Origin: Paraspadella gotoi
Lineage: Eukaryota; Animalia; Chaetognatha
Direction of reading: 5' to 3'
NCBI GenBank assembly: GCA_051294375.1
Contig: CM119267.1
Coordinates: forward strand, 18,330,992-18,394,991
Length of the DNA stretch: 64,000 bases
Shown: positions 1 to 64,000 of the stretch, piece by piece
How the letters are laid out: each line of letters begins with the position of its first letter
How positions within the stretch are numbered: position 1 is the stretch's first letter
Program-made: the position numbers and the translations under genes
Notes under the pieces: generated by a model
Told to the model about the DNA's origin: nothing
Databases searched by the model: none
What the model saw: the letters and a program-made list of their open reading frames with translations, nothing else

Positions 1-518
1 CATCGAGCTGGGACGCCGAGTCTTCGAAGCAACGCGGAAAGAGTCAAGTGGATGAAGTACCACCACCACATGCGGGAGACGAACCAGAGAAAGACAGTCC
101 ATTCTGCATGGGACGTGGTACGTATCAAAGATAGTTAATGGGAACAAATAATTAACACGTTTTAAATTACGAGAGAATTCTCAATTCTCTCACCTGTGTT
201 AGTTGCGTCCTTGACGGGTCCTACAATCCGCCAATCTCCCCGTGCCGGTTCGAAAAGCAGTTCGGTCTCATCGTTAAACATTTTATAGGCGGTCGGTGAG
301 AGGCGAAGTACTCGATAACAAACGTAGCCGATGCTGCCAACGGCGCAGACGAGGTTCCAGAAAGATTCGAGGCTGGAGAGGTCCGCGTGGTGCTGCCATT
401 GGGACCGGGGGCTGTGATGGGCGGTAACACAATCAGCGGTTTTTGGATTCGAAGGAGTCTCTGGATTCATCTTTTTGGCGGTTCTTTTCCGCAAAACATT
501 TGATCGTTTGTCTTCCAT
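1..518 (-). CDS. HHAT: Hedgehog acyltransferase (MBOAT), 5' part; continues off the left edge
   Basis: Exon 518-194, GT-AG intron 193-104, exon 103-1. The join gives GPVKDATNTEWTVFLWFVSRMWWWYFIH, which resembles the HHAT KKDATDFEWSFW motif after an N-terminal TM helix. Confidence 0.75.
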
Positions 519-897
519 AATACTTTTTTTATAATAAGTTTTTGTTCATAGGGAATTTTTTTAAAGGATTTGTATATTTTTTGTTTGAACTCGCTGTCTC
601 GCAATTTATTTAAATTATCCTTATTTTTTTGGTTTTCAAATAATTTTCATTAATTTAGTATCGTTTTTATTTTTTTAAACCTGTCTCAACAAAAAATCGA
701 GAAAAACAGTTCTACGGAGAATAAATTAACCCCGAAAACGTCATCAATAACAAAACAAGAATAAAACAGCAAACTAATATAGTCAATGGGAAACGTAAGC
801 TTACGTTGTCAGAAAAAAAAGAATCATGATCACCGCTGAAAAAAACAATTATGAGAAAATCACTCTTTTTCCTCTCGCCCACTAGTCCGTACGAATC

Positions 898-2719
898 TTA
901 GCGTCTATCCCTTGAACGGAAATTCCTTTCGCTCTCCCCGCGATAATAATCCCTCTCGCGGTACTCCTCCCTGAGGCGGGCGTCGTCCTTGGCCTCCTCT
1001 CTATACTCGCGCCTTTCCTCGCCCCCTTCACGCCGTCCCGGCGCCCCGGCGTAGCAATCTCTTTCGCCGCTCCGCGACTTCTCCCGCCTCCTGCGCTTGC
1101 GCTCGGCCTCCGCAGGCGAGCGGCTCTTGGCCTTGCCGTATGATCTCGCCTCGATACCTCCGAGGGTGTCCTGAAGAGAAGAGAGGAGAATCTTGCAGCG
1201 GTGATCGTCGTGGACGCGCGATTGCTTGATAAGCGAGATGGCAGTGACGAGGGTCTCGATGGCGGCGCCGTAGTCGCCCTGGGAAGCGTCCTGAACGGCG
1301 CGGGAGATGGCGTTCGAGGAAATTTGCTTGTTGCGCCGAAGGTGCTCCTCTTTCTCGACCTCAGAGATTGCGTCGGCGGCGAGAGCGGCGGCGGAGACGT
1401 GGGCCGAAGAGACTGGAGCCGGGGAAGGAAAGAGCGCGGGGCGATGATGGGGGAAGGCAGAAGGTGGAAAACCGCCGGGCGGGACTGACAGAAACGCGGG
1501 ATTTATGTGGGGCGCGGGTGCGCCTGGAGGGACGATTAGAGGCGGCAGAGGTGGAAGCGGCGGACGAACGTTCGGCGGAACGAAATGATTGGGCGGCAAA
1601 GGCGGCGCGCAGGGGTAAGGCGGGAAAGTGGCGGAACCTGGAGGAACTTGAGCGGGCGGTCCGGGCCTGATCGGCGGACCAAAAAAGGAGCGCGGCGGAG
1701 GACCCGAACGGTACGGCTGAGACGTAGGGGGGCGAAAGCCGACTGGGAGAGGAAAGTTCAGCCCAGCCACAGGTCGCGGACGACACTGGGGTAACGGGTG
1801 CTGAATCAATTGAGACGGTGCCGGCATGGCGGGCTGGGGAGCAACTTCCGATCGGAGGGAGGGCGGCGATAAAGCAACCTGAATCGGGGGAAGACCTTCG
1901 GCCTCTTCTCGCCTCCACTGCTGCTGCTGCGGTTGAGAAGGCGGCACATCTGGACGACTCGGAGCCGCCGCCTCGAACTCTCTCAGGGCGGTTTTAGTGC
2001 AGGCAGTGACGACGGGAAAATGGTCGTGTAGGCGCGACTTGGGCAATTCCGTCAAAACTTTTTGGGCGCTTTCTTCTGAGGCCAGCGTCACCATGGCAAA
2101 ACTAGGCGATAGAGAATATGGGTCTTCTATTCAGTATCGTTCATCGAAAACATTTAGTTATTGGACAAACTATCTTTCTCTTCAAATTAACTAACAAATT
2201 TTATCAGTGATTCAGGATGACGAAAAATAGCTGATAAAATTTAAAGTTTTACCAAACATAAAACGCTTCAGTTTATCTTACGTAGTATATTATATTAGTT
2301 ACATTTAAGATTGAATAAAGAAACAACGGCACCGAAATATCCTCGTCCTTATAAATTACGAACCCTTTCGACTGGCCGTTGACCCGATTCTCGTAAAACT
2401 TAATCTCGACCAAATCGTCGACTCCCGCACGAGAGAGCGCCTCCGTCAAATCTTGATCCGAGGTCCACCAAGTCAGATTACCCACGTAAAGAGAGAAGCG
2501 ACGGGTTGGGTTGATGAAATTAAAAGCACGCTGAAGGCTCGAAGGAGCCGCGGCGGCCTCATGGGGCACGGCCGCGGTTACATCCTGTTTCTTCGAGGAC
2601 GACGAGATAGGAACGTCCCCGTAGAGGACGTCCACGTCGTCGAGTTCGGTCGATAAGCGATCTGGTTTGGTGTCCCGGACGAGGGTGACACAATCGGCGT
2701 AAATATCGACGTCAGACAT
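898..2719 (-). CDS. CPSF6: Cleavage factor Im large subunit (CPSF6/7)
   Basis: MSDVDIYAD start. RRM LYVGNLTWWTSD...ENRVNGQSKG|FA (intron 2363-2102). Pro-rich region, ISSNAISRAV...AIETLVTAISLIKQS domain, RS/RD/RE tail. Confidence 0.95.
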
Positions 2720-3056
2720 CTTGGATTGGGTACGGGCGAGTCTCAATTAACTCTTCTAGCTAATTAAACAATTTAACTAATCTGTACTCAATGTACATTT
2801 CGGTTTCCATGGAGGGGAGTAAAACAACAGGTCAATGTGAGGAGTAAAAAGTGATTTTATTTCGGTAAAAGAACGTGGGTAAGTACAAAATAATAATTGG
2901 TTCATTTCGATTCGAACAATTTTGGCACGATGAAATAAAAACGAAAATAAGAACTAATCCGACTATTAAGGCACGCGAGGTAATTAAAATATTTCCCCAA
3001 TCACCAGACAATTCAAAATTCTCTCTCAAATTATCACATTTTTTATTTAAAAAAAA

Positions 3057-6000
3057 TCATTTGACGTCGAACCTCCGAAGCTGATGCTCTCCCTCGACCA
3101 GAAATAGCTTGAAAGCTTTGTCAAGAAGAAAAACGCCGAGACTTCGACGGCGTTTCGGTTCCCAGTTGGCGACGTATCCGTAGGCCTTGCCACGAACTTT
3201 GTTCGAAAGATTATCTAATCCCAAGGCTTCGATCATAAGCGCCTCCCGCGTGAAAGCTTCAGCAGGAATGCAACTCTGGAAAACGAAAAATAGTGGGGAT
3301 ATAAATAAGGAAAATTGAGACTGACTCACTGACTGACTGACGACCGTAAATTTCGCGTCGTTTATTTTTTTTTTTACCTGAAAACAGTGATGACTGACAA
3401 CCCCGTGCCCCGATTCCCAAACGTCTCGAATCTGATTAATTTTTTCGCTCGGCTTCTTTTTATTCTCTTCGTTCATGGTTGACCTTTTGTCGTTAATTGC
3501 GTCGTAAAAATGGGAGAAAGGCCTCAATCCGGTCCCTTTGCCGACGTAGAAAACAGCGGCGACAAAAGTTCTTAACAAAAACCAAAAAAAATAGTTTTCT
3601 ATCACAAAAATCACGAACGGCCCCCGAGTCGTTCACTATTCAACTCACCGAAAAGCGACCAACTTTTTATCCTCGGAGGAAGAGGCTCGGATCCTGGCCG
3701 GAAGGTTCCGGGTGACGCGGGGATCGAGGAGGAGGTAGTTAAAGCATGCCTTACACTTAGACGCCGACACAGAGTAGACGGTGTCAGCGTCGCTCGTCGA
3801 AAAATCCTCTACCATCAAGTCGAAGTCGCTCTCAGTGGTAGAAAATGGAAAGACTCCCTAAAATAGAATTACCATTAGAAAGTATAATAATCATTTGAGT
3901 CACGAGTGATGATCGCTCGATACCTGCAGGGCTTGCGCCAATTCATACGGATACACGGGTTTTCTGGCACCGGCATCTGCCATTGGTTCCTTTCGCAACC
4001 GCGTCAACTTGCGCAGAAAGACGCTCCTGGTGAAGTCGGAAATCGGTGGCACGGCCTTTTCACCGGCCTCGAGCAGTAAACGACGAATCTCGTTGTCGTC
4101 AAGGCGAGTCAAGGATTCAGAAATGTTCAAGTTTTCTTCGCCCTTGTCGTCAGCAGGCTCCGACTTTCGCCACCGACGCCGCTGGCGACAAGTTCGCCAA
4201 TCGAAGTTGAGAGAGATAACGCTCTCGGTGTCGCCGGCTTCAGAAGATTCCAGTGAGACAAGACTCACTTCCGGTGTGGGGATAAAAGGAGGAGCCTGAC
4301 AAAAGCACGGGATTAACAACTAACGACAAAAATACAGAAACCCGATTTAACTAACCGGAGGACAGGACTCGCAACACTCGGCGCATTCCGCGCTATAAAC
4401 ACGCTCGATGAGTTGGACGTTTTCCTTTTCGTCCGAATACACGTATCTAACAGTTATTATAGATTAAGATTTAGCAAAATAAGAAAAATCCTGGATTTAA
4501 TCTTAGGTAAACTACAATCAATGGAATTATGGATATACTCACTCTTGCACAGTCTTTTCGCAATTGATGCAAGTCGCGTAGGAAGAGGCCCTGGACGCCG
4601 ACGACGCGTCTAAAGGCGTGACACTGATGAAAGTGTCATCGAGGTCGCAACCTGGGTCGACGTGAACGCCGTCGGCGAAAGACTTAGACGGAAGAAAAGG
4701 CGGTTGAACAGACGCGATTGTCTGGGAAACTTTGAAGGACTCGAGAAATTTATCCATGATAACACCGGCCGGTTTGACTTTCGATCGACCGGAAGAGGGA
4801 AGGGCGTTCCCCTGCGATGGATCAGATCGTCGACACACGCTCGTTTCGTCTCGAGCCGTGACAATCGTCAAGGAATTTTCCAGTAGAGTAGGGCGTTCCA
4901 TGTCCATTATACCTGAATAAATCCCCAATCTTTGGCTAATAAAAAAAAACCCCAAAAGCTCCAAAGTGATCTTACCAGTTGATTCAAGCCATGATGCTGC
5001 CACGGGGTCCTTTGCTCCGCAACGAATTACTTCTGGATTATTTTCGTCGGAATTTCGTCGCCCGTCGTCCTCTTGCCTCATTTTCTTTCGCGCAGAGTCA
5101 ACAGGGTTATCGTAATCATCGTCGAAACCGGCGAGACGTTTCTTAGATCCTTTGAAACCGGTGGAGGGCTGCGGAGATGCAGGAGCTACGGAAACTGGTT
5201 GCTTACCCTGAGGAAATCGAAGGAAAGCAGATTAAGAAAAAGGTAAGAGTTTGAACGCGCATGAAATTGAAGTAGCGAGAGAGAAAGATAATAAGATTCC
5301 GAAAATCGTGAGAGAGATAAAGAGCGCACTACCTCCAACAGTTTCGAAGTACCCATATTTCTCGTTAACGGCGAAATCGAGCGCTTCGCCTTGGCCAATT
5401 CTTTCGTCTCCTTCATAAGCAGGGTAGTCTGATCCGCACAATCCTCGAGTTGTTTTTCCAGCTCCTCGAACTCGATCATCGATTCCGTCCTGACCGTCTC
5501 GTCGTCCTTTTCGTCCACAGTCTCGGTGACGTTTGTCGAAGACGGAGAGTCTTTAACCACCATGTCTTGTTCCTTTTCGGGAGTCGGTCCCAATACGACG
5601 ATGCAAGGAGGAGAGACGGTGACTTTTTTGAGCGTAGAGATCCCCATGCGAACGCTTTTTTTAGCGATTCCCGAAGAAACGGTGGGCTCTTCTCGTTCCT
5701 TCGACATTGAACCCGTCCCCGAAGATTCTGCTGCAACAGCACTGAACGTCTTTGTCGAGTTCGCTTCAGGAACGCCTCCGCGATTCTCCTCTCCCGCCTT
5801 CCGACTAGAAGTCTCCTCTTTGTCGACCGTCGATCTTCGAGAAACGAAGGTCCTCTCGTCGTCGCTGTCGGAGAGATCCTTGAAGGGAGAAACGCTTCTT
5901 ATGTAATCTCGCCAGGAAACCCAACTAGGATCTTTCCGGAGGCGTATTCGCGGGTCGTAGCCCTCCCTCATGATGCCGCACTTCATTGGATCCCAATCGA

Positions 6001-6910
6001 GAGAATCCAAGCTGTCGTTTAGCGTCGCGGCAGCGGACTGGTTGGTCGGCGTGGAAGGGGGATCAACGATCGGGGCATCAAAGTCATTTTCTCGACCAAT
6101 AACTTTCGCGCAAGGTTTCGGTAAGGCCCCCAGGTTTTCCTTCGCTTCATTAGAAGTGTCGGTCTCGCCGTCGGCCTCGACATTGCGTTTTTTCCTGGCG
6201 TCTAAAAATTCTTTCACCTCGTGTTTTTGAGATTGGTACTTCGACAAGGCACTTTGACTGAGAAGAAAAAAGAGTTATAATATAAGGTATAGGTAATCGT
6301 TAATTTAAAAAATATAGTAATACCGAACGGACATATAAATTTGCACCGACTTACAACCAACTTACATACCTTTCGTCGAGCAAAACGTTGCTGGAATTAT
6401 TGCTTCTCGATTTGAGTAGCCTCTTGATCGCTGCCTCTAACAGTTTTAGAACGCACGGATCCCTCGTCGTCTCTCTTGCCATGTCTAGAGGCGTTTTTCC
6501 ATCAGCGTCCGGGATAGCAGCATCGCCGCCATTCTCCAGCAGCAAATTAACCGCCTCACGACGTCCCCAAAGAGCGGCAATGTGAAGGGGCGTGAGACCT
6601 TCAGAAGATCTAACGTTAGGGTTGCCTGTGAGAAGAGGAAAGGTTAAAAGGAAAAAAAAAAAAAAAAAAAAAAAACTTGTTCCGTTCCATCCGTACCTCC
6701 GTACTTCAGAAGCGTTTCCAAGCAAACGTACGAGGCGGCATTGTCAAGACCGGCGGCGATGTGCATAGCGGAGACGTCGTTTTCCCGGACGCGCACATTG
6801 GGATCGGCTCCTTCCTCGAGCAGTTTCACTAGCCGAGTCGCGTCCGGAGTGTCGCCGCCCTCCAGCAAAAGCTCAACCACTTGCGTCGATTTGGCGAGGG
6901 CGAGCGACAT
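3057..6910 (-). CDS. ANKLE1: Ankyrin repeat, LEM and GIY-YIG endonuclease (LEM-3)
   Basis: Ankyrin repeats (TPLHIAALWG), LEM domain (LDDNEIRRLL...PISDFTRSVFLRKL), GIY-YIG domain (FNYLLLDPR, FYVGKG, EAFTREALMIEALG). Multi-exon. Confidence 0.93.
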
Positions 6911-7102
6911 TATGATTATCCTTTTCTATATTAATTCTGATTTTTGAAGTGTAGTAATGAAACTTTTAAATAACGGGTACCAATAATTTGCGATTACATA
7001 ACGAAAGAATAAATTAAAATACAGGCAATACGATAAAAAAAATGTTAATTTCAAATAGCTGATTGACGTGAGATCTCATTGTCCTATATGCAACCAAGCT
7101 CA

Positions 7103-8777
7103 CTACGAATCAGAGACCGGGTATTTGGGCAGCTCCGCTTTATCCCTGGAGGCGTCGCCACCAATTCCGTTTTCAACATCCTTTCCGCCACATCCGGCTT
7201 CTTCCAATCTGATGATCCGCCTTCGCTTGACGAAATGTTCGACCCTGTCCTCGAGACTCTCGCAAAGCGGGCGCTCAAACAAGGGTTTGTGCTTTCGCGA
7301 CTTGCTGCCGCTGACGAGGGCGCGGTGGGGTCGAGAAACGGCGTCCAAGCGAGAGGACATCGATCCCTCCTCATTTCCCGAGCGCTCCTCGACGGCCGCT
7401 TTCGCTTTGAAGGCCGCCAGCTCCAAGGCCTGAACGCACAGCGCTGACTTGACGGAGAGTTCGACGGAAAGTTTCTGGTAGTGAAGAACGAGGTCAACGA
7501 GTGCCTCAGCGTCGGCGACCCACTCGGCTACGGCGGGAAACTCGCAAGAGTACAGATTAAGCGGAAAGTCCGCAGCCATGTTATACTGCGGCTTACGAGG
7601 GTGATTCGCCACGTCGAGCAGCTTGGAAATCGCCACGGGAGGCTCCAGTCGTTCGCCGACGAGAAACAAGAGGGCGACGATACATCGAATCTGATGCCAG
7701 AGAAAACCAGAACCCGTGACGCATAACTGGCAAAGCTGGAAAAACGTTTAAAGTTGAGATATAAAATTAACTCGATAATAAAAGCTCATCCAATCTTTAC
7801 CTCCATTCCACTCTGCTGCAGCAACCGGGACTTAAAATGAAACGTCGACTCGAGAGTCGATACGTCAACAGAGTCGATTCTACGGACAAAGGTTGTGATG
7901 CCGTTGCCCACATCCATTTTGCAAACGTTGCGAAAATCGTGTTCACCAACAAGGAGCTTACCGGCTTCGGCCATCAAGTCAAGATTGAGATTTCCTAAGA
8001 CAGATAGAGAAAATTATGCAAGAGGTTTTTCTCATTTAGCATTGCTAACATTTTTTTTAAAATGCTGTCGCTCAGGTCAAACGCCGTCGTCGTACCTTTA
8101 GGGAAAAAGTAGGTGTAAACTCTTTTGTTGCAGTCGAACCTGGCGCTGAAGTCTGGCTCGACCGGCGTCCACCCCAGGACTCGAATGTCTCGCGGAAGAA
8201 CTTTGTTTAGGATGTGGGCGTAACGAATCTCTTCTTTCGGCATGTCCGTAGCTCCGGAGCTGGCGGCGCCGTTAGACCGCGCGGACGTTGGAATCAATCC
8301 CACTCCAGCGTCGAGATTCGATCTCAAGTCGATAGAGACGACCTGACCCAGGGCGCTAACTCCTTTGTCCGTGCGTCCGCATCGGTGATAGTTTGAAGTC
8401 TCTCGCGACTCAATGAGGCGGGTTCGTTCGAGGGCCTCGAAGAGGGCCGACTCGACCGTATTGGTCGTATTGTCCTGGACCACGTAGCCCTGCCAGTCCC
8501 AGCCGAAGTAGGCGACGTGGAGGGCTACGTGTCGCTTGTTGTATCGGGAAAAGTCGAACGGTTTCCTTTTTTGAGAAGACGATGTCGACGATGCGCCTTC
8601 CGAATTACCATCGGGTCGAGAGTCCCCGCCTTCGGCGCGATTCCGCTTCGCCAAAATATTTTTGAGATTAAGGTTGGCCGCTTCGAGTTTTCGAATTTTT
8701 TCGACCAGTTCGTCTTTGGAAAGTTGATTAAGGTCGACGTCTGGGAGAGACTTGACCCGTGACACAGGATGCGTCAT
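7103..8777 (-). CDS. PUS3: tRNA pseudouridine 38/39 synthase (TruA family)
   Basis: RHVALHVAYFGWDWQG, RCGRTDKGVSA, FSARF, GEHDFRNVCKMD, FLWHQIRC, KPQYNMA. Three exons. The ATG directly follows a T-run and CAG. Confidence 0.95.
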
Positions 8778-8946
8778 CTGAAAAAAAAAAATTGTCAAAA
8801 TTCAGTAAAAAAAGGAATTGATACTCTTTTTTACTACGATGTATGGTTATAATAACAAAATATAATAACAAAATAAGCGAACCACGGCCGGAAACAAAAT
8901 CTTATATTATCTCATGTATCCCCCCTAGCCCATAAAATTCCCTCGA

Positions 8947-10065
8947 TCATGTGTCGCACGTTTCGGCTTCGGCCAGCAGCTTCAACCAATAATCGAATTG
9001 CCTATTCTGCCAAGTCCTCCAAAAACGGGAGAGGGCGGCGAAGTCGAGAGTATGAAGAGTCGCCGGCGAGCCGTCCTCGTAGCAGACGACGATCAAAGCC
9101 CGCTGAATAGAGCGAAGGCGTTCGTCGAGCCCGAGGGTCTGCGCGATCGCGGGAATCGAATCGAAACTAAGATCGTGATTGAGGGCGCCAACGTAAGCAG
9201 CCGCTTGAACCGGAGCATCGTACAATGAGGACAACGTGAGTTTCGGTTTGGCCGACGTCTTCCACTCGACCAGAGTCAACGCTCCTAATTTGCGAGCATT
9301 GGAGGGAAAGACTGATTATTCGACTGGTTCCGTAAAAAAAAAACCCGAAACTGAATGACGCACCATCCATCACCAAAAGGGAGTCGATCCTTCCCGAGTA
9401 ACGAAGCACCGGGTGAGAAATGGGGCTCTCGCCGAGAATTAATTCGTCCACGCGATCCAGAACCGGACGAGCGCTACGGAAAAAGGCCGACTGGATCAGC
9501 GACGCCGCCGACTCTTCCATCGGTACTCGCGTCTTCAGAAAATCGTGGATATTTTTATGGAAAGAACTGCCGCGCGAGAGAGTGTCTCGCTGAAGAACGG
9601 CGAACCCGTCTTCACCCAATTCCTTTATTTTCTTCTTCTTCCAGGCGAGCAACCTGAGGATAAGGATAAGGAAAGCGCGGGATATTAGGAAAAGGCTAAA
9701 TCCCTCCAAAAGCTAAAAATCCAAGCAAATTTTAAGCGGATTTATAATCTCAACTGATTGGCATTTAAAGACATTAACCTGAAAAAAGCTTGTTCATCCA
9801 TCGTTTTACTCATAACGGTAGTGACGGAAGGGAATTTTTTCGTTGCAGATATAATATCTGGTATTTTAGTTCGAAAATCGGATTCGCTAGGCAAAAGTCC
9901 GATGTCAAAAATGGTTTTCAGAGTTTTTTCCAGGGACGGAACCTCCGACGTGGAAGTGGAGAACGATTTTCGGTGGACGAGTTTGAATTTAAAACGAGGG
10001 ACGGGAAATCGATTCATCAAGATCAACAGTGTTTTCGTGCAAGGAGTCAATTCGGAGCAAATCAT
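8947..10065 (-). CDS. MGME1: Mitochondrial genome maintenance exonuclease 1
   Basis: PSVTTVM, RGSSFH, YSGRID, LVEWKTSAKPK and YDAPVQAAAYVGALN PD-(D/E)xK motifs across three exons. The start could instead be 10017. Confidence 0.9.
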
Positions 10066-10463
10066 TGCAAAAAATTATACTAGTAGTAATCGAAGAAACA
10101 TAAATAAAATTTAAAACTTGAAAAATTAGTGTACTGTGGAAATCGATATGTTGGACATAAACAATATAATTCCTTTGGCGAAAGGAAAATGCGTCTAAAA
10201 CCCGACAACTTAATCAGCCTAAAAATAGTTTTTTTAAAAAATATATTAGGCCACAACTGGTGGTGGTCCGAGTCAGAGAAAAGTCAAAAACTTTGAATCA
10301 TTTATCTTCCTGTTTTTTCTTGAATGTCTTGAGCCCTTTTTTTCGGGCACGCTTTCCGCTTACCACCTTACCTGCTAGAGGAACACGATATGCATTTATT
10401 CCCAGAAAATCTTGAGGTTGGAACGAGACATACCTTTGAGACCAATGAGACTCGACTGCAACG

Positions 10464-11380
10464 TCAACGCTCCCTGCAACAAAACAATAATTGAGGGCAA
10501 AAAGCGATCAATTGTGGAAAGGAGATCGACGCCGATGGATACCTGACCGCTCGAATCCTGTTCCGCTGAAATATAACGTCTTCTTTTGTAAAGGCTGATT
10601 TTAAAAATGTGAACGGGAATGATAACGAAATTAGGATCACTGTATTGACACGGGCACGAGGACACACCCGGATGAGGACGATGAGTCCCTTTCACGAAAA
10701 TGTCCGGGGCGAGCGTCCGTACGATTTCCGAACCCCATCCCTGCCATTGTCGGCGGTTGAGGCACAGCTTTGCGGTTCACGCCTTCCCAACCGCGATGCA
10801 AATTACAAAATAATTTAGTCCCAATTGCTTAAAAACCAATCACTACCTTCCGTGTCACTTGTCTCAAAAACGTTAACGTTTCGCGTCGCTTGAACCTCCT
10901 GGCGCCATTGCGTCTTTAGGAACAATTAAAAACTCGACGATTTTTTTTTTTTTGGCTCATTGTTGAAGAATTTCATCACCTCCTTTTCTTTCTCTTTAAG
11001 CGTTTTGTATGGAAGAAAGTCTTCGTGCTCGCAGTGTGGGCCCGTAATACGCTGACGCACCTGGGGCCTCTCCGCGTATAAGTACAGGTAAACGGACAAC
11101 ATCATGCAGCCCATTAAAACGGTCGTCAGGCAAATAACCTAGCCCCCCAAAAAAAAAATTTTTTAAGTAAAAAAGTGTAATTAGTTTTAAATGGAAAAGA
11201 AAAGTATTACCAATTTATTCATTGGGTACATGACTGCGTTCACGTCCACGAGGCCTTTCAATAACGGTGCAAAAATAAAGAAAAACATTCATTTAGGTAA
11301 TTACAAACTAAATTGCGTAAAGTTGTAACGATTTCTATAAATAATAAGTATGGCCACGTGGGCTTACCCCAGTGGGTCAT
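10464..11380 (-). CDS. Small multi-exon single-pass membrane protein, family unknown
   Basis: Hand-spliced MTHWG|LVDVNAVMYPMNKL|VICLTTVLMGCMMLSVYLYLYAERPQ followed by short basic exons. The 3' exon structure is ambiguous. Confidence 0.5.
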
Positions 11381-11554
11381 TTAGTAGCATGGTCGCGAGG
11401 GAAGCCGGCGACTGACTGACTCTCTCTTTTCCTCTCTCTCTTTCCTGCGCATTCTCTCTTCAGTCTCTCACGATCACTATTTGACATGATTTGACATGAA
11501 AATTTGCAAATTACTTGTTTCACTATTTTCTATTTTTATATTTTATGAAGTATT

Positions 11555-14500
11555 ATATTATAAATGATAATTTTTCCTCTTCATAACTGGTGACCCCGAG
11601 TTTATAAATCTTTAAATATATAAATAGATATATGAACGACTTGAATGTGTTTATGGGAGTTAGGTCGAAAGAAAAGTGGGTACAATGCTAAAAAATAAAG
11701 ATTTTTGACTGACGAGATAAGCTTTCAAAAAATAGAGGTACGCACCAATATTTTGACCAAGGAGAAAACCACAGAATGAAAATCCTATGCTTTGAAACTT
11801 CCAATGATATAAACCTGAACCTTTCACTCTGATTTTGACGCTATCAAAATCAATTCCAAATACCGAATTTTGTTCAACCTAAGATGAAAAATCAAACATC
11901 AGTTCAAATGATAGCAATTACAAAGCAAAAAAAGTTACCAAAAAGTTACGATAGGTTTCCGTCAATTGTGAGACAAATTCAAAGTTGGTCCGATTATTTA
12001 CTTCATAGAAAAACAAAAGTTGGTGATCATTTTGACCAAAAGAATCTATATCATCTTCTAGTAATCCCAACCGAGACATGTCCTAAAATAAAACGCTCTG
12101 AAATAGCCCCAAAACACTTATTGGGAAGATTTTTTTTCATGTACAGCAATTGCGGGTCACCGTTGAAACAAGGATGTGTAAAGACATGAGCAAACTTAAT
12201 GTAATTTTAAATGATGGTCGGAATAGATTTATTTTATATATATGTATGTAATATCTATTTTAAAAATATCACTTGGAATTTGTAGTTAAAAATATATGCA
12301 CATACCTTATACGTAATTTAGTCGGCTATATCCAGGATTACTCCATTAAATATATTAATTCCTTAACCTTTTAAGATCTAAAAGCCTAATTAACATGAGA
12401 GAAACTAATCATATTTTTTAACCTAATTGCAAGTAATAAACTAGGAATTATGACAATTAAATCATTAATTATTTAGCTATTAATTGAACCACAAATAAAC
12501 ATGATCATTTACTAATGTGAAATAATAATATTAAACCTTTAAGGTAATAGAATAAAAATTTTTCAAAGCTTAATAAGAACACGACAATATGCAAATGAGA
12601 ATGAGGAACTCAATCTCATTTCAGACAATTCACAAATTAATCTGCTACACAAGCACCGAGTATATTTTTTCATTATGAGATAACTGTGCTATAAGCAAGA
12701 ACAATTTTGCCAAATATTTCGTCATCAGGGGAAAAAAGACAGCAACAGATTAAAAATAGGAAATAATCAAACTTACAATTTAAAATATATGACAAAATAT
12801 TTGGCAATATTGTTCTTGCTTTTACTATTAAGTTATAGCACAGTTATCTCATAATGAAAAACTACTTAATATCAACTAATTATTTTGCTTTCAAAAACTT
12901 ATTTGATAGTTTTATCAAATCGTCTTCCTCAGAGGTGTATTAAAATTACAGAAAAAAAAAAGAGAAAAATATTGTACAGGGAGTCGAATGGCTTTTTAAA
13001 GGTAAATGTTTTAATACCATCATTTTCTCTCTTATGGTCGAACATTTCAGTTGAAAAGGTTTCCAATCTTCATTCGAAGTTTGCTCCAAAACAATAGTCG
13101 AGACCTGTCAGCAAATCAAAAAATTGTCCTATATAATATATGAGACCTAAACAGCTAACAAAGTCTCTTACTTGCTGAATACAATCGGATTGCTCCTCTA
13201 AAAAACCCTTAGTTAAACCGTAGCAATCGCCACCAAGTTCAAAACATTTCTTTCGCGATGTATAGTTTTTACAACCTCTGAAGCATAAAATATGAATTCA
13301 AAATTATTGTATAAATTCCCATCTTTTCCCAAAAGTCATACGACGGTATCATAAAATTTTAAGAAAGCATATCTACGTGCGGCAGCAGAAACTGTTCTTT
13401 AAGCAAAGGCGTATGTAGCATGCATTCATGGAACAATTACTCTCCCTGTGTTCTAATATTTACTCGAGTAATTCAAAAGCGGAGACGACTGACCTGCACA
13501 AAGGACACTGAGTAGAGGCTACTTTAAAACTCGATTTAGCCGAATGGCCGTAATTTGGTCTGTGAAATTGGATAGCCTTGGACTTTTTGGGGGGTTTGGC
13601 GTTGTAAATATTAGTGGTCCTGGGAATGGCGCGACCTTCGTCCGATGGCGGACGATAATTTTCCGGAAGAGTCGCGAAAGGCGTGCTGTTTAGCGAACAG
13701 TGAAAAGCTAAAAAGAAACGTGTATTCGAGCCGAGTAGTTTCAACTTAAGTTTGCCTAAATTCGGGCAAAGAGACCACACGGTTTTCGCATTCCAGCTTA
13801 AGGTTCGTTAAGCATCCGTGCCTTACGATGAAGCTGTTGTGCCCCTCCTTAAACACATTTTGGAAAAAAAAAACATTACTGATTACTTAACCGGGATAAC
13901 GAATTTCGAAAACTTACCTGGCATTGCATCGGAAGTAAAGGAAAAACGGAGTAACCTGCTACTATTCCTTTTGCATATCTATTTTGAGTAATGTTGAAAG
14001 TGACGTCTTCTTCGAAAAAACGACCCAACTAAAACCCAAACTATGATGTAATTTTTTTTAATAAGAGCCTCATAAGCCAAACCCCCTCCCACCTTGGGTA
14101 AGGTAGTTATTCTCGCCCCATTAAACTTATTAAAAATATTTAAGTAAAAAACTGGCTGACTCTCCAATGCGGCAGCGAGTTGACTTTTTGGAATTAACAT
14201 TTGCTTCTGACTTTTTAGGATGAAACGCATAGTATCGCCAAGATCAGCAGTAATCGATTTCTTGTAAAGTACTATTCGCCTATTGAAATAAAAAAAATTA
14301 TCAAGAACAATGTTAGATGTGAACATACCCCTTCCTTAACCCACTTGACTCCGCACTCGAAGTACATAATGGCGGGAGGAGGCATCTCCGTTTTCGAGAC
14401 ATTAGGTTGCGGCGGTTTAATGTCAATGGTCAACTCTTCAGAGGCAAACCACCGTTCGGAAGTGAAATTTACGCCGTTTAACTTATTTAAGACCTCTTTA

Positions 14501-17500
14501 TATTTTTCGAAAGGCTTTTCCGTAGGCCTAACCAATTTTTGTCCGGGCAGAACTAGAAAACTCAAAGCATTTGAGCGCGTGAGCAAAACCAAGTTCCAAA
14601 AGGGTTTTAGATCGGAGCAATTCGCCGGAGGAACCGCGTTGGGATCAGGCGCAATCGCGTAACTGGTGTTATTGCCGTTGGTCGAGAGCGTTAATGTGCA
14701 ATTTGCTTTTTTGAAATTCACGGGCCATCGAGAAGGAGCAAGAGCGATGGCACGCGCGTACGCGAAAAAACCACTGGACGATTTTTGGGTCTTTAGTCTG
14801 CAGAAAATAAAAATATCAACTAAAACCAATTATTAGTTTTAATTTTTATAATATATCGTATTACTTTCACAATAAATTTCAAGCAACGCATACATACATA
14901 GTGTAACTACCGTAAACGTTTAACCAAGGAATTCAAATGTTTAATGTCGATGCTACTAATGAGACTTTTCAAAGAATTACATTTCGTTACCAGTAAAGAA
15001 CAATCTGAATAACTTGAAATCGTAAAATCAGTCCGTGATCTTGGAATAACAATGAAATATTAAGCACGACCTACTTGAACGTTGCCTCGATGAAAAACTC
15101 CCCGAGAGGTTTCGTAGGATTAAGATCAGATCTGTTGCCGGAGGATTCGTTGCCCGAGGATTTTATGCCGGAGGATTCGTTGCCTGACGAGTTGTGGCCG
15201 GAGGAAATGAAGATAATATTATTTTTCTCTAAGAGACTGGAGCTGCTTGGAAAGGCGCCTTCGATGAACTCGTGCAACAAAACTCGTCTCCTGGTTAACC
15301 TCTCCACAAGGATTCGCGACTTTTTTTCGGCCTTGACGCCGCCGCAATTTTTCGCGTTTGAGGCGCAGCGACTGCGAAAGTCGAAAATCTTGTACCACTC
15401 TGCACGGAAAAGAGGGGGAACGCTAAATCATTGTTTAACGCCCCAATGACTAATGATTATCTTATCACGTGATTGTATTTTCAGTTGACGTGAATACGTG
15501 ATGCTACATAGACAATATGTCTCCACGACCAGTGGTCGTCGTCGACCACATATCAAGATAAACCATTTTGTACTTAGTACTTAAGTGTGATGCTTCCGCG
15601 CAACATCGTCTCTTGGCCGAAAACCATCATAATAAATAGAATTAAAAAACCATCATAATAAATAGAATTAACGAAAATGATTCCGAATTAATATAGTTAT
15701 GACCTAATTATTGGTTAAGATTGTTTAATTATAGTAGTAATTATTGTTATTGCAGCATGCAAACAAATTCTATCTATATGAAAGATAAAAATAAATAAGA
15801 AATAAAAAAGACTTTCTTTCTATTTAAAGTCATTTCTACTAGTGCGAATCCATAAAAACTTGATTTCAACCTCAAACATACTTTCTTACCCACAAAATTG
15901 TACCTTAATACACCCATCCAATCTACGAATAATTGGAGTTTAAAAATAAGGGGAGAAACAGACACGCGGATATCATTCTCTTACACAATTTTTCTTAATT
16001 CGATTTTCTTAAATGAATGACCAAGACATGGGGGGCGACCAACAGACTAATTATTATACAGGGAGGTCCAGCTCTAATGGAACTACAGCACAAAAATGGT
16101 TGGGTTAATTTTACTTTCGCCGACCGGGATTAGAGGGTTTAGGGTTGAGGGTGGTTTAACTTTTTTATTTCACATAGGAACATGTTTCGGCCTTATGTAT
16201 AAGCCTTCACCAGCGTTTGATAAATCAGACAAATTCTTCTCTTAACATTAAGTCAGAGAGAGAGAGAGAGAGAGAGATTGAGAGAGAGAGACAGAGAGAG
16301 AGAGAGACAGAGAGAGAGAGAGACAGAGAGAGAGATAAAGCTTCCAACAAAGGTTGAGAAAAGGACAGTGGTCAGATTGAGGACAGGTGAAGGTAAGGAG
16401 AGAGAAGAAGAGGAAAGTGGTTGAAATGTGAATGGTGAAAATTTGAAGAGACAGAGAGAGAGAAAATATTTACATTTTGTAATGTACAACAAAGATAAAG
16501 AAATAAACAATTCCATAACAATAAGTAAACTTAATGCTTAAACTAGTAGATTTGACTGAGAATATTTTAACTAGTTAATAAATTTTAATTAAAGTTAAAT
16601 TTAGAATTTTTACAACGGTTTAGTGAATGGGGTTTTAGGGTAATTTGGAAATAATTTATTTTATGGTAATCCCAATAGAGCTGGACCTCCCTATATTAAA
16701 AGTATAAAAAATACCCTTGAGCTTTATCTTTAGTAAGCCTGGAGCCTTCTTGAAGGTTATAAATCCGCCCACGCGTTCGACAGATTTCGGATTTATTAGC
16801 GGCAAAGGTATTAAATACTGAAAGCGAAGGTATGATTACCAATGTATCTTTATTTAGATAGTGACTTTTAAAAATGATTACCGCAGTATATGTTTCGTTT
16901 CCGGTTAAATGTAGTTCTCCGACCATTTGGATTGGATCGATGTTTTTAGCAGAGTATAGAATGCTTTTATTTCTTTTTATTATATCGAGTGCTGCAAGAA
17001 AATCAACATACGACCACTTATTCCTTGAAATGGAGCCCCCGCAAAAAATTATGTATTCAAAAGTTTAACCGACCGATGATAAGATATCCACTTTGCCATG
17101 GTTGAAAATTGAAGGCGCCGATTCGGTAATTTTCATTGAAAGGTTCTAATCGCTTCAAAGAGAAGAAGTTTCCCGCGTCGATGGATTCCCAAAGGCGAAA
17201 ATTTGTTAGCACATAGATGGATCCGGATTTCTGGTTCGCACCGACAAACGCCAATTTTTCCCCCTCGACAAAATCGAAGAGAACGGGCGCGAACTCTGGG
17301 CGGGATCGGAGCCGCAAAGCAACAACGCCCTGACCAAAGGAGAATGCGGTAAAAGCAAAACTGTAGGTATGCGTCAAAACTCAACGCGAGCGAACCTCCA
17401 CGGTATCGTCCGAGTACTTCAACTTGCCAAGATCGGGAATGACGCGGTGAACAACAAGGCAATATTTTCCATTAGATTTTTGGTATAGAAATATAACGTC

Positions 17501-20144
17501 GTTCATGACGAAGTTGAGAAATACGAAAGATAGTTCTTTCAAGCCTAAATTTTGAATGCTAACTAGCTAATAACTTAGCGAGCCAGGTTGAGATGAAGTA
17601 GCAGTTACTGTACCAGACAAAATTTGACGGTTTTGCTTCTTCGTCCCAAAGAAGGTATCACGTAACGTTCTAAAACCTTGAGAGATAGTTTTCTTAACTG
17701 TCCAGTTTGGTTCGATACAGGTTTTGGAATTATTCATTTGATGTCCCAACCAGACGTGGCATGTATCGATGTTTTTCGTGGAACCACAAACAACAATAAT
17801 TTGAACAGAGAGCGGATAGTAGTACTCCTTACGTTCTATGAAATATAACGGAGTTTTAAACTAAAATGACTTAGATATTACAACGCAAGGATTAAAATTT
17901 TTACTCTCCCTGTCGAGTTTCTAGGGCTTGATTTATTTGTTTATTGTAAATCTTACCCCCTGAAATTGTCCATTTTTTCCCCCCAATTTTTTCTTCCGTA
18001 AATTAAACTTTTTTTTTCCTATGAGGATTTGTCTCTTACTTTCTTTACTATAAGCATTTTCTTTTTAATTTCTATAAAAATTTGCTTTTTTGTCTTTACC
18101 CTCAAGAACTTCATTTGCATTGCTTTACACAAAATACTAAATTTTTATATGTTTGATATATTGATTGATATATAAATAAAGAAGCATTTTTAAAAATAAA
18201 ATAACAATCAAATTTAGTTTAAACAAAAAAACAATCCTATTAAATTTTCTTTATGTTTTCACCTAGAAGGGTCTTCAAAAAAAGTTGTTATAAATGAAAA
18301 ACATTTCAAATAAATTTTATCTGCACCTACTAGATTTTTATTTATACCTGCTTTTCAATAAAATAATTGTTTTTTAAAATTTTTGTCGTAGTAAGTTGAG
18401 TTTAAGCTCTTGAAAGCGATTTACATGTATTGGCGCAGCCACTGGTTTTATTCTTGCTGGTTCATAATAAATTGAAATAAAAGGTGTTTTTTACCTGGAG
18501 CTTATTTCTTTCGGACCGCTTATATTTATTTTCTTCTAAAAACTTAGAACTTAATGGTTTATGTAATATTCTGTTTATCCTTTCCTGATCTCGTAATTAT
18601 TGCGAGCATGTTAAAATAAAACACCCAAATCTCACCCGGTAAGAAGTTGGACGTGACGATACCTCCCACGTTGTTAGAACCCCTGTAAGAATCGGGAGAA
18701 GTTCCCAGACTACAAGTGAACTGATGATAAAAATGTCCGTTAGTAGGCAAAATATTGTGGTATTCAACGTCCACGGTGCCTAGAAAGACCAAAATAAGGA
18801 GTAAACTGAAGTGAGAACCAGTATGCCCGCTGTTCGAACCTCCGTCGCGGGACTTTCGCATGGAGCAAACAAAGTTTTCCGAGGCTATCAGGCCTTTGTC
18901 GGTTTGAAAGGCGATGAACGTGGACGAGACGGCAAACTCGGTGAGATCCAACTTCCCCTCGCAGCTCTTTCCCTTAAAGCTTTTTCCCAGCGCCGCGCGA
19001 CAGAAACTAGAGCTGGCGTCGACTTGCCAAACACGCGTCGCTCGAAAGTCGGACCGGTCAACATCCATCAGGGTCGCAATGAGGAAAATCTGCGTTATTA
19101 GAAAAATTACAAGAGGAAAACCTGGAAAAAACCTGGGTTATTGCGAAGAAACCACTTCTAGCAAATGGAGTATTATAAGAAAACCTTTCCGCCGGACAGG
19201 AACGCAATAAAAGCCGAGTGGTATAAGCAGGTGTGCTGTCTGAAGAAAATCTTATCGATCGGAACATCGAACTCTTTACGGTCTTTGACGTGGCGACCAT
19301 AGCGCACGTTCGGGTTCAACGGTGGAATCGTTTCCAGGTCGATAATCCAATAAAATGGCGAGGTGAAGGTTATCATATGTACTTGGACCATCGAGTAGGA
19401 AAAAGTGTGACGTTCAGAGATCTCCACTATTGGAATGTGGCAGAGAGTCAGGTTGCAAAAAACTCTTCAGGTTGGGTGAAAGAAACGAAGGATGCAAGTA
19501 TGAGTAAGAAAAAAACAAAGAAATTAACCTATAAGTTCCCGCTCATCAATCCAAAAAATCGTCTGCCTTTGACCAGAAACATTTCGCACCCAGGTAAGCA
19601 AGAGAGTATTGTTAAACCGTAAATTCTTTTTTTTTCCCTTTCCAACACCCCCTGCCCCAGCTCACTGGTCGGAGATTGACTGATCCTGAAAAGGGAAGTT
19701 CGCGGATTTCTTGTCCTTCTCAAAGGTTATCTTCGTGTATATTAAGTCGCTCCCGGAGCATCTTTCTGGGATGGTCATTTCGACCAGGTTATAGTTGTCT
19801 AGTCGCGAATGCCATAGGGCCAACGTAGGAAAAATGGGACCATCCTGCACGTTCATTTCGTTGGCAATTTTTCCCACAAAACGAACGTAGATAACGATTT
19901 TTTTCTGATCTGCCGCGTCGAAATGTAGACAAACATAAAATAAAGGATTAGTGTCGAAACGAAGAAAACTAAATATGCGATATTCACTTTTGCCGAAGGT
20001 GATCGCGCCGTTTTCAAATATGGGTTTTTCATCGCAGACATTTGGACCAAAGTCGTCCCAAAAAATTTGGAGCCGAGTATCGCGATTGTCACTTCCTTGG
20101 ATGCAGAGAGGCCTCCACAAAAGAGTCAGAAGCAGAAAAATCAT
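11555..20144 (-). CDS. CATSPERB: CatSper channel auxiliary subunit beta
   Basis: Signal peptide MIFLLLTLLW. Motifs FIAFQTDKGLIASE, LWESIDAGNFF, NYRPPSDEGRAIPRTTNIYNA, GCKNYTSRKKC...SDC and IRVKGSGLYHW...FSFC occur in CATSPERB order. The last exon and stop are uncertain. Confidence 0.8.
12665..12861. mobile_element. MITE-like inverted repeat in a CATSPERB intron
   Basis: ttttcattatgagataactgtgctataa...gcaagaacaattttgccaaatattt is mirrored by aaatatttggcaatattgttcttgc...ttatagcacagttatctcataatgaaaa. Confidence 0.7.
16060..16692. mobile_element. TIR-bounded composite insertion containing TTAGGG-like repeats and a hammerhead/GA repeat
   Basis: Terminal inverted repeats agggaggtccagctctaatgg and ccaatagagctggacctccct. 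Confidence 0.7.
16176..16218 (-). ncRNA. Degenerate minimal hammerhead ribozyme motif
   Basis: CTGGTGA-A-GGCTTAT/ATAAGGCC-GAAA-CATG-TT. The core has an A-to-G change. Confidence 0.6.
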
Positions 20145-20413
20145 TTCAAAAGCGCCTAGTGAAAAAATGAAAATTTACCAGTACGTTTTTTTACTCAGGA
20201 AGCTAATAACATACACAGGCGCAAAATATAAACAATAAGCCTTCATTTTTATTGTTACAACGGGAATACGTAGACGTGAGGTATATACAAATTCAAGGGA
20301 TTATCTTTTAACGCTGCTCATCTTCAGCAGTCCAAATTTATTGAGAGAAGTGACAAAAGATGCATTGACTAGGATGGTCTTCCTCATCCAACGCCGTGCG
20401 GCGGCGTCGCCTC

Positions 20414-22561
20414 TTACTCCATTTTGCTCATCTCGAATTTCGTCGTCATGATCTCCTCGTCAGAGTCCAACAGGCTGGGCAACGCGGCGTCTGCCACCGA
20501 GGTCGGAATATTTTCCTCGACCCATCTGAGATCTTCTTCGAGCTTTTCGTCGACGGTCTTTGCGGCGTCCTTAACTCCACCACCTTCGCCGATGTGCGAT
20601 CGGAGCTTCATGCCTTCGTAGGCCTCAGACATCATCGGCTCTTCTTCAGGATCGGCGTCTTCGGCATCGTCGAGCAAAGCCGAGAACGCGTAGCGTTGGT
20701 TGTTGGCCGTGGGGCGCCACAACACCATGATGACGGCCAAGAGAATAGAAAACAGCGCGTGCCAGAAAGCCTCGTCCACCCATAGTTCCTTCCAATCGGT
20801 CAGACACTCGACCACCTTGTGGGAGCGGATGGACCAGATCATGAAGGCGACCGAGGCCAAAACGGAAAATACAATCACGTTGGCCAAATGGCGGAAGAGG
20901 TTTAGTTTCGTAGTGTTGCGGCGCAGACGCAGCGTTCGCATGGTCTGAACGAGGGAAGTGAAGACCCACCAACATATTCCGGCGTCGATGACGGCGAGAG
21001 GAATCTGAAAGGGAAAAATCCTTATCCTAAAAAATCGAAGGACCTTAGCATAAGTTCAAAAGTTAAAATCGCGATCGATATTCCTTGTGTCGGACCTGCG
21101 CCAAAAGCAGCTGTTGACTCTGATCCGCGGAATGTTTAAAATTCCTGAGCCCGGCTTCGATGCTGCCCAACACGAAATAGACGCCGCCCAGCAGCAGGAT
21201 TCGATGAAGGAGGGGCCCCAGGCGCGGCTTCACGATACCGAAACCGAGCGATACGATGATGACCAGCATCCGGGCCAAAGTCCGTTTCGCACACGACACG
21301 ATCTCGGCGAACAAAACTGGTTAAATGATGGATATGAAGATGGAGATGCACTTGCAAATAATCTATAGCCCCCATTTTATTCTCACTCACCCGCTCCTGG
21401 GACTGAAACCCCGGAGGAATTAATTGTTTCGTATTCTGCATAGAAAACTGCCTTTTCCAACATGCCGAGGATAATGACCCCGCCAATCCAGAACTGAATT
21501 TGCAAAAGGTCGCGCCACTGGCAGGACAACGCCACAAGCCAAGAAACTCCGAATATCACGTACACCAAGCACATAATGCCGAAAAACGGTCGCTGAAGAT
21601 ATTAAGATTAGAATAAATCTAAAATCTAAATCCATTTGAATTTGGTAGCTAGTTGTACCTTGGGATAATCTGCAGCAGACAAGTAACCGTAAGAGGCTTT
21701 CATCTCTACGCGCATTTCGACGCTGATGGATGCGTTATCCGAATTTGGAGTCACGCCGACGACGAAGAGATAAACACCGTCCTCCCAGGTCTTAGCCACC
21801 ACGTGAGCGTCTTTCTTGACCGGCTTCTTGGACACTGAGGGGGTCGCCGGCTTGGATGCCTTGGAGGGCTTGCCCGCAGGTTGGCTCGGGGCCGCTCGCT
21901 TGGCTCGTTCCGCGGTCGCTGAGGCTATGGCCTGCGACGCCGCGGAAGTGGCTGCCGGCTCGACCGGGCAAACGCTGGCGTTCTGAAGAACCACCACTTC
22001 CTCGAAAACGGCTGCAAATTACGAGAGAATATGCGATAAGCGATTTCTTTTTCCGACTTTCGAATCTTTTACCTTGTGAGCCATCGCAACTAACGGTGGT
22101 TTTCCCGCTCATCCACTCGACGAGGCAATAAGCAAGTTTCCCGTTAAGTCGCCTCGATTCGAAGGTGCCCGGTTGATTTAGATATTGCTTGGATCTTTCC
22201 TCTCGCGTTTGTTCCGTCTCGCTGAGAAGAGTGATGTATTCATCGGCGCAACCTGAGACAGAGAATGAAAGCGTGGGTCAATCATGTTCTGAAATTATTT
22301 TCGGGTCGCGTTTAACTCACCCGTCTTTCTGAGGACCCAGTCGACCACGATCTCGAGGTTCTTATCTTCAGCGGCGCAAGAGATCTTGAGCGAGACCGAG
22401 GTTTGATGAAACATGCTCTTGGCGAAAGGGCGGACAAATTGACCGACTGAGTCGATTTTCTGGTCAAATTTGCCGTTCTCGGCGTAAGGGAAAACGACTG
22501 TCGGGACGGCCAGGAGGACGGCAAAGAAAAGGAGGGGTCGGAGATCTGCGTAGTCGCCCAT
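20414..22561 (-). CDS. TMEM87A: TMEM87/GOST seven-TM protein
   Basis: Signal peptide, YGYLSAADYP, WRDLLQIQFWIGGVI, KRTLARMLVIIVSLGFGIVKPRLG, LWRPTANNQRYAF, C-terminus FEMSKME. The A/B paralogue cannot be distinguished. Confidence 0.93.
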
Positions 22562-22925
22562 CGTCTCGGAAGCCTTCGATAAAAGGATCAGCGTCGGTTT
22601 TACGTATTCCTAAATTCAAATTTCTGTCCTTTTCTTTAAGTTTTGGCATTAACAGTGTCAAAATAACAGGAGTAATATAACGTCTTATCCTCGAGTATTA
22701 ACATTGGTTTTTTTTTTAATGTAAACACGAACGCTGAAAATGTAACAATATTTAAAAACTCATGATTTTTTTATACCAGTAACAAAACGAATAGGTATAA
22801 AAGGAAAAGGGCGTTGAGTCAATGCTATAGAACTGGTACAAAAATTTAAAACAAAACAAGACTATTGAAATTAATAAAAGAATCAGTCAAAAGATGGGAG
22901 GAAATATTGTAAAGGGATCACGGAT

Positions 22926-25900
22926 TCATGGATCAACCCTCGATCTCTTGGCTCTCGTTCGAGCCCAACAAATCCCATCGCCATCGCTACTTCCGGTCCC
23001 CGACGCAAAGGAGGAAGGTCGTTTGATGCGAAAATTAGCAGCGGCAACGATTTCGTCCGCGGGGCGATCCACAGCGGCCGTTCCGCCGCCGTGACGGTCA
23101 TTTCCGTTTTCATCGGCGTCCCTATCTCCCACTGACGGCGTGACGCAACGGCGATCCGGCGTCAATGATCCCAAAGCTCTGGGGACGAATTGTGGAGATG
23201 GGGACTTCTCTCGGACCCTGCCTCCGTAGACTAGACCGTCGACAACGTCCTTGGTCGCGGCGTCGTCGAGCCATTCGGCGTTGAGGGCGGCGCCGGCAGT
23301 GACCCGGCGGCGCGGATCGATTTGGAGAAAAGCGCCGACGAGAGATTTGGCGGCGAAAGAGATGGAGGACCAACGGGTCGGAGGGAATGAGTAATCGGCG
23401 AGTAGAATTTGTTGACTGGTAGGAAGAAATAAATATGAGAATTTTAAAGAAAATATTCGAAAACTCAGGCTATCAACAAGAATCATTTACCTTAATGGCA
23501 AATCCGCTCGACCTTCGTGAAACGGCAAATCGCTTGCTAAATAGTAAAGAAAATTCACCGATCAAGCAAAATCTCTAATGATGAAATACAAAGATTTCTT
23601 GTGCTAGTACAGGGGTGGACTAAACTTAACGTCCTGCCCTGTCTGAACGATTTGAGATACAATAATAAAATAGGTGCCAAAAGATTTTTCTGTCTTTTTA
23701 CTTTCATATGCAATGAAACAATAACAAATTTTAAACAACTACTGGGCGTTGTGGCTGTTATTAAATCATTTAATCATTTTTATTCGCGCACCTTACATTG
23801 CATAGTATAAAAGCCATACTTGTTAATATTTTTCAGTGGTCGTTTCTGAATATGATAGTGGTATGTATTCTATTTAATTTCTTCTAATTTCAGATTTTCA
23901 TAACCATCCAAATAAACTTAAGTAAAACAAAATTTTTAGAATATTTTAAGGAATAAGCTCAAATCGTCAAATACTTTGTATTTTTTGCTGACTTGACTTG
24001 ACTTAACTTGATCATGCATTCTGAAATCTGACATGATTAATTTATATATCTGACAATATCATTATTAAATTTTTAAATAAAGGTCAGTTTTAATAAAAAT
24101 TGGACTATAATAGGAACTTACCTGAACCTTACTTACCTCAACATTTTTTTGACAAAAATTTTTTTGACAAAAATGTAATGTATACCATGCTAAAAGTATT
24201 CTTATAAGCATTTTCATTAATAATTTTATCTGGCATGTTTTTAGAATGGGATTAAACAATAAGTAGTCAAACATTTTTCTTCAAAACCGCGAGGAAAAAA
24301 CAGAGCAGTTGACTTTGCTTCATTAAAATAAGCATTATATCAAAGAATTTCATAACAATTAATATATCGGATAAAAGCTAGGAAAGAGCATAATTTGAAT
24401 CTTTATTCAGATTTCGAAAATCATTAACAGTTTTAGCGTAATGATTTTTTGAATTTTGTCTCGATATATGGTCTCACCCCTGTACTTGCGTACAACTCAC
24501 CCAAGCAAAAGTACAAAAGAACGCCTAACGACCAGAGGTCGACGGCTGAGGTATATGAGGCGCCACCTTGTGCGCGAATCACTTCGGGCGCCACGAACAA
24601 CGGCGTCCCGCAAAAGGTGGTCATCGACGACATGGTGCTGGCCAGTTTTGCCAGACCAAAGTCCGTAACTTTGCAGACGGTCTCGGAATCGAGAGTCATG
24701 AGCAGGATGTTCTCGGGTTTCAAATCGCGATGTGTGACGCCGTTTGAATGGAGGTAATCAACGGCGGACGCGATCTAAAGTTCGTTGTAGGAATGGAACT
24801 TTCATCTATACTACACAGTACACACTTATACATAGATATTATATATAACTTTATATATTTTATTTCGCAATGCGAACCTGAAGAAAAAAGATCTTGGTCA
24901 GCCTTTCGCCCAAGGGGCCCCGATTATTCTTTAGTCGAGTATGAAGATCGCCGCCTTCGGCCAACTCGAGGACGAGGTAGAAAGCCAGCGGAGAGTCAGA
25001 CACCAATTCGATGCCGATGACGCAGGGGTGAGAAATGGCTCGAAGGATCTCGATCTCGCGCTACAAAAAAAACAAAAACTTAACACAATTTAAGAACATC
25101 TCAATATAGCAATATCGGAAAGAAATTTTCGAGGAACTTCACTTCTTATCGGACAATCATTCAGTTGAATACCGAGTTGTTTTATTCATTTATTGGCTAA
25201 ATTTTACTTTCGCCGACCGCGGTTTTGGCGGATTTTGAAAAACTACTTAAAAATATTTAATTAAAAACAAAAATTTTATCTAATTACCCTAACCCTAATT
25301 ACATTAACCCTAACCCTAAACCATCCTTAACCCTAACCCCGGTCGGCGAAAGTAAAAGTAACCCCATTTATTAATGATTATTAATTGACCGAAAACCTAG
25401 ACAAAATCCGTACCCGAGTCTGCAAGGACGGAGAGAGGCCTTTGTAGCGAGACTCCACGCCGCCAAGAGGCTCAGATAAAAGTTGCTCTTTGTTAATGAT
25501 CTTGACGGCGACGCGACGGCACGTCCGCTTGTCGAAAGCCAGACGCACCTCTCCGTAGGCACCTGATCCCAATACTTTGCCCATTGTAAACGCACAGGAA
25601 ATCTCGGCTGGCATCTGAGTAAGAACAGTTAATGTTGATCGTTCGTAGCGAATATTTACTAATGACATATATAGGGGACATATATAGGGGATTCCAGCCG
25701 CCAAAATTCCAATTCTTTTATTGACAATTATTTGAATTTTTCTTTTAAATATTCCATCGATATATAACATATTTTCGATCGAAAGACCCGAACTTAATCA
25801 ATAATAAAGGGAAGGGTTATGTCTACTTTAAAATTATGATTGTTTCTGGTGACGAAAAGTGAAGACAAAGCAAAGAACCTCGGGTTCTTAATTATCGTTT

Positions 25901-27100
25901 CAATATGGCCTAACCAATAGCTATTATATGGCATTTTACATGTCATACCTGAACATTTTCCTTTTCGTCAACAGTCTCCATGTAAACGAAAGATCGATTA
26001 GAAACATGACAGATAGCGATTTCATCGTTGTTGGCGAGGAATTGGCGAGTGCCCTTGCCGAGCTTAGCGCCGTTGATAAAAGTGCCGTTGGAGCTGCAAT
26101 CCTCGACGAAAGTGAAACATCCCGTGGAGGTGCGGTTTCGCGTGAGCTTGAAGTGAACCTTGGAGTATGCCTTATAATACTTGGCGCTGATTGTTCCACG
26201 AGAACCGCTTATATTTTTAACGAGTACTGAAGAATATCGATGGAGGCATTGGTACGTTTGAATTGACATTCAAAATTATTTTTTCTTTGTGCAACTAAAA
26301 AAGGCTCATGGAATGCTCAGAAGTGGAGGCTGTGTGGTGTGTAAAAGGATGAACTTTAGACCATTTAACTGCCTTACATGTGCAGTACATTGTGCACTAT
26401 GAAACTTCAACCATTTGGTCAACGGAAGTAACTCGCAAACACTACCGTGTTGTATAAGTTTTTTTAAATCTTAATGAAGAAAAAGAACGTGAAAAGGCCC
26501 GAATGGATGCCGCTGCAACTCTTGAAGTTTGTTTTCCGGATTCTAACTTGATGCATGAGCAGACTACTCATCTTTTAAACACGGCTAAATAACTTAGAAC
26601 CAATTATGAAGTAAAATCATGGTTGGCTACCTTTTATTTCTTATTCGGTAATTAGGTTTGAAATTATAAATTTGTCTTGTAAAAGAAGTTTCATATGGTA
26701 TTCAATATATTTCTGAGAAAAATGAGTGGAAGCCATTCTTGTCAGGATCGATCTTTCCTTTCACAATTATGAAAGTTAACTAATCTTGGTGTCGATTTTC
26801 ATAGTAAAAACTTCCTCAGTTCACAACGAAGATTTAATAAATATCTGGTAGGCCCAATCAATCCGTACCAATGCCGCAATCTTCCCCTCGTCCTACGGTA
26901 ACTTCGTCGTCGAACAAACAATGAGGCTCTTCGCCATAGAGGGCGCTCATGGGAAACAGTCTGCCCCAAGGCTGTCGACTCGCCTCGACGGCGACGCTCT
27001 GAGACTGGGACTGAAGCGCGGAGACGGGCAAGTCCTCCAAACCTATCGTCTGCGCCGTCTGGGACTCGCCCGTGGAGAGCGAGGAAGGCGGAGCGCTCAT
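22926..27100 (-). CDS. CHEK2: Checkpoint kinase 2
   Basis: N-terminal SQ/TQ motifs, FHA domain (PWGRL, VGRG, SKVHF, SSNGTFING), kinase domain (LGSGAYGEV, HRDLKPENILL, DFGLAK, APE). Confidence 0.88.
25201..25358. mobile_element. Short non-autonomous element with 17-bp inverted repeats and internal (CCCTAA)n-like units
   Basis: ttttactttcgccgacc ... ggtcggcgaaagtaaaa. A second partial copy lies at about 16108-16150. Confidence 0.7.
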
Positions 27101-27531
27101 AGTTTCTCTTTTTTCTCTCTCTCTCTCCTGATTCTAGTTTTTCAACGAGTCTCTCGGGTCTTCAAAACAACGCGTGCGTTACAGTTCAACATGTTTATTA
27201 AGCAATTCAAACAGCAACGGAAATCTGATTAAAAAACGAATATAACCGTTTTAAGCTAGAAATTCCAAAAGAAAAATACAGGCGAAGATTGAAAAACGAA
27301 AAAAAAAAAAAAAATTGGAATGCGTACAACGAAAAAAACTTTTGACGGTTAACGCAACCAAAAAAGAAAACGGGTTTTTAAGGATTAAATGGTTAATACT
27401 AAGAAAAGAACTTTTTTTTTTTAAAGTTTGAATGTATTACTGCATTGAATATTTTATGGCATTGACAACACTGACTACTGTTCTCAGATGGCGATTTCCA
27501 TCACGCGCGATGCGGGATTAAGGGCGAGCGC

Positions 27532-28743
27532 TCAATAACCTCCATATCCGCCGTCTCCGCCATATCCTGAAAAAATGTATTTCATTCAGTCTCATTATTT
27601 CGTGTTAAAATAGTGGTCACAACCACGTCTAAATTTACCTCCATAACTGCCGCCACCCGCGTAACCGCCACCACTCCCGTATCCGCCACTGCCACTGTAT
27701 CCACCACCACCACCGTAATTCTCTTGATATCCGCCACCACCGCCGCCATAGGCTCCGCCGCTTCTGTTGTATCCACCGCCACCACCCCGTCCACCTCCAT
27801 AACCGCCACCTCCACGGCCACCTCCGTAGCCGCCGCCACCTCGACCGCCCCCATATCCACCTCCGCGACCACCACCCGGTGGGCGTTTTTCGGACTTCTT
27901 GGCGTGCACGCTCGTGCCGTCTTCCAGAATGTGCTGGGGTTTGGAGCACACTTCGGCGATGGAATTTTCGTCGGCGAACACTATGAACGCAAACCCCTTG
28001 GATCTGGGGTTTGAGTTAGGGTGGCAAATAGGAGTGATACAGGGAGGAAGAGGAGGAATTTCAGAGGAGAAGAAGGACAAGGGGGAACAAAAGAAAACTG
28101 TTGATTGATATAGTTTTAGTTGATACAGCTGTCTCTATTATGACAATGCCATAACCAAACGTTTCGAATGTTTCGTAAGTTTTATGGGAGTTTCTAAGTA
28201 GTTAATTAGCTCAAAAAGCTCTGAAGGCAGATGTCACCAGAAAAATCGATAAGTTACGAAGAAAGATTTAATGACCATCCACAAATATTTTTTTTACTTT
28301 TAAAAGTTGGAGCGAAACGAATTCGACAGAGACAGCCTTACCTCTACCATTTACCATTCCGACGTTCCAAATAGGAACCGGTACACATGATATATTTCCG
28401 GATTACGGAACGCTGGGATTAAAAATTACCCCTGTAACAACAGAATAGCTTTGGTTTATTCATATTTTAAACCAAGTAATTTGCATAACTAAGTTGACTC
28501 CCTATATATGACAAGTAATAATATTTCTTTAGTATATAAAGGGAATCCACTTTATAATTTAATTAACGACTTAAAAAAATAATTTCAACAAATTCACGTT
28601 TATTCTTACCTGTTGGTTTCTCTGTCATAGATGACTTTAACAGATTCGATCTCGCCAAAAGCGCTGAAATAATTTTCAAGCGTCGACTCGTCCGCATTTC
28701 GCGTTCCGCCAACAAACAACTTTCGAGCATCTTCATCACCCAT
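27532..28743 (-). CDS. Single-RRM glycine-rich RNA-binding protein (hnRNP A/B- or CIRBP-like)
   Basis: RNP2 KLFVGG, RNP1 RSKGFAFI across the intron, RGG/GYGG tail. Three coding exons. Confidence 0.9.
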
Positions 28744-29298
28744 TTTTCTTATCTTAATATGTACGAATTTACTTCTCTAAATTTCTTTGTGAGTTCAAAT
28801 CCTCGCAAAATTTTGCTCAAACTGTAAAAAGAAAATTATTGAAAAATACTCCAATGGCTATATTCGCACTTGATTAGCAGAAATAGGAAAACAATTTAAG
28901 GTTCATGTTCATAAGAATTCCAAATAAAGTTGAGGTATGCCAATTGCATTGGTTTCTAAGTCCTCCGATAACAGACGAATCTGGAAAAAAAAAGAGAAAG
29001 TTACAACTGAGAACCGACATAGTTTAGCAAAATTAGTCCACTCGGCGAATTAGTATACATGTATAAAATAACAATTTTAGATTTGATCGCGATTTAAGGG
29101 CGGAGCAGAGAATAGTTTATTGTAACGGACACCGAACATCTTCGTCGACCAACGCGCGAATTGATTTGATTTTTTAATAAAATAATATTGCCAAGACAAA
29201 AGGCTTAAACTTCAACGAGCGTCAATGTTAAGTATATATAAGTCCACCATAAAAATCGCAATCCATCCAAATTTGAAGGGATTGTTCATAAAAAATGT

Positions 29299-29457
29299 TT
29301 AATCACGACGCAATTTATGGTTGAAAACATCCTTGGCCTTCCGAGCGTTGTTCTGCAGCTGCTTCACAGCGACGGGCATTTTGATCAAAAGATCTTTGGA
29401 AAAGAAGTAGGATCTGTAGCCCAGGGAGAGAGTCTTGTCAACGTAAGGAACCTTCAT
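29299..29457 (-). CDS. 52-aa basic small ORF
   Basis: MKVPYVDKTLSLGYRSYFFSKDLLIKMPVAVKQLQNNARKAKDVFNHKLRRD. Exon-like GC content, acceptor just upstream, AATAAA downstream near 29116-29121. Confidence 0.4.
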   Translation of the reverse strand: MKVPYVDKTLSLGYRSYFFSKDLLIKMPVAVKQLQNNARKAKDVFNHKLRRD

Positions 29458-29566
29458 TTTGGTCCGGCAAAGTTAGATGCTATTTTAAACTAATTAAAAA
29501 TTTACCTATATCAATGAGGTTTTTTTGCTTATGATATAAAAATCGGTCATAACAATTATACCAGTT

Positions 29567-29860
29567 TTAGATATTATATTGATATGTATTAGAGCGGTCG
29601 TTTAACCTATCACTAGTATCATAATTTTGCAGGACCAGCCAGTTGCTCCGAACGGCAATGGGCGTTAAAATATGATGTTGGAACTGCTCGCCCATGATGA
29701 GCCAATAGTTGACATCATTTTTGTCTGTCGCCGAGTCGTGCGGCCCATTGGCTAAACCGCGAACGGAATCCACGAAGACCGGACACTCAATTTTCGACCC
29801 AATACGCGGTACGAACGGGGAAAGGACTCTGCCCACGACTTTAAATTGATTCAAGAACAT
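29567..29860 (-). CDS. Small protein with a mitochondrial-presequence-like N-terminus
   Basis: MFLNQFKVVGRVLSPFVPRIGS...VRGLA. GC-rich exon. The 3' end is probably spliced to a micro-exon near 29506-29528. Confidence 0.5.
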   Translation of the reverse strand: MFLNQFKVVGRVLSPFVPRIGSKIECPVFVDSVRGLANGPHDSATDKNDVNYWLIMGEQFQHHILTPIAVRSNWLVLQNYDTSDRLNDRSNTYQYNI

Positions 29861-30317
29861 TTTCTGAACGAAATTCGACTACGAAAGCAAAAGATGATCT
29901 TAAATATAAGAAAAACAATGGGGGAAGAAACAAAACGACTGACTTCGTAGAATGAAAAAAAATCATGTTCATTTCAACTGATCTCATTTGAATCGAGAAT
30001 TTTCGAAAGTTAAAAAAGGAAAAAATTCCACAATCCGCAGTAATTTTTTAGTATAAAATATAAATCCTGATAAAAAATTAACAGGATTGGAGCTCCTCTT
30101 AAATATTTTTTGCGACAAGTAACAAAATTATCAAAGAGTATGGACAGCAATGCCTACAGATGATACTGCAACAATAACATTTTTAAACTTCTTACCATAT
30201 CTCGAAAGACTTCTAGATAGGTAGCCAAATGCTTCCAAACGTAATTGCCTGTAAAATTGAAATATCCAAGTTTGAGGCGGTATCAAAACAAAAGATGAAA
30301 GGAACCACGATTTTATT

Positions 30318-30385
30318 TTAGATCAGTGGTTCCTTAGCGTCATCACAGAGTATATGATAGAGCTAATAACAATTCATCATTAAAT
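30318..30385 (-). ncRNA. Intronic box C/D snoRNA with two 18S rRNA guides
   Basis: C box ATGATGA, guide TATTAGCTCTA, C' GTGATGA, guide CTAAGGAACCA, D box CTGA, short terminal stem. The guides complement the conserved 18S segments UAGAGCUAAUA and UGGUUCCUUAG. Confidence 0.88.
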
Positions 30386-30617
30386 AAGAGTTTTGGGGGC
30401 CAGGATTGCCATAAACGAATCTTAAATTTGATAGACGGCATTTTCTGTATGAGCTTTAATTTAAATTATGATTAAAATAATAATATTTTATTAAAGATGA
30501 ATTCACCTAATAAATGCGTCCATTGCCCAATCGTTGATAGTAAACCCCGTGATCTGGAGATAAAGGATTACATTTTAGCAAAAAAGAAACACTAATGGTA
30601 ATTAATTAAAAGTTTTT

Positions 30618-30690
30618 ATATTTCAGCATTTTAAACTCGTCATAACTAAGCGTTAATTCGTTAGAGCTAATATCAAGAACATCATTAAAT
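30618..30690 (-). ncRNA. Intronic box C/D snoRNA, SNORD44-like guide
   Basis: C box ATGATGT, guide TATTAGCTCTA-A, C' ATGACGA, D box CTGA, terminal stem TATTT/AAATA. It lies in the neighbouring intron. Confidence 0.75.
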
Positions 30691-31223
30691 ACCGTTCTAT
30701 TTTCAAAAATTTGATTAATTTATTAAAATTACCTATAGGAAAAGAACGGCGAGAATTTGGAAGTGATGAATCTGTGCTATCGCCGAAAGTTCTTCAGTTA
30801 AAAAGTAAAACGCAATGTTTTTTTCGGTAGAAAATTTATTTATAGTAGATGTTCTAGAACACGAAAGCAAGATCTCAAAGTTTGGATAGAGAACAATCAA
30901 AACAAAGATATTTCAACAACTGGGAGCTGACAAAATGCTTCAAATAGGAATGTATAAGAAACATTAAAAAATACGAAAGCAAAAAAACCTGAAAATCTCA
31001 GTCTGGTTTCCAAACGAATCGAGTCGATTTTGTCAGTGCCACAAAAGAAAATTACCAAAAAAAATAGGGAGAACGATAATATTGTTTTTATTTTACTTGG
31101 CACAAGCTATCTAATCGAAATAGAAAAAAATGTCGCTTCAAGAGCGAAACTGTTGAAGGAATGAAAGGATGGGCGAATCGACAGCGAATCAACGAATGAC
31201 GAGTCCCGGACAAATCCCCCTTC

Positions 31224-31765
31224 TCAAGCTTGGTCGCAATCGCGAGCCATGTGACCGTATCCCTGGCAGCGATAACATTGCATCTGGCCACGTCCACCGC
31301 CTCCACCGCCGCCTCCACCCCCGCGTCTTTCCTCAGGGCAATCACGAGCCATGTGCCCGGGCTTGTTGCAATTAAAGCAGTTTCCACCGCCACCGCCGCC
31401 GTACGATCGTCCACCGCCACCGCCTCCGCCTAAACAAATTTAATTATGACTGAAGGAAAAAAAAATGGGGGGGGGAAGAAAAGTAAGGCTAACCTTGGGG
31501 GCAATCACGAGAAATGTGACCTTCCTCGTTGCAGTTGTAGCACCTCTGGGGTCCACGACCGCCAAAGCCACCGCCGCCACCGCCACCGAATCGGCCACCG
31601 CCACCGCCACCACCACCACCTCCACGTCGCTGCTGAGGTTGGGTACATTCCCTAAAAACACAAAAAAAAGATAGAAAAAGGAATGTAGACGAAAAAATAT
31701 TCAAGATTTACGTACCTGGAGAAGTGCCCAGATTCGCCACAGTTGTAACAAGCGCGATCACCCAT
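31224..31765 (-). CDS. CNBP: CCHC zinc-knuckle RGG protein (CNBP/GIS2-like)
   Basis: Four CX2CX4HX4C knuckles separated by Gly/Arg tracts. Three exons. Confidence 0.8.
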
Positions 31766-32470
31766 TTTGATATAATCTTTGGTTATTAAATCTTTAAAAA
31801 AGGGAACAATTTCAGATGGTAAGTGTGCCAAGGAATACGACCGGATATTAAAGACGAGTACAAAATAAAGAAAAAAATTAAATTCTCGATGCCGAAAAAG
31901 TAATAATCGCTTCCATTAAAATACTACGTTCTGCTCATTTGTAAACGGTTATAAAGAAAATTAATTGCTTTTAACATTAGCGCATGAGAACAAAGAAAAT
32001 ACGCCATAGTATGACTATTAATGATTACTTTGAAAAATACTTTACTTCAGTCTTTTGGCATTATTGGAAGAAGGGAGGTAAAAATAAATCAACTCACGTT
32101 GTTTAAAAAGCAAGCGAAACAGTCCGATTCATTTTAAAAAGCTGCTCCTTTGGGGAAAAAGTCCCATTATTCCTCGAGGCAAAAAAAAAAAACCCAAATA
32201 ACGTACGCTAAATTCTTCTTTAATGAGAAAAGCCGTGTAGGAATAAAGAAAACTATGAATAAACGCGGGGGGGATTAAAAATAAGTTAGCACAATATAGT
32301 ATTAAAGAGAAGTCATGGCGAGGATTCCGTAAAAGACGTCGAAACAGAGGCCTAGAGCACACTTCGCCGATCTCCCCCTAATAACCTTTCCGCGTACCAA
32401 ACCAGACCCCTTTCCCCCCACCCCCCCAACCGGCCCACGTCTCTCTCTCTCTCTCCCCGCGGATAAGTTT

Positions 32471-33679
<1,209 letters not shown>

Positions 33680-34127
33680 TCAATCGCGTCGTTCCGGCAA
33701 AGAGAGAGGAAAGGGGAATACAGTCGAGAGGAAATAGAAACTAACGAGGAGGCGAGTAGAGAATTCGAGAGATGCCCTTTTGTTCGAGAAGGAACGAGGT
33801 TTGTGATCGAAATGGCCGACGGCCTCGACTTCCCACGGATTTTAAAGCGAAACGCGAAGGCGCGAAAAGCTTAACAGTCGCGGGGCAGGGAAGCCAAGGC
33901 GGTAGCGAGGGTCGCGAGATCGAGGGAGCACGAGGACCGTTCGTCGGGGGGAAACAAAACCTTCCGAGATGCGAAGGAGTTTTTTTTTAAAAGACGAGTC
34001 AGGCTCGAGGGTGGGGGATAAATTGCCTAATTTGATATTATCTAGGAGAAAGGACAAATTCAAAAAAGTTTCGAAAGTCATAAATATGAATCAACAACAG
34101 GGGAAAAAAAAAAAAAATTCCGGAACA

Positions 34128-35206
34128 TCAGGGATAAAATTCTTTCTGTTTGTAATAAACATCCTTGATTCCGTTTCGCTTCTGATACGGATGGTAAGGG
34201 TCGTCGACGTAGTATTTAGGTTGCAGCATGTGAGCGCGGACCATTAGGTCGAGTCTCTTATTTTCCCCACTCGTGCACATTATGTGTTTCCGCATTGCCG
34301 CGCGGTGGGTTGGGGAGCGAAGGTACAACCGTTTATGACGGCCTGACGAGGAAAGAGTAAGAAACGGGTGCGTGACGCAGTAAAATGTTACACTTAGCAA
34401 TGGTAAATCGATTTACCTCCGACAGTCCGGATCCACATTCCGTTGTTGAGCCTTTTAAAAGAGATAAACACTTTTCGGACGCCGACCGATTCGCCATTAA
34501 GGAGATTGTAGCGAACGGGACCGTAAAATGAAGGAACAGGCACGGCCCAGTGGCGACAAATCAGCCACTCTCGAGTTCCGTACGAACCCGCCGTGCCGTG
34601 TCGGATCGGTTGCGTCGAGACAATCTAGGATGTGAAGCGTAAGTCTTAGGACTATTGGATTAAAGTCTACCATCCTTTAAGAGCGGTCATTAGAGCCGGA
34701 GGAAAGTAATTCGTCTACAAAACCCCAAAAAGGTCAGAGGTTAAAGCCCGTTGGCCGCCAAGCACTCAAGTTGGACGGGCGCTTAATCCGCCTGTAGCAG
34801 TGTACTATAGCCTGATCCGAAGCTCGGGAACTGCTTGATTATGAACGGGTCAGTCATTGATTTATTACTATAATTCTGTCCCTACAGGGCGTTTGTAGCT
34901 GTCCCGCCTTTCTCTAAAATATTTTATAATTCCCATCTCCCTTTATCGATTTCATTTCTCTTAAGTTTATCACGCCAAAAAAATTTATTCCTTTCTGTAG
35001 TCTGTTACAATTTCCCTCACCTTAATTTTCGGAAGCAAAAAACCGGGAGACCAAGAGGAGCCTATCGAAAAGGACGGCGTCTTCGATAGTCCGTCGTTAG
35101 ACCCCGTCGCCGCTACGAAAGTTCTCGTCAATGAATTCGTCAAAGGGAGACGGGAAGACGCCAGGGGCGACAAGAAGGATTTCAATGTTCTCAAAAACGA
35201 AGTCAT
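34128..35206 (-). CDS. MRPL35: Mitochondrial ribosomal protein bL35m
   Basis: Presequence exon, then FKRLNNGMWIRTVGG|RHKRLY...MC...KRLDLMV...YYVDDPYHPYQKR. Confidence 0.88.
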
Positions 35207-35468
35207 GTCGGCTTCAACGAAAACAAAGCAACATATAATCGTAAAATAAAGTCATTTGCATTGAGAAAAAAAAACTCAAAAAATTAATAATACGTTAACA
35301 AATTAGTATAAACAGTTTCGAAACTGAACCGCGAGGAAGGAAATGAATAAACAAACAAGTACATAAAATTTCAAGAAAAGTAAGAAATAAAACAATCCAT
35401 CTGTGAGCATTAAACGTTTCGAAAGATGAAAAAGTCATAGGTAGTAATGAATTTGTTTCTAAACGACG

Positions 35469-35949
35469 TCAACGCCCGCCCCTCCCACCACCCCGGGGAC
35501 CACCTCTCCTTGGCCCTCCTCGGCGCGGCCCTCCACGGCCGCGGCCACGTCCGGCTCGCCCCATGGGTCCGCCCCTGCCACCCCCTCGCCCGCCGCCCCT
35601 GCCCCCTCTTTTGGATTTGGGGCCGTCGTCAATGAGAAGAGTGTCGAGCGGAAGTGCGTCTGGCAGAATGTAGTAACGAATGTTGCTACCGCGAATAGAG
35701 AGAGTGTCCAAGTTCTGTCCAAGCAACAAAATCAAAGGAGATTCGTTATTCAAATTGTATATTTTCACCCCCTGACAGCGATTCGCCCACCTGTGGGTCT
35801 TTATTCTTGATGGTCATTTTAACGGCCTTGAGGTGTGTGTTCATTGCGACGTCGACGCCAGTGACGGTCCCATGGACCTGCGTTCCGTTCTTTAACTCGA
35901 TCGTCACCGTTTCGTGACTTAGCTTCATCAAGAATCGAACTAACTTCAT
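35469..35949 (-). CDS. SNRPD1: Small nuclear ribonucleoprotein Sm D1
   Basis: [22 protein letters not shown]...[23 protein letters not shown] and an RG tail. Two exons. Confidence 0.98.
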
Positions 35950-36125
35950 TTTTTGTCTTTTTTTTAATATTTCAATGTTTTTGTTAAAACTACGTGGATG
36001 TTAAAGATGGAGTCAGTCTTTCGTATAAAACGTATGGAAGCAGATTTGGCCCTTTAACAAAAATTTTTCGGCTAATAAATAATTGATTCCGCGTCGTACA
36101 TCAACAAATAATAATTAAAATTGCC

Positions 36126-37089
36126 CTAATAACGATAGTACCAGTAACATATTACGACGACCATTAAAGTACTTAAAACCTCTAAAATTCTTGAGAGAAG
36201 CGAAGGAGGATTATTTTTTCGGTACTTTTTTTGCCGAATGTTCTTTAGGTATTCTTGAATCTTTTCATGGTCTCTGATAAGGGGTAATTATAAAAAATTA
36301 TTCTATAATGACGTTATTACCTTAAACAGAGTTTTACCCAGATGATTTCATTTCCTGCACGACGTGCTCATTGTAGTAGTTGTGAAAATCTTCAAGTCCT
36401 CTCTGATTTTCTCTCTTTACAAACACAGTTCGATTCGCTTTCACTCTTTTCCGATCGTGGGCGGCTTCCTGAAAGGTGCGCAAATCTTCGAAAGTGAGGT
36501 CCTCGTGGGGATGGGACTTTTTCGTCTTGGGCTTATAGTCACGAAACGACGAAATGCCGCGATCGTACTCGCGTCGCTTGTCTTCGTTTCCTAATATCTG
36601 GGGCGAGGAGAGGCAAGTGGCAAGTTTAAAACGGAGAAAATAATTAAAATTGCACACGAAGGTTTTAAGAAATGTGACAACCGAGAGTCAACAAGGATTA
36701 TTCCTTACAGTTAGTCCCCAACCTTTGTCAACCTGGTATGCTTTTGAAATATCGACGAACTTTTCCACTCCGACTGGGTCCTTGCAGACGTCGGGATGGT
36801 AGATTTTGGATAATCTAAAGTAGGCAGCTTTGATTTGATCCGGGTCGGCATTCGGCGACAAACCCAGCGCATCGTACAGTTCGCTCTGTCTGACGGCATA
36901 TGTCCGTCGGAAATCGGTCACCCACTTCGATCGACGACAGTCGCTCTTCAGTCCGAAGAGAGCGTGGCTAAAAGTTGCCGCACTAAACGCCCAACACGAC
37001 CCGTGACGTGAAGTACGGTACAATTTTAAAGAGCGACCCGTAAAAAGTAGCGACCCAGATGCCGTCGCAGATTTCGCAATAATCCACAT
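36126..37089 (-). CDS. DNAJC30: Mitochondrial J-domain protein with a C-terminal TM helix
   Basis: Presequence, LYDALG...IKAAYFRLSKIYHPD...ISKAYQ|ILGNEDKRREYDRG. The last exon ends in hydrophobic VLSTLMVVVICYWYYRY. Confidence 0.75.
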
Positions 37090-37192
37090 AATTTCTTCGT
37101 CGCTCAATGTTCATCTTATAAGAAAATCATTGTAACTGCGTACGGGATGAAGATATTGCGATAAAAAAAGTTACACGCGCACAGGGTTTCGT

Positions 37193-38506
37193 TCAGCAGT
37201 ATTTGAAGCCGGTATCAGCGAATATAACTCTTGGGTCGATCTTCTTCGCCTCCCGAGAAGAGTTGACGTTTGATCTCTCCAAGTTTGGTTTTCGAGTCCG
37301 TCCCTCGTGGTTTTCATTTTGATTCGGGGAAGATGCTAACATGGATTCTCCGACGAGCATCCGATCGATTCGCATAGAGGTCATCGCCACGCGCCTGCTC
37401 ACGTTCCGGTTTTCGTTGGTCGTAGTCCCCATCCCTAACAACATCACGCGGAGAAGGCTGCCCTCCATGCGACGCCAAGAGTGACAGGTCGACTCGAAAT
37501 CGTTGGGAAGAATTTCCTCGATGACCGACAGAATGGCTTCGAACATTTCGAAATAGAGCGAAGCCTCTTTGTGTCGCTTCTGAAGCGCTGCCCCGATCCG
37601 CAGCGCCAGCTGTTCCCACTTTTGAAGTGGACCCGCACCGTTTATTCGGGCTCGCAGGTTTTCGTAGGACATACCCGATTTTGACGAGATAGGTGCTTTC
37701 AGTGATCTCGAAGAACCAGGCGGCATTACATTTGACCCTACGGGATTCACTGAAAGTCCCGAAGCAGCAACGCCACTGGACGCGGGTTGTAGCAAAGCGC
37801 CACTCCGTGTACTCTCGCCGGGCTGCAGACCGACGCTCGACGAGGCGTTCTGACCGGCAGCCAATTTCGTCCTCTTAGGTTGGCTGGAATTAAAATTGTC
37901 CTGGAACCGGAAACCTTCCCTGACAGAAAAATTGCTCGTTTCGCTGGAAGAGTTGCAAGGGGATCCTTCCTCCGACCGAATAGCGTTTGTATTAGAATCA
38001 ATCCTCTTGTATTCAAACCCGAAATCTTCGAGACTTTTGAAAATCAGATCGATGATGACGAACAATCTCTTGGCCCTCTCGGGAGCCCATTCGTCTTGAC
38101 CATGATGCGTCACGTGATAATCCGCGTAGTAGTTGACCACCTTGTCCTCAAAGTCCGAATGGGCCTTGGCCCTTTTCCAAACACGTATGACGCTGTCAAC
38201 GTCCGCTCGAGTCATCGGCGATTGCGTCACGACTTCCTGCATGGCCATGAACCGAGGAAGATCGCGCTCGACCACGCGTGTCTCCTTAATTGACTGACGA
38301 GACTTTCTGGAACCCAAGGACAATCTATCGCTCGTAATCGTCGCGTAGGTTTCCAGGGTGGGACGACGCTGCCCATCCAGGCTACCCGCGTACGAAGGCA
38401 CGTTTTTTTGGTCCTCGGGAGAGGATTGTGAAGCGTAGCAACAGCATTTACCCGGGCCGTTGCTCATAAAGTTTCGTCCCATCGTTTTCGACTCGGTCGT
38501 TCCCAT
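37193..38506 (-). CDS. Intronless 437-aa acylation-motif protein with a split globin-like fold
   Basis: MGTTES start and a CCC motif. Globin A-, E-, F-, G- and H-like helices are separated by a Ser-rich insert. Confidence 0.7.
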   Translation of the reverse strand: MGTTESKTMGRNFMSNGPGKCCCYASQSSPEDQKNVPSYAGSLDGQRRPTLETYATITSDRLSLGSRKSRQSIKETRVVERDLPRFMAMQEVVTQSPMTRADVDSVIRVWKRAKAHSDFEDKVVNYYADYHVTHHGQDEWAPERAKRLFVIIDLIFKSLEDFGFEYKRIDSNTNAIRSEEGSPCNSSSETSNFSVREGFRFQDNFNSSQPKRTKLAAGQNASSSVGLQPGESTRSGALLQPASSGVAASGLSVNPVGSNVMPPGSSRSLKAPISSKSGMSYENLRARINGAGPLQKWEQLALRIGAALQKRHKEASLYFEMFEAILSVIEEILPNDFESTCHSWRRMEGSLLRVMLLGMGTTTNENRNVSRRVAMTSMRIDRMLVGESMLASSPNQNENHEGRTRKPNLERSNVNSSREAKKIDPRVIFADTGFKYC

Positions 38507-38804
38507 CTCCTGGCTGTCCTTATATTACATGCTAACTAGCGCCTTGCCCCGCAAAGAAAACCAATTAATATAAAATATAGATAATATTATGCAAGTCAGT
38601 TTCATACTATTACTAACTCCCTCAGATCCCGGGAACGAAGTTGAGACAAATAAAAAGTATTCGTAGTATTTTTTATATCAACATCATAAAACAAAAAAAA
38701 TTGCTAAATTAGCAATAAACAGTAGGAATAAAACGAAGTAGTCAATGCATTGAAGAATGATTTAAAAACAAATTCAGAGTATGTGGCTAAAAAAAATTCA
38801 TATT

Positions 38805-40080
38805 TCAGTACAATTTCACAGTAGGAATTTTTGTTTTTGAATCGATAACTGCCTCTTTGACTTCGTGCTTGGCATTGAACTTTCGTTTGAGACATCCGTG
38901 GTAGAAGCCCAATCCATAATTTCGAATGAATTTACTGACGCCCGGCACCCCGAGTTTCGGGTGACGCTCGAAAAATCTGTCACACCCGGCGACGAACCAG
39001 CCGTTAACTTGCGGACCTTTCGGGCCTGGATAGCATAGGTAACAACAAATTGGTTTAGAGAAGATTTTGAGTCACCTGAGCAGACCGTTGTTCTAACATG
39101 AAAAAACCTTGATAAGGACAAGTTTTAGCGAGACTTTTAGCCAACCGATAGATGATCTTTTTAACGATCTTTCGGGGCGCACTGGAAAAGACCAGGACTT
39201 CCTCGATGTTAAGGCAGGAAAAGTTTTCACGAATCCATTTGATGTTTTCGCAGGCGACGTACAAGGATCTGAAGATAATTCAGGGGGAAATAAAAAAAAC
39301 TCAAATATTGGAACCAACGGCAAGCACAGACCTGTGAGAGTGGCAAAAAGCCGAAAACTTAATGCGGCCATCGGGTTGATGATCAAAGACTAAAAGACCA
39401 AGAGCCTGGGCGCAGGTCGCGTGAAAGTAGACGTCGCAATCGTCATCGTCGCATCGGCGACAACATCCAATTCCTCGCTTAATATAAAATTTAAAAAATA
39501 TATTTTTTTTGCTCTCTAAACAGCCTTTCTCTAGGCTGCCACAGGCGTTCATTGCACAACAGTTTTACCTTATCACAAATTGAGCAAGTTCTTTGACTGT
39601 ATTTAGGAGTTATCACGCCTTCCATGGTTGCTGGTTTCTCATATATTACTTCTGGAATGTATAACGAACAGATAACGTGCGCCCACCCCCCCGAGGCGAC
39701 ACTAGCAAAAAACGGGAAAAACTTTTATTATGTTATCCCGCCCAATATTTATTTATGCAATTGTCGATTTACCTGGTGAAAATTCCCGATTTCATGGGAC
39801 ATAAGAGACAAGCTTCTTTTGCGGCTCCCGACCGACATTTCCGACAAATCCACGAGTCATTTCGGTGCTCTTTGTCGGGCGCCTCGCCGCAGCAAGAGCC
39901 GTGTACAACAACCCCACAGTTTCCGCAAGTCTTTAAGGGTTCCTCGGCACTGTGAAGTGAACCCATTTCAGAACAGACGCTACACGGCGTCGGCTTCGGT
40001 AACAGTTCCGTCTCTGAGTCTTCAATGTACGGGGACGATGTATGGAGACCGTTTTGAGTTAAGGCGGCGAGGGGTTTCAT
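38805..40080 (-). CDS. PHD-zinc knuckle-PHD (PZP) protein of the AF10/BRPF/JADE/PHF14 type
   Basis: CSVC...CGNCGVVVHGSC...WICRKC, CLLCPMKSG, WAHVICSLYIPEV, CSIC, FHATCAQ, FCHSH. Extra 5' exons are possible at about 41396-41600. Confidence 0.85.
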
Positions 40081-40434
40081 GTTTTCACAATTTTCTACGA
40101 GAGAAATTTTTAAAGAAAAACTAGTTGTCCACTTTGATACGTCGTAATCGACTTTTTTAAAATTGTATTGTATTTATGTCACAACGATTTATTTTTAAAA
40201 TTATTTTTTATTATTATTTATTTATTATTATTATTATTTGTTATTATTATTATTATTATTCCTTTAGCTAATTTTTCCAAGTCTACTTATTTATCTTTGT
40301 TGTACATTGCCAAATGTATCGATTTCTCTCTCTCTCCCTCAGTCACATTTTCACCATTTCACAAAACTTACTCCTTCCCTGTCTTTACCTTTACCTGTTT
40401 TCACATCTGACCTTTACTCAATTCTTTGTTGGAA

Positions 40435-40474
<40 letters not shown>

Positions 40475-41208
40475 CCTAACTTATGTTAGGGGTAGCCCCA
40501 CTCAATGGGGTGCGGCAAAAATTTGAAATGATTACATGCTCAAATGAAAATTTATACATTTTTAAGTATACTTTCAATGGACAAAAAAATTCTTATATGG
40601 CTTTATACCCAAATAATTATAATTATTTAATATTTATTTATAGATAGGAAAGGCCAATTTTTTTTTTAATATTGAATTTTAACACCAGATTCAGATAGCT
40701 CATAAAAAGTTGTCTGCACAAAGTATTATTCTTTTTTAAATATTTTCATGATAATCGAGTCAAAAATAAGAAAAACCATGAAAAATCGTCATCATCATCT
40801 TTCGAAGATTTTATCAGTTTTTTATATTTTCACTTTGTGTATATACTTTCAATTTCGTTTCGTTTCGAATCTAGGAAGAAAAACAATTCTTATTTGTTTT
40901 GTTTCAACGAATTTTATTTGATTTTATTGTTTTTCTCCCTATATTTTTCACTCAAAAAACGTAGGAATTTTTAAAAGCTGTAATTATATTTCATGTTTAA
41001 TTTTTTTTGCTCTATCAGAATCCATCAAAAAAATTTAAGTTTTCAAAAAATTATTTTTATAATGCAAAAAAATATAAGTAATATTTAATGTATTAATCAA
41101 GACGTATAATGTAAATTTTTAGACAACTAAAAAAACTAAAATAGTCGAAATTTTATATTATCTATTGAGTTGGTCCCTACTTATGTCTCTAAAAAAATTG
41201 TCAATACC

Positions 41209-41254
41209 AAACGCTGATGAAGACTCGCAAAAACAGAGTCGAAACATGTCCGTC
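41209..41254 (+). ncRNA. Minimal type I hammerhead ribozyme, intact core
   Basis: acg-CTGATGA-A-GACTC/GAGTC-GAAA-CATG-TC-cgt. Confidence 0.82.
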
Positions 41255-41784
41255 TTGTTAATTGTTAATTCAAAATTAAATCGTTGTAAAATCTAACAAA
41301 ATAAACCTTTGTTTTTCGCTAATCCCAAAAAACAACGAAAAGAGAGAAAATAACACAAAATGTATTCATGTCATAAAATATTGATTCCATTCGCACCTTT
41401 ATAAAATTCAAAATGCCCCGCTTTCAAGTCTATAATCACATGCAATATATCGTTCCCAGTCCATGCACTGATCTATGTCGGATCCTTACCAACGCTTTTC
41501 CATGTGCATGACGCAAAAATTGCGTGGCCGCCAGATTCCAAACCTTACCGTCAATTAAGAATCAGCCAGCCTCTAACTTATCGACGCAAACCTAAAATCA
41601 TAACCGGTCACATGCAATAGAACAAGTTTGAGCAAACAATGTCGGATCTGCCTACGATAATTAGCGGTAATCAGCTAATCAGATCATCACAGACGAATGA
41701 AACCCTGAAACAGAGATGATAAATGACGATAATTCTTTCAATTTGTGTTCATAACAGATCGTACCATACCAAACCAATGGCTGC

Positions 41785-42315
41785 GCATTAAAGCGTAGCA
41801 AAAATATTAAAATCAAGTAAAATCAAAAATCACGAACAGGCTTGTACCTGTGAACATTTTCAAATAAAAAAAAAAAATTTTATTTTTCAATTTTCGCATA
41901 CTCACCATAGAAAATGTCAAAATTTTAAAATGTTTTTTTCTTATTTTTAAAAGCAGATTCAAATACATTACAAAAAGTTGATAAAAGGAAATAACTCTTT
42001 TTAGAAAATTATTTATTAAGTGGGTCAAAATCCTAAAAAAACTTATTATTAACCTATATTGAAATTTTAGTATAAAAAATATAGTTTTTTTAAATTTTTG
42101 GCTAACTTATAAAATAATTTTTATCAACTTTTTATAAGGAATTCGTATCTGCTTTCAAAACTAAGAAAACATTACTTTAAAATTTTAACATTTTCTATGC
42201 GAAAATTGAGAAATATAAATTTTTTTTTATATATATCAATGTTCTTTGGTCCAAGACTGTTCATGATTAACTGTTAGAATTTTGATCTGCAACCTTCACT
42301 ACGCCTTACTGCGTA
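41785..42315. mobile_element. Degenerate foldback/MITE of about 530 bp
   Basis: Mirror arms, e.g. catagaaaatgtcaaaattttaaa / tttaaaattttaacattttctatg and aaaaagttgataaaa / ttttatcaactttt. Confidence 0.65.
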
Positions 42316-43360
42316 TATACATGTAAATCGCTTGCAATGGATTAAACTGAACTTTTACTATGGTACAAACGCATAATTTTTTCAACTCGCACCATTTTTT
42401 CAACTCAACTATTTAGTATTTAATCAATTAACTAATTAAAACTTTTATAAGTAAGCATAAATAATAAAATTTTAAGTCAACGTGACTTTGGTTTTTTCAT
42501 GCAAACTCATTTCCACTCCTCTATTCAATCTAAACTTTATATTCTGCTCAATCACACACTTTCCTACTTACACACAAAATTATCATCTCATTCTATCCAT
42601 CCAATTATGAATAATTTGAGTAATTATGGGTTAAAATTAATAAAAATATTCAAGAAAATGTGATTTATATTTTTTTTCTATTTTAAATAATAGACACATT
42701 TGAATCCGACAAAGTTTTAATTAGATAACCAGTCTGGGTGTCATTCTGTTCGTTTTTCCAAGCTCTTTTTAACTAAAAAAGTTTTATTTAAAAAAAAAAA
42801 TTTTCGCCCGAGCCAGGGGTATTGAAGAGTCAAAATATGGAAATTCACCATTTTTAGTATTTTTTAGCTTTTTCCAGTTAATTTTTTTAATATAATAATC
42901 TTTAATCAAGTTAATTACTTCTGATAATGATTTTAATTTATCCTATTTAACTGTTTTTAAAACATTCATAAAAAAATATTAGTTTTTAGCTTAAGCCAAG
43001 GGTGTTGAAGAGCTAAAATGTTTAAATATTTTTTTTTAATATTTATAAATTATAATTTATTTTTTTAAAGATAACTTATTTTAATCATGGTAATGAAAAT
43101 ATTTGATATCTTTAAATGCTTTGAGGCTTACCACAGCTTTAAGTTAATTAATTTAATAATGTTTTTTCAAACTGAAAAACCCAAAAACTTCTATGATCCA
43201 AAGCAATTAATTTTAATTTTTAATCACAAAATATAATTGTTGCAAGATGAAATTATTTAAATAATATTCAGATATTACTATTGTATTAATCCTTTCAGTT
43301 TCGTTGAGTTGAGATTTAAGCAAAGTTCGAAATTAGTTTCTTCAACGATTTTTATTTTGT

Positions 43361-43403
43361 ACGGACATGTTTCGACTCTCTTTTCGAGTCTTCATCAGCG
43401 TTA
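43361..43403 (-). ncRNA. Minimal type I hammerhead ribozyme, intact core
   Basis: acg-CTGATGA-A-GACTC/GAGTC-GAAA-CATG-TC-cgt on the minus strand, followed on the plus strand by (GA)n. Confidence 0.82.
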
Positions 43404-43432
43404 ATAAATATTTTACAAATTTGTGCAAAAGA

Positions 43433-43483
<51 letters not shown>

Positions 43484-44582
43484 AGGAGAGAGAGAGAGAA
43501 ACAGAGAGAGACAAAATAATACATTGTGCAATGTACAACCAGGAATAAATTTAAACTAATAGTGAATTTAACAATTAATCTAATAATAAATAGATAGTAA
43601 TGAAAGGAAAGAAAGTTTTTAAATGTGAAATGATACATTTTTTGTGAGGGATAGATAAGTGACTGTTAAAGTGAATAATTAAGAATTATGATAGAGCTCC
43701 AAATGATAGATATTACTATAAAAAAAAATTATTTACTTTATACTATATAAATATAATTTTATTTAAAAAATAATTTAAAAAATGATATCTGCATATAAAT
43801 TTTGTACGGATAAGAGTAATAGTTTGGTTTAACGCTATATACAAATATTTTGTTATTAAATAAAATAATTTTTCTTTAATATACAATAATTTATAAATTA
43901 ATTATTGCTTTTTACTTTTTTCATTAAATAATTGTTTAACAAAGAAGTTTTGTTTTTTTCACAATCTAAAAACACAAGGAAAAGAAAATTATGATTTATA
44001 AAAGATTCATTAAAAATATCTACCTTTTATAGTCCGATTCATATATTTAAATTAATTCATAAATTCATTTAGATACTATTTTACTATATAATAATATTGG
44101 TAATTGTTAATTAATTTACTTGATTAGCAAATTATTAACAAGTTTAAATTATAAACATTGTGTTGAACTTGTTTATTGCATTTTTAGATTTAGAAAAACC
44201 TTTTTATGTTAACAAAAAAATTTAAGGAATTTGTTAACAATTTTGTTTTTATCGTTGTTAACAAATTCATTAAATTTTCTTTGTAATCTCTAACCCATAA
44301 AACTTTTCCCATCTATAACTTTCCAGTTGGGTATAACTACAACAACCTTGTTGATCGTAACGCTAACTTTTACTTATTCAATCTCAAATGTTAAAATTAA
44401 ACACTAACCCTTAACCTAATTTTGCTAAAATTGCCATAACTAGAACATTAGTTTCAGTTCGTTAACAAAATTATTATTTTCTATGCGATATCGCAAAAAA
44501 TCTGGATAGTGGATATCATTTTAATAATTATATCTTTGTTATAACAATTTCATTATATGATTGTTGTGATTCTTTGTGATCA

Positions 44583-44625
44583 ATGCTGATGAAGACTCTC
44601 AACCACAGAGTCGAAACCTGTCCCT
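44583..44625 (+). ncRNA. Minimal hammerhead motif
   Basis: CTGATGA-A-GACTCT/AGAGTC-GAAA-CCTG-TC. Confidence 0.7.
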
Positions 44626-45358
44626 ATGAAATAAAAATTCGTTGTTACACATTAAAAATCTGTCATTATATGATTAAATTTATGAATTGCTTTGTTTTTA
44701 AGATGAATCTTTAAAAAAAAAACTTTTTAGAAATAGGTCACCATTTTTTTAATGCTTTTAATTATAAAATATTAATTAACTATGTTAACTTAAAAAAAAC
44801 ATTTAAAGTTTTCAAATATTTTTATTATCATGATTAAAATATGTAATCCTTAAAAAAATAGCAAATTATTATTTGAAAATATTAAAAAAGACAATTTAGA
44901 AATTTTAGCTCTTTAACACCCCTGGCTTAAGCCCTAAACTAATATTTTTTGTGAATGAATGTTTTAAAAATAGTTAAATATGATAAATTAAAAGCATTAT
45001 CATTAGTAATTAACTTGATTAATGATAATTATATTAAAAAAATTACTGAAAAAAGCTAAAAAATACTCATAAAAGGTGAAATTCCATATTTTGGCTCTTT
45101 AACACCCCTGGCTCGGGCGAAAAAGTTTTTTTTCTTAAATAAAACTTTTTTAGTTAAAAAGAGCTTTGAAAAACGAACAGAATGACACCGAGACTGGTTG
45201 TTTAGTTAAAACATTGTCGGATTCAAATGTGTCTATTAACTAATTTCCACTCGCACGATTTCTTCAAAACTTTATATCCAGGTTCGTCACACACTTTCCC
45301 ACCCACACACAAAATTTCATCACAATCTATCCATCCAATTATTATTAATGAGTGTAAT

Positions 45359-45727
45359 TATGGGTTAAAATTAGAGAATTGACAAAGTTTTTGTTTGCAA
45401 CGAATTTTATTTTTAATTGAACAGACATGTTTCGACTAGCTTTACAAGCCTTCATCGGCGTTTTGACAGTTTGGTTTGAAATTTGTTCATAAGAAGGGGG
45501 AGAGAGAGAGATAGTAGGGTAAAAGTTTTCCAACAAAGTGGTGAGACAGAATAGTGGTCAGATGAGAGGACAGGTCAAGGTGAGGACAGAGTGAAGGCTT
45601 GTAAAGCAAGTCGAAACATGTGTGTTCAATTAAAAATAAAATTCGTTGCAAACAAAAACTTTGTCAATTCTCTAATCACTACTAACAACGAAAAAGAAAG
45701 AATTACTTCAATATGGGTTAAAATTAG
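45359..45727. mobile_element. Penelope-derived short insertion with inverted hammerhead-bearing ends
   Basis: About 45370-45453 is mirrored at 45592-45675. A tatgggttaaaattag direct repeat lies on both sides. Confidence 0.75.
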
Positions 45728-45822
45728 TAAAAAGATTTAAGTAAAAGTGACTTATATTTTTTTCATTTAAACTCACCCACACACAAAAATTCATTCCAAT
45801 CCAACCATCCAATCACGAGTAA

Positions 45823-47066
45823 TTAGAGTTTTTTGCTAAAGGGGGACGGAGAAACGGACATCATTTTTTTTGCATAATTTTTGCGCGTCAAAAATCCCCG
45901 AAATTTCCCGTCATTGTCAGGGTCAGGAGTGTTCATCGCACGATATAAGCTCTCCAGGGGAATCCACGATATGGGGCTTTCCGGCCAAGTGTCTAATAGC
46001 AACACATAATATCTCCGGCGTTGTCCTTCGTCGCCACAAGATCGTTTGGCAACCGCCACGATGACGCTGAAATGGCCGCAAAATGGAGGTTGATCCAAAC
46101 TTTTCATATCGTAGTTCACGATCAAGGATCCATTTTCACTGATCTGTGAGACCAAAGCCTCCATGAACATGTGTTCCGAAAATGCAGGGACACTATTTGG
46201 TTCGTTACGACAGAGATTGTATTTCGCTCCCAAGAGTGTACAGACTTGGTCCAGGGTCATGCCATTTGGAATTATATCTACTACCTCCTGAGAGACTTGA
46301 GGAAGCAAATCTTCTTCGCTCATTTCCCCCATATATTTCAGTTCATGGTCCCCTATTTTTTGCGACAACATTGCCGCGTGAGCTTGTGAGCTCACCATAC
46401 CACAGGTCGAACGACCGATTTGTTTTTTGAAGCACGAACCCCAGTCGGATTTAGATGCAACTATAATCTCGCTGTTTGAGGAGAATCGTAATCACAAATG
46501 CTTCAGATAATCAGTTAACGATTACTATCTTAAAAATAAAATTGATTCTCACTGTTGTCCGTCCTCACCCTCGTCTCAATGGCTGAGCAGGCTAAATAAT
46601 ATAGTTTCAACCTGGGTATCCCGGTTCTGTCTTAAATGTGACGGAGACGGTTTAAATATGCTAGTCACAGGAGGCGGTCACTGAGGGTCCCTAGCCCCTA
46701 CGCCAGTTGGTGAGATACCCTGTGCCCCGAGTAACACAGGCAATCCTCCCATTGCCATAGCTCTGTTTTGCGAGGAGTTGTGTCATCCTATCAAAATACA
46801 TTAATACTGCAACTGCGATTACAAGAAAGGAATTATAAGACTGATTAAAAGCCGTTAAATATTATGTCCACCAGCTGAGATTAAGTAACGTAATAAGTAA
46901 CATATGTCATTTGTGATTTTGACTCGAAATAATTTGCTGTTTCCTGAGCTTCCACGAAACTTGAAGGAACCACATTTAGGCCGAAATCCTCAGTACAATT
47001 TTTCAAGACACCCCTGGCCTCTAGCCTTTTTAAATTATTCACCACAACTTTTAAATATTCGGCCAT
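45823..47066 (-). CDS. Phytochelatin synthase-like protein (catalytic domain only)
   Basis: Last exon (from about 46472) has FKKQIGRSTCG (Cys), GMTLDQV, GHFS (His), LLDT (Asp) and WIPLESLYRAMNTPD...RGFL. The 5' exon joins are uncertain. Confidence 0.82.
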
Positions 47067-47193
47067 TTCAATGGAGTTATTTTTTAAAGATTCTTTCTTG
47101 TATTTTTGAGTATTACTCTAACTGTAGGTAAAGCCAAAAAAGAATATTAAAAAACGTTAAGTTTATATACCAAGACATATAATCTCAATAACA

Positions 47194-48812
47194 TTAAGGT
47201 CGACAAAGATCGTGATACGGTTTTAACGTTCTCAAATCACGAAAAACGGGAACGGATCCGTCGGCGGATTGGATGATTTTATGACAAGCGAAGCAAGGAT
47301 CATAAAACAGTTTCTCATACGAGTTCAACCACATAAGAAAAGATTTGAGAGCGAGTTCGGGGTTGTTGGGCAAATAGAAGTGGATCATCGCCGCCGCGGC
47401 GTGATCGGATATTCGCCTAAAAACCTGGTGGCGCGATTTGGTCCAAACTGCGTCGAGCGACGCCTCTTGATCGCCGACGCCAAGTTCGAAATCGTGCGCT
47501 TGAAGTTCACAGAATCCGAGAACATTCACCCATTCGATGATGAATCCTTCGGAAAAAAAAATCCAGGGAAGAAAGTGAGTTTTCGATACAAAGACGAAAT
47601 CCTAAATACCAAAATTCTATCTCACCTCGTAAAATAACGTAAACCTTGAGAGTCCTTGCAAGCGTGATGTTGAGTAAGGCGGGGTTTCCCAAAGGGCGTG
47701 ACAGCTTTATGGTCATGGTATTTTTAAAGTTTCGGCTCAGGTCGGCGACGAACTGATCGATAGCCGCAGGCGACGCCGACACTTGCTGCGCCGTAGGACC
47801 TTTGACTTTTAAACGTTTGGCGGCTTGTGGACCCGATTCCCGTTGATTCGAGGAGGATGAGCTCGCCGAAGTTGATCGTCGCGTGTTGTTTTGGCTCAAA
47901 ACCGTGCAGGAAACGCTAGAGAACTCGTGAACTTTGTCTAACCATCGATGAGAGTGGTACAACTGGGTCCATAATTTGTGTTTGTCTCCTATTGCGCAAA
48001 AGTCAAAAGCGGTATAAACAAAATTCCGAGAGAAAAAGACGACGAATAAGCAGAATCACACAAATCACACCAAAAAAATCCATAAAACTCTTACCAACGT
48101 TAACCGAATCCAATGGAAGTAGAAACGACGCCGTTCTATTGTAATGATGCTGCGGAGCTTGATCCTGGATCAGATTAACGTGATGCTCAACCTCAGACAT
48201 TGTATCGCCAATCTGGCCGAGAGAGAGAAGACGAAAAAAATATCACTGGGAAACAGAAACTCAAAATTATCGAAAAAACATCAAAACTTTCGTTATTCTA
48301 TTATTTTTACTTTTTAAAGGCTAAACCTGCTTTAAATCTTTTTTCATTTCCTCCACAAAAGCCTTCTCTTTTTCTCCATTTGAGACTGACGAAGCCTCTA
48401 AAGTCTGAGCCTCCGCGCCCACGGCGGTGGACGTTGAGGCGTCGACGGCGGGCGTCTCTCGCTTCACTCCGTCTGCCAAACGTTGAAAGGTAAGGTTAAC
48501 CGCGCTTCGCAGTTTTTGAACGAGTTTGAGCGACTTGTGCATGGCCTGACATAAGGATAAGGAATCTGAAATGAAAAAATTCAGGACGGCGGAAAAAAAA
48601 TTAGAGAAACGAACCTGGATAGATTCGTTATCGATCCGAAGAGGAGCGGTAGCTCCTTGATGAGAGGCGTATGGCGGAGGTGGGGCATTAGGATGCCCGG
48701 CCTGTGGCGTTCCAGCTGCTTGCGAGGCACCGGACGTCTGACTTCCAGGTCCCCATTGTTGTTGGCCGGACGCATGATTAGCCGTTGCAGTTCCGCTAGT
48801 CGATTCCGCCAT
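47194..48812 (-). CDS. MED27: Mediator subunit 27
   Basis: LRSAV..FQRLADG, WLDKVHEFS, SRHQVFRRISDHA, LKSFLMWLNSYEKLFYDPCFACHK, PVFRDLRT..PYHDLC. Confidence 0.95.
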
Positions 48813-48937
48813 TTTAAAATCTTTAGTTAACTGAAATATAGAATAAAATAAACAGAAAAAGACAAGCAAGGCCGCGAAGTGACTCAAATAACCGTGGGCC
48901 GGAAAAAATTGCCCAACGCCTAAGCCGTCAATAATGA

Positions 48938-51900
48938 TTAGATTTTATCACTAGATTCAGCATTTTCGTCTTCAATTTGGGCCTTATCGCTGGAATCCTC
49001 GAGTTCAGATAGTGCTGCATCTTTCTGCTTCCAAAACTTTTCCACGAACGACTCGTGATCCCTGAGGAATGCTTCGGCGGTAGCAAGGACGTCGTTAATT
49101 TTTGCCGTGTTTTCCGCCGAAACTTTCTAAAAATAAAAATGTTTTAAAACATAAGAATTAGGGATCCTCGAAATCGCTTAACAAAAATCTGGACCCATGA
49201 CAAACTTTGATACTCAAAAAATCAAATTTAATACAGGAAGTTTTATGCATAACAATCTTAGCTTAATACATAATAAATTCATAAAATATTACTCATTCGA
49301 CTCAAATATCCTAACAATAATAAAATAAGGAAAAAGAGCGAAAGAGAGAATTAAGGGAAAAACAATTAAAAATAAATAAAAAATAAATGAATAAAAAAAT
49401 AAAAAATAAATAAAAAAATAATAAATAAATAAAAACTAAACAAAGGCAAAGAGAGAAAAATTAAGAGAGCCGAGAGAGAAAATGAGAATAAAAAAAAATC
49501 AGGGAGAGAAATAAAAAGAAGTGAAAAATAAAAAAGAGAGAAAACGAGAAACAATAGGAAATGAAAATGAGAAAGGGAAAACGTATAAGTTAAATGAAAA
49601 TGAAATGAATAAAATGAATTTAAAGAAATGAATAAAATGAAAAGAATAAATCGAATGAATGAAATTAATTGAATAAATTAAATTAATTTATTGAATTTAA
49701 TTTATTTATTTAATTAAATTTAATTAAAGAAATTGAGTGAATAAATGAGTGAGAGATAAAGAGATAGAAACAGAGAGAGAACGAGGGGAAGAGAAAAAGC
49801 GAAATAACACGTGTATTTCACTTTAATCACATATGACATGACATGACATGAGTAAAAAACTTTCTTAGCCCTTGCCTTGTAATTATGACATGCACTGTAT
49901 CGATTGCGACAATAAAAAAAAATTATTGAAAAAATTAATTTACTAGTTAAAAATGCAATTTTTTCCAGTTTTAATTTCAAAAACAATCAAAAGAAGCGGC
50001 ACCTTTCGAATGCAGACTCGTCGGTTTAGTTCTTCCTTAAAATTCTTTTGCCAGTCCCTGTGATGCGCGACGGCGGCTTCCGCGCGATCCGCCATCTCCT
50101 TTATCTTGGCCACGCGCTCTCTCTTGAGTATCATCATGCGTTCCTTGTGATCGAGGGCCGATCGACAGACTTCCTTCACAGTCTTATCCATTGTATCTTG
50201 CTCTATCGTGATCCTTTGTCTAAATATGGGCCAAAGGAACAGATTTAAAACAACGATATAAACATTTTTTAAAGCATCAAGGCCTAACCTTTGGTCAGCG
50301 AGTTTACGCTGCTCCTTTTTAAAATCCTCGTTGATTTCGGAATCGTCTTTGTTGATGCTCTGGAGTCGAAATCGAAGTTCTGCGATGTCTTTCTTTTCCC
50401 TCTCCTGTTCGGTCTTTATCGTCTCGATCTCTTCCGCCATTTCACGCTTCTTCTCTTCGAATTCCGTCTCTAATTTTTCCAGGCTTTCTTCTTTCGCGCG
50501 AAGCTGCATTGTGGTAACAAGGAAGTCGAAAAAACGGTCATTTGTCGAAGTCGAACTATATTCGCGATCGCTCACCTCTGTTTGTCGCGACTTGAGATGA
50601 TCCTCCCACTCGTCGAATGTTCCTTTCAGATCGACTATCTTAAGCTCGACGTTGTTGCCTCGATCTTGAAGACCCTTTTTGACGCGAAGAAGAGCTTGTT
50701 TCAATCGTCCATGGATGTCAGCGACGTTAGTGGAATTGGCAAAAAGCGAGAGATCGTTGCCGAACGCGTTGGCAGCGGTCTCAGGGACGAGGTGCGCTTC
50801 GCGGGCCCTGTCGGTATAAACAACCAATATAGAAAAATGTATGGTTTCTGTATATGGCTGAGTGTGTATTGAAATTATTCGATGTATGACTCTTGACTAA
50901 TACCATTCGAAATAATTTCATGAGGGCGTAATAGGACTAGTTTTTATGACCGTACTGATATTACTGTATGACCAGTGAATATTGAGTACATATGTATATT
51001 GTAACTTACGTCTTCATGTAATGTTGCTTCAGCTTCCGTGACAATGCTGACTGTGTTTCAGAATTACTATAAAACCACTTATGACTAAACATACTGACAA
51101 TGGCCCGAGAAGGAGAAATAAAACTAACTGTATAGTTCATCCCTTTAATAGAGACCGACAAATACGTAGATTCTCTTGAACAAATACAGAACTGTCAGAA
51201 GGCTTCATATTATAAATTGAGGTGCCCGTTTTTTGTGACCAGAACACGTTCCGAAAAAACTACTGGACAAAATTCATTTCCTATCTGAATACAAATAATA
51301 ATATTTATGCTTTTAATCTATCAAGAAGAATCATAAGAAACCTCTCATGCAATATCAGTTTTCAAAAATCAGTTCTTTGTCTGGCTATAATTAGTGCCTG
51401 AATCTAGATTCAGATTTTCAAAAAACTTTCAAAATATGATCAGAACCATATTTAATGGAAATTAGATACGCAGCCGGTGGGTCAAGTATGCTCAAAAGGT
51501 TAGTAATAAAAATCGAGTGACTGGAATATGCAAATGAGATTAATGCGTCATCGTAAGGTTGAATATAAGGCAAAAAAGAGCATAAACAATTTAATAATAA
51601 TTATTTTTAAAAAACAATTAATACATATGTTTTTAATTTGTTTTTGATAATTGATTATGTGAATTCTGTATAGTAAAAATATTTTATAAAAGCTAATTTA
51701 TATAACAATATTAATATGGCTCTTAAAGTCATTGACCTTTGACAAAAACTAATTCTTCCTCTGAAAGTATGTATCAATATATGGTAAGGATCTCACTATG
51801 CTCTCGTCCCGGAAAAGATGTAAGGTGAGGATGTATTTGGTAAAAGGAAAAGGGAATAAGGTTACATAAAAGGGGAGAGGGGAGAAGGAAGGCTTGAGGA

Positions 51901-54900
51901 CCCCGAGATCGTGAGACGAGAGTGAGGACGATCCTTGACTCGGGGATGAAGAGGAAGGAACAACGAAGGGAAGAGAAGGAGTAGAGGTTGAGAAGGGGGA
52001 GAGAAAACCCATCTTTCAATAAGCTTTATTTTATGTTTCTATGTCTTCGTAAAATTCAGGCATCTAATATGTTTTTTCGATGTGAAAAGTGGCTCCTTTT
52101 TTCGCCGTAGTGTGCAAGATAATGACAGAGCAGTTCCTTCAAACATAGTGAAAGGACCTTCGTTTTGTTTTAAATTGAGAGAGAAAACAAAGTTTGTTTT
52201 TGTTTACAAACAACAAATTTTATTTTTTAAACAAACATGTTTCAACTCTTTTTAAAGTCTTCATCAGCGCAATGTGAATTTAAATTTTGCCAAACATCAT
52301 GATGAAGGGAGATAAATGATACTGTTGGTAATGTTCCTTTAAGACATTTGAACTTTTTTATCTCAAACCCGACAAGACACTATGAAAAGTTACGTGAACG
52401 GCCAGAAAACGTAAAATGTAAAAAAACCAGAACAAAACAAAAAGTAATATGTAGAATGAGACATTAATGATTCCAATCAGGTAACAGGAGAGAAAGAGAG
52501 GGAGTGAAGATAAAATCGCCTTCTGACCTTTTTTGGTCATATTTTTCTCTCTCGGTCCCATTGCAACGCCGGTCATTTCGTACGTTTACTTTTAGAAATT
52601 TGGTGACCAAATTTTATTCGTTTTTGAACCATTTATTGAATCAACGTCGCGCGTCCGAAAACCGTTTTTTACGGGTTTTCGCGACCAGATATTGTCACGA
52701 TTTTCTTTTTTTGCTACAATTTTGTAATGACCAAGAATAGACGTTTGGACCGTTTGGGAACTCGCGTTGTACTTTTACTAGAGATATAGTCAGTGAAACT
52801 TTTGTCAAAACCTCTTTTTGGACGGGCGACCAACGAACGCCAAGGACCGCAAAGCATGGAGACTCGGAACGTCTCTACAGAGAGTGAGAGAGAGAGAAAG
52901 AGAGAGAGTAAGCGTCCAACAAAGATTTGAGTAAAGAAAAGTGTTAAGGGTAAGAACAGCTGAAGGTAAGGACAGGAGAGACAGAGAGAGAGTGAATAGA
53001 AATAAAGTCAGGTCATTTGAGAGTAAGTAGGAAACAATGTTTGGAGAAAAGAATAAGACTCGAAACATATCCGTTTATAAAAATAAAATTTGTTGTTTGT
53101 AAACAAAAACAAACTATAATTCAAGTTAACAGTACCAAAATGGTTGTGAGCAAAACAAAAAACTGATTGAACTGTATCTCTCTCTGTCTTAATAAACTTT
53201 TTATCATTTCTTTACTGTTTCACTATCTTTCAAGATTAAGTTACAAGAAACCTTTAGTTTAATAGTGTTTTCATGTGATTTTTATTGGTTAATATTATTT
53301 TTTTTATCCTGTCAGCTAATCAAACGATACATATTAGCTTTTTAATTTGATTTTATATTATTTATTTAAATTTTTAATTAAGATTAATAAGTTTTTATTA
53401 AATTAAAATATTACTGTGAAACGTTAATTCTCATTTGGAGCATATTTGGCATTTTATTTAATATTTGCTGAAAAATGTTCTACAATTTGGTACCAAGGTA
53501 ATATTCCCAAGGTTTGGTAAAGATATTCCAACCCATCCTATAGGAAGCTTGCCAGGCTACTATAATTCAGGCATTTTATGATATATTTCCTTTTTTTTAA
53601 ATCTTAGTAAATAACTGAGTATCTAGCAGGGATTGAATTAATTTTTTTTAAAAATGTTTTACTGTATCTGAGTTTTCAAAAATTATAACGCACTTGATAT
53701 ATTAGGGAGATCTGTAGTCGGGAAAACTTCCGCTTCATAAGTAAAAGCCAAAATGATATTTGAAATAATTTTTTTTACACCAATTTGATAAACGCTTTTA
53801 TGAAATAAATTTCGTTTTTAAGAGCACTTTTCAACTGATTGGCAGAGCTAAATTCTTTACCTTAACAACGACATAAAGTAAGAGTCAATTTAAAAATAAA
53901 AAATAAGTACAATACAAAGGCCACGATTCATTTAGGAACGGGCAAAGAATTAGGCAAACCATTTGGCCGTTTATCCAAGGATCGAGTGGAATATTAGGTG
54001 TTGGAAATAGCGATTGGATGGAATTCGGCGGCGGCGCAGATCTTAAACCGTGATCGAGCACCGCCCCCGCAAAACGTCGGAAAAAGTGAACGTAAGGCCA
54101 TTACGTTTCTGAAGCGCAATCGAGCTATCATGGTTCACCCCGCAGATAAAGGCAGAGATGCGGCAGTCATAAACGCTCATGACTATAAATCGAAAGTTAA
54201 CGCAATGTTATCGGACGGCAAAGTCTATACGCCTCTCTCAAAGGCTCCCACCCTCGCTTACAGGGTGAGAATCCAGACGGTTACGAAACGCATTCGTGAA
54301 TACTGTCCCCCGTCAGTATTTCACAGAGTCAACCTTGACTCTACGCACTGCGTAATAATGAATAACAATAAATAAACAGATAATAGCTTAAAATAAACGC
54401 TATCAAAAAATATAAGAAACCCAAATATAAACCATATGTTGAAATAGAACACAAATTAGAGAATTATAATTTAATACAAATGAAAAGGAAACTGACAAAA
54501 TCGATTTAATTTGACATTGAACCATGAAATAAGGAATTAAATTGAAAATAGCGGGGTAATTAAAATGAGAGCGTGGAAAATTTGGTTACCTGGAGTTGAA
54601 TTCGTTAACCAGTTGATCGGTAGTTCCTTTGAAATTTGCAATCTCCATTTGTTTTATGCCAACCAATTTGCTGAGCTCTTCTTTTTGTTGCAACGCGTCT
54701 TTGTTGCGTTGGTACAGCTGACTACGCTCCAAATTAATTTTCTTCAAAAACAACGAAAGTTTATAACACATTTTTGGAAACGGTTGAGGTTCATAGTCCC
54801 TTATAAAGACATGCCTGAAGATCCTCCGGCCGAAGATCCTGAGCATCGTAGATGACCTGAAGTCGCTTCTTATCGTCCGCCAAAACCATGGTTTGTTTTT

Positions 54901-57900
54901 CGAGTGCCTCGTTGTCTTTTTTCAAGGTTCCCACCTTAAAAAAAAAAATTATATTGAATTACGGATTACATAAGAATATAGTGAATTCCCTACCATTTGC
55001 TGGAGCTTCTCGAAGTAGTTTTTTTTTTCATCCACGTGCTTGTAAAGCTTTGCTCTGTCCTCTTCGTGGACGCCGAGGCTACGCTGCGCTTCGGCAAACG
55101 CATCCGGTTCTGATTCGATCCTCTGCTTCTTCTGCGTCAACTTTTCCAACTCCGCGGCGAGAGTGTGGGCGTCGCCTTAAAGAAAATAAAAATCGATTAA
55201 AGCGATTTAGTACGAATTTAGAAATAATTTTTTTAGATATTACCTCCTAGACCGTGGACAAGTTTTTTAATGTCATCTTCGTGCTGCTTGATGCAACCCT
55301 CATATTCGTCCTCTCCATCCATGAACGCTTCGTATGTGTCGCTAACAAATCCCCATTGAAGTCTTTTAATATGTGCTTCCTGATAGAACAAGTTTGAGCA
55401 AACAATGCCGGATCTGCCAACGATCATTAACGGTAAGCAGCTGATCATACCTACAGACGGACGGACGGACCAACAGACGGATGGACCTACAGACATCATT
55501 TTTTCCCATAATTTATCATTAAAGGTTTTTATTTTTAATTCGAAAACGAATGTAATTAGCAGTTAGCCTTCATCAGCTCAAAATTTGTTTTTAAAATTCT
55601 CAAAGATTTTTCCCTAAAAGTAATGGAGAGAGAGAGAGAGAGAAAGTTTTCCAACACAGAATTTAGAAAAGGACAGTGAGAGATTGAGGACAGTTTAAGG
55701 ACAGTATAGACTGGAAGAAAGTGAGGGAAAGAGAAATGAAATTTAAGCCAACTACAGTGAATTACATTTGATTAATGAATAAGACAATAACAATGTTAAA
55801 TTGGTATAAACTGTGACATTAACAATTAACTGAGATAAATTAAATTCTACATAATGAAATAAAAGTAAATAAAAAGTGAAAAATTAAATAGAGTAAAAGG
55901 GTAAGAAAAGTTAAACAAAGTGCATAAAGAGCTCAAAATAGAGCTTCCCCCGCTCTCTCTCCTTTTCCCTCCGTTACTTTTTTGACAAAATATGTGAGAA
56001 TTTTAAAAACAAATTTCGCGCTGATGAAGGCTAACAAAATAGCCGAAACATGTTCGTTTTTTCATGTTAATTACATTCGTTGTTGAAATAAAAATAAAAA
56101 ACTTTTCCTTTAATGCTACCTACGCAACGAAACGAAAGAAATAAAACCATGCACATTGCACAATTTATCATAATTTGATGTTCTGACATAATCTCAGTGA
56201 ATGACCGACAAGATTGGGGGGGGCGGACCGACGGACCGACAAAGTGAATCATATTAAAAATAAGACGAGTTTTTCTTCGAGGAGAAAAATTAAGAGAAGA
56301 ATGTACGAAAGGGAAAATAAGTCTTTTCAAGACGACCAACCTCTTCTGAAGCGTCAATCTGCAGTCCACCCCCGGGAAGCAAAACTTGTTCACCGTCCAA
56401 GGCGAGGGTGGTCTGAATTGGGCCGATCATCCAGTGCAGGACTCCCAATAGATAGTGCCATGAGTGAGGGGAACCGATGGTTTTAAGGTGAGAGTTCGAT
56501 ATGTTAAAAGGATAACCAATATTCTGCAAAGGAGCGATTGGGAGACAATGAAGCAGACTTTTCTCAATTGCCTATCTTTACGCGAGCTATAAAGGAACCT
56601 TAATCTTATCCAAGAAAACTTGGGCTTTGTCGTGCGATGGCAGAAAAGTAAAAGCTTCATCCACGAACCCGTGGAGAAATTCGAAAATCCTCCAAAAGTC
56701 GGTGGAGCTGGGACCTTGGACGAGATCGCGCATTTGTATAGGATGTCCGTACCCGTGTTCCAACAGAAATTTGTGGACGTCGCGAGCGCAGTGTTGCCGG
56801 GCTCCTTTGTCCGAAAGATTTCGAACGTCAGTCAAAGGTTTGTTCGTGCCCAAACCTAAATTTTAGTGAAAATAAAATAATAAAATAAACGTAGTTTAGA
56901 GAACAAATCATAAAAGCACAGCAAGCTCACGTTTACCTCCAGAAGATCTTCTGAAACCTTGGCCTAGGGCCTGATTCGACAAACTACTCTGTCTGTTGCG
57001 CATAGGACCTAGGAATGTGGAAAAAACAAGTTTGAGCAAACAATGTCGGATCTGCCCACATTAATTAGCGGTAATTAACTAATTTAAATAATTAATACAA
57101 CTATATAAACTAAAATAATAATTCAATTAATGAATTAATTAATATGATCCGAAAAGTTTGTTTTGAGGTCTTTTTGTCACTATGACAAAAGCAACGACGA
57201 CGATGATGGCGACGACGATAATAATGCCGATAACGATTGACTTGATTGATTTATTAAATAAGATTAATTACTACATCTTGCATTTACATTTAATATAAAA
57301 AGAAAAAGAAGCATAATCAAATAGTGAAACAAGTTTTTTGTTTTTTCCATTTAAACTCATTTCCACTCGCCCGATTCCATCATATCCAGCTCAATCACAC
57401 ACTTACCTACCCACACACAAAATTTTTTTCCAATCCATCCATCCAATCACGAGCAATTGGAGTTTTTTGCTAAGGTGGGACGGACGGACGGAGGGACATC
57501 GTTTTTTTTTAACATAATTTATCATAATTCGATGTTCTGACATGATATAAGTGAATGCCCGATAATATTGAGGGGGCGGACCGACGGACCAACAGTGAAT
57601 TATAGAGTCGGGATCTGCTGATAAGCAGATCTGACTAAAAATAGTGAAGAGAAACAAAGGATCTTCGAGTCCAATTAAGAATCGAAATGCTGTTGTTACC
57701 TGGCGCAACGGAGGATCTGCCGACAGACGCAGACCTCTTTTGTGGAAGATTGTCGGGACGAATTCTTGCATTCCCTAAATAACGAGTCAGACGCTAACAG
57801 TAATAAAACCCCACACATACGCTTTTATTTTACTATTATTTACCTGCCACACCGGAAATACGCGGAGTCGGCCGGGGTATACTGCTTCTTTCGGTTGATC

Positions 57901-58137
57901 TACATAAAATTGCCAAAGGATTTAGTTAACTAACACTATATTCTATAATGCCATCCCACGCCAAAAGCGGCTTTTATTATCGCGAGAATAATGGCTAATT
58001 CCAGAAATGACTGGGTGTATATTGGAGTAATGTTAAGAGATTGAGAAGTGCCCTCACCTCGATCGAGCTTTGCTGGATGATAATCGATCCCCTGGTGCCT
58101 GATTCTCGTCGCAGATTCCGCGCCAGTTACGCTTCAT
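48938..58137 (-). CDS. NDC80: Kinetochore protein NDC80/HEC1
   Basis: Basic tail exons, CH domain (DVRNLSDK, PSSTDFWRIFEFL, IGYPFNIS, GSPHSWHYLLGVLHWM, YEAFMDG), then long coiled-coil exons down to 48938. Confidence 0.9.
52231..52270 (-). ncRNA. Degenerate minimal hammerhead motif
   Basis: CTGATGA-A-GACTT/GAGTT-GAAA-CATG-TT. Confidence 0.6.
53998..54345 (+). mobile_element. Penelope-like retroelement ORF fragment in an NDC80 intron
   Basis: PPPQNVGKSERKAITFLK..AIMVHPADKGRDAAVINAHDYKSKVNAMLSD..Y matches the (P)ADKG region upstream of the RT core in Penelope-like elements. The ORF is truncated. Confidence 0.82.
56017..56058 (+). ncRNA. Minimal hammerhead motif with covaried stem II
   Basis: CTGATGA-A-GGCTA/TAGCC-GAAA-CATG-TT. 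Confidence 0.75.
57024..57641 (+). mobile_element. HINE/DINE-1-like non-autonomous Helentron element
   Basis: Starts aacaagtttgagcaaacaatgtcggatctgc (also at 41621 and 55387). Has a (GACG)n microsatellite and a 3' hairpin agtcgggatctgct-gata-agcagatctgact reusing the 5' subterminal motif, then an A-run. Confidence 0.72.
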
Positions 58138-59188
58138 CGTCGGCGAGTCCTTATATGTATCTTTATCAAAAAGGATCAATTAAAGAATAAGCCTAAGCTG
58201 TATGAAGAAAAGTAATTAATGGAATGTGGGAAAATAATTTCTAATCGCAATATGTTTATTGGATGAAATTAACAGTCACGTCAAAAACATGTACAGAAAT
58301 CACAACGAGATGTCTCGTCATTTGACAGAGAACATGGATAATAATCAGATATCAGAAACTAAAAATTTAAAACCTCATTATGTTATGTCGATCGCGAAAC
58401 GGTCAATGATACTGAGAAAAACTGATTATGTAGGTAAGAACCGATTGTATGCAAATGAATAGATGAACAATGATACCCACTATTTTTTTATAAAAACACT
58501 TTCCAACAAACATAGTATATTCCGGAACTTTCTCTAGAAAACGACTGACGATCAAATAAACCATTACCCCACCGCTACACTACTCCAGATTAAAATAGCG
58601 GGTAAAGTAAAAAAAAAAATGATCAGCGAAAAAAAGAAAAAAAAAAGAAAAAAAATGCATGGAATAAATTTATATGCACCATTGCATAACTGGGTAACGC
58701 TTGATTATCAAAATACTTGAACGAGAATTTCGTAATTCGCGCCCAAACGTGAGTTTCCCAATGAACGAAATAATTTTTTAACACGTTTAAAATAAAGCAT
58801 CATGGTAAGTATTGCTGTCAAAGTAACGAAAAAATAAATAAAGCAAAACAAGTTTATGATTGATAATAAAATAAACCTTTGGATTGTCAATAAAGAATAA
58901 TCACTGAAAATGAATGCTAAGCTCTATATATTTTTTTCTTTTAACGCCTTTTAAATAAATTTGACTAGCCACTCATCAACACGAGAAACATCAACAAAAG
59001 AAATTTACTGAGTTAACACCAACTTTCTAAGTCTTATAAGTAAAATTTATATTTATTCATGAAGATAAGTCGCGCCATCATACAGCTTTTGAGCAAAATG
59101 AAGTTTCAAATATGTCAAATTTAAAAAAAAACAAAAACAAAAAACTTAGAAAACTGGTGTTATGACGGTTAAGCTGAAGAGGCCCTTA

Positions 59189-62100
59189 TCACGGTACGGT
59201 GATCCAACCCGAAGTGGCCAAAAACTCAATGATCTTCTTTCTGTGGCTCTTTTCCACTCCGTGATACTTGTTCTTGACGGTGACCCCGTTCTGCCTGGAG
59301 CAATGATCCTTGAGGATGGCGGCTTTTATGAGTATGTAGTTGGAGGGCGTCATGGAGATGGAGCGACACAATTGGCGCTCCTTGTGAGAAAGGAGATCGT
59401 AGCCGGGGAATTTGGAATAATCAGTGTTCCTGCCGTTGGTCGATGAGGAGGATGCGGAGACCGGGGTAGCGTGCTTCCCAGAGGCGGATCTAGAGCTACC
59501 TCCGCCGCCGGCGGTTTTTCCGGAACCTAGTAAAGGAGGCGGCTGCGGCGGTGCGGAATGGGGCGGTGCGGAAGTGTCCATGTCGCCCGCGTCACCCTCG
59601 TCCGTCTGCTCGCCGTCGGAAGTATCGCAGGTTGACGAAGTTTCGGCGCTGGCGGTCGCACGAGTGTTTTTGCTCGTCGAGCGAGACCCTGTTGACCTAT
59701 AATAAATTCAGGCGAAGGAAATGAGTCAAGCAAGCAAGCCGATTAAGGCAAGACAGTGGTCATTGACTGGTCAACATACCGACTGGAGTTTGATTTCTTC
59801 TTGGATTGTACTGAGCCGTTGGAAGCCACCTCCTTCCCTCCTGTTTCTTTTCCTTTGGACTTCTCCCGCTTTCCTTTAGAGGATTCGGCATCGGATATTT
59901 CATTGGTTTTCGTCGTAGCAAGTTTTCTGTCAAGTGGGTGAAGTGCAAAGGAAATGTGACAGGATTGAAAACATCGTACGTACGTACAGTTTTAATTTTA
60001 AAAGCATTCTCAAGACTTGCAATACTTTATTCGTTGTCTTATTTGCTCTCAAGACTTACCGCAAATTCGCGAGTTCTTTCAAACGATTCTTGAGTTTTTT
60101 TTCCTTTTGGAGATTTTCGTAAAGCTTCTCTTGCTCGTGGAGGGAATGAATTTGAGCGAAGATCCTCATACGGTCGAACCTAAGAAGTCGTCACGAAAAG
60201 AGGAGCGTTTGATGTTGATACTACTTTGTAGGTAATTCGGGGGGAAACTCAACCACGAACCACTCTTTCTCTTCTTTGGACGATCTTCTCTTGGAAATAT
60301 CCGCGGCTTTTTTTTGATCCTTCCTTTGAATTGTGCCGACGGCGTTTTCGATCAAACGAAAATCTCGCGCCACGTTTTTGCGACGAATTCGTTCCTGAAA
60401 GAAAGGTAAATCAAAATTACGTACATCTGAGGTTTTTCGACCAACCATAGTCTTAGTTTTTGCATTGATCATTTCCTCTCTTCCAAATGTAAGAGATAGA
60501 TTCTTAGAATAATACTAAATGAGATTGAGATTTCATCAATCTCATTTGCATATAGTATTAAATCATTTTAAGTGCAATTGATTTTTGTACTGTAATATTA
60601 TTAGGCATATTTTTTGATTTTACATTACTTTTCTATATCGTTTAGAAGTTTTGTAGAGATATGTCCCCCTTTTCCCCCCCCATTTATTTGTTTGCCTTTT
60701 GTTATTACCATTTCTGCCGATAGATGCCTCTTTTCTTTTCTTTAGGAGATTACACTCCTCTTTTCTTTTCTTACCAGATATTCTAGGCCATGTAGATACC
60801 TAGGACTTTTCCGCCCGTCACCAAACTGCCTTTTACGAGGTCCTAGGACGCACTTCATGTCACTATGCGTCACCTTTGATACCGTTTACAGACAGTGATG
60901 TCATGGCCATAGAGCCCACGACGAGACCACACTTCGATAGACTTGTGGATGCGGTTGTGGTCAGACTATAGCTTCCGTCACCGACTTGTGGACGAACTTG
61001 TGGTCTACGTCATCAGACCACACTCGAGTGACGATATCCTCGCCGACCACGGGTCCACGGCGCCAGTCCACGGCGTTCTCGGACTCGCTCTCCCGTCACC
61101 ACGGCGTTCTGACGACATCGGCGCTCACGCTTCGGCGACGGACGCGGCCACGTCAATTTCCGGAGACGCTTATGAGGGACGTGGAGGACGACTCTCCTCC
61201 ATAGCGGCGCGACGGCGGCGAAGCAGTTTAATTGATTCATAGATAATTTGGTGATAATTTGATAGTATAATTATGTCATTAATGATTGAGTGTATCTCTA
61301 TTCTGGCTGACCTTTTCATAACTCATAAATACTTTATTATTAAAAGGTGAAATCAATGGTCAGCTTGGATCAAGGGAAGTCCTATCATGTTAGAGTCCCA
61401 TATCTCTGAAGTCCTTGTTCAATGTATTAAGTGTTGAATAGTTTTACTCAATAAACATTAATTATAATAATAAAGATAAATTATATTTCTATTTGTATTT
61501 AGTTATTTAGCTATTGTAGTAAATCTCAGGTAAACTAGAAAGGCAGCGCAAGCTCTATCACGGAAGATGCAAGTAACAAATAATATATAATTCATAACCC
61601 GAGTCCCACTCCTACACAAACTCACCCTTAATCTCATTCTGTACATGTCGACGTAAGCGGCCTTGAGAGCGGAATCGACGTCATCGTCATCTTCGTCGTC
61701 GCAAGATATTTCTAGCCCAGCGAGAAGATGCTCGGCGTCGTTGTCATACTCCCTCTCAAAGTCATCCCTAAATTTAAATAGAAACATGGGAGATGACCCC
61801 AAATAAACATGGTCAAAGTTTTACTTCCCCTCCCGTTTCAAATCGCTATCGGACTATAGAAGCGTTATCTCTAAACGTCATAATACCTCAAAGGCATGAA
61901 TCCCAGGAGTTGTTGCTCTTCCTGCGGGATGGCGATGGGGGGGAACTGGACGGTCAGTGACGGAGAAAGGGGACCGCCTGCGTAAATTAAAAATCCTCAA
62001 TCCTCATGAACATTGAACAATGTCAATTTTTTCCTAAGAAAGTCTTTTGTCTCTCACCTTCGGGACATGAATGGTCTTTGGTCTGAAACTGAGGATTGGG

Positions 62101-62568
62101 TTCCCGCGGGAGAGTGGCGCTTCCCAAGCTTCCGTCGATGTAATAAGCGCGGTAATGGTCGGCCACGTTGGAGGCCGAAGCGTTGATTTTTTTCGCCACG
62201 TCTTCCCAATTGCCGAAACTGATAAGAGACGAGAGGCACAGTTTAAGGCTGAAATTCAACAAGACCCGCCATACTAAATATCATGTTCAAAATAAACCAA
62301 CGGACCCGAAATGCTCGACAGTTTCAACGAGATCACACTCGTTGGTGGCCTGCCATTGGTTGGCCCCTTCGAAGATCGGAAAGGATCCGCGGTCGGCCAG
62401 ACTATAGGCGTGCCCGCGCTTGTGGGAGCCCATCTCTGCTCCACACGCCAAGCACTTGAGGCAGAGAGGCAGATCTTCGCAAACAGCGCAGACGGCGCCG
62501 ATGCCCAGAATCTCATCCTGGCAATAGGTGCAGAATACGCGCGGAGTCGATTCTGAAGGCGCCGCCAT
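59189..62568 (-). CDS. TADA2B: Transcriptional adapter 2-beta (SAGA)
   Basis: ZZ finger (FCTYC...CAVC..LCLKCLACGAEMGSHKRGHAY), SANT (FGNWEDVA), GFMPLRDDFEREYDNDAE, C-terminal SWIRM (LLSHKERQLC...IIEFLATSGWI). Confidence 0.92.
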
Positions 62569-63032
62569 GGCGAATTGACAGTTTTGAAGATTAGACGAGA
62601 AGTTAGCTACTTTTTTTCGTGGCACAAGGTTTTCGGTTAATGATTAATCGGGGTGAAGATCGCGCGGCTCCTTGGTCTCCCCGGACGCGACCTTCCTTTC
62701 TATTATTAAAAAAAAAAACGAGGCATAGAAAAAAAATAGAATAAAGGTGTTATATATCAAATGAGCTACGGTCGACACAATCTCGCGCCGATCGTAATTG
62801 AAAAAAAGCACATCTTTTAAATATCAATCTGAAGCTGAGCTAAGAATAACGAATCAAAAGAACAGAACATAGTAATGAAGTCATTGGAGATCGCTGTTAA
62901 TGAATCTTGATTGTAACGAGAAAAACAAGTCAGTCAATCATTTTCGGTTACGTATCACAGGAATTCGCAAGATTAGGTTAATTTTTTTTCGTAAGGCCAT
63001 GAAGATTTTCCATGAGTTCGAATGTTTTCGCC

Positions 63033-63697
63033 TTAAATTCCACGATCAAAAATCTTCGGGGATCGATCGACTAGTTGAGTCTTTGTTGGAACTTATGAAG
63101 TCTTTGAGCGCAAATTCGTCACGACCTTCTCGTCTCATCGACAAATAGACCTAAAAAAATACTCGGTCCAGTTGGTATTGTTATTTTTAATATTGCAGCG
63201 TCTTTCAGCATTGAACCGCAAAGGTCGACAACAAACTCCTAATTCGTTCGAACAAATGCTTACTTGGGGTTCACCAGTTGGTGCCTTTTCGATCTTCTTC
63301 AAGACTCCGTGCAAACGACCACCCGTGAGAATTTTCGAGATGATTTCCAGATTAGGGTGATCCATTAACTTACTCATGTCCGCCAATTCCGCGGCCATCC
63401 CTTTAGTAGATCTCCTCCGGGGAATAAGCCCCTCTACGGGGAGGTGTCGAAGGTTGATCACTTTCACCTCATCCGAGTTTCCCCAGTCCACGAAAGCAAC
63501 CTGACGGAAAAAATAAACTGAAAATAGGCTTTTAAATAGGAAACAATAAAAAACTTACGATAGCCGAATCTTGATGCCCTGTCTGCGGAGGTTCGATGAT
63601 TTGACCGCGGTACCATAGACCATCTTGCTCCCAAAAAGCGGCGCAAACCATATTTCTGACGGGATTCTTCATGAACGGCCACGTATGGGCGTTAGTC
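63033..63697 (-). CDS. Extended Tudor-domain protein, last three exons
   Basis: MVCAAFWEQDGLWYRGQI...|VAFVDWGNSDEV...LRHLP aromatic-cage Tudor motif. The 5' part lies outside the window. Confidence 0.85.
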
Positions 63698-64000
63698 TGC
63701 GAAAAAAAATTGTGCAATGTGCATGTTATAATTTATGCACGTTTATATCTTAATTATTTTTATTATTTTATTACTATTTTCTAACAATAATTTTAATGAA
63801 AAATAAATATATATTATATAAATATAATATATGTAAATAATATATAAAAATAAATGTATAAATAAATAAATATTTTTAATTAAATATGTTTAGGAATATG
63901 TCAATATCAATAAAACAAAAATAAATATTATTAATCTTAATTTATCAAATATATCACATATTTAATAAAAATAAGTTTTTAGACGTTTTCATAACATTTA

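Follow-up and report, generated by a model that had tools for sequence, protein, structure and literature searches.

Co-orientation of 22 genes in a 64-kb locus of a probable chaetognath, probably transcribed as a few consecutive polycistronic units

What kind of transcription underlies an animal locus in which every gene points the same way? In the window, which is the whole 64-kb stretch of DNA analysed, 22 of 22 modelled genes are arranged head to tail on the minus strand, two of them cut by the window edges; the one-strand run comprises at least 22 genes and is open at both edges. The initial annotation had counted about 24 genes, with about 19 between 40 kb and the left edge, numbers that gene modelling reduced to 22 and 17. 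Five genes lie to the right of a transposon-derived spacer of 5.7 kb, and to its left is a packed chain of 17. The spacer and the five genes to its right are:

63046..63696, minus strand: 3' part of a Tudor-domain gene, cut by the window edge (Pfam TUDOR, E 7e-4, below the cut-off)
59189..62568, minus strand: TADA2B-like gene, 8 exons (Pfam ZZ_ADA2, TADA2A-like and Ada2b_C)
48938..58137, minus strand: NDC80, 14 exons, with one GC-AG intron and a 3.8-kb repeat-rich intron (Pfam Ndc80_HEC; model open)
47194..48812, minus strand: MED27 (Pfam Med27)
45823..47066, minus strand: phytochelatin-synthase-like gene, 5' exons uncertain (Pfam Phytochelatin)
40095..45822, no strand: gene-free spacer, 5.7 kb of transposon remnants with long inverted arms and hammerhead-bearing repeats

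The packed chain, from its first gene to the left edge, and the features within it are:

38805..40080, minus strand: PHD-finger gene, first in the chain (Pfam PHD and zf-HC5HC2H; exons match the depths of bins in sequencing run X9)
37193..38506, minus strand: globin-like single-exon gene, 437 aa (Atlas 0.86 to globin clusters; within X9 contig 11)
36126..37089, minus strand: DnaJ gene (Pfam DnaJ), which we take to be DNAJC30-like
35469..35949, minus strand: SNRPD1, Sm D1-like (Pfam LSM)
34128..35206, minus strand: mitochondrial ribosomal protein gene, presumably MRPL35-like (gene model; exon 2 length fits X9 contig 11; no Pfam match)
33632..34127, minus strand: GC-rich gap before UBE2D, 496 bp, bridged by X9 contig 11
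32471..33631, minus strand: UBE2D-like ubiquitin-conjugating enzyme (Pfam UQ_con)
31224..31765, minus strand: CNBP-like zinc-knuckle gene (Pfam zf-CCHC; X9 joint)
29016..30800, minus strand: snoRNA-host spliced transcript, 5' limit approximate (joints 30553/30733, 30247/30506 and 29449/29634)
30623..30685, minus strand: intronic C/D-box snoRNA candidate 1 (C box at 30685, D box at 30626)
30323..30380, minus strand: intronic C/D-box snoRNA candidate 2 (C and D boxes; sub-threshold C/D matches in the Rfam search)
27532..28743, minus strand: hnRNP-like gene, RRM and Gly-rich (Pfam RRM_1; X9 joints; best acceptor-like site opens at 28821)
22926..27100, minus strand: CHEK2-like FHA kinase (Pfam FHA and Pkinase; X9 joints)
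20414..22561, minus strand: TMEM87 (Pfam GOLD and GOST_TM; all 5 introns are X9 joints)
10298..20144, minus strand: CATSPERB-like gene, model incomplete (Pfam CATSPERB_C, E 2e-9, profile positions 32-75 of 258)
8947..10065, minus strand: PD-(D/E)XK nuclease gene (PDDEXK_1, E 0.028), assumed to be MGME1-like
7103..8777, minus strand: PUS3-like gene (Pfam PseudoU_synth_1; a poly-T stretch and CAG acceptor abut the ATG)
3057..6910, minus strand: ANKLE1 (Pfam Ank, LEM and LEM-3 GIY-YIG)
898..2719, minus strand: CPSF6 (Pfam RSLD_CPSF6 and RRM_1)
1..470, minus strand: membrane-protein gene truncated at the window edge, 5' part only (reading frames; no credible Pfam match), presumably HHAT-like

Some of these assignments are firmer than others. 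The single-exon gene proposed earlier as a globin stands as a gene, its globin identity being a lead only, as Pfam gave no match. Both snoRNA candidates have C and D boxes and share a 9-nt guide, which agrees with the two minus-strand snoRNAs first annotated; an Rfam match was lacking, the search of the whole window returning nothing at the gathering threshold or at E<=1. The host transcript contains a 125-codon ORF (ORF125; 29860-29299) of no known family, and a homologue search with its exon 1 found none. The TM exons at 11254-10298, blank in PDB and Pfam, most likely form the end of CATSPERB through a predicted in-frame join of 11746 to 11254. The idea of a distinct small TM gene, initiated at 11419, was abandoned, since the exon joins the CATSPERB frame; were these exons a gene of their own, the counts would be 23 and 18. 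A CATSPERB exon used as query against representative sequences gave no match.

The one-strand layout of the 22 genes is real. The proposal that all genes are on the minus strand agrees with Pfam scans of ORFs, a codon-model scan and the orientation of splice joints. Among 245 stop-to-stop plus-strand ORFs of >=50 aa compared with Pfam no host gene was found; the only one to pass a curated cut-off (DUF3915, 43320-43556) sits on an AG microsatellite and was discarded as low-complexity noise. On the minus strand, matches to 287 ORFs cover 17 genes, counting the Tudor match below the cut-off. Outside the modelled exons, the plus-strand codon-model scan gave only GC-rich non-genic patches and a retroelement relic, which upholds the earlier statement that this relic is the sole plus-strand coding trace:

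53998..54372, plus strand: retroelement relic inside an NDC80 intron (codon-scan signal 54010-54351)

Pfam gave no credible match for this relic, which we take to be a Penelope-like RT fragment. Run X9, presumed to be RNA (a guess; spliced joints are seen), was mapped over 20-40 kb. Among 15 listed of its 44 splice joints, 14 were CT..AC, as expected of minus-strand introns, one was AA..AA in a repeat and none was GT..AG; all six joints of a second X9 set were CT..AC and coincide with six of the 14 introns. In total 66 cis introns were modelled (at least this many are present), 14 of which are confirmed as X9 joints. No tRNA genes were found in the window.

If strands were independent, the chance of 22 co-oriented genes would be 2x0.5^22 = 5e-7. 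The number of runs of at least 22 genes expected among 21,000 genes is 0.005, 0.07, 0.9 and 3.5 when the probability of sharing the neighbour's strand is 0.5, 0.57, 0.65 and 0.70, respectively. The expectation rises with this probability, and thus an operon-rich genome can yield a few such runs.

The arrangement is probably best explained by a small number of polycistronic units in succession, from which polyadenylation and SL trans-splicing would release individual mRNAs, in a chaetognath. RNA polymerase II would start close to where each unit begins, for instance past the 5.7-kb spacer ahead of the PHD gene and perhaps also in the GC-rich gap ahead of UBE2D, and would read through the 3' end of each gene; an acceptor without a donor, located tens of bases before the next ATG, would then receive the leader and the cap. 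About two to five units, rather than one, would account for the window, with the chain of 17 genes between 40 kb and the left edge making up one of them or a few, and co-orientation probably reaching beyond single operons; the number and borders of the units are read from the appearance of the sequence. The initial proposal of SL operons in a CatSper-retaining animal fits the geometry, acceptor enrichment, bridging contigs and lineage, while its 'one or two' giant units agree poorly with the 5.7-kb spacer and the GC-rich gap at UBE2D.

The geometry is tight. Measured from stop to ATG, and so with UTRs counted in and true poly(A)-to-acceptor distances being shorter, the gaps have a median of 337 bp, with 16 of 21 at <=500 bp and seven at <=250 bp. 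Six short gaps singled out earlier measure 103, 125, 127, 169, 176 and 192 bp, each 1 bp below the first figure owing to the counting convention. The statement that no gap in the 40-kb chain exceeds roughly 0.7 kb also holds, the largest being 705 bp, if the distance from CNBP to ORF125 (1363 bp, containing the snoRNA-host exons) is set aside.

An acceptor matrix built from the 66 modelled introns was compared with dinucleotide shuffles at three window widths. Within 60 nt of the ATG the mean score was 4.24 versus 2.62 in shuffles (p=0.0025), and 10 of 20 genes reached the lower quartile of true acceptors versus 5.1 expected (p=0.017; 4 of 20 on the opposite strand). The enrichment depends on width: with 100 nt p is 0.12, and with 150 nt it is 0.035. 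Acceptor scores of U-rich 3' UTRs are also almost as high (4.7 versus 5.5). A donor-like site is absent ahead of the best acceptor in 15 of 22 gaps, as in the 125-bp gap of MED27 with its acceptor-like site at 48830; further predicted acceptors are at 40094, 35989, 31791, 28821, 27224, 20155 and 8777, and additional candidate leader sites at 62701, 58197, 47121, 37135, 22573 and 6936. The shared non-genomic 5' leader whose detection had been suggested as a check did not appear among the X9 loose ends listed, and contigs show presence, not absence: the 12 listed (173 more lie beyond them) were all repeats, and the second X9 set had one listed, a poly-A repeat, with no contig partly off the stretch. 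A comparison of the window with the published leader prefix gave no exact match and two matches with one mismatch, versus 1.8 by chance.

A minor observation concerns the start of the hnRNP-like gene; it comes from one run and one of three gene starts there and, contigs being unable to show starts, is left out of the evidence. Bin 28788-28949 has a depth of 626.9, which equals the contribution of 34 letters from the hnRNP contig (2986.8 x 34/162 = 626.86), and the contig seems to end at 28821, the first base past the best predicted acceptor, with no cover to 29015.

Spliced X9 contigs run unbroken across eight gaps, that is all those for which a bridging piece is listed. Contig 11 (6,344 nt) comprises six genes, is spliced in five of them (the globin-like gene is intronless) and is colinear across PHD/globin, globin/DnaJ, DnaJ/SmD1, SmD1/MRPL35 and MRPL35/UBE2D. 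Contig 9 links CHEK2 to TMEM87, and others extend upstream, from CNBP into the 3' region of UBE2D and from the snoRNA host into that of CNBP; the lengths of contigs 9 and 11 were recomputed to within 1 nt. A contig over two genes is not equivalent to a single transcript, and since X9 is only presumed to be RNA, DNA or overlapping UTRs could also bridge gaps. As a lead only, a fraction of 0.79 of the words in 1000-10900 occurs in X9, where 0.66 would be expected if CDS alone were covered and 0.77 if all non-intronic sequence were.

The borders of the proposed units were sought in the same way. The 5.7-kb spacer is likely a boundary between transcription units, judging from its content, and the GC-rich gap at 33632..34127, with 47% GC versus 24-39% in other gaps, may be an internal promoter or a long 5' UTR. 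Base composition is of little help: short gaps have a T/A skew of +0.15 and the spacer one of 0, while large introns range from -0.17 to +0.37, and therefore skew does not mark the spacer as untranscribed.

An unlikely alternative is one giant unit, in which 17 or more genes to the left of 40 kb, and perhaps even all 22, would be read as a single RNA polymerase II transcript in a genome of long directional clusters controlled post-transcriptionally as in trypanosomes; for all 22 genes, the spacer would be a transposon-expanded intercistronic region. This is consistent with chain gaps not exceeding 705 bp outside the snoRNA-host exons and with contigs over all eight gaps that have a bridging piece listed. 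The spacer may be a mere insertion, as long gaps (1/21) are not rarer than long introns (9/66; Fisher p=0.44), and in Spadella host genes keep to one strand over 158 kb, across gaps of >10 kb. Against it, the operons described in the P. gotoi main text, where a 250-bp rule is applied, reach nine genes at most, the gap before UBE2D resembles a promoter, and adjacent short operons would produce such runs a few times per genome if neighbours share a strand with a probability of about 0.7.

Compact monocistronic genes, each with a small promoter overlapping the upstream 3' UTR, are decidedly unlikely. Here the shared orientation would be a tail event or a relic, and trans-splicing would remove private outrons only. 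The expression of CATSPERB is of the testis type, and its position mid-chain among housekeeping genes is easier to explain by a promoter of its own, which counts against SL operons. The absence of a leader among listed loose ends, the modest acceptor enrichment, the capacity of overlapping UTRs or DNA to yield bridging contigs, and the choice of the window as an extreme out of very many also agree with independent genes. However, gaps of 103-192 bp would have to accommodate a 3' UTR, poly(A) site, promoter and 5' UTR, none of the 21 junctions is divergent or convergent (p ~5e-7 if independent), and operons are documented in chaetognaths. An artefact of assembly or missed plus-strand genes is highly improbable and largely refuted: exons shorter than 50 codons within the spacer or large introns fall outside the Pfam scan and RNA mapping covered 20-40 kb only, but eight DNA runs (seven possibly the source of this DNA itself) contain 96-100% of the words in 1000-10900, colinearity of the X8 contigs holds over 2.7-kb pieces spanning gene junctions, and the codon scan revealed no plus-strand gene.

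The preferred reading, a few SL-resolved units, can be placed among known systems. A strictly kinetoplastid-style cluster, first suggested as an option, is contradicted by the 66 or more cis introns. Genes of kinetoplastid clusters are nearly intron-free and all trans-spliced. The window resembles such clusters in that the strand never switches across tens of unrelated genes; it differs in that its genes are intron-rich (66 introns modelled) and act as hosts of snoRNAs, and in the lack of a tRNA boundary within the window. In trypanosomes all genes are polycistronic (PMC7986045). Ciona operons contain up to seven genes, mostly without an intercistronic gap (PMC7986045), and Oikopleura operons follow a 500-bp rule (PMC11067885), which 16 of 21 gaps here pass even with UTRs counted. 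The proposed mechanism is the same as in the operons of these tunicates and of C. elegans (SL2), whose units are shorter.

In chaetognaths, according to the P. gotoi main text, about half of the genes are trans-spliced and 18% are in operons (PMC12460157), and published descriptions of SL operons cover Spadella cephaloptera (PMC2481426) and P. gotoi (PMC12460157). The window shares with them head-to-tail housekeeping genes, very short gaps and, as predicted sites here, acceptors ahead of the start codon; unlike the maximum of nine genes described, 17 are packed and 22 co-oriented here, and the leader is presumed. The nine-gene operon in that main text includes proteasome subunits (PMC12460157), so it is not this locus. 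The closest likeness in strand pattern is the Spadella BAC (2008; Table S5), where 14 of 14 named host genes occupy one strand over 158 kb and the four minus rows among 23 oriented rows are transposon entries (PMC2481426). Literature searches on long co-oriented animal gene clusters found no publication on them, and the P. gotoi main text, spreadsheet supplement aside, does not use 'strand', 'orientation' or 'directional' (PMC12460157). What is new relative to these published descriptions is the length of the one-strand run, chaetognath operons themselves being already described (PMC2481426, PMC12460157).

The packed chain and the Spadella BAC together suggest co-orientation at the scale of tens of genes, and long one-strand domains may be general in chaetognaths. 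A bolder proposal, possible yet doubtful, is that chaetognath chromosomes consist of long directional clusters with tens of intron-rich genes per SL-resolved polycistronic unit, the window being a 40-kb operon of 17 or more genes. Published descriptions of animal operons give two to nine genes; if the 17 packed genes form one unit, its length would be unusual for an animal operon, roughly double the longest of these, and a trypanosome-like architecture in a bilaterian would have been missed by fixed-distance rules. Housekeeping, mitotic and sperm-channel genes would then share transcription and be tuned afterwards.

The lineage of the locus, probably chaetognath, was also approached through its genes. 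The nearest relatives of TMEM87 are four transcript-size records at 85-87%, the best named animals reaching 68%. In a quick tree of 43 rows chosen from 120 matches, among which there were no named chaetognath, tunicate or nematode rows, the window and the 85-87% records form a long-stemmed clade (SH-aLRT 100) outside molluscs, the annelid/nemertean/brachiopod group, arthropods, deuterostomes and cnidarians. A metagenome scan for the relatives' transcripts yielded 13 loci, distant relatives or single exons, with no 85-87% record among them. A chaetognath without gene-body methylation is described in the P. gotoi main text (PMC12460157), and long polycistronic units, if real, would bear on the link proposed there between trans-splicing and the loss of this methylation. 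The CpG o/e of coding sequences in the window is 1.27 over 23 kb, a value that is not unique to Chaetognatha; it shows gene bodies that are not depleted in CpG, in line with what an absence of gene-body methylation predicts.

Twenty-two genes were modelled across the 64-kb window, and in a reading of the whole window together with the gene models all of them (22/22) lie on the minus strand, in the following order:

Genes 1-5, minus strand: Tudor (cut by the edge), TADA2B, NDC80, MED27 and a phytochelatin-synthase-like gene
After a 5.7-kb spacer, minus strand: PHD, globin-like, DnaJ, SmD1, MRPL35-like, UBE2D and CNBP
Then, minus strand: snoRNA host with a 125-codon ORF, hnRNP, CHEK2, TMEM87 and CATSPERB
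Then, minus strand: MGME1-like, PUS3, ANKLE1, CPSF6 and HHAT-like (cut by the edge)

Pfam supports 17 of the 22 genes, the Tudor match being below the cut-off, and the names globin, MRPL35, MGME1 and HHAT are tentative leads. When 245 plus-strand ORFs of at least 50 aa were compared with Pfam, the sole match above the cut-off was a microsatellite, and a codon scan picked up nothing on that strand beyond GC-rich patches and the relic of a retroelement. The initial annotation had placed every gene on the minus strand and regarded a retroelement as the only plus-strand coding relic, and both observations were reproduced; its gene counts were one or two above those from the models. CpG is not depleted in the coding sequences.

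The phytochelatin-synthase-like gene (45823-47066, minus strand) has a weak Pfam score of 47 bits. The globin-like gene (37193-38506, minus strand) has no intron and encodes 437 aa with two helical regions, with Atlas leads to globins at 0.85-0.86; Gly and Cys cluster at the N-terminus of the protein, where we presume that acylation is possible. The open frame of NDC80 requires GC-AG splicing of the intron at 54742-54814 (minus strand). A GC-rich segment in a TADA2B intron (60913-61239), with frames open on both strands, is probably a repeat. A GA-rich stretch (11255-11420, minus strand) within the last large CATSPERB intron carries a pair of initiator-like motifs and, at 11367, a strong donor; it may serve as an internal promoter or as an alternative first exon.

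If strands were independent, the probability of the strand run would be 5e-7. With 57% of neighbours on the same strand, a value calculated here from operon counts published for P. gotoi, the expectation is 0.07 runs this long per 21,000 genes, and 3.5 at 70%. The 22-gene run requires strong local co-orientation, not necessarily a single transcript.

The stop-to-ATG distance is 103-705 bp at 18 of the 21 junctions and 1051, 1363 (holding the host exons) and 5742 bp at the other three; the six gap sizes reported initially were accurate to within one base. A U-rich tract and AG stand just ahead of many ATGs, the clearest cases being PUS3, MED27, CATSPERB, CHEK2 and NDC80. Using an acceptor matrix built on 66 modelled introns, and leaving the host ORF and a small transmembrane exon out of the tested set, the top acceptor score in the 60 nt next to the ATG exceeded that of shuffles (p=0.0025; 10/20 genes vs 5.1 expected), a signal that varies with search width (p=0.12 at 100 nt and 0.035 at 150 nt). 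A donor-like site is absent ahead of the best acceptor in 15 of 22 gaps, the small exon being still counted here as a gene. Transcription by Pol II likely begins where a unit starts and would then continue through successive genes, with the 3' end of each presumably cleaved and polyadenylated, and the acceptor just upstream of the next ATG would receive a capped leader.

Contigs of a sequencing run flagged as a guess at RNA were compared with 20001-40000 and 27330-32170. In the former, minus-strand introns are spliced out at 14 of the 15 joints shown, of 44 joints, and piece lengths and bin depths agree with the gene models within one base. A single contig covers the six genes PHD through UBE2D, introns removed and gaps retained, and another spans CHEK2 and TMEM87; within 27330-32170, contigs that cover CNBP extend up into the 3' region of UBE2D, and those of the host gene into the 3' region of CNBP. 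Such contigs, which need not represent single molecules, may reflect read-through precursors. The shared leader that the initial annotation had proposed to look for was not seen among the contig loose ends listed for the two regions, and trans-splicing is therefore not demonstrated in the window.

According to the available text of the P. gotoi paper, about half of genes are trans-spliced, 18% are in operons by a 250-bp rule, and the longest operon has nine genes; strand or orientation is not mentioned in that text (PMC12460157). Excerpts of other sources give a maximum of seven genes for Ciona operons (PMC7986045) and a 500-bp operon rule (PMC11067885), and those of PMC10282587 and PMC2776167 hold nothing further on operon length. 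For Spadella, the accessible sections describe 36-nt leaders, one operon of two genes, and further genes on a BAC remarked as clustered and co-oriented (PMC2481426). Table S5 lists 24 rows over the 158 kb of this clone, 19 plus, 4 minus and 1 without orientation; the minus rows are transposon entries, and the named host genes are 14/14 plus, two of them possibly a single gene (PMC2481426). Our literature search turned up no description of animal one-strand domains as large as this. The one-strand run is real and the mechanism proposed for it is a known one; its scale is unusual.

We lean towards several adjacent co-oriented units, over a single giant unit and over private promoters. Of the "one or two" long units initially suggested, the operon-like character is retained, and a single giant unit, in a genome made of directional clusters, appears unlikely. 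That chaetognath chromosomes are long directional clusters, the window holding an operon of 17 or more genes, is a tentative and rather improbable reading, which the independent Spadella BAC makes worth testing. The window genes would work like a known chaetognath operon array, of which they are candidate members; the kinetoplastid-style cluster also suggested fails in the strict sense because they have introns. A private promoter per gene is slightly less likely than a single giant unit. The sole GC-rich gap, upstream of UBE2D, may be a promoter.

The spacer is made up of transposon remnants. Long inverted arms at 42683-43122 and 44796-45243, about 2 kb apart, are likely a non-autonomous DNA transposon. 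Other non-coding features are:

30623-30685 and 30323-30380, minus strand: C/D-box snoRNA candidates, intronic in one host transcript, with a common 9-nt guide
41214-41245, 44586-44617 and 56021-56049, plus strand: hammerhead-ribozyme cores with stem II hairpin, exact matches
43369-43398 and 52239-52267, minus strand: hammerhead-ribozyme cores with stem II hairpin, exact matches
near 16200 and 45450: degenerate copies of hammerhead-ribozyme cores

The common guide may be complementary to a conserved part of 18S rRNA. The 125-codon ORF of the host (29299-29860, minus strand) keeps its frame across an RNA-confirmed intron and is preceded by a 35-codon ORF; its exon 1 has no homologue, and Pfam gave no match. 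The hammerhead core motif has 5 exact matches in the window vs 0.23 by chance, with sense-strand copies in the spacer, an NDC80 intron and a CATSPERB intron; Rfam reported none in the window. These predicted cores resemble the minimal hammerheads reportedly found in Penelope-like elements. A repeat with telomere-like hexamers occurs in introns of CHEK2 (25190-25365) and CATSPERB (16080-16150), the former with very high contig depth in the presumed RNA run and in a second run alike.

The animal is probably a chaetognath: its lineage stands apart, its genes are packed as in operons, and its undepleted coding CpG suggests unmethylated gene bodies. Four records of transcript size match the last exon of TMEM87 at 85-87%; for proteins from nemerteans, hemichordates and brachiopods the figure is 66-68%. 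In a quick tree of 43 chosen matches, the window and those four records share a stem of length 0.93, outside the named phyla included.

Follow-up and report, generated by a model that had tools for sequence, protein, structure and literature searches.

The nearest described systems differ in how they end one mRNA and begin the next. In Leishmania major, the splice acceptor of a gene sets the poly(A) site of the gene upstream with no AAUAAA; every gene is trans-spliced, there are almost no introns and the spacing is about 500–600 nt (PMC4538839). In C. elegans, the available portions of PMC1488885 and PMC7668243 describe SL1-type operons with AATAAA and little or no spacer, and SL2-type operons with spacers of about 100 nt and a dedicated leader. 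Operons resolved by leader trans-splicing have been described before in both sea squirts and arrow worms. The available text on tunicates (Ciona intestinalis, Oikopleura dioica) gives a single leader type for all operon positions (PMC1488885, PMC7986045), and AATAAA is missing from 16 of 18 Ciona operons and also from those of Oikopleura (PMC1488885).

For chaetognaths, the accessible parts of the work on Spadella cephaloptera (PMC2481426) and Paraspadella gotoi (PMC12460157) report that about half of the genes are trans-spliced, that 18% lie in operons, that gene-body methylation is absent and that many genes are duplicated. The longest operon published there has nine genes under a 250-bp rule, and one mapped case has 3 nt between poly(A) site and acceptor (PMC2481426). 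Here we describe a 64,000-nt stretch of the P. gotoi genome (the window), for which the original prediction proposed that 3'-end formation may be coupled to trans-splicing of the gene downstream.

Results

A long one-strand gene array

All 22 genes in the window lie on the minus strand (chance 5e-7), and none of the 95 plus-strand open reading frames of at least 80 aa has a Pfam match. Seven of the 21 stop-to-start gaps are at most 250 nt long, and 10 of 21 are at most 300 nt. The window thus has the adjacent same-strand genes and short gaps of animal operons resolved by a spliced leader (SL). Its layout is as follows.

1..40094, minus strand: co-oriented block of 17 genes, starting with the PHD gene and closing with an incomplete gene where the window ends; gaps of 103–705 nt, stop to start, where both ends are defined
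40096..45822, no strand: repeat-filled interval of 5.7 kb without T/A skew, the sole candidate break in the array
45823..64000, minus strand: co-oriented block of five genes, namely a Tudor-like gene (partial), TADA2B, NDC80, MED27 and a phytochelatin-synthase-like gene

Three names, Tudor-like, MGME1-like and MRPL35-like, are ones we presume; the MGME1-like gene has a weak PDDEXK_1 match (E=0.028). ANKLE1 carries Pfam Ank, LEM and GIY-YIG domains. A 437-aa open reading frame gave globin-like proteins on top in an atlas search (0.85–0.86), a weak match. CatSper-beta, a sperm-channel gene, sits among the housekeeping genes of the array. The window also has a second SmD1, in which 9 of 9 listed changes fall at third positions, and a CpG observed/expected ratio of 1.28. 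The former resembles the many duplicated genes, and the latter the lack of gene-body methylation, described for chaetognaths in the available portions of those studies.

In a quick TMEM87 tree of 48 rows, which included no named arrow worm, sponge, comb jelly, tunicate, rotifer or flatworm, the window's protein groups only with four records (SH-aLRT 100), outside the sampled cnidarians, deuterostomes, molluscs, other spiralians and arthropods. A metagenome scan with a relative's TMEM87 found 32 loci and no close relatives among them. Tunicate proteins are absent among the 120 best matches listed for the window. A homoscleromorph sponge affinity was considered and dropped, since the best matches listed include no such sponge.

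Acceptor-like sites before start codons

We scored splice acceptors with a matrix built from 26 introns in the window, 16 of them RNA joints and 10 inferred by motifs and record-length arithmetic, with one donor shifted by hand to keep the frame open; left out one at a time, these introns score from −0.8 to 14.3. The original prediction had named seven positions as pyrimidine-rich tracts ending in CAG just before start codons, and all seven are indeed the G of a minus-strand CAG. Six score 4.2–10.8, but 10134 reaches just 0.8. Five of the seven lie outside the regions on which RNA contigs were placed:

6937, minus strand: acceptor-like CAG, 26 nt ahead of the ANKLE1 ATG (6910) and 165 nt past the PUS3 stop; score 6.8
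8778, minus strand: T-run CAG directly abutting (0 nt) the PUS3 ATG (8777), 168 nt past the MGME1-like stop; score 10.8
10134, minus strand: weak CAG, 68 nt ahead of the MGME1-like ATG; score 0.8, versus 4.4 for an AAG at 10117
47122, minus strand: acceptor-like CAG, 71 nt past the MED27 stop and 55 nt ahead of the phytochelatin-synthase-like ATG; score 5.3
48831, minus strand: acceptor-like CAG, 106 nt past the NDC80 stop and 18 nt ahead of the MED27 ATG; score 8.3

In an alignment with five homologues, the PUS3 ATG falls at their first Met, so the site at 8778 is not an intron inside the reading frame. The expectation that the distance from stop to AG can be as short as about 55–70 nt was borne out, at 56 nt (37136, below) and 71 nt (47122).

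Taken over all 21 gaps, the best AG in the last 150 nt exceeds that of shuffled sequence (Wilcoxon p=0.01, Fisher p=0.02), with 3 of 21 gaps individually at p<0.05. Acceptors counted over whole gaps occur in 16 of 20 versus 13.5 expected (P=0.09), and a plain rule of pyrimidines plus CAG finds 7 of 20 versus 3.8 (P=0.06). The acceptor signal over chance is therefore modest. The claim that the gaps lack upstream donors holds: their sense strand has three donor-like sites versus 10.7 expected (P=0.004), and their antisense strand has 17 versus 17.3. Ordinary UTRs would also show such donor depletion.

These numbers bear on the possibility that the genes are packed but independent, each with its own short promoter, the AGs being chance or unused sites and the long RNA contigs described below being stitched from overlapping UTRs and read-through. 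The individual weakness of the acceptors fits this explanation, as does the ease with which T-rich UTRs yield YAG-like sites anyway (13.5 of 20 shuffled gaps pass); no leader was seen among the listed loose ends of the contigs, which also agrees. However, 3' UTR, promoter and 5' UTR would all have to fit into gaps of 103–127 nt, the one-strand order of 22 of 22 genes would be left unexplained, and a T-run CAG stands against the true start of PUS3. We consider independent genes distinctly unlikely.

RNA contigs keep the gaps

Runs X1–X5 were taken as RNA because their contigs skip CT..AC introns; X2–X5 are small shares and were used just for placed pieces. The main contig and the junctions in the regions covered are these.

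32181..40094, minus strand: spliced X1 contig of 6344 nt over six genes (PHD gene, 437-aa open reading frame, DnaJ, SmD1, MRPL35-like, UBE2D); introns removed, five gaps retained
20156, minus strand: acceptor-like TAG, 11 nt ahead of the CatSper-beta ATG; the CHK2–TMEM87 contig end is calculated at 20195, 39 nt upstream
22734, minus strand: acceptor-like CAG in the CHK2>TMEM87 gap, score 8.9; gap unspliced in a spliced contig (record 1, piece 22400–23415)
27225, minus strand: acceptor-like CAG, 124 nt ahead of the CHK2 ATG; RNA of the upstream RRM gene extends to 27279, 54 nt short of the site, and lacks a hexamer; an AATAAA follows the AG by 26 nt
28822, minus strand: acceptor-like CAG, 78 nt ahead of the ATG of the RRM/Gly-rich gene; score 7.4
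28981, minus strand: strongest gap acceptor, score 12.7; cis-joined to donor 30196 in one contig (X4 record 18, depth 3.7)
31792, minus strand: putative acceptor (AAG), 26 nt ahead of the CNBP ATG; UBE2D RNA extends to 31841, 49 nt short of the site; the 678 nt between stop and AG have no AATAAA
35950..36125, minus strand: DnaJ>SmD1 gap of 176 nt with weak AGs only (2.2 at 36018); kept in the six-gene contig (record-length arithmetic, X1 record 3)
37136, minus strand: acceptor-like CAG, 56 nt past the stop of the 437-aa open reading frame and 46 nt ahead of the DnaJ ATG; the six-gene contig retains this gap (piece 36733–39024)

The second X1 contig, over CHK2 and TMEM87, likewise has its introns removed and its gap retained. 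Spliced RNA contigs thus run over six and over two neighbouring genes, but contigs may be stitched from overlapping molecules and so do not prove a single transcript. All 11 X1 joints listed for 27135–38700 lie within genes or in the 5' exons of gene X, which are cis-spliced; none of the 11 joins an exon of one gene to the pre-ATG acceptor of the next.

Could the AGs instead be cis-acceptors served by shared upstream leader exons, through alternative splicing of a long unit with no separate leader RNA? One X4 contig does link the 5' exons of gene X to 28980, ahead of the RRM gene, and the six-gene contig begins with about 200 letters that have no assigned position. Yet the X4 joint comes from a single contig of depth 3.7, no such joint occurs among the 11 from X1, the main contigs keep the gaps and donors are scarce in them; moreover, an acceptor used both in cis and in trans is common in flatworms, according to the available text of PMC12582326. 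Cis-splicing to upstream exons, an outcome that would have counted against the original prediction, was seen at one gap acceptor (28981) in one contig, and we judge shared cis exons to be highly unlikely. Overall, unpaired 3' splice sites ahead of downstream start codons, as in SL operons, are found here as a modest aggregate signal with donor depletion and unspliced gaps, and one acceptor is also used in cis.

Neither leader letters nor a poly(A) tail were seen among the loose ends listed for the assembled contigs (24 of 246; 15 of 20), whereas chaetognath operons, in the available accounts, are SL-resolved. One X2 contig (record 5, piece 28610–28821 = letters 3–214) opens with two non-genomic letters exactly at acceptor 28822. 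Within the window, a degenerate arrow-worm leader pattern and Rfam each gave zero matches, and no leader-RNA gene was found.

Poly(A) signals are present at some junctions and missing at others

The six shortest gaps contain no coding-strand AATAAA (0 of 6), as the original prediction stated, but this is not beyond chance (892 nt; 1.3 in shuffles; P(0)=0.25). Its broader statement that gaps often have none is accurate for 12 of 20 gaps; the other eight have one, versus 5.8 expected. Over these 20 gaps, a set that excludes the 5.7-kb gap, AATAAA is slightly enriched (13 copies versus 7.1, P=0.03), AATAAA and ATTAAA together are at chance level (17 versus 16), and hexamer and TGTA enrichment gave nothing poly(A)-like beyond the slight AATAAA excess.

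AATAAA lies at −48 and −62 nt from the AG at two acceptors, so the canonical signal probably still acts at those junctions; TATAAA lies at −41, −45 and −52 from three. Of the 16 putative acceptors, 7 lack all 18 variants between −110 and −10. At UBE2D and the RRM gene, contigs of low depth stop 49 and 54 nt short of the following AG, and none of 12 hexamer variants occurs from 60 nt above these ends down to the AG. Hexamer-free 3' ends near the next acceptor fit the UBE2D>CNBP and RRM>CHK2 junctions. The distances from contig end to AG (39, 49, 54, 98 and 98 nt) are upper bounds, as contig ends at depth 3–7 give limits for the 3' ends.

The same evidence bears on operons of the C. elegans SL2 type, in which ordinary cleavage at AATAAA or a variant precedes leader addition and the six empty gaps would be a chance pick. 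The AATAAA excess and the AATAAA and TATAAA positions just given would be expected, as would the P(0) of 0.25, and CPSF6 is encoded within the window. It is harder to reconcile with the seven acceptors that have no variant in the preceding 100 nt, with UBE2D and RRM RNA that comes to within some 50 nt of the AG and has no hexamer to use there, with AATAAA plus ATTAAA at chance, and with an enrichment list headed by no other poly(A)-like hexamer. We regard an SL2-type arrangement as unlikely.

Discussion

One-strand genes and spliced RNA contigs across short gaps make long polycistronic transcription likely. We favor, as the probable reading, that the genes are cut from long polycistronic precursors by SL trans-splicing at unpaired AGs and that many internal 3' ends are set near the downstream acceptor. 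Addition of a leader, poly(A) positions and coupling are what we infer here. At the AG ahead of each start codon, a leader RNA would provide the donor that is missing, and cleavage and polyadenylation of the upstream mRNA would take place in the U-rich 40–100 nt before that AG. At many junctions, which have no hexamer, the acceptor's branch point and pyrimidine tract may serve as the landmark; at some, AATAAA about 50–60 nt before the AG would be used. The original prediction is thus supported in part: one-strand order, donor depletion and gap-keeping contigs point to operon-like co-transcription with unpaired acceptors, and two hexamer-free junctions would fit coupling, but AATAAA lies near other AGs and the listed ends show neither the leader nor the tail that would demonstrate trans-splicing or coupling directly.

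The long one-strand arrays of trypanosomatids resemble the array described here (PMC4538839); unlike there, the window has genes with cis-introns, a spacing below 100 nt and, in some gaps, AATAAA. C. elegans SL1- and SL2-type operons, as far as described in the accessible sources, share the short leader-resolved gaps of our reading, and neither fits the hexamer-free junctions. The nematode SL1 analogy in the original prediction fails, since those operons keep AATAAA in the upstream cistron and Ciona and Oikopleura lack it, according to the available part of PMC1488885; here it is found in 0 of 6 short gaps. Many junctions in the window are like tunicate upstream cistrons, mostly without AATAAA; Ciona operons, however, are described in the same partial sources as having no intercistronic DNA and as mostly dicistronic, with up to seven genes, whereas spacing in the window is bounded at no more than 39–98 nt.

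Chaetognath operons, as far as the available accounts go, resemble the window, with co-oriented housekeeping genes, very short gaps and an acceptor near the upstream 3' end. What stands out is length: 17–22 genes share one orientation here and the longest arrow-worm operon in print has nine, although under a 250-nt stop-to-start rule the longest run in the window is four. The part of the literature that we covered describes no animal with a one-strand array of 20 genes. It is tempting to speculate that the window holds one trypanosome-scale unit of 17–22 unrelated genes over 40–64 kb in an intron-bearing animal, sperm-channel gene included, in which the downstream trans-splice acceptor, and not AAUAAA, fixes most internal poly(A) sites; we think this possible but unlikely.

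How 3' ends form inside operons without AAUAAA is left open for tunicates (PMC1488885), and the accessible portions of the arrow-worm work do not treat poly(A) signals (PMC2481426, PMC12460157). About 20 junctions, some with a hexamer and some lacking it, lie in one array at this locus; together with an RNA run from the same animal, they make the question of hexamer-free 3' ends testable on raw reads. Should the entire array be a single unit, operons in animals would greatly exceed the lengths given by gap-based rules, and a sperm-specific gene within it would need post-transcriptional control.

A one-strand gene array

All 22 genes counted in the window lie on the minus strand, which has a chance probability of 5e-7 assuming independent orientations, and none of the 95 plus-strand ORFs of at least 80 aa in the window has a Pfam match. 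The DNA is animal-type, with short GT-AG introns. Orthologue names are putative and come from Pfam domains, except for TMEM87 and PUS3; the labels Tudor-like, MRPL35-like and MGME1-like are tentative.

Genes of the window in transcription order
Genes 1-6, minus strand: Tudor-like (partial), TADA2B, NDC80, MED27, phytochelatin-synthase-like, a PHD gene
Genes 7-12, minus strand: 437-aa ORF, DnaJ, SmD1, MRPL35-like, UBE2D, CNBP
Genes 13-18, minus strand: gene X, RRM/Gly-rich gene, CHK2, TMEM87, CatSper-beta, MGME1-like
Genes 19-22, minus strand: PUS3, ANKLE1, CPSF6, partial gene

Individual features
42683-45243 and 45370-45676: MITE-like long inverted repeats (arms 191, 122 and 85 nt)
45774-45880, minus strand: repeat copy, with a similar stretch inside an NDC80 intron around 57500; because the phytochelatin-synthase-like frame stops inside it, the true end of that gene may lie further on
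37193-38506, minus strand: 437-aa ORF, intronless, no Pfam match, N-terminal Met-Gly and a Cys triplet near the N-terminus; weak globin-like leads in an Atlas search (0.85-0.86)
28920-30790, minus strand: gene X, without Pfam match, encodes about 130-140 aa; its three 5' exons are spliced either, as it appears, to the gene's own coding exon (29878) or, as one contig shows, to 28980 before the RRM gene
10299-20144, minus strand: CatSper-beta (Pfam CATSPERB_C, E=2e-9), with housekeeping genes on either side; TMEM87 ends 269 nt upstream and the MGME1-like gene begins 233 nt downstream

The 20 stop-to-start gaps span 103-1051 nt (median 318; the 5' exon serves as the boundary for gene X), and the sense strand is T-rich in 19 of them. 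One further interval of 5.7 kb is filled with repeats and lacks this T-richness.

Splice and poly(A) signals in the gaps

The original prediction named seven minus-strand acceptors before start codons and six short gaps free of AATAAA. All seven are CAG, and six score as acceptor-like with a matrix from 26 window introns, 10134 being weak. The clearest is PUS3, where a T-run and CAG precede an ATG whose Met falls on residue 1 of five homologues in the alignment. The excess of acceptors over shuffled sequence is modest (aggregate p about 0.01-0.02; 3 of 21 single gaps significant; P=0.06 and P=0.09 by two further counts). Donor-like words are rare on the sense strand of the gaps (3 observed vs 10.7 expected, P=0.004); antisense counts show no depletion (17 vs 17.3).

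The six gaps do lack AATAAA, but this alone is not unusual (P=0.25). Across the 20 gaps, eight contain the hexamer, with copies slightly over expectation (13 vs 7.1, P=0.03); pooled with ATTAAA, it is at chance level. SL2-type processing with canonical or variant poly(A) signals would accommodate these copies. CNBP RNA extends to 98 nt before the next AG, and an AATAAA lies at -48 from that AG. By contigs of low depth, which bound the 3' ends, UBE2D and RRM RNAs come as close as 49 and 54 nt to the next AG, 0 of 12 hexamer variants remaining, and gene X RNA reaches 98 nt. We consider SL2-type processing unlikely.

Assembled contigs across the gaps

Five sequencing runs (X1-X5) contain words of the region; none is recorded as RNA, but their contigs skip CT..AC introns. 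A 6344-nt X1 contig runs from the PHD gene through the 437-aa ORF, DnaJ, SmD1 and MRPL35-like to UBE2D. Its introns are spliced out, and five gaps are retained, among them 37090-37192 and 35950-36125 of the original prediction. Packed but independent genes, which would not explain the shared strand, we regard as quite improbable. A second X1 contig (3844 nt) comprises CHK2 and TMEM87; from its length, its end is calculated to lie at 20195, which is 39 nt upstream of the next AG.

Because all 11 X1 joints listed in 27135-38700 fall inside genes or gene X 5' exons (another listing covers 15 of 40 joints), the outcome that would refute the original prediction, cis-splicing of the acceptors to upstream exons, is not seen for those gaps in X1. 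One X4 contig (depth 3.7) does use a gap acceptor in cis, joining 30196 to 28980; that leader exons are generally shared in cis seems very improbable to us.

Neither leader nor poly(A) tail occurs among the loose contig ends listed (24 of 246; 15 of 20), which is not evidence of absence, because assemblers may lose such short branches. Directly after CAG 28822, one X2 contig starts with two unmatched letters. Such a mismatch would be expected from the published arrow-worm leaders, whose last letters are AAA rather than AG (excerpts of PMC2481426), but two letters prove nothing.

We think it probable that a spliced leader resolves long precursors at unpaired AGs. A precursor spanning several genes would be transcribed, the leader would be joined at these AGs, and the upstream 3' end would form no farther than about 40-100 nt from the AG, in many cases without a hexamer. 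The original observation is partly confirmed and its interpretation partly supported: the gaps retained in spliced contigs speak for operon-like co-transcription, and the two hexamer-free RNA ends fit the predicted coupling of 3'-end formation to downstream trans-splicing. The eight AATAAA-bearing gaps count against it. That all 17-22 genes form a single unit with poly(A) sites set by the acceptor is doubtful.

Lineage of the region

Among the matches listed, TMEM87 shares 85-87% identity with its four closest records, against 68% or less with named animals. A quick 48-row tree places it in a deep clade that otherwise contains just those four, and PUS3 gives the same pattern. TMEM87 (20414-22561, minus strand) has just five introns; its C-terminal 195 codons are intron-free, presumably by intron loss, as a locus from another animal (L031) has an intron there. 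Three transcript-like TMEM87 contigs of other animals (L001, L003, L004) open with a shared AAGAGA in their first 10 bases, which resembles the end of a rotifer-type leader.

The coding regions have a CpG o/e of 1.28, and a second SmD1 sequence is present in X1 (35836-35911; depth 262 vs 292; 9 of 9 listed differences at third codon positions), either a paralogue or another organism's. Both fit arrow worms as described in excerpts of PMC12460157, with no gene-body methylation and many duplicates. Short of proof, an arrow-worm host is somewhat more likely than not.

Relation to known operons

Acceptor-coupled, hexamer-poor operon processing is already a known kind, given its precedents in published excerpts: in Spadella three bases separate a poly(A) site and the next acceptor (PMC2481426), AATAAA is missing in 16 of 18 Ciona operons and likewise in Oikopleura (PMC1488885), and in Leishmania the acceptor determines, over a distance of about 500-600 nt, where the upstream poly(A) site lies (PMC4538839). 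C. elegans SL1-type operons carry AATAAA (PMC1488885). Further background is in parts of PMC7668243, PMC12582326, PMC7986045 and PMC10282587. Operons hold 18% of P. gotoi genes, the longest with nine (PMC12460157, in part). A one-strand run of the present length had no match in the literature searched, and this length is the feature that stands out.

Follow-up and report, generated by a model that had tools for sequence, protein, structure and literature searches.

A dispersed, probably short and apparently non-coding repeat with a PLE-type minimal hammerhead in Paraspadella gotoi

Minimal hammerhead ribozymes (min-HHRs) have been described in the pseudo-LTRs (pLTRs) of metazoan Penelope-like elements (PLEs) (Cervera and De la Pena 2014, PMC4209133). 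Insertions of PLEs have been reported with 8-10-bp target-site duplications, a 31-bp tail and palindromes at the pLTR 5' ends (Arkhipova et al. 2013, PMC3846280), and with inverted arms and one-sided tails (Craig et al. 2021, PMC8557442). In the last paper the role of the hammerhead in PLEs is called unclear, and Naiads are cited as elements that spread although they have none. Animal non-LTR retrozymes (PMC7229834; bioRxiv 10.64898/2026.07.22.740005) have head-to-tail units and circular RNAs as their defining features, and their hammerheads are mostly canonical.

Here we describe hammerhead-bearing insertions in a stretch of 64,000 nt, hereafter the window, in which all coordinates are given. 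The copies are real, mostly decayed short insertions and add one further, unremarkable case to a known class. On balance we favor a dispersed short (~0.45-0.55 kb), apparently non-coding repeat whose minimal hammerhead is of PLE type and which is likely a pLTR-type unit that PLE enzymes copied in trans. That both the motif and the mobilization are of PLE type, a point shared with the reading of the copies as PLE debris, is very probable. The hammerhead sites, given from C3 to N17 for full motifs, are as follows.

16213-16179, minus strand: full motif, CTGGTGA core, A6 changed to G
41214-41250, plus strand: full motif, intact, GUC
43398-43364, minus strand: full motif, intact, GUC
44586-44622, plus strand: full motif, loop III CCTG, palindrome broken
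45458-45424, minus strand: full motif, CCGATGA core, U4 changed to C
52267-52234, minus strand: full motif, G10.1-U11.1, stem II broken
56021-56054, plus strand: full motif, intact, GUU
45592, plus strand: partial site
53052, plus strand: partial site
55576, minus strand: partial site (position of C3)

All ten sites listed in the first-pass annotation are present, within about 5 nt of the low coordinates assigned there, but only three of the seven motifs it called full are intact, the other four carrying lesions in the core, loop III or stem II. The consensus that it had them share is matched exactly by four of the seven, while the remaining three deviate. The hammerhead pattern in the window is not chance; the exact pattern CTGATGAAG-N14..30-GAAACATGT has four matches in the window versus none in 100 dinucleotide shuffles. 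A covariance model trained on eight sites and tested on the other two and the rest of the window scored the held-out pair at E 7e-4 and 0.024 and found no further hammerheads in the window, all else having E of at least 0.06. An Rfam scan gave no matches at E<=1; minimal variants apparently lie outside the Rfam models, and that null is no evidence against the motifs. Two family-specific patterns run against metagenome DNA found 0 and 0 loci. The ten motifs amount to about seven insertions, so the proposed density of one per 6-7 kb holds only as an average, six of the roughly seven events lying in 41.2-56.2 kb (binomial p ~0.001, for an interval chosen post hoc). With lesions in four of the seven full motifs, and no two intact ones on the same strand near each other in the window, present-day cleavage finds no support.

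The first-pass reading of the motifs as PLE-like minimal type I hammerheads, borne by dispersed repeats of retroelement type, holds up. The motifs have an extra base after A9, a G10.1-C11.1 pair, a palindromic helix III and a short helix I. The core CUGANGA...GAAA...UH is present in type I order, with four deviations in the 133 core positions of the seven copies; three copies are fully intact. The extra unpaired A between A9 and G10.1 occurs in all seven, and pair 10.1-11.1 is G-C in seven of eight aligned rows and G-U in one. The helix III palindrome ACATGT, previously attributed to the whole family, is found in six of the seven full copies but is broken at 44586. Helix I is short (~3 bp), helix II has 5-6 bp, and the cleavage triplet is GUC in four full motifs and GUU in three. 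The claim of a covarying stem II survives in part. In the eight rows, which are related, 89.6% of stem II cells pair, two-sided changes occur in three of the six pairs, and the covariation score is 0.272 versus 0.193+/-0.027 (2/500 shuffles as high, a figure that is not a probability), but the counts of pairs and of pair types lie within the shuffles (262/500 and 283/500). The predicted folds of the seven monomers are no better than shuffles (z -1.9 to +0.7), and in three trial cofolds of dimers the hammerhead form did not clearly stand out as the most favorable structure.

This copy anatomy, including opposite-strand pairs 100-700 bp apart, is already described in PMC4209133. The min-HHRs there share the CUGAUGA/GAAA core, the unpaired base between 9 and 10.1, G10.1-C11.1, a palindromic 15.2-16.2 with its loop, a short helix I, variable subfamilies with compensatory changes, and an occurrence mostly as single copies. 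The present motifs differ from those in the same source in the length of helix II (7-8 bp in Schistosoma) and of helix I (4-5 bp), in the GUU of three of seven, and in that no copy in the window was found attached to an ORF. They also keep a 3' inverted motif, TTCGTTG..CAACGAA, which is not among the min-HHR features in the consulted part of that paper.

The insertions and associated features are listed below.

16146..16628, minus strand: copy A, ~483 bp; leader, palindrome (begins 16486), pyrimidine tract, (CT)n, hammerhead 16213-16179; no tail
40182..41360, plus strand: copy B, ~487 bp net; 5' part 40182-40486, 3' part 41179-41360, intact hammerhead 41214-41250, tail; split by a later insertion
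40487..41178, no strand assigned: 692-bp DNA-transposon-like insertion in copy B; short imperfect inverted ends, 8-bp duplication ACTTATGT
40838..40919, minus strand: tail-only family remnant nested in the 692-bp insertion; A-rich signal, TTCGTTG..AACGAA, without ribozyme
43282..43707, minus strand: copy D, 426 bp; intact hammerhead 43398-43364, palindrome at 43535, tail
44563..44662, plus strand: copy C, 100-bp stub; hammerhead 44586-44622, broken loop III palindrome; no tail
45375..45711, both strands: insertion E; long arm 45375-45591 (minus) with hammerhead 45458-45424, head-to-head with a 5'-truncated arm 45592-45711 (plus)
52150..53115, both strands: structure F; hammerhead 52267-52234 (minus), 5' block 52879-53051 (minus), inverted partial arm 53052-53115 (plus)
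54049..54330, plus strand: PLE reverse-transcriptase (RT) relic, region around the DKG motif; joined to no hammerhead copy
55520..56161, both strands: insertion H; long arm 55520-55953 (minus), 3' half of the hammerhead deleted (C3 55576), head-to-head with arm 55954-56161 (plus) with intact hammerhead 56021-56054

The clearest insertion marks come from E and H. In E, whose long arm measures 217 bp, the two arms are 98% alike over 85 nt, a 35-40-nt tail is present on the plus arm only, and a 16-bp duplication (45359-45374/45712-45727) was equaled in 0/2000 chance trials. When E is removed, its flanks rejoin as the uninterrupted repeat at 42555-42690, an empty homologous site. In H the arms are 84% alike, a 46-49-nt tail is again confined to the plus arm, and the 10-bp duplication AATTTATCAT is weak alone (305/2000 by chance); when H is removed, its flanks likewise rejoin as the uninterrupted repeat at 57470-57610, an empty homologous site. 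The 12-bp target duplication of copy D, AGATATTACTAT, arises in 84/2000 by chance, and this copy lacks ~130 nt of the pyrimidine tract. For copy C a 13-bp duplication was found (122/1000 by chance in a wide search window), of moderate strength like that of D; D and C were considered as one inverted insertion and rejected as such, since each has its own candidate duplication. The 13-bp candidate of copy B, with one mismatch, is weak (32/150 by chance), and the ends of copy A rest on a candidate duplication that is non-significant (114/150 random pairs). Structure F, in which the arm 53052-53115 is 89% like 52191-52253, appears to be a single, rearranged insertion; its ends and target duplication were not found. 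The tail-only remnant was recovered with a profile of five other tails (nhmmer E 2.6e-7), and the 692-bp insertion that holds it is presumably hAT-like. Several copies are embedded in other repeats, copy A within a small element with inverted ends; AGCTCTAT was weighed as a 5' mark that copy A would have in common with other copies, but it is part of that host element's inverted end.

The duplications with empty sites of E and H, the head-to-head arms and the one-sided tail match the published PLE pattern. In the consulted parts of PMC3846280 and PMC8557442, PLE insertions likewise have 5' truncation, an inverted truncated copy at the 5' end, head-to-head arrangement, a one-sided 30-40-bp tail, short target duplications, a palindrome near the pLTR 5' end, and solo pLTRs. 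Differences from the PLEs in those parts are duplications of 10-16 bp here versus 8-10, tails of 35-49 nt versus 30-40 bp, the long (CT)n inside the unit and the lack of a partial tandem with ORF.

The unit runs in the order T-rich leader, palindrome, (CT)n, hammerhead, A-rich signal, TTCGTTG..CAACGAA inverted motif. The tract that had been called a common (GA)n core exists, but read along the ribozyme strand it is (CT)n, a pyrimidine run upstream of the ribozyme that looks purine-rich only beside the inverted partial arms; it is missing from the stub at 44586 and parted from 41214 by the 692-bp insertion. The longest copies are 0.43-0.49 kb and appear non-coding, and four of the six measured long arms cluster at this length, two of them with uncertain ends. 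Four long copies start 121-172 nt upstream of the palindrome or of the place it would occupy. Their leader regions are only partly alike, three of six pairs scoring above every one of 200 shuffles or above all except a single one. Every copy holds an uncut ribozyme mid-copy, 40-110 nt from the 3' end. Tail-less 3' ends (C, left arm of E, right arm of F) fall between the arms of the inverted motif, 40-49 nt past the cleavage site, and tailed ends (B, D, right arms of E and H) just past its second arm, 82-110 nt past that site. Copies differ pairwise by 6% in the core, against 21% for the 5' block and 36-38% for the near flanks.

Contigs from four sequencing runs were compared with copy D. Summed contig depth over copy D is highest on the core (7235 in run X7 versus 113-514 at 43284-43346 and 140-484 at 43515-43703), ~400-600x that of long unique contigs (X7, 7235 versus 11.6-20.2; X4, 168097 versus 221-300), which is not a copy number; the sole reading taken from it is that many similar cores exist elsewhere. 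Listed contigs of all four runs leave the stretch at 43704-43706, at the 5' end of D, and a high-depth contig (X7 record 23) runs only 6 letters beyond it, although a contig end can reflect a single variant. Spliced MED27 contigs were also seen in runs X5 and X6; contigs reveal no level, ends or strand. In a comparison by TMEM87A the best named hits stood at 64-68%, and the window grouped with four rows only.

The RT relic has 868 relatives at E<=0.001 in a HMMER search, with RVT_1 in 8 of 21 long matches, one of which also has GIY-YIG, and an atlas assignment to DUF8422 (0.97); in a word-based protein search 0/20 candidates passed. A tblastn search of the window with 150 PLE-like proteins matched only 54049-54270, with no match in the hammerhead copies, and no ORF with RT and GIY-YIG joined to a pLTR occurs in the window. 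The unlinked relic may stem from a family other than that of the hammerhead copies. The retroelement origin first proposed thus gains target duplications with empty sites, inverted arms with a one-sided tail and the RT relic, all missed at first pass; a retrozyme is not supported.

The main rival, which we regard as possible but less probable, takes the copies as 5'-truncated 3' ends (pLTR debris) of coding PLE families with a long non-coding end, with no separate short element. PMC4209133 takes most single min-HHRs as truncated PLEs and describes opposite-strand pairs 100-700 bp apart; 5' truncation is seen here in C, in the long arm of E and in the tail-only stub, the window also contains the PLE RT relic, and contigs leaving at D's own junction are expected under this reading too. 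Against it, no copy in the window reaches coding sequence, the long arms cluster in length, and the high-depth contig ends just past the 5' end of D, a combination that suggests a non-coding element in its own right and not a set of PLE ends. The retrozyme reading, under which the copies would be monomer offspring of a non-LTR retrozyme with tandem arrays elsewhere that yield self-cleaved linear and circular RNAs reverse-transcribed by a PLE, fared worse and we consider it improbable. The copies do resemble animal non-LTR retrozymes in being non-coding, low in GC, a few hundred bases long, equipped with a type I hammerhead, likely PLE-mobilized and monomeric; unit size and the 31% GC of D agree with PMC7229834, monomer offspring and PLE origin are reported in the bioRxiv preprint, and 15 of the last 17 letters in the tail of H match the 5' palindrome of D. 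Yet head-to-tail units are absent from the 64 kb, no joint of any kind on D was seen in the four runs (weak evidence, with the (GA)n part skipped and short contigs), the ribozyme is minimal where described retrozyme tandems carry canonical ones, and the predicted circular fold of D is no better than shuffles (z -0.8). A possible tandem continuation after 53120 (4/200 shuffles in one of 72 tests) was absent by profile search and is rejected.

That the host has co-opted the motifs as intronic or untranslated-region ribozymes with a regulatory role is very improbable. F and H are indeed intronic in NDC80, and E sits ~100-450 nt beyond a phytochelatin-synthase-like ORF, but of the five copies on the minus strand, which is that of the host gene, four are broken; 56021, which is intact, lies antisense, and copies are embedded in other repeats. 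Selection against copies on the host-gene strand was also considered; the strand difference is non-significant (p 0.46).

Under the favored short-unit reading, the unit would be transcribed from its own 5' end, and a PLE reverse transcriptase and GIY-YIG endonuclease would act in trans, nicking AT-rich DNA and copying uncleaved or rejoined RNA; the reason for proposing such a template is that a monomer whose helix III has 2 bp should not cut. The inverted arm would arise by template switching or self-priming. The ribozyme of source copies would have to dimerize through the ACAUGU palindrome in order to cut, and would in this way process longer precursors, so that the core would be held under selection, while inserted copies would decay neutrally. 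We infer such selection from the lower divergence of the core than of the flanks and from the depth peak on it. A bolder version, tentative and in our view rather doubtful, makes the repeat a SINE-like, fixed-length monomeric PLE parasite that would have its own 5' end, spread as uncleaved RNA and keep its core under selection across diverged subfamilies, with TTCGTTG..CAACGAA setting two alternative 3' ends.

With these findings, the many animals already on record as having minimal hammerheads of PLE type are joined by a further invertebrate lineage. If the short-unit reading is true, the family would offer a compact natural test of the role of the hammerhead in PLEs, using duplication-bounded copies with an uncut ribozyme, a kept core against drifting flanks, and a 3' inverted motif that separates tailed from tail-less ends. 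If the SINE-like version is also true, the same motif would be a cis-signal, open to test, for the 30-40-bp tail of PLEs, which still lacks an explanation.

The evidence on the hammerhead family came from the window itself, from contigs of public sequencing runs and from published papers. All ten hammerhead sites named in the first-pass annotation are present, and an exact hammerhead pattern gave four matches in the window versus none in 100 shuffles. The motif scan proposed there, run with a covariance model built from eight sites, recovered both remaining partial sites (E 7e-4 and 0.024), with nothing further at E <0.06 among the 29 matches listed for the window; an Rfam search of the window returned no match.

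Copies of the hammerhead family and associated features in the window
16146-16628, minus strand: copy A
40182-41360, plus strand: copy B
43282-43707, minus strand: copy D
44563-44662, plus strand: copy C
45375-45711: insertion E
52150-53115: probable insertion F
55520-56161: insertion H
53998-54372: ORF relic
15814-16016, 41617-41681, 42487-42676, 45238-45880, 55383-55520, 56159-56253 and 57021-57604: GACG/GGAC-run repeat family

Hammerhead positions are numbered by the standard scheme, and cleavage triplets are read by the NUH rule. Three of the seven motifs described as full are indeed intact (41214+, 43398-, 56021+), while the other four carry lesions: A6 to G in the core at 16213-, U4 to C in the core at 45458-, a broken loop III palindrome at 44586+, and G10.1-U11.1 together with a broken stem II at 52267-. 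All seven have an additional A following A9, and in the full motifs a helix I of ~3 bp and a helix II of 5-6 bp are accompanied by a helix III of A15.1-U16.1 and C15.2-G16.2 enclosing a 2-nt loop. Both sides of stem II change in three of six pairs, and the covariation score exceeded 498 of 500 shuffles, on only eight related rows; pair and type counts from the same rows were not above shuffles. The seven monomers tested folded no more stably than shuffles.

By every testable trait, the family is a minimal type I hammerhead (min-HHR) of Penelope-like elements (PLEs) within a PLE-type insertion, the kind to which it had been assigned initially. The accompanying retrozyme reading found no support in the window, where the copies resembled neither autonomous PLEs nor the tandem retrozymes of PMC7229834 and bioRxiv 10.64898/2026.07.22.740005. 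This anatomy is already described in the literature, and PMC8557442 and PMC3846280 report nonautonomous PLE derivatives and solo pseudo-LTRs. In literature searches, no listed title or abstract opening dealt with a monomeric min-HHR family of fixed length or with a hairpin that sets the tail.

On the ribozyme strand, long copies begin with a T-rich leader, a near-palindrome, a pyrimidine block and (CT)n, followed by a spacer of 35-45 nt and the hammerhead, and then by an A-rich AATAAA-like signal, TTCGTTG..CAACGAA and a short A-rich end. The near-palindrome (16 nt, TACATTG-CA-CAATGTA) is present in A, B and D, and the pyrimidine block ends in TTTGTTGG in A, B, E, F and H. The halves of the 3' inverted motif, which could already appear in motif alignments in the papers' supplements, are separated by ~45 variable bases. 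The purine-rich core of the first-pass annotation exists as a tract, but is the unit's pyrimidine/(CT)n tract read from the opposite strand. No copy matched any of 150 PLE-like proteins, and the longest stop-free frames of A, D and H span 24-107 codons, the long ones traversing the repeat tract. An element with inverted ends (..GGGAGGTCCAGCTCTA..) lies around copy A at 16055-16700.

The ORF relic contains a DKG motif and has 868 relatives at E<=0.001; RVT_1 was found in eight of 21 long relatives tested, one of which also has a C-terminal GIY-YIG domain. It is a PLE reverse transcriptase (RT) fragment, lying 0.9-1.2 kb from the nearest hammerhead copies and unjoined to them.

Insertion marks (paired arms, duplications) reduce the ten motifs to about seven insertion events. 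Insertion E has an exact 16-bp flanking duplication (matched by 0 of 2000 random window pairs), and after its excision in silico the flanks align unbroken to the repeat at 42555-42690. Of its two arms, which are 98% alike, one lies on the minus strand; the other, inverted and truncated at its 5' end, lies on the plus strand, and a tail of 35-40 additional bases occurs on one arm only. H shares this plan (arms 84% alike, tail 46-49 nt); its 10-bp duplication is weak alone (305/2000 by chance), yet the flanks restore the repeat at 57470-57610. The end of its tail (56145-56164) nearly copies D's 5' palindrome (15/17). A third example, in rearranged form, seems to be F, whose arms are 89% alike and for which no target duplication was found. 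The duplication flanking D (426 bp) measures 12 bp (84/2000 by chance), and its edge coincides with the point where contigs listed for all four runs diverge from the stretch. The 100-bp stub C has a 13-bp duplication, expected by chance in 122/1000 trials in the interval really searched and 0/2000 in a narrow one picked afterwards. Candidate duplications of A and B were not significant (114/150 and 32/150 by chance). B is interrupted by a 692-bp DNA-transposon-like insertion (40487-41178, 8-bp duplication), presumably hAT-like, which itself contains a tail-only remnant of the hammerhead family and is very deep in contigs near 40817.

Other repeats surround these copies. The GACG/GGAC-run family, deepest in contigs of the stretch compared, hosts E and H. 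Inverted arms of ~440 bp, 88% alike (42688-43122 and 44796-45238), flank D and C and form a further high-depth repeat, foldback- or MITE-like. An imperfect 440-bp palindrome, MITE-like, occupies 41828-42268; contigs skipping 41786-42317 suggest that its empty form exists.

The window is a stretch of gene-dense invertebrate genome, including MED27, NDC80, an ANKLE1-like ORF and a phytochelatin-synthase-like gene in a single ORF (45826-46491, Pfam E 2e-12). Every recognisable host ORF is on the minus strand, with short intergenic gaps (1-64000), which may mean operon-like transcription. A CATSPERB C-terminal domain match (13463-13807, E 2e-9) marks a CatSper beta-like gene in an invertebrate. 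The TMEM87A exon has best named protein matches of 64-68% (nemerteans, hemichordates, others). Four unnamed proteins match it at 85-87%, and in the tree it shares a long branch with them.

Only 4 of 133 core positions (19 in each of seven copies) deviate, with a pairwise difference of 6%, and divergence outside the core is 21% in the 5' block and 36-38% in the near flanks. Along D, contig depth in run X7 peaks on the core and is ~tenfold or more lower on both sides; in run X4, part of the leader is almost as deep as the core. Between a tenth and half of the records aligned to D continue as unlike sequence. No core substitution at >=10% was listed in contigs, an outcome favored by the 80% cut-off. 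We infer that source lineages retained the ribozyme while drift altered the flanks, and that all four lesions post-date insertion; alternatively, the core could be common to unrelated PLE families.

With slightly better than even confidence, we regard a separate short unit as the source of the copies: four long copies start 121-172 nt upstream of the palindrome, although two of these starts are uncertain, and a high-depth contig ends 6 letters beyond D's end. Contigs would diverge at D's junction equally if the copies derived from the end of a coding PLE, a source we consider possible but doubtful. A tandem or circular retrozyme, for which the palindrome-like end of H's tail is the sole support, is improbable.

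Every copy spans the cleavage site, and therefore the RNA copied was uncut or rejoined. This agrees with PMC4209133, which reports no cleavage by single min-HHRs and little by dimers. Copying would be target-primed by a PLE RT-endonuclease, and the inverted arm may arise from template switching or from self-priming, which PMC3846280 discusses. In the window, no two intact motifs are near each other on the same strand. The arms of a transcript across E or H would likely fold into a long duplex, and the ribozyme would be active in source transcripts only.

Follow-up and report, generated by a model that had tools for sequence, protein, structure and literature searches.

A single-exon open reading frame predicted to encode a split, membrane-anchored globin-fold protein without conserved histidines

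Can a globin-like domain that is cut in two by a long serine-rich stretch, and that appears to have lost the histidines of the heme pocket, still close into a globin fold, and what would such a protein do at a membrane? The question is raised by P0001, a 437-amino-acid globin-fold protein without conserved histidines that is encoded by a single-exon open reading frame (ORF) on the minus strand (38506-37193) of the 64-kb stretch of DNA analyzed here (the window). A first-pass annotation had described this locus from its letters as a split, membrane-anchored globin-like protein, and the ORF and all of the motifs that it quoted were found at this position. Five public sequencing runs from three studies (X1, X4, X7, X8, and X9) cover the ORF, and among the rows listed for these runs there is no letter change, gap, or joint within it; three of the five (X1, X4, and X7) are marked as possible sources of the window DNA. 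Run X9 is taken as RNA by guess only, and the guess is supported by a contig that skips eight CT..AC introns left unskipped in the DNA runs. This contig (6344 nt) splices those introns in neighbor genes while running unbroken from 39024 to 36733. Because it crosses the whole ORF unbroken, the gene is intronless and the insert that parts the globin domain is kept. Splicing out of the insert, which the annotation had raised as a possibility to check, is thus not what the X9 RNA contig contains, and a minor spliced form of the transcript may exist, given that contigs drop rare variants. The annotation had also set an intronless gene among intron-rich neighbors; the first part stands, but the neighbors have one to four introns each in the covered stretch, which is moderate rather than rich. 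In runs X10 and X11, from other organisms in the same RNA study, the ORF was not covered to any meaningful extent at 80% likeness, which proves nothing. The minus strand also has, within the globin ORF (37317-37874), a second stop-free frame of 186 codons, which lacks an ATG and is probably a by-product of codon use.

Few relatives of P0001 were found. A full HMMER scan of 1.84 billion representative proteins returned one match, P0002 (E 1.1e-4), whose cluster has two members; the second member, P0003, is full length (390 amino acids), collinear with P0001, and 28% identical to it. A word-indexed search with P0001 found no homologue, a profile of the two sequences found only P0002 among near-length proteins and none among shorter proteins, and metagenome contigs held no further relative of P0001. 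Conservation is read from two sequences because only one homologue cluster was found. Given this caveat, the two proteins have a common layout that consists of a myristoylation-type start, a cysteine pair, helices A-B-E, an insert, and helices F-G-H. Identity between them is 34% in helices A to E, 13% in the insert, 28% in helices F to H, 36% in the helix after H, and 62% (8 of 13) in the last 13 residues. Local alignment scores agree with this pattern, with z values against 500 shuffles of 15.5 for the N-terminal half, 15.8 for the C-terminal half, -1.4 for the insert, and 7.2 for the last 40 residues. The position of the insert in the EF corner is kept and its sequence is not: P0001 has 133 serine-rich residues there (Ser makes up 20% of them but 13% of P0001 overall), and P0003 has 105 unrelated, lysine-rich residues. 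The annotated insert of about 130 Ser-rich residues is borne out by these figures; it covers residues 163-295 by sequence and some 113 residues (166-278) by low model confidence. P0002 departs from P0003 exactly at the boundary between the insert and helix F and ends six residues on. This departure may mark an intron, an alternative splice, or an assembly error in the homologue, and an intron at that boundary, if true, would bear on the retrogene question taken up below.

Comparisons by sequence give weak evidence that P0001 is a globin. No globin match (PF00042) was found in Pfam up to an E value of 10 for P0001, either of its halves, or P0003, and no globin came up when the PDB sequences were searched with all of P0001, with the two-sequence profile, or with the N-terminal half. 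With the C-terminal half alone, human cytoglobin was the top natural match (E 0.17), behind one designed protein. A hidden Markov model (HMM) of 30 bacterial globins gave 4.5 and 2.3 bits against the insert-free forms, scores that were each reached by 1 of 300 shuffles. By hhalign, the score was 22.7, against a mean of 12.1 (SD, 2.2; maximum, 19.2) for 100 column shuffles, at a probability of 9%. In a language-model atlas, nematode globin clusters ranked first for both proteins (0.80-0.86), which serves as a lead only.

Structure prediction was more telling once P0003 was included. AlphaFold2 on the single full-length P0001 sequence was uninformative (pLDDT 39.6), as was the Foldseek search with that model. 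With residues 90-390 and P0003 as the sole other row, the core helices had a block pLDDT of about 76-94, and residues 166-278 stayed below 50. MAFFT alignments with bacterial globins misplaced helices A and B when P0003 was included and helices B and E when it was left out. Because the helices were misplaced, neither alignment was used for folding, and the fold test consists of the two homologues only. The AlphaFold and Foldseek check that the annotation had proposed came out divided: the core is confident and globins make up 24 of the 45 listed Foldseek rows for the two-sequence model, but nothing was found at E <= 0.001.

In a VIA-align comparison with 48,161 chains, the leaders were insect, annelid, and mollusc globins together with cytoglobin (Z 11.0; 10.6; 10.3). 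The top chain was 1x46_A, with 133 of 150 residues aligned at an rmsd of 3.3 and a Z of 11.0, a value that may reflect a common arrangement, as may any Z below about 13 for a helical bundle. Cytoglobin aligned over 131 residues (Z 10.3; rmsd 3.1). The aligned ranges span both halves; globins or globin-fold sensors fill rows 1 to 44, and Z is down to 5.6 at the first row that is clearly unrelated. A generic helical-bundle likeness is disfavored because of this gap in Z to the unrelated rows and because the whole domain is covered.

We also gave the two halves to ESMFold2 as separate chains. The score was 0.84, against 0.02 for the best control; the runs agreed in at least 87% of contacts, and the partner pLDDT was at least 84. 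The mark used for this score is reached by 51 of 78 solved complexes and by 2 of 108 mismatched pairs (39 of 65 and 2 of 126 for eukaryotes), and a two-chain pass can stem from likeness to solved globins. The surest contacts between the chains were Val106-Trp344, Val109/Ala113-Ile329, Val123-Ile325/Val328, and Ile155/Ser158-Trp297/Leu300. In our numbering, these read as A8-H8, A11/A15-G16, B9-G12/G15, and E-F, which places A on H, B on G, and E on F; such packing is canonical for globins. The helix order is collinear (A-B-E-insert-F-G-H), and in the model B joins E via five residues with no C or D helix, in keeping with the short CD region noted in the first-pass annotation. Taken together, the assembly of the halves in the two-chain model and the globins at the head of the structure search favor the split 3/3 globin fold that had been predicted, and the models suggest that the two halves close into one 3/3 globin domain with the insert looped out at the EF corner.

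Next to the fold stands the matter of heme. The annotation had read Arg at the distal E7 position and Leu at the proximal F8 position, and both assignments hold in the two homologues. In an ungapped match of the F-G region to human cytoglobin, Leu308 falls on His113, the proximal heme ligand of cytoglobin, and His312 falls on His117. In the alignment that includes P0003, Leu308 and the Leu of P0003 share a column with a His in 30 of 30 bacterial globins; this alignment, in which A and B are misplaced, also has Trp344 invariant in all 32 rows. The hhalign register agrees in setting Leu308 at F8. E7 is Arg in both proteins in our register (Arg144 in P0001), and there is no His or Gln in helix E of P0001 (residues 141-162). 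P0001 has seven His residues, none of which is shared with P0003; P0003 has only two, neither of them in its F-H half. The further His residues of P0001 in the B/CD region (116, 131, 134, and 135) are likewise not conserved, and the junction of B and E, a 5-residue loop in the model, has no aromatic residue common to both homologues. Because Leu and Arg are predicted at F8 and E7, no His is shared, and the C and D helices are absent from the model, members of the family most likely cannot bind heme through the usual ligands.

Unusual ligation is a separate matter. P0001 could still be a heme protein that uses His312 (shifted by one turn), Tyr318, or a His of the B/CD region and that senses redox state or a gas at the membrane, in the manner of nematode GLB-26. 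The annotation had allowed that the His of its QKRH motif might ligate heme normally, and the alignments are split on this point. When P0003 is left out, His312 reaches F8 by way of two compensating 4-residue gaps, and the HMM alignment of the C-terminal half likewise sets it there by 4-residue gaps; the three alignments described above instead leave His312 off F8 and place Leu on it. P0003 has Ser in place of His312 and no His at all in its F-H half, and the model lacks a C/D corner. Tyr318 is conserved, the nearest language-model clusters are nematode globins (0.85-0.86; again a lead only), and Daphnia HbL domains, which may or may not bind heme, are reported to have Tyr at F8 (PMC7457136, in part). 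Weighing these points, we consider a heme protein with unusual ligation improbable for the family; P0001 may make private use of His312 for heme.

Both P0001 and P0003 match a PROSITE-like N-terminal myristoylation pattern, and both are predicted to be modified there. Cysteines follow at positions 21 to 23 in P0001 and at 16, 21, and 22 in P0003. No transmembrane stretch was found in either protein, the top 19-residue hydropathy values being 1.2 and 1.6. Several clades of globins commonly have dual acylation (10.1101/789214, in part), and globin X is palmitoylated at Cys3 (PMC7475203, in part). The likeness to the globin X anchor is loose because globin X uses Cys3 and the cysteines here are at 21-23. 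Of the globin X-type anchor that the annotation had proposed, the conserved myristoylation-type start with a Cys pair stands, but the cysteines lie far from Gly2 and the sole sequence-level globin match is cytoglobin.

The best-conserved segment is the terminal 13-mer, and inside it lies the one RVxF match that each protein has, a feature that the earlier annotation had passed over. We used the definition [KR]-x(0,1)-[VIL]-x-[FW] (from PMC10731240, in part). When the tail was shuffled 20,000 times, an RVxF match arose in the last 15 residues in about 1.5% of cases and anywhere in 9%. Basic residues come before the match, and the spacing around it resembles that of Leishmania PNUTS for the acidic residue at +2 (PMC10731240, in part) and that of Phactr1 for the hydrophobic strand at +5 to +8 (PMC7599070, in part). 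Against docking to protein phosphatase 1 (PP1) are the Pro two residues before the Val and the fact that RVxF matches are short and common. No Arg motif follows the RVxF because the chain ends there, and disorder of the tail is read from the low-confidence full-length model and composition only. With a motif match in two sequences, the tail is perhaps a candidate PP1-docking string. The features of the ORF and its immediate neighbors are listed in Table 1.

Table 1. Positions in the window of predicted P0001 features and of the flanking genes (helix E numbering is our own assignment)
Feature	Positions	Strand	Basis
Residues 1-7, predicted N-myristoylation-type start (Gly2, Ser6)	38486..38506	-	Pattern match in P0001 and P0003
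Cys21-23, candidate palmitoylation cluster; Cys22-Cys23 conserved	38438..38446	-	P0003 alignment
Helix A, ~99-114; Trp110 conserved; Val106 packs on helix H Trp344 in model	38165..38212	-	
Helix B, 119-135, then 5-residue loop; no separate C/D helix in model	38102..38152	-	
Helix E, 141-162 (to 178 in model); E7 = Arg144 (38075-38077), E11 = Leu148, both conserved	38021..38086	-	
EF insert, 163-295, predicted disordered 166-278; short helix 281-291 before F	37622..38020	-	
Helix F, 296-310; F8 = Leu308 (37583-37585), conserved	37577..37621	-	
His312 of QKRH, FG loop; aligned with cytoglobin His117; Ser in P0003	37571..37573	-	
Helix G, 316-332; G5 = Tyr318, conserved	37511..37561	-	
Helix H, 334-359; Trp344 invariant in both homologues and 30 bacterial globins	37430..37507	-	
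Extra helix after H, 363-385; window with 8/13 identities to P0003	37352..37420	-	Model and alignment
C-terminal 13 residues, 425-437, 8/13 identical in P0003; RVxF match 426-429; candidate PP1-docking motif	37196..37234	-	
Upstream neighbor: spliced PHD-finger/zf-HC5HC2H gene, 327 aa; 5' exon near 41399	38808..41600 (upper end approximate)	-	
Downstream neighbor: spliced DnaJ-domain gene, 254 aa, 103 nt past globin stop	36126..37089	-	

The annotation had further inferred that the gene was retroposed. The gene is intronless, but we found no A-tract in the 103-nt downstream spacer and no flanking direct repeat beyond chance-level 10- to 11-mers, so retroposition has no positive sign here; old retrogenes lose their poly(A) and target-site duplication marks. 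There is no second copy of P0001 in the 64-kb window, and other single frames of 300-410 codons are present in it. The gene lies in a tight array on one strand that consists of a PHD-finger gene (301 nt ahead of the globin start), the globin gene, a DnaJ gene, an Sm-D1-like gene, and one more gene. A single spliced RNA contig extends over at least four neighbor genes, the spacers are 103-301 nt long, and none of them has an AATAAA; the contig fits a possible long polycistronic array. The neighbors are housekeeping genes and give no functional hint. Almost all of the recognizable genes are on the minus strand. Over the whole window, 223 of the 244 open frames of at least 75 amino acids were scanned, and a Pfam match was obtained for 28 of 114 on the minus strand and for 1 of 109, of low complexity, on the plus strand.

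Several other features of the window were recorded. The gene after Sm-D1 (34397-35206, minus strand) is spliced and has a mitochondrial-type leader; its single exons have no Pfam match, and it presumably resembles mitochondrial ribosomal protein L35. A second Sm-D1-like copy (35804-35949) differs at 16 of 146 nt; it occurs in both X9 (RNA) and X7 (DNA), where its contigs continue unlike the window, and is probably a paralogue from another genomic site. One 222-codon frame at 45826-46491 on the minus strand encodes a phytochelatin synthase-like domain (E 2.4e-12). At 40200-41000, the first intron of the PHD gene contains a high-copy repeat with a summed depth of up to about 100,000, against 36 nearby (X1). 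An exon at 13463-13807 on the minus strand matches the CatSper beta C-terminal domain (E 2.3e-9) and is the one frame with a CatSper-family match among 61 scanned in the stretch from 10.9 to 19.7 kb. The genes of the window suggest an animal source. The TTTCAG-type acceptor is the intron-end consensus of nematodes. A reading of P0001 as a nematode GLB gene is weakened by the eight intron ends, which have no shared acceptor of that type, and by the CatSper beta exon; the CatSper gene set is reported lost in nematodes (PMC5553355, in part). The language-model atlas, with its nematode globin clusters, points the other way.

Judging from sequence and model, we think it fairly likely that P0001 is an acylated, heme-free pseudo-globin adaptor at the inner face of the membrane. 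Myristate at Gly2 and palmitate at Cys21-23 would anchor the protein to the membrane, and the loss of the F8 His, the E7 His, and the C/D corner would abolish axial heme binding. The retained globin domain would serve either as a rigid platform or as the pocket of a small ligand, anionic or lipid, which Arg144 and Arg147, conserved at the former distal site, may hold. The most speculative step, and one that we put forward only tentatively and with the balance tilting against it, is that the RVxF string recruits PP1 to the membrane and that the Ser-rich insert acts as a phospho-regulated spacer. The full extension of this idea, which we regard as unlikely, is that animals have a conserved family of heme-free globins, anchored to the membrane, that serve as PP1 targeting subunits; in these, the emptied domain would be a lipid- or anion-sensing switch, the E-F hinge would carry a long, variable regulatory insert, and the RVxF would bring PP1 to the membrane.

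A heme-free ligand sensor in the manner of RsbR and the Bacillus sporulation sensors overlaps with the adaptor. In it, a fatty acid, bilin, or anion would bind in the former heme pocket and thereby shift the insert along with the E-F hinge. In favor of this reading, the two homologues have the same pocket residues (Arg144, Arg147, Leu148, Ile151, Ala307, Leu308, and Tyr318), non-heme globins bind fatty acid or bilin via Arg or Tyr (PMC8717448, in part), and the fold matches include RsbR-N (Z 8.4; rmsd 3.3; 123 aligned). The model is nevertheless matched better by heme globins than by RsbR, and P0001 has no output domain besides the tail motif, so that we give a pure sensor little probability, about that of unusual heme ligation.

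We think it very unlikely that P0001 is a globin copy in decay or near neutrality that rides passively on a read-through transcript. Its key residues are lost, few relatives were found, and the RNA evidence is one contig that spans the neighbors as well; yet the two proteins, at 28% identity, have retained an open frame along with fold, anchor, and tail despite a replaced insert, and the third-position GC content of the folded halves (0.64-0.70) is at or above that of the neighbors (0.54-0.67). A convergent helical bundle unrelated to globins, which would account for the lack of a significant sequence or Foldseek match and for a VIA-align Z below about 13, is just as remote in view of the whole-domain cover of globin targets across both halves and the ranking filled by globins, the globin-type A-H, B-G, and E-F contacts, the invariant Trp344, and cytoglobin as the top natural match of the C-terminal half.

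With the acylated, heme-free adaptor as the preferred reading, P0001 can be set beside known systems. Globin X, globin X-like proteins, and C. elegans GLB-26, a myristoylated redox globin (PMC3520999), likewise have a single globin domain, an N-terminal extension, and myristoylation and candidate palmitoylation sites (PMC7475203, 10.1101/789214, PMC3520999). The arthropod GbX and GbXL proteins, in contrast, keep the CD1 Phe, E7 His, and F8 His (PMC7457136), where P0001 has Arg and Leu at E7 and F8. Globin X also differs in that its palmitoylated Cys is Cys3 and not at 21-23 and in that P0001 has an EF insert of more than 100 residues that splits the domain.

The string at the end of P0001 resembles those of the RVxF-phi-phi PP1 interactors PNUTS, Phactr1, and spinophilin: an RVxF preceded by basic residues lies in a disordered tail, position +2 is acidic, and a hydrophobic strand covers +5 to +8 (as far as the excerpts of the papers cited above go). 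Unlike in those interactors, it ends the chain, without a later Arg or Trp motif, and the likeness is a motif match only. No globin-fold PP1 subunit is described in the portions of the literature examined.

Androglobin is an animal globin whose domain is also split in two (PMC8717448, in part), but its domain is circularly permuted within a calpain-containing chimera of about 1500 amino acids, whereas P0001 is collinear and 437 amino acids long and has no calpain match in Pfam. Globin folds that lack the two histidines and work as sensor or structural modules are found in RsbR-N, the Bacillus sporulation sensor domains, photoglobin, and the syNOS pseudoglobin (PMC7475203, PMC8717448, and PMC12922734, in part). 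The non-heme families are described from bacteria and algae (PMC8717448 and PMC12922734, in part). In contrast to P0001, these are prokaryotic domains of multidomain systems, for which the excerpts mention neither an acyl anchor nor an EF insert, and the P0001 model matches heme globins better.

Animal globins without these histidines are already in print, as scattered cases. In the ostracod Puriana HbL2, Daphnia HbL, hexapod androglobin, and C. elegans T19C4.5, the proximal His is replaced too, by Val, Tyr, or Asn (PMC7457136 and PMC2228317, in part); Puriana HbL2 is changed at CD1, E7, and F8 (PMC7457136, in part), and the T19C4.5 orthologue in C. briggsae has the His (PMC2228317, in part). 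For none of these is an EF insert of this size described in the excerpts, and the longest interhelical extension in C. elegans globins is 40 amino acids, in GH (PMC2228317, in part). In the literature surveyed, mostly at the level of titles and abstracts, no acylated, His-less globin with a long EF insert is described; a sequence of this kind may be present in the supplementary globin alignments of PMC7457136 or 10.1101/789214. By the same partial sources, the His-less cases are single or species-level changes or degenerate domains of chimeric proteins, whereas P0001 and P0003 share the His-less state, the insert, the anchor, and the tail at 28% identity. The position of that insert suggests that the EF corner tolerates additions of more than 100 residues. 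An acylated globin kept without its histidines across such a gap in identity points to a selected, heme-independent job in animals and bears on the roles that membrane-bound globins may have besides gas and redox chemistry.
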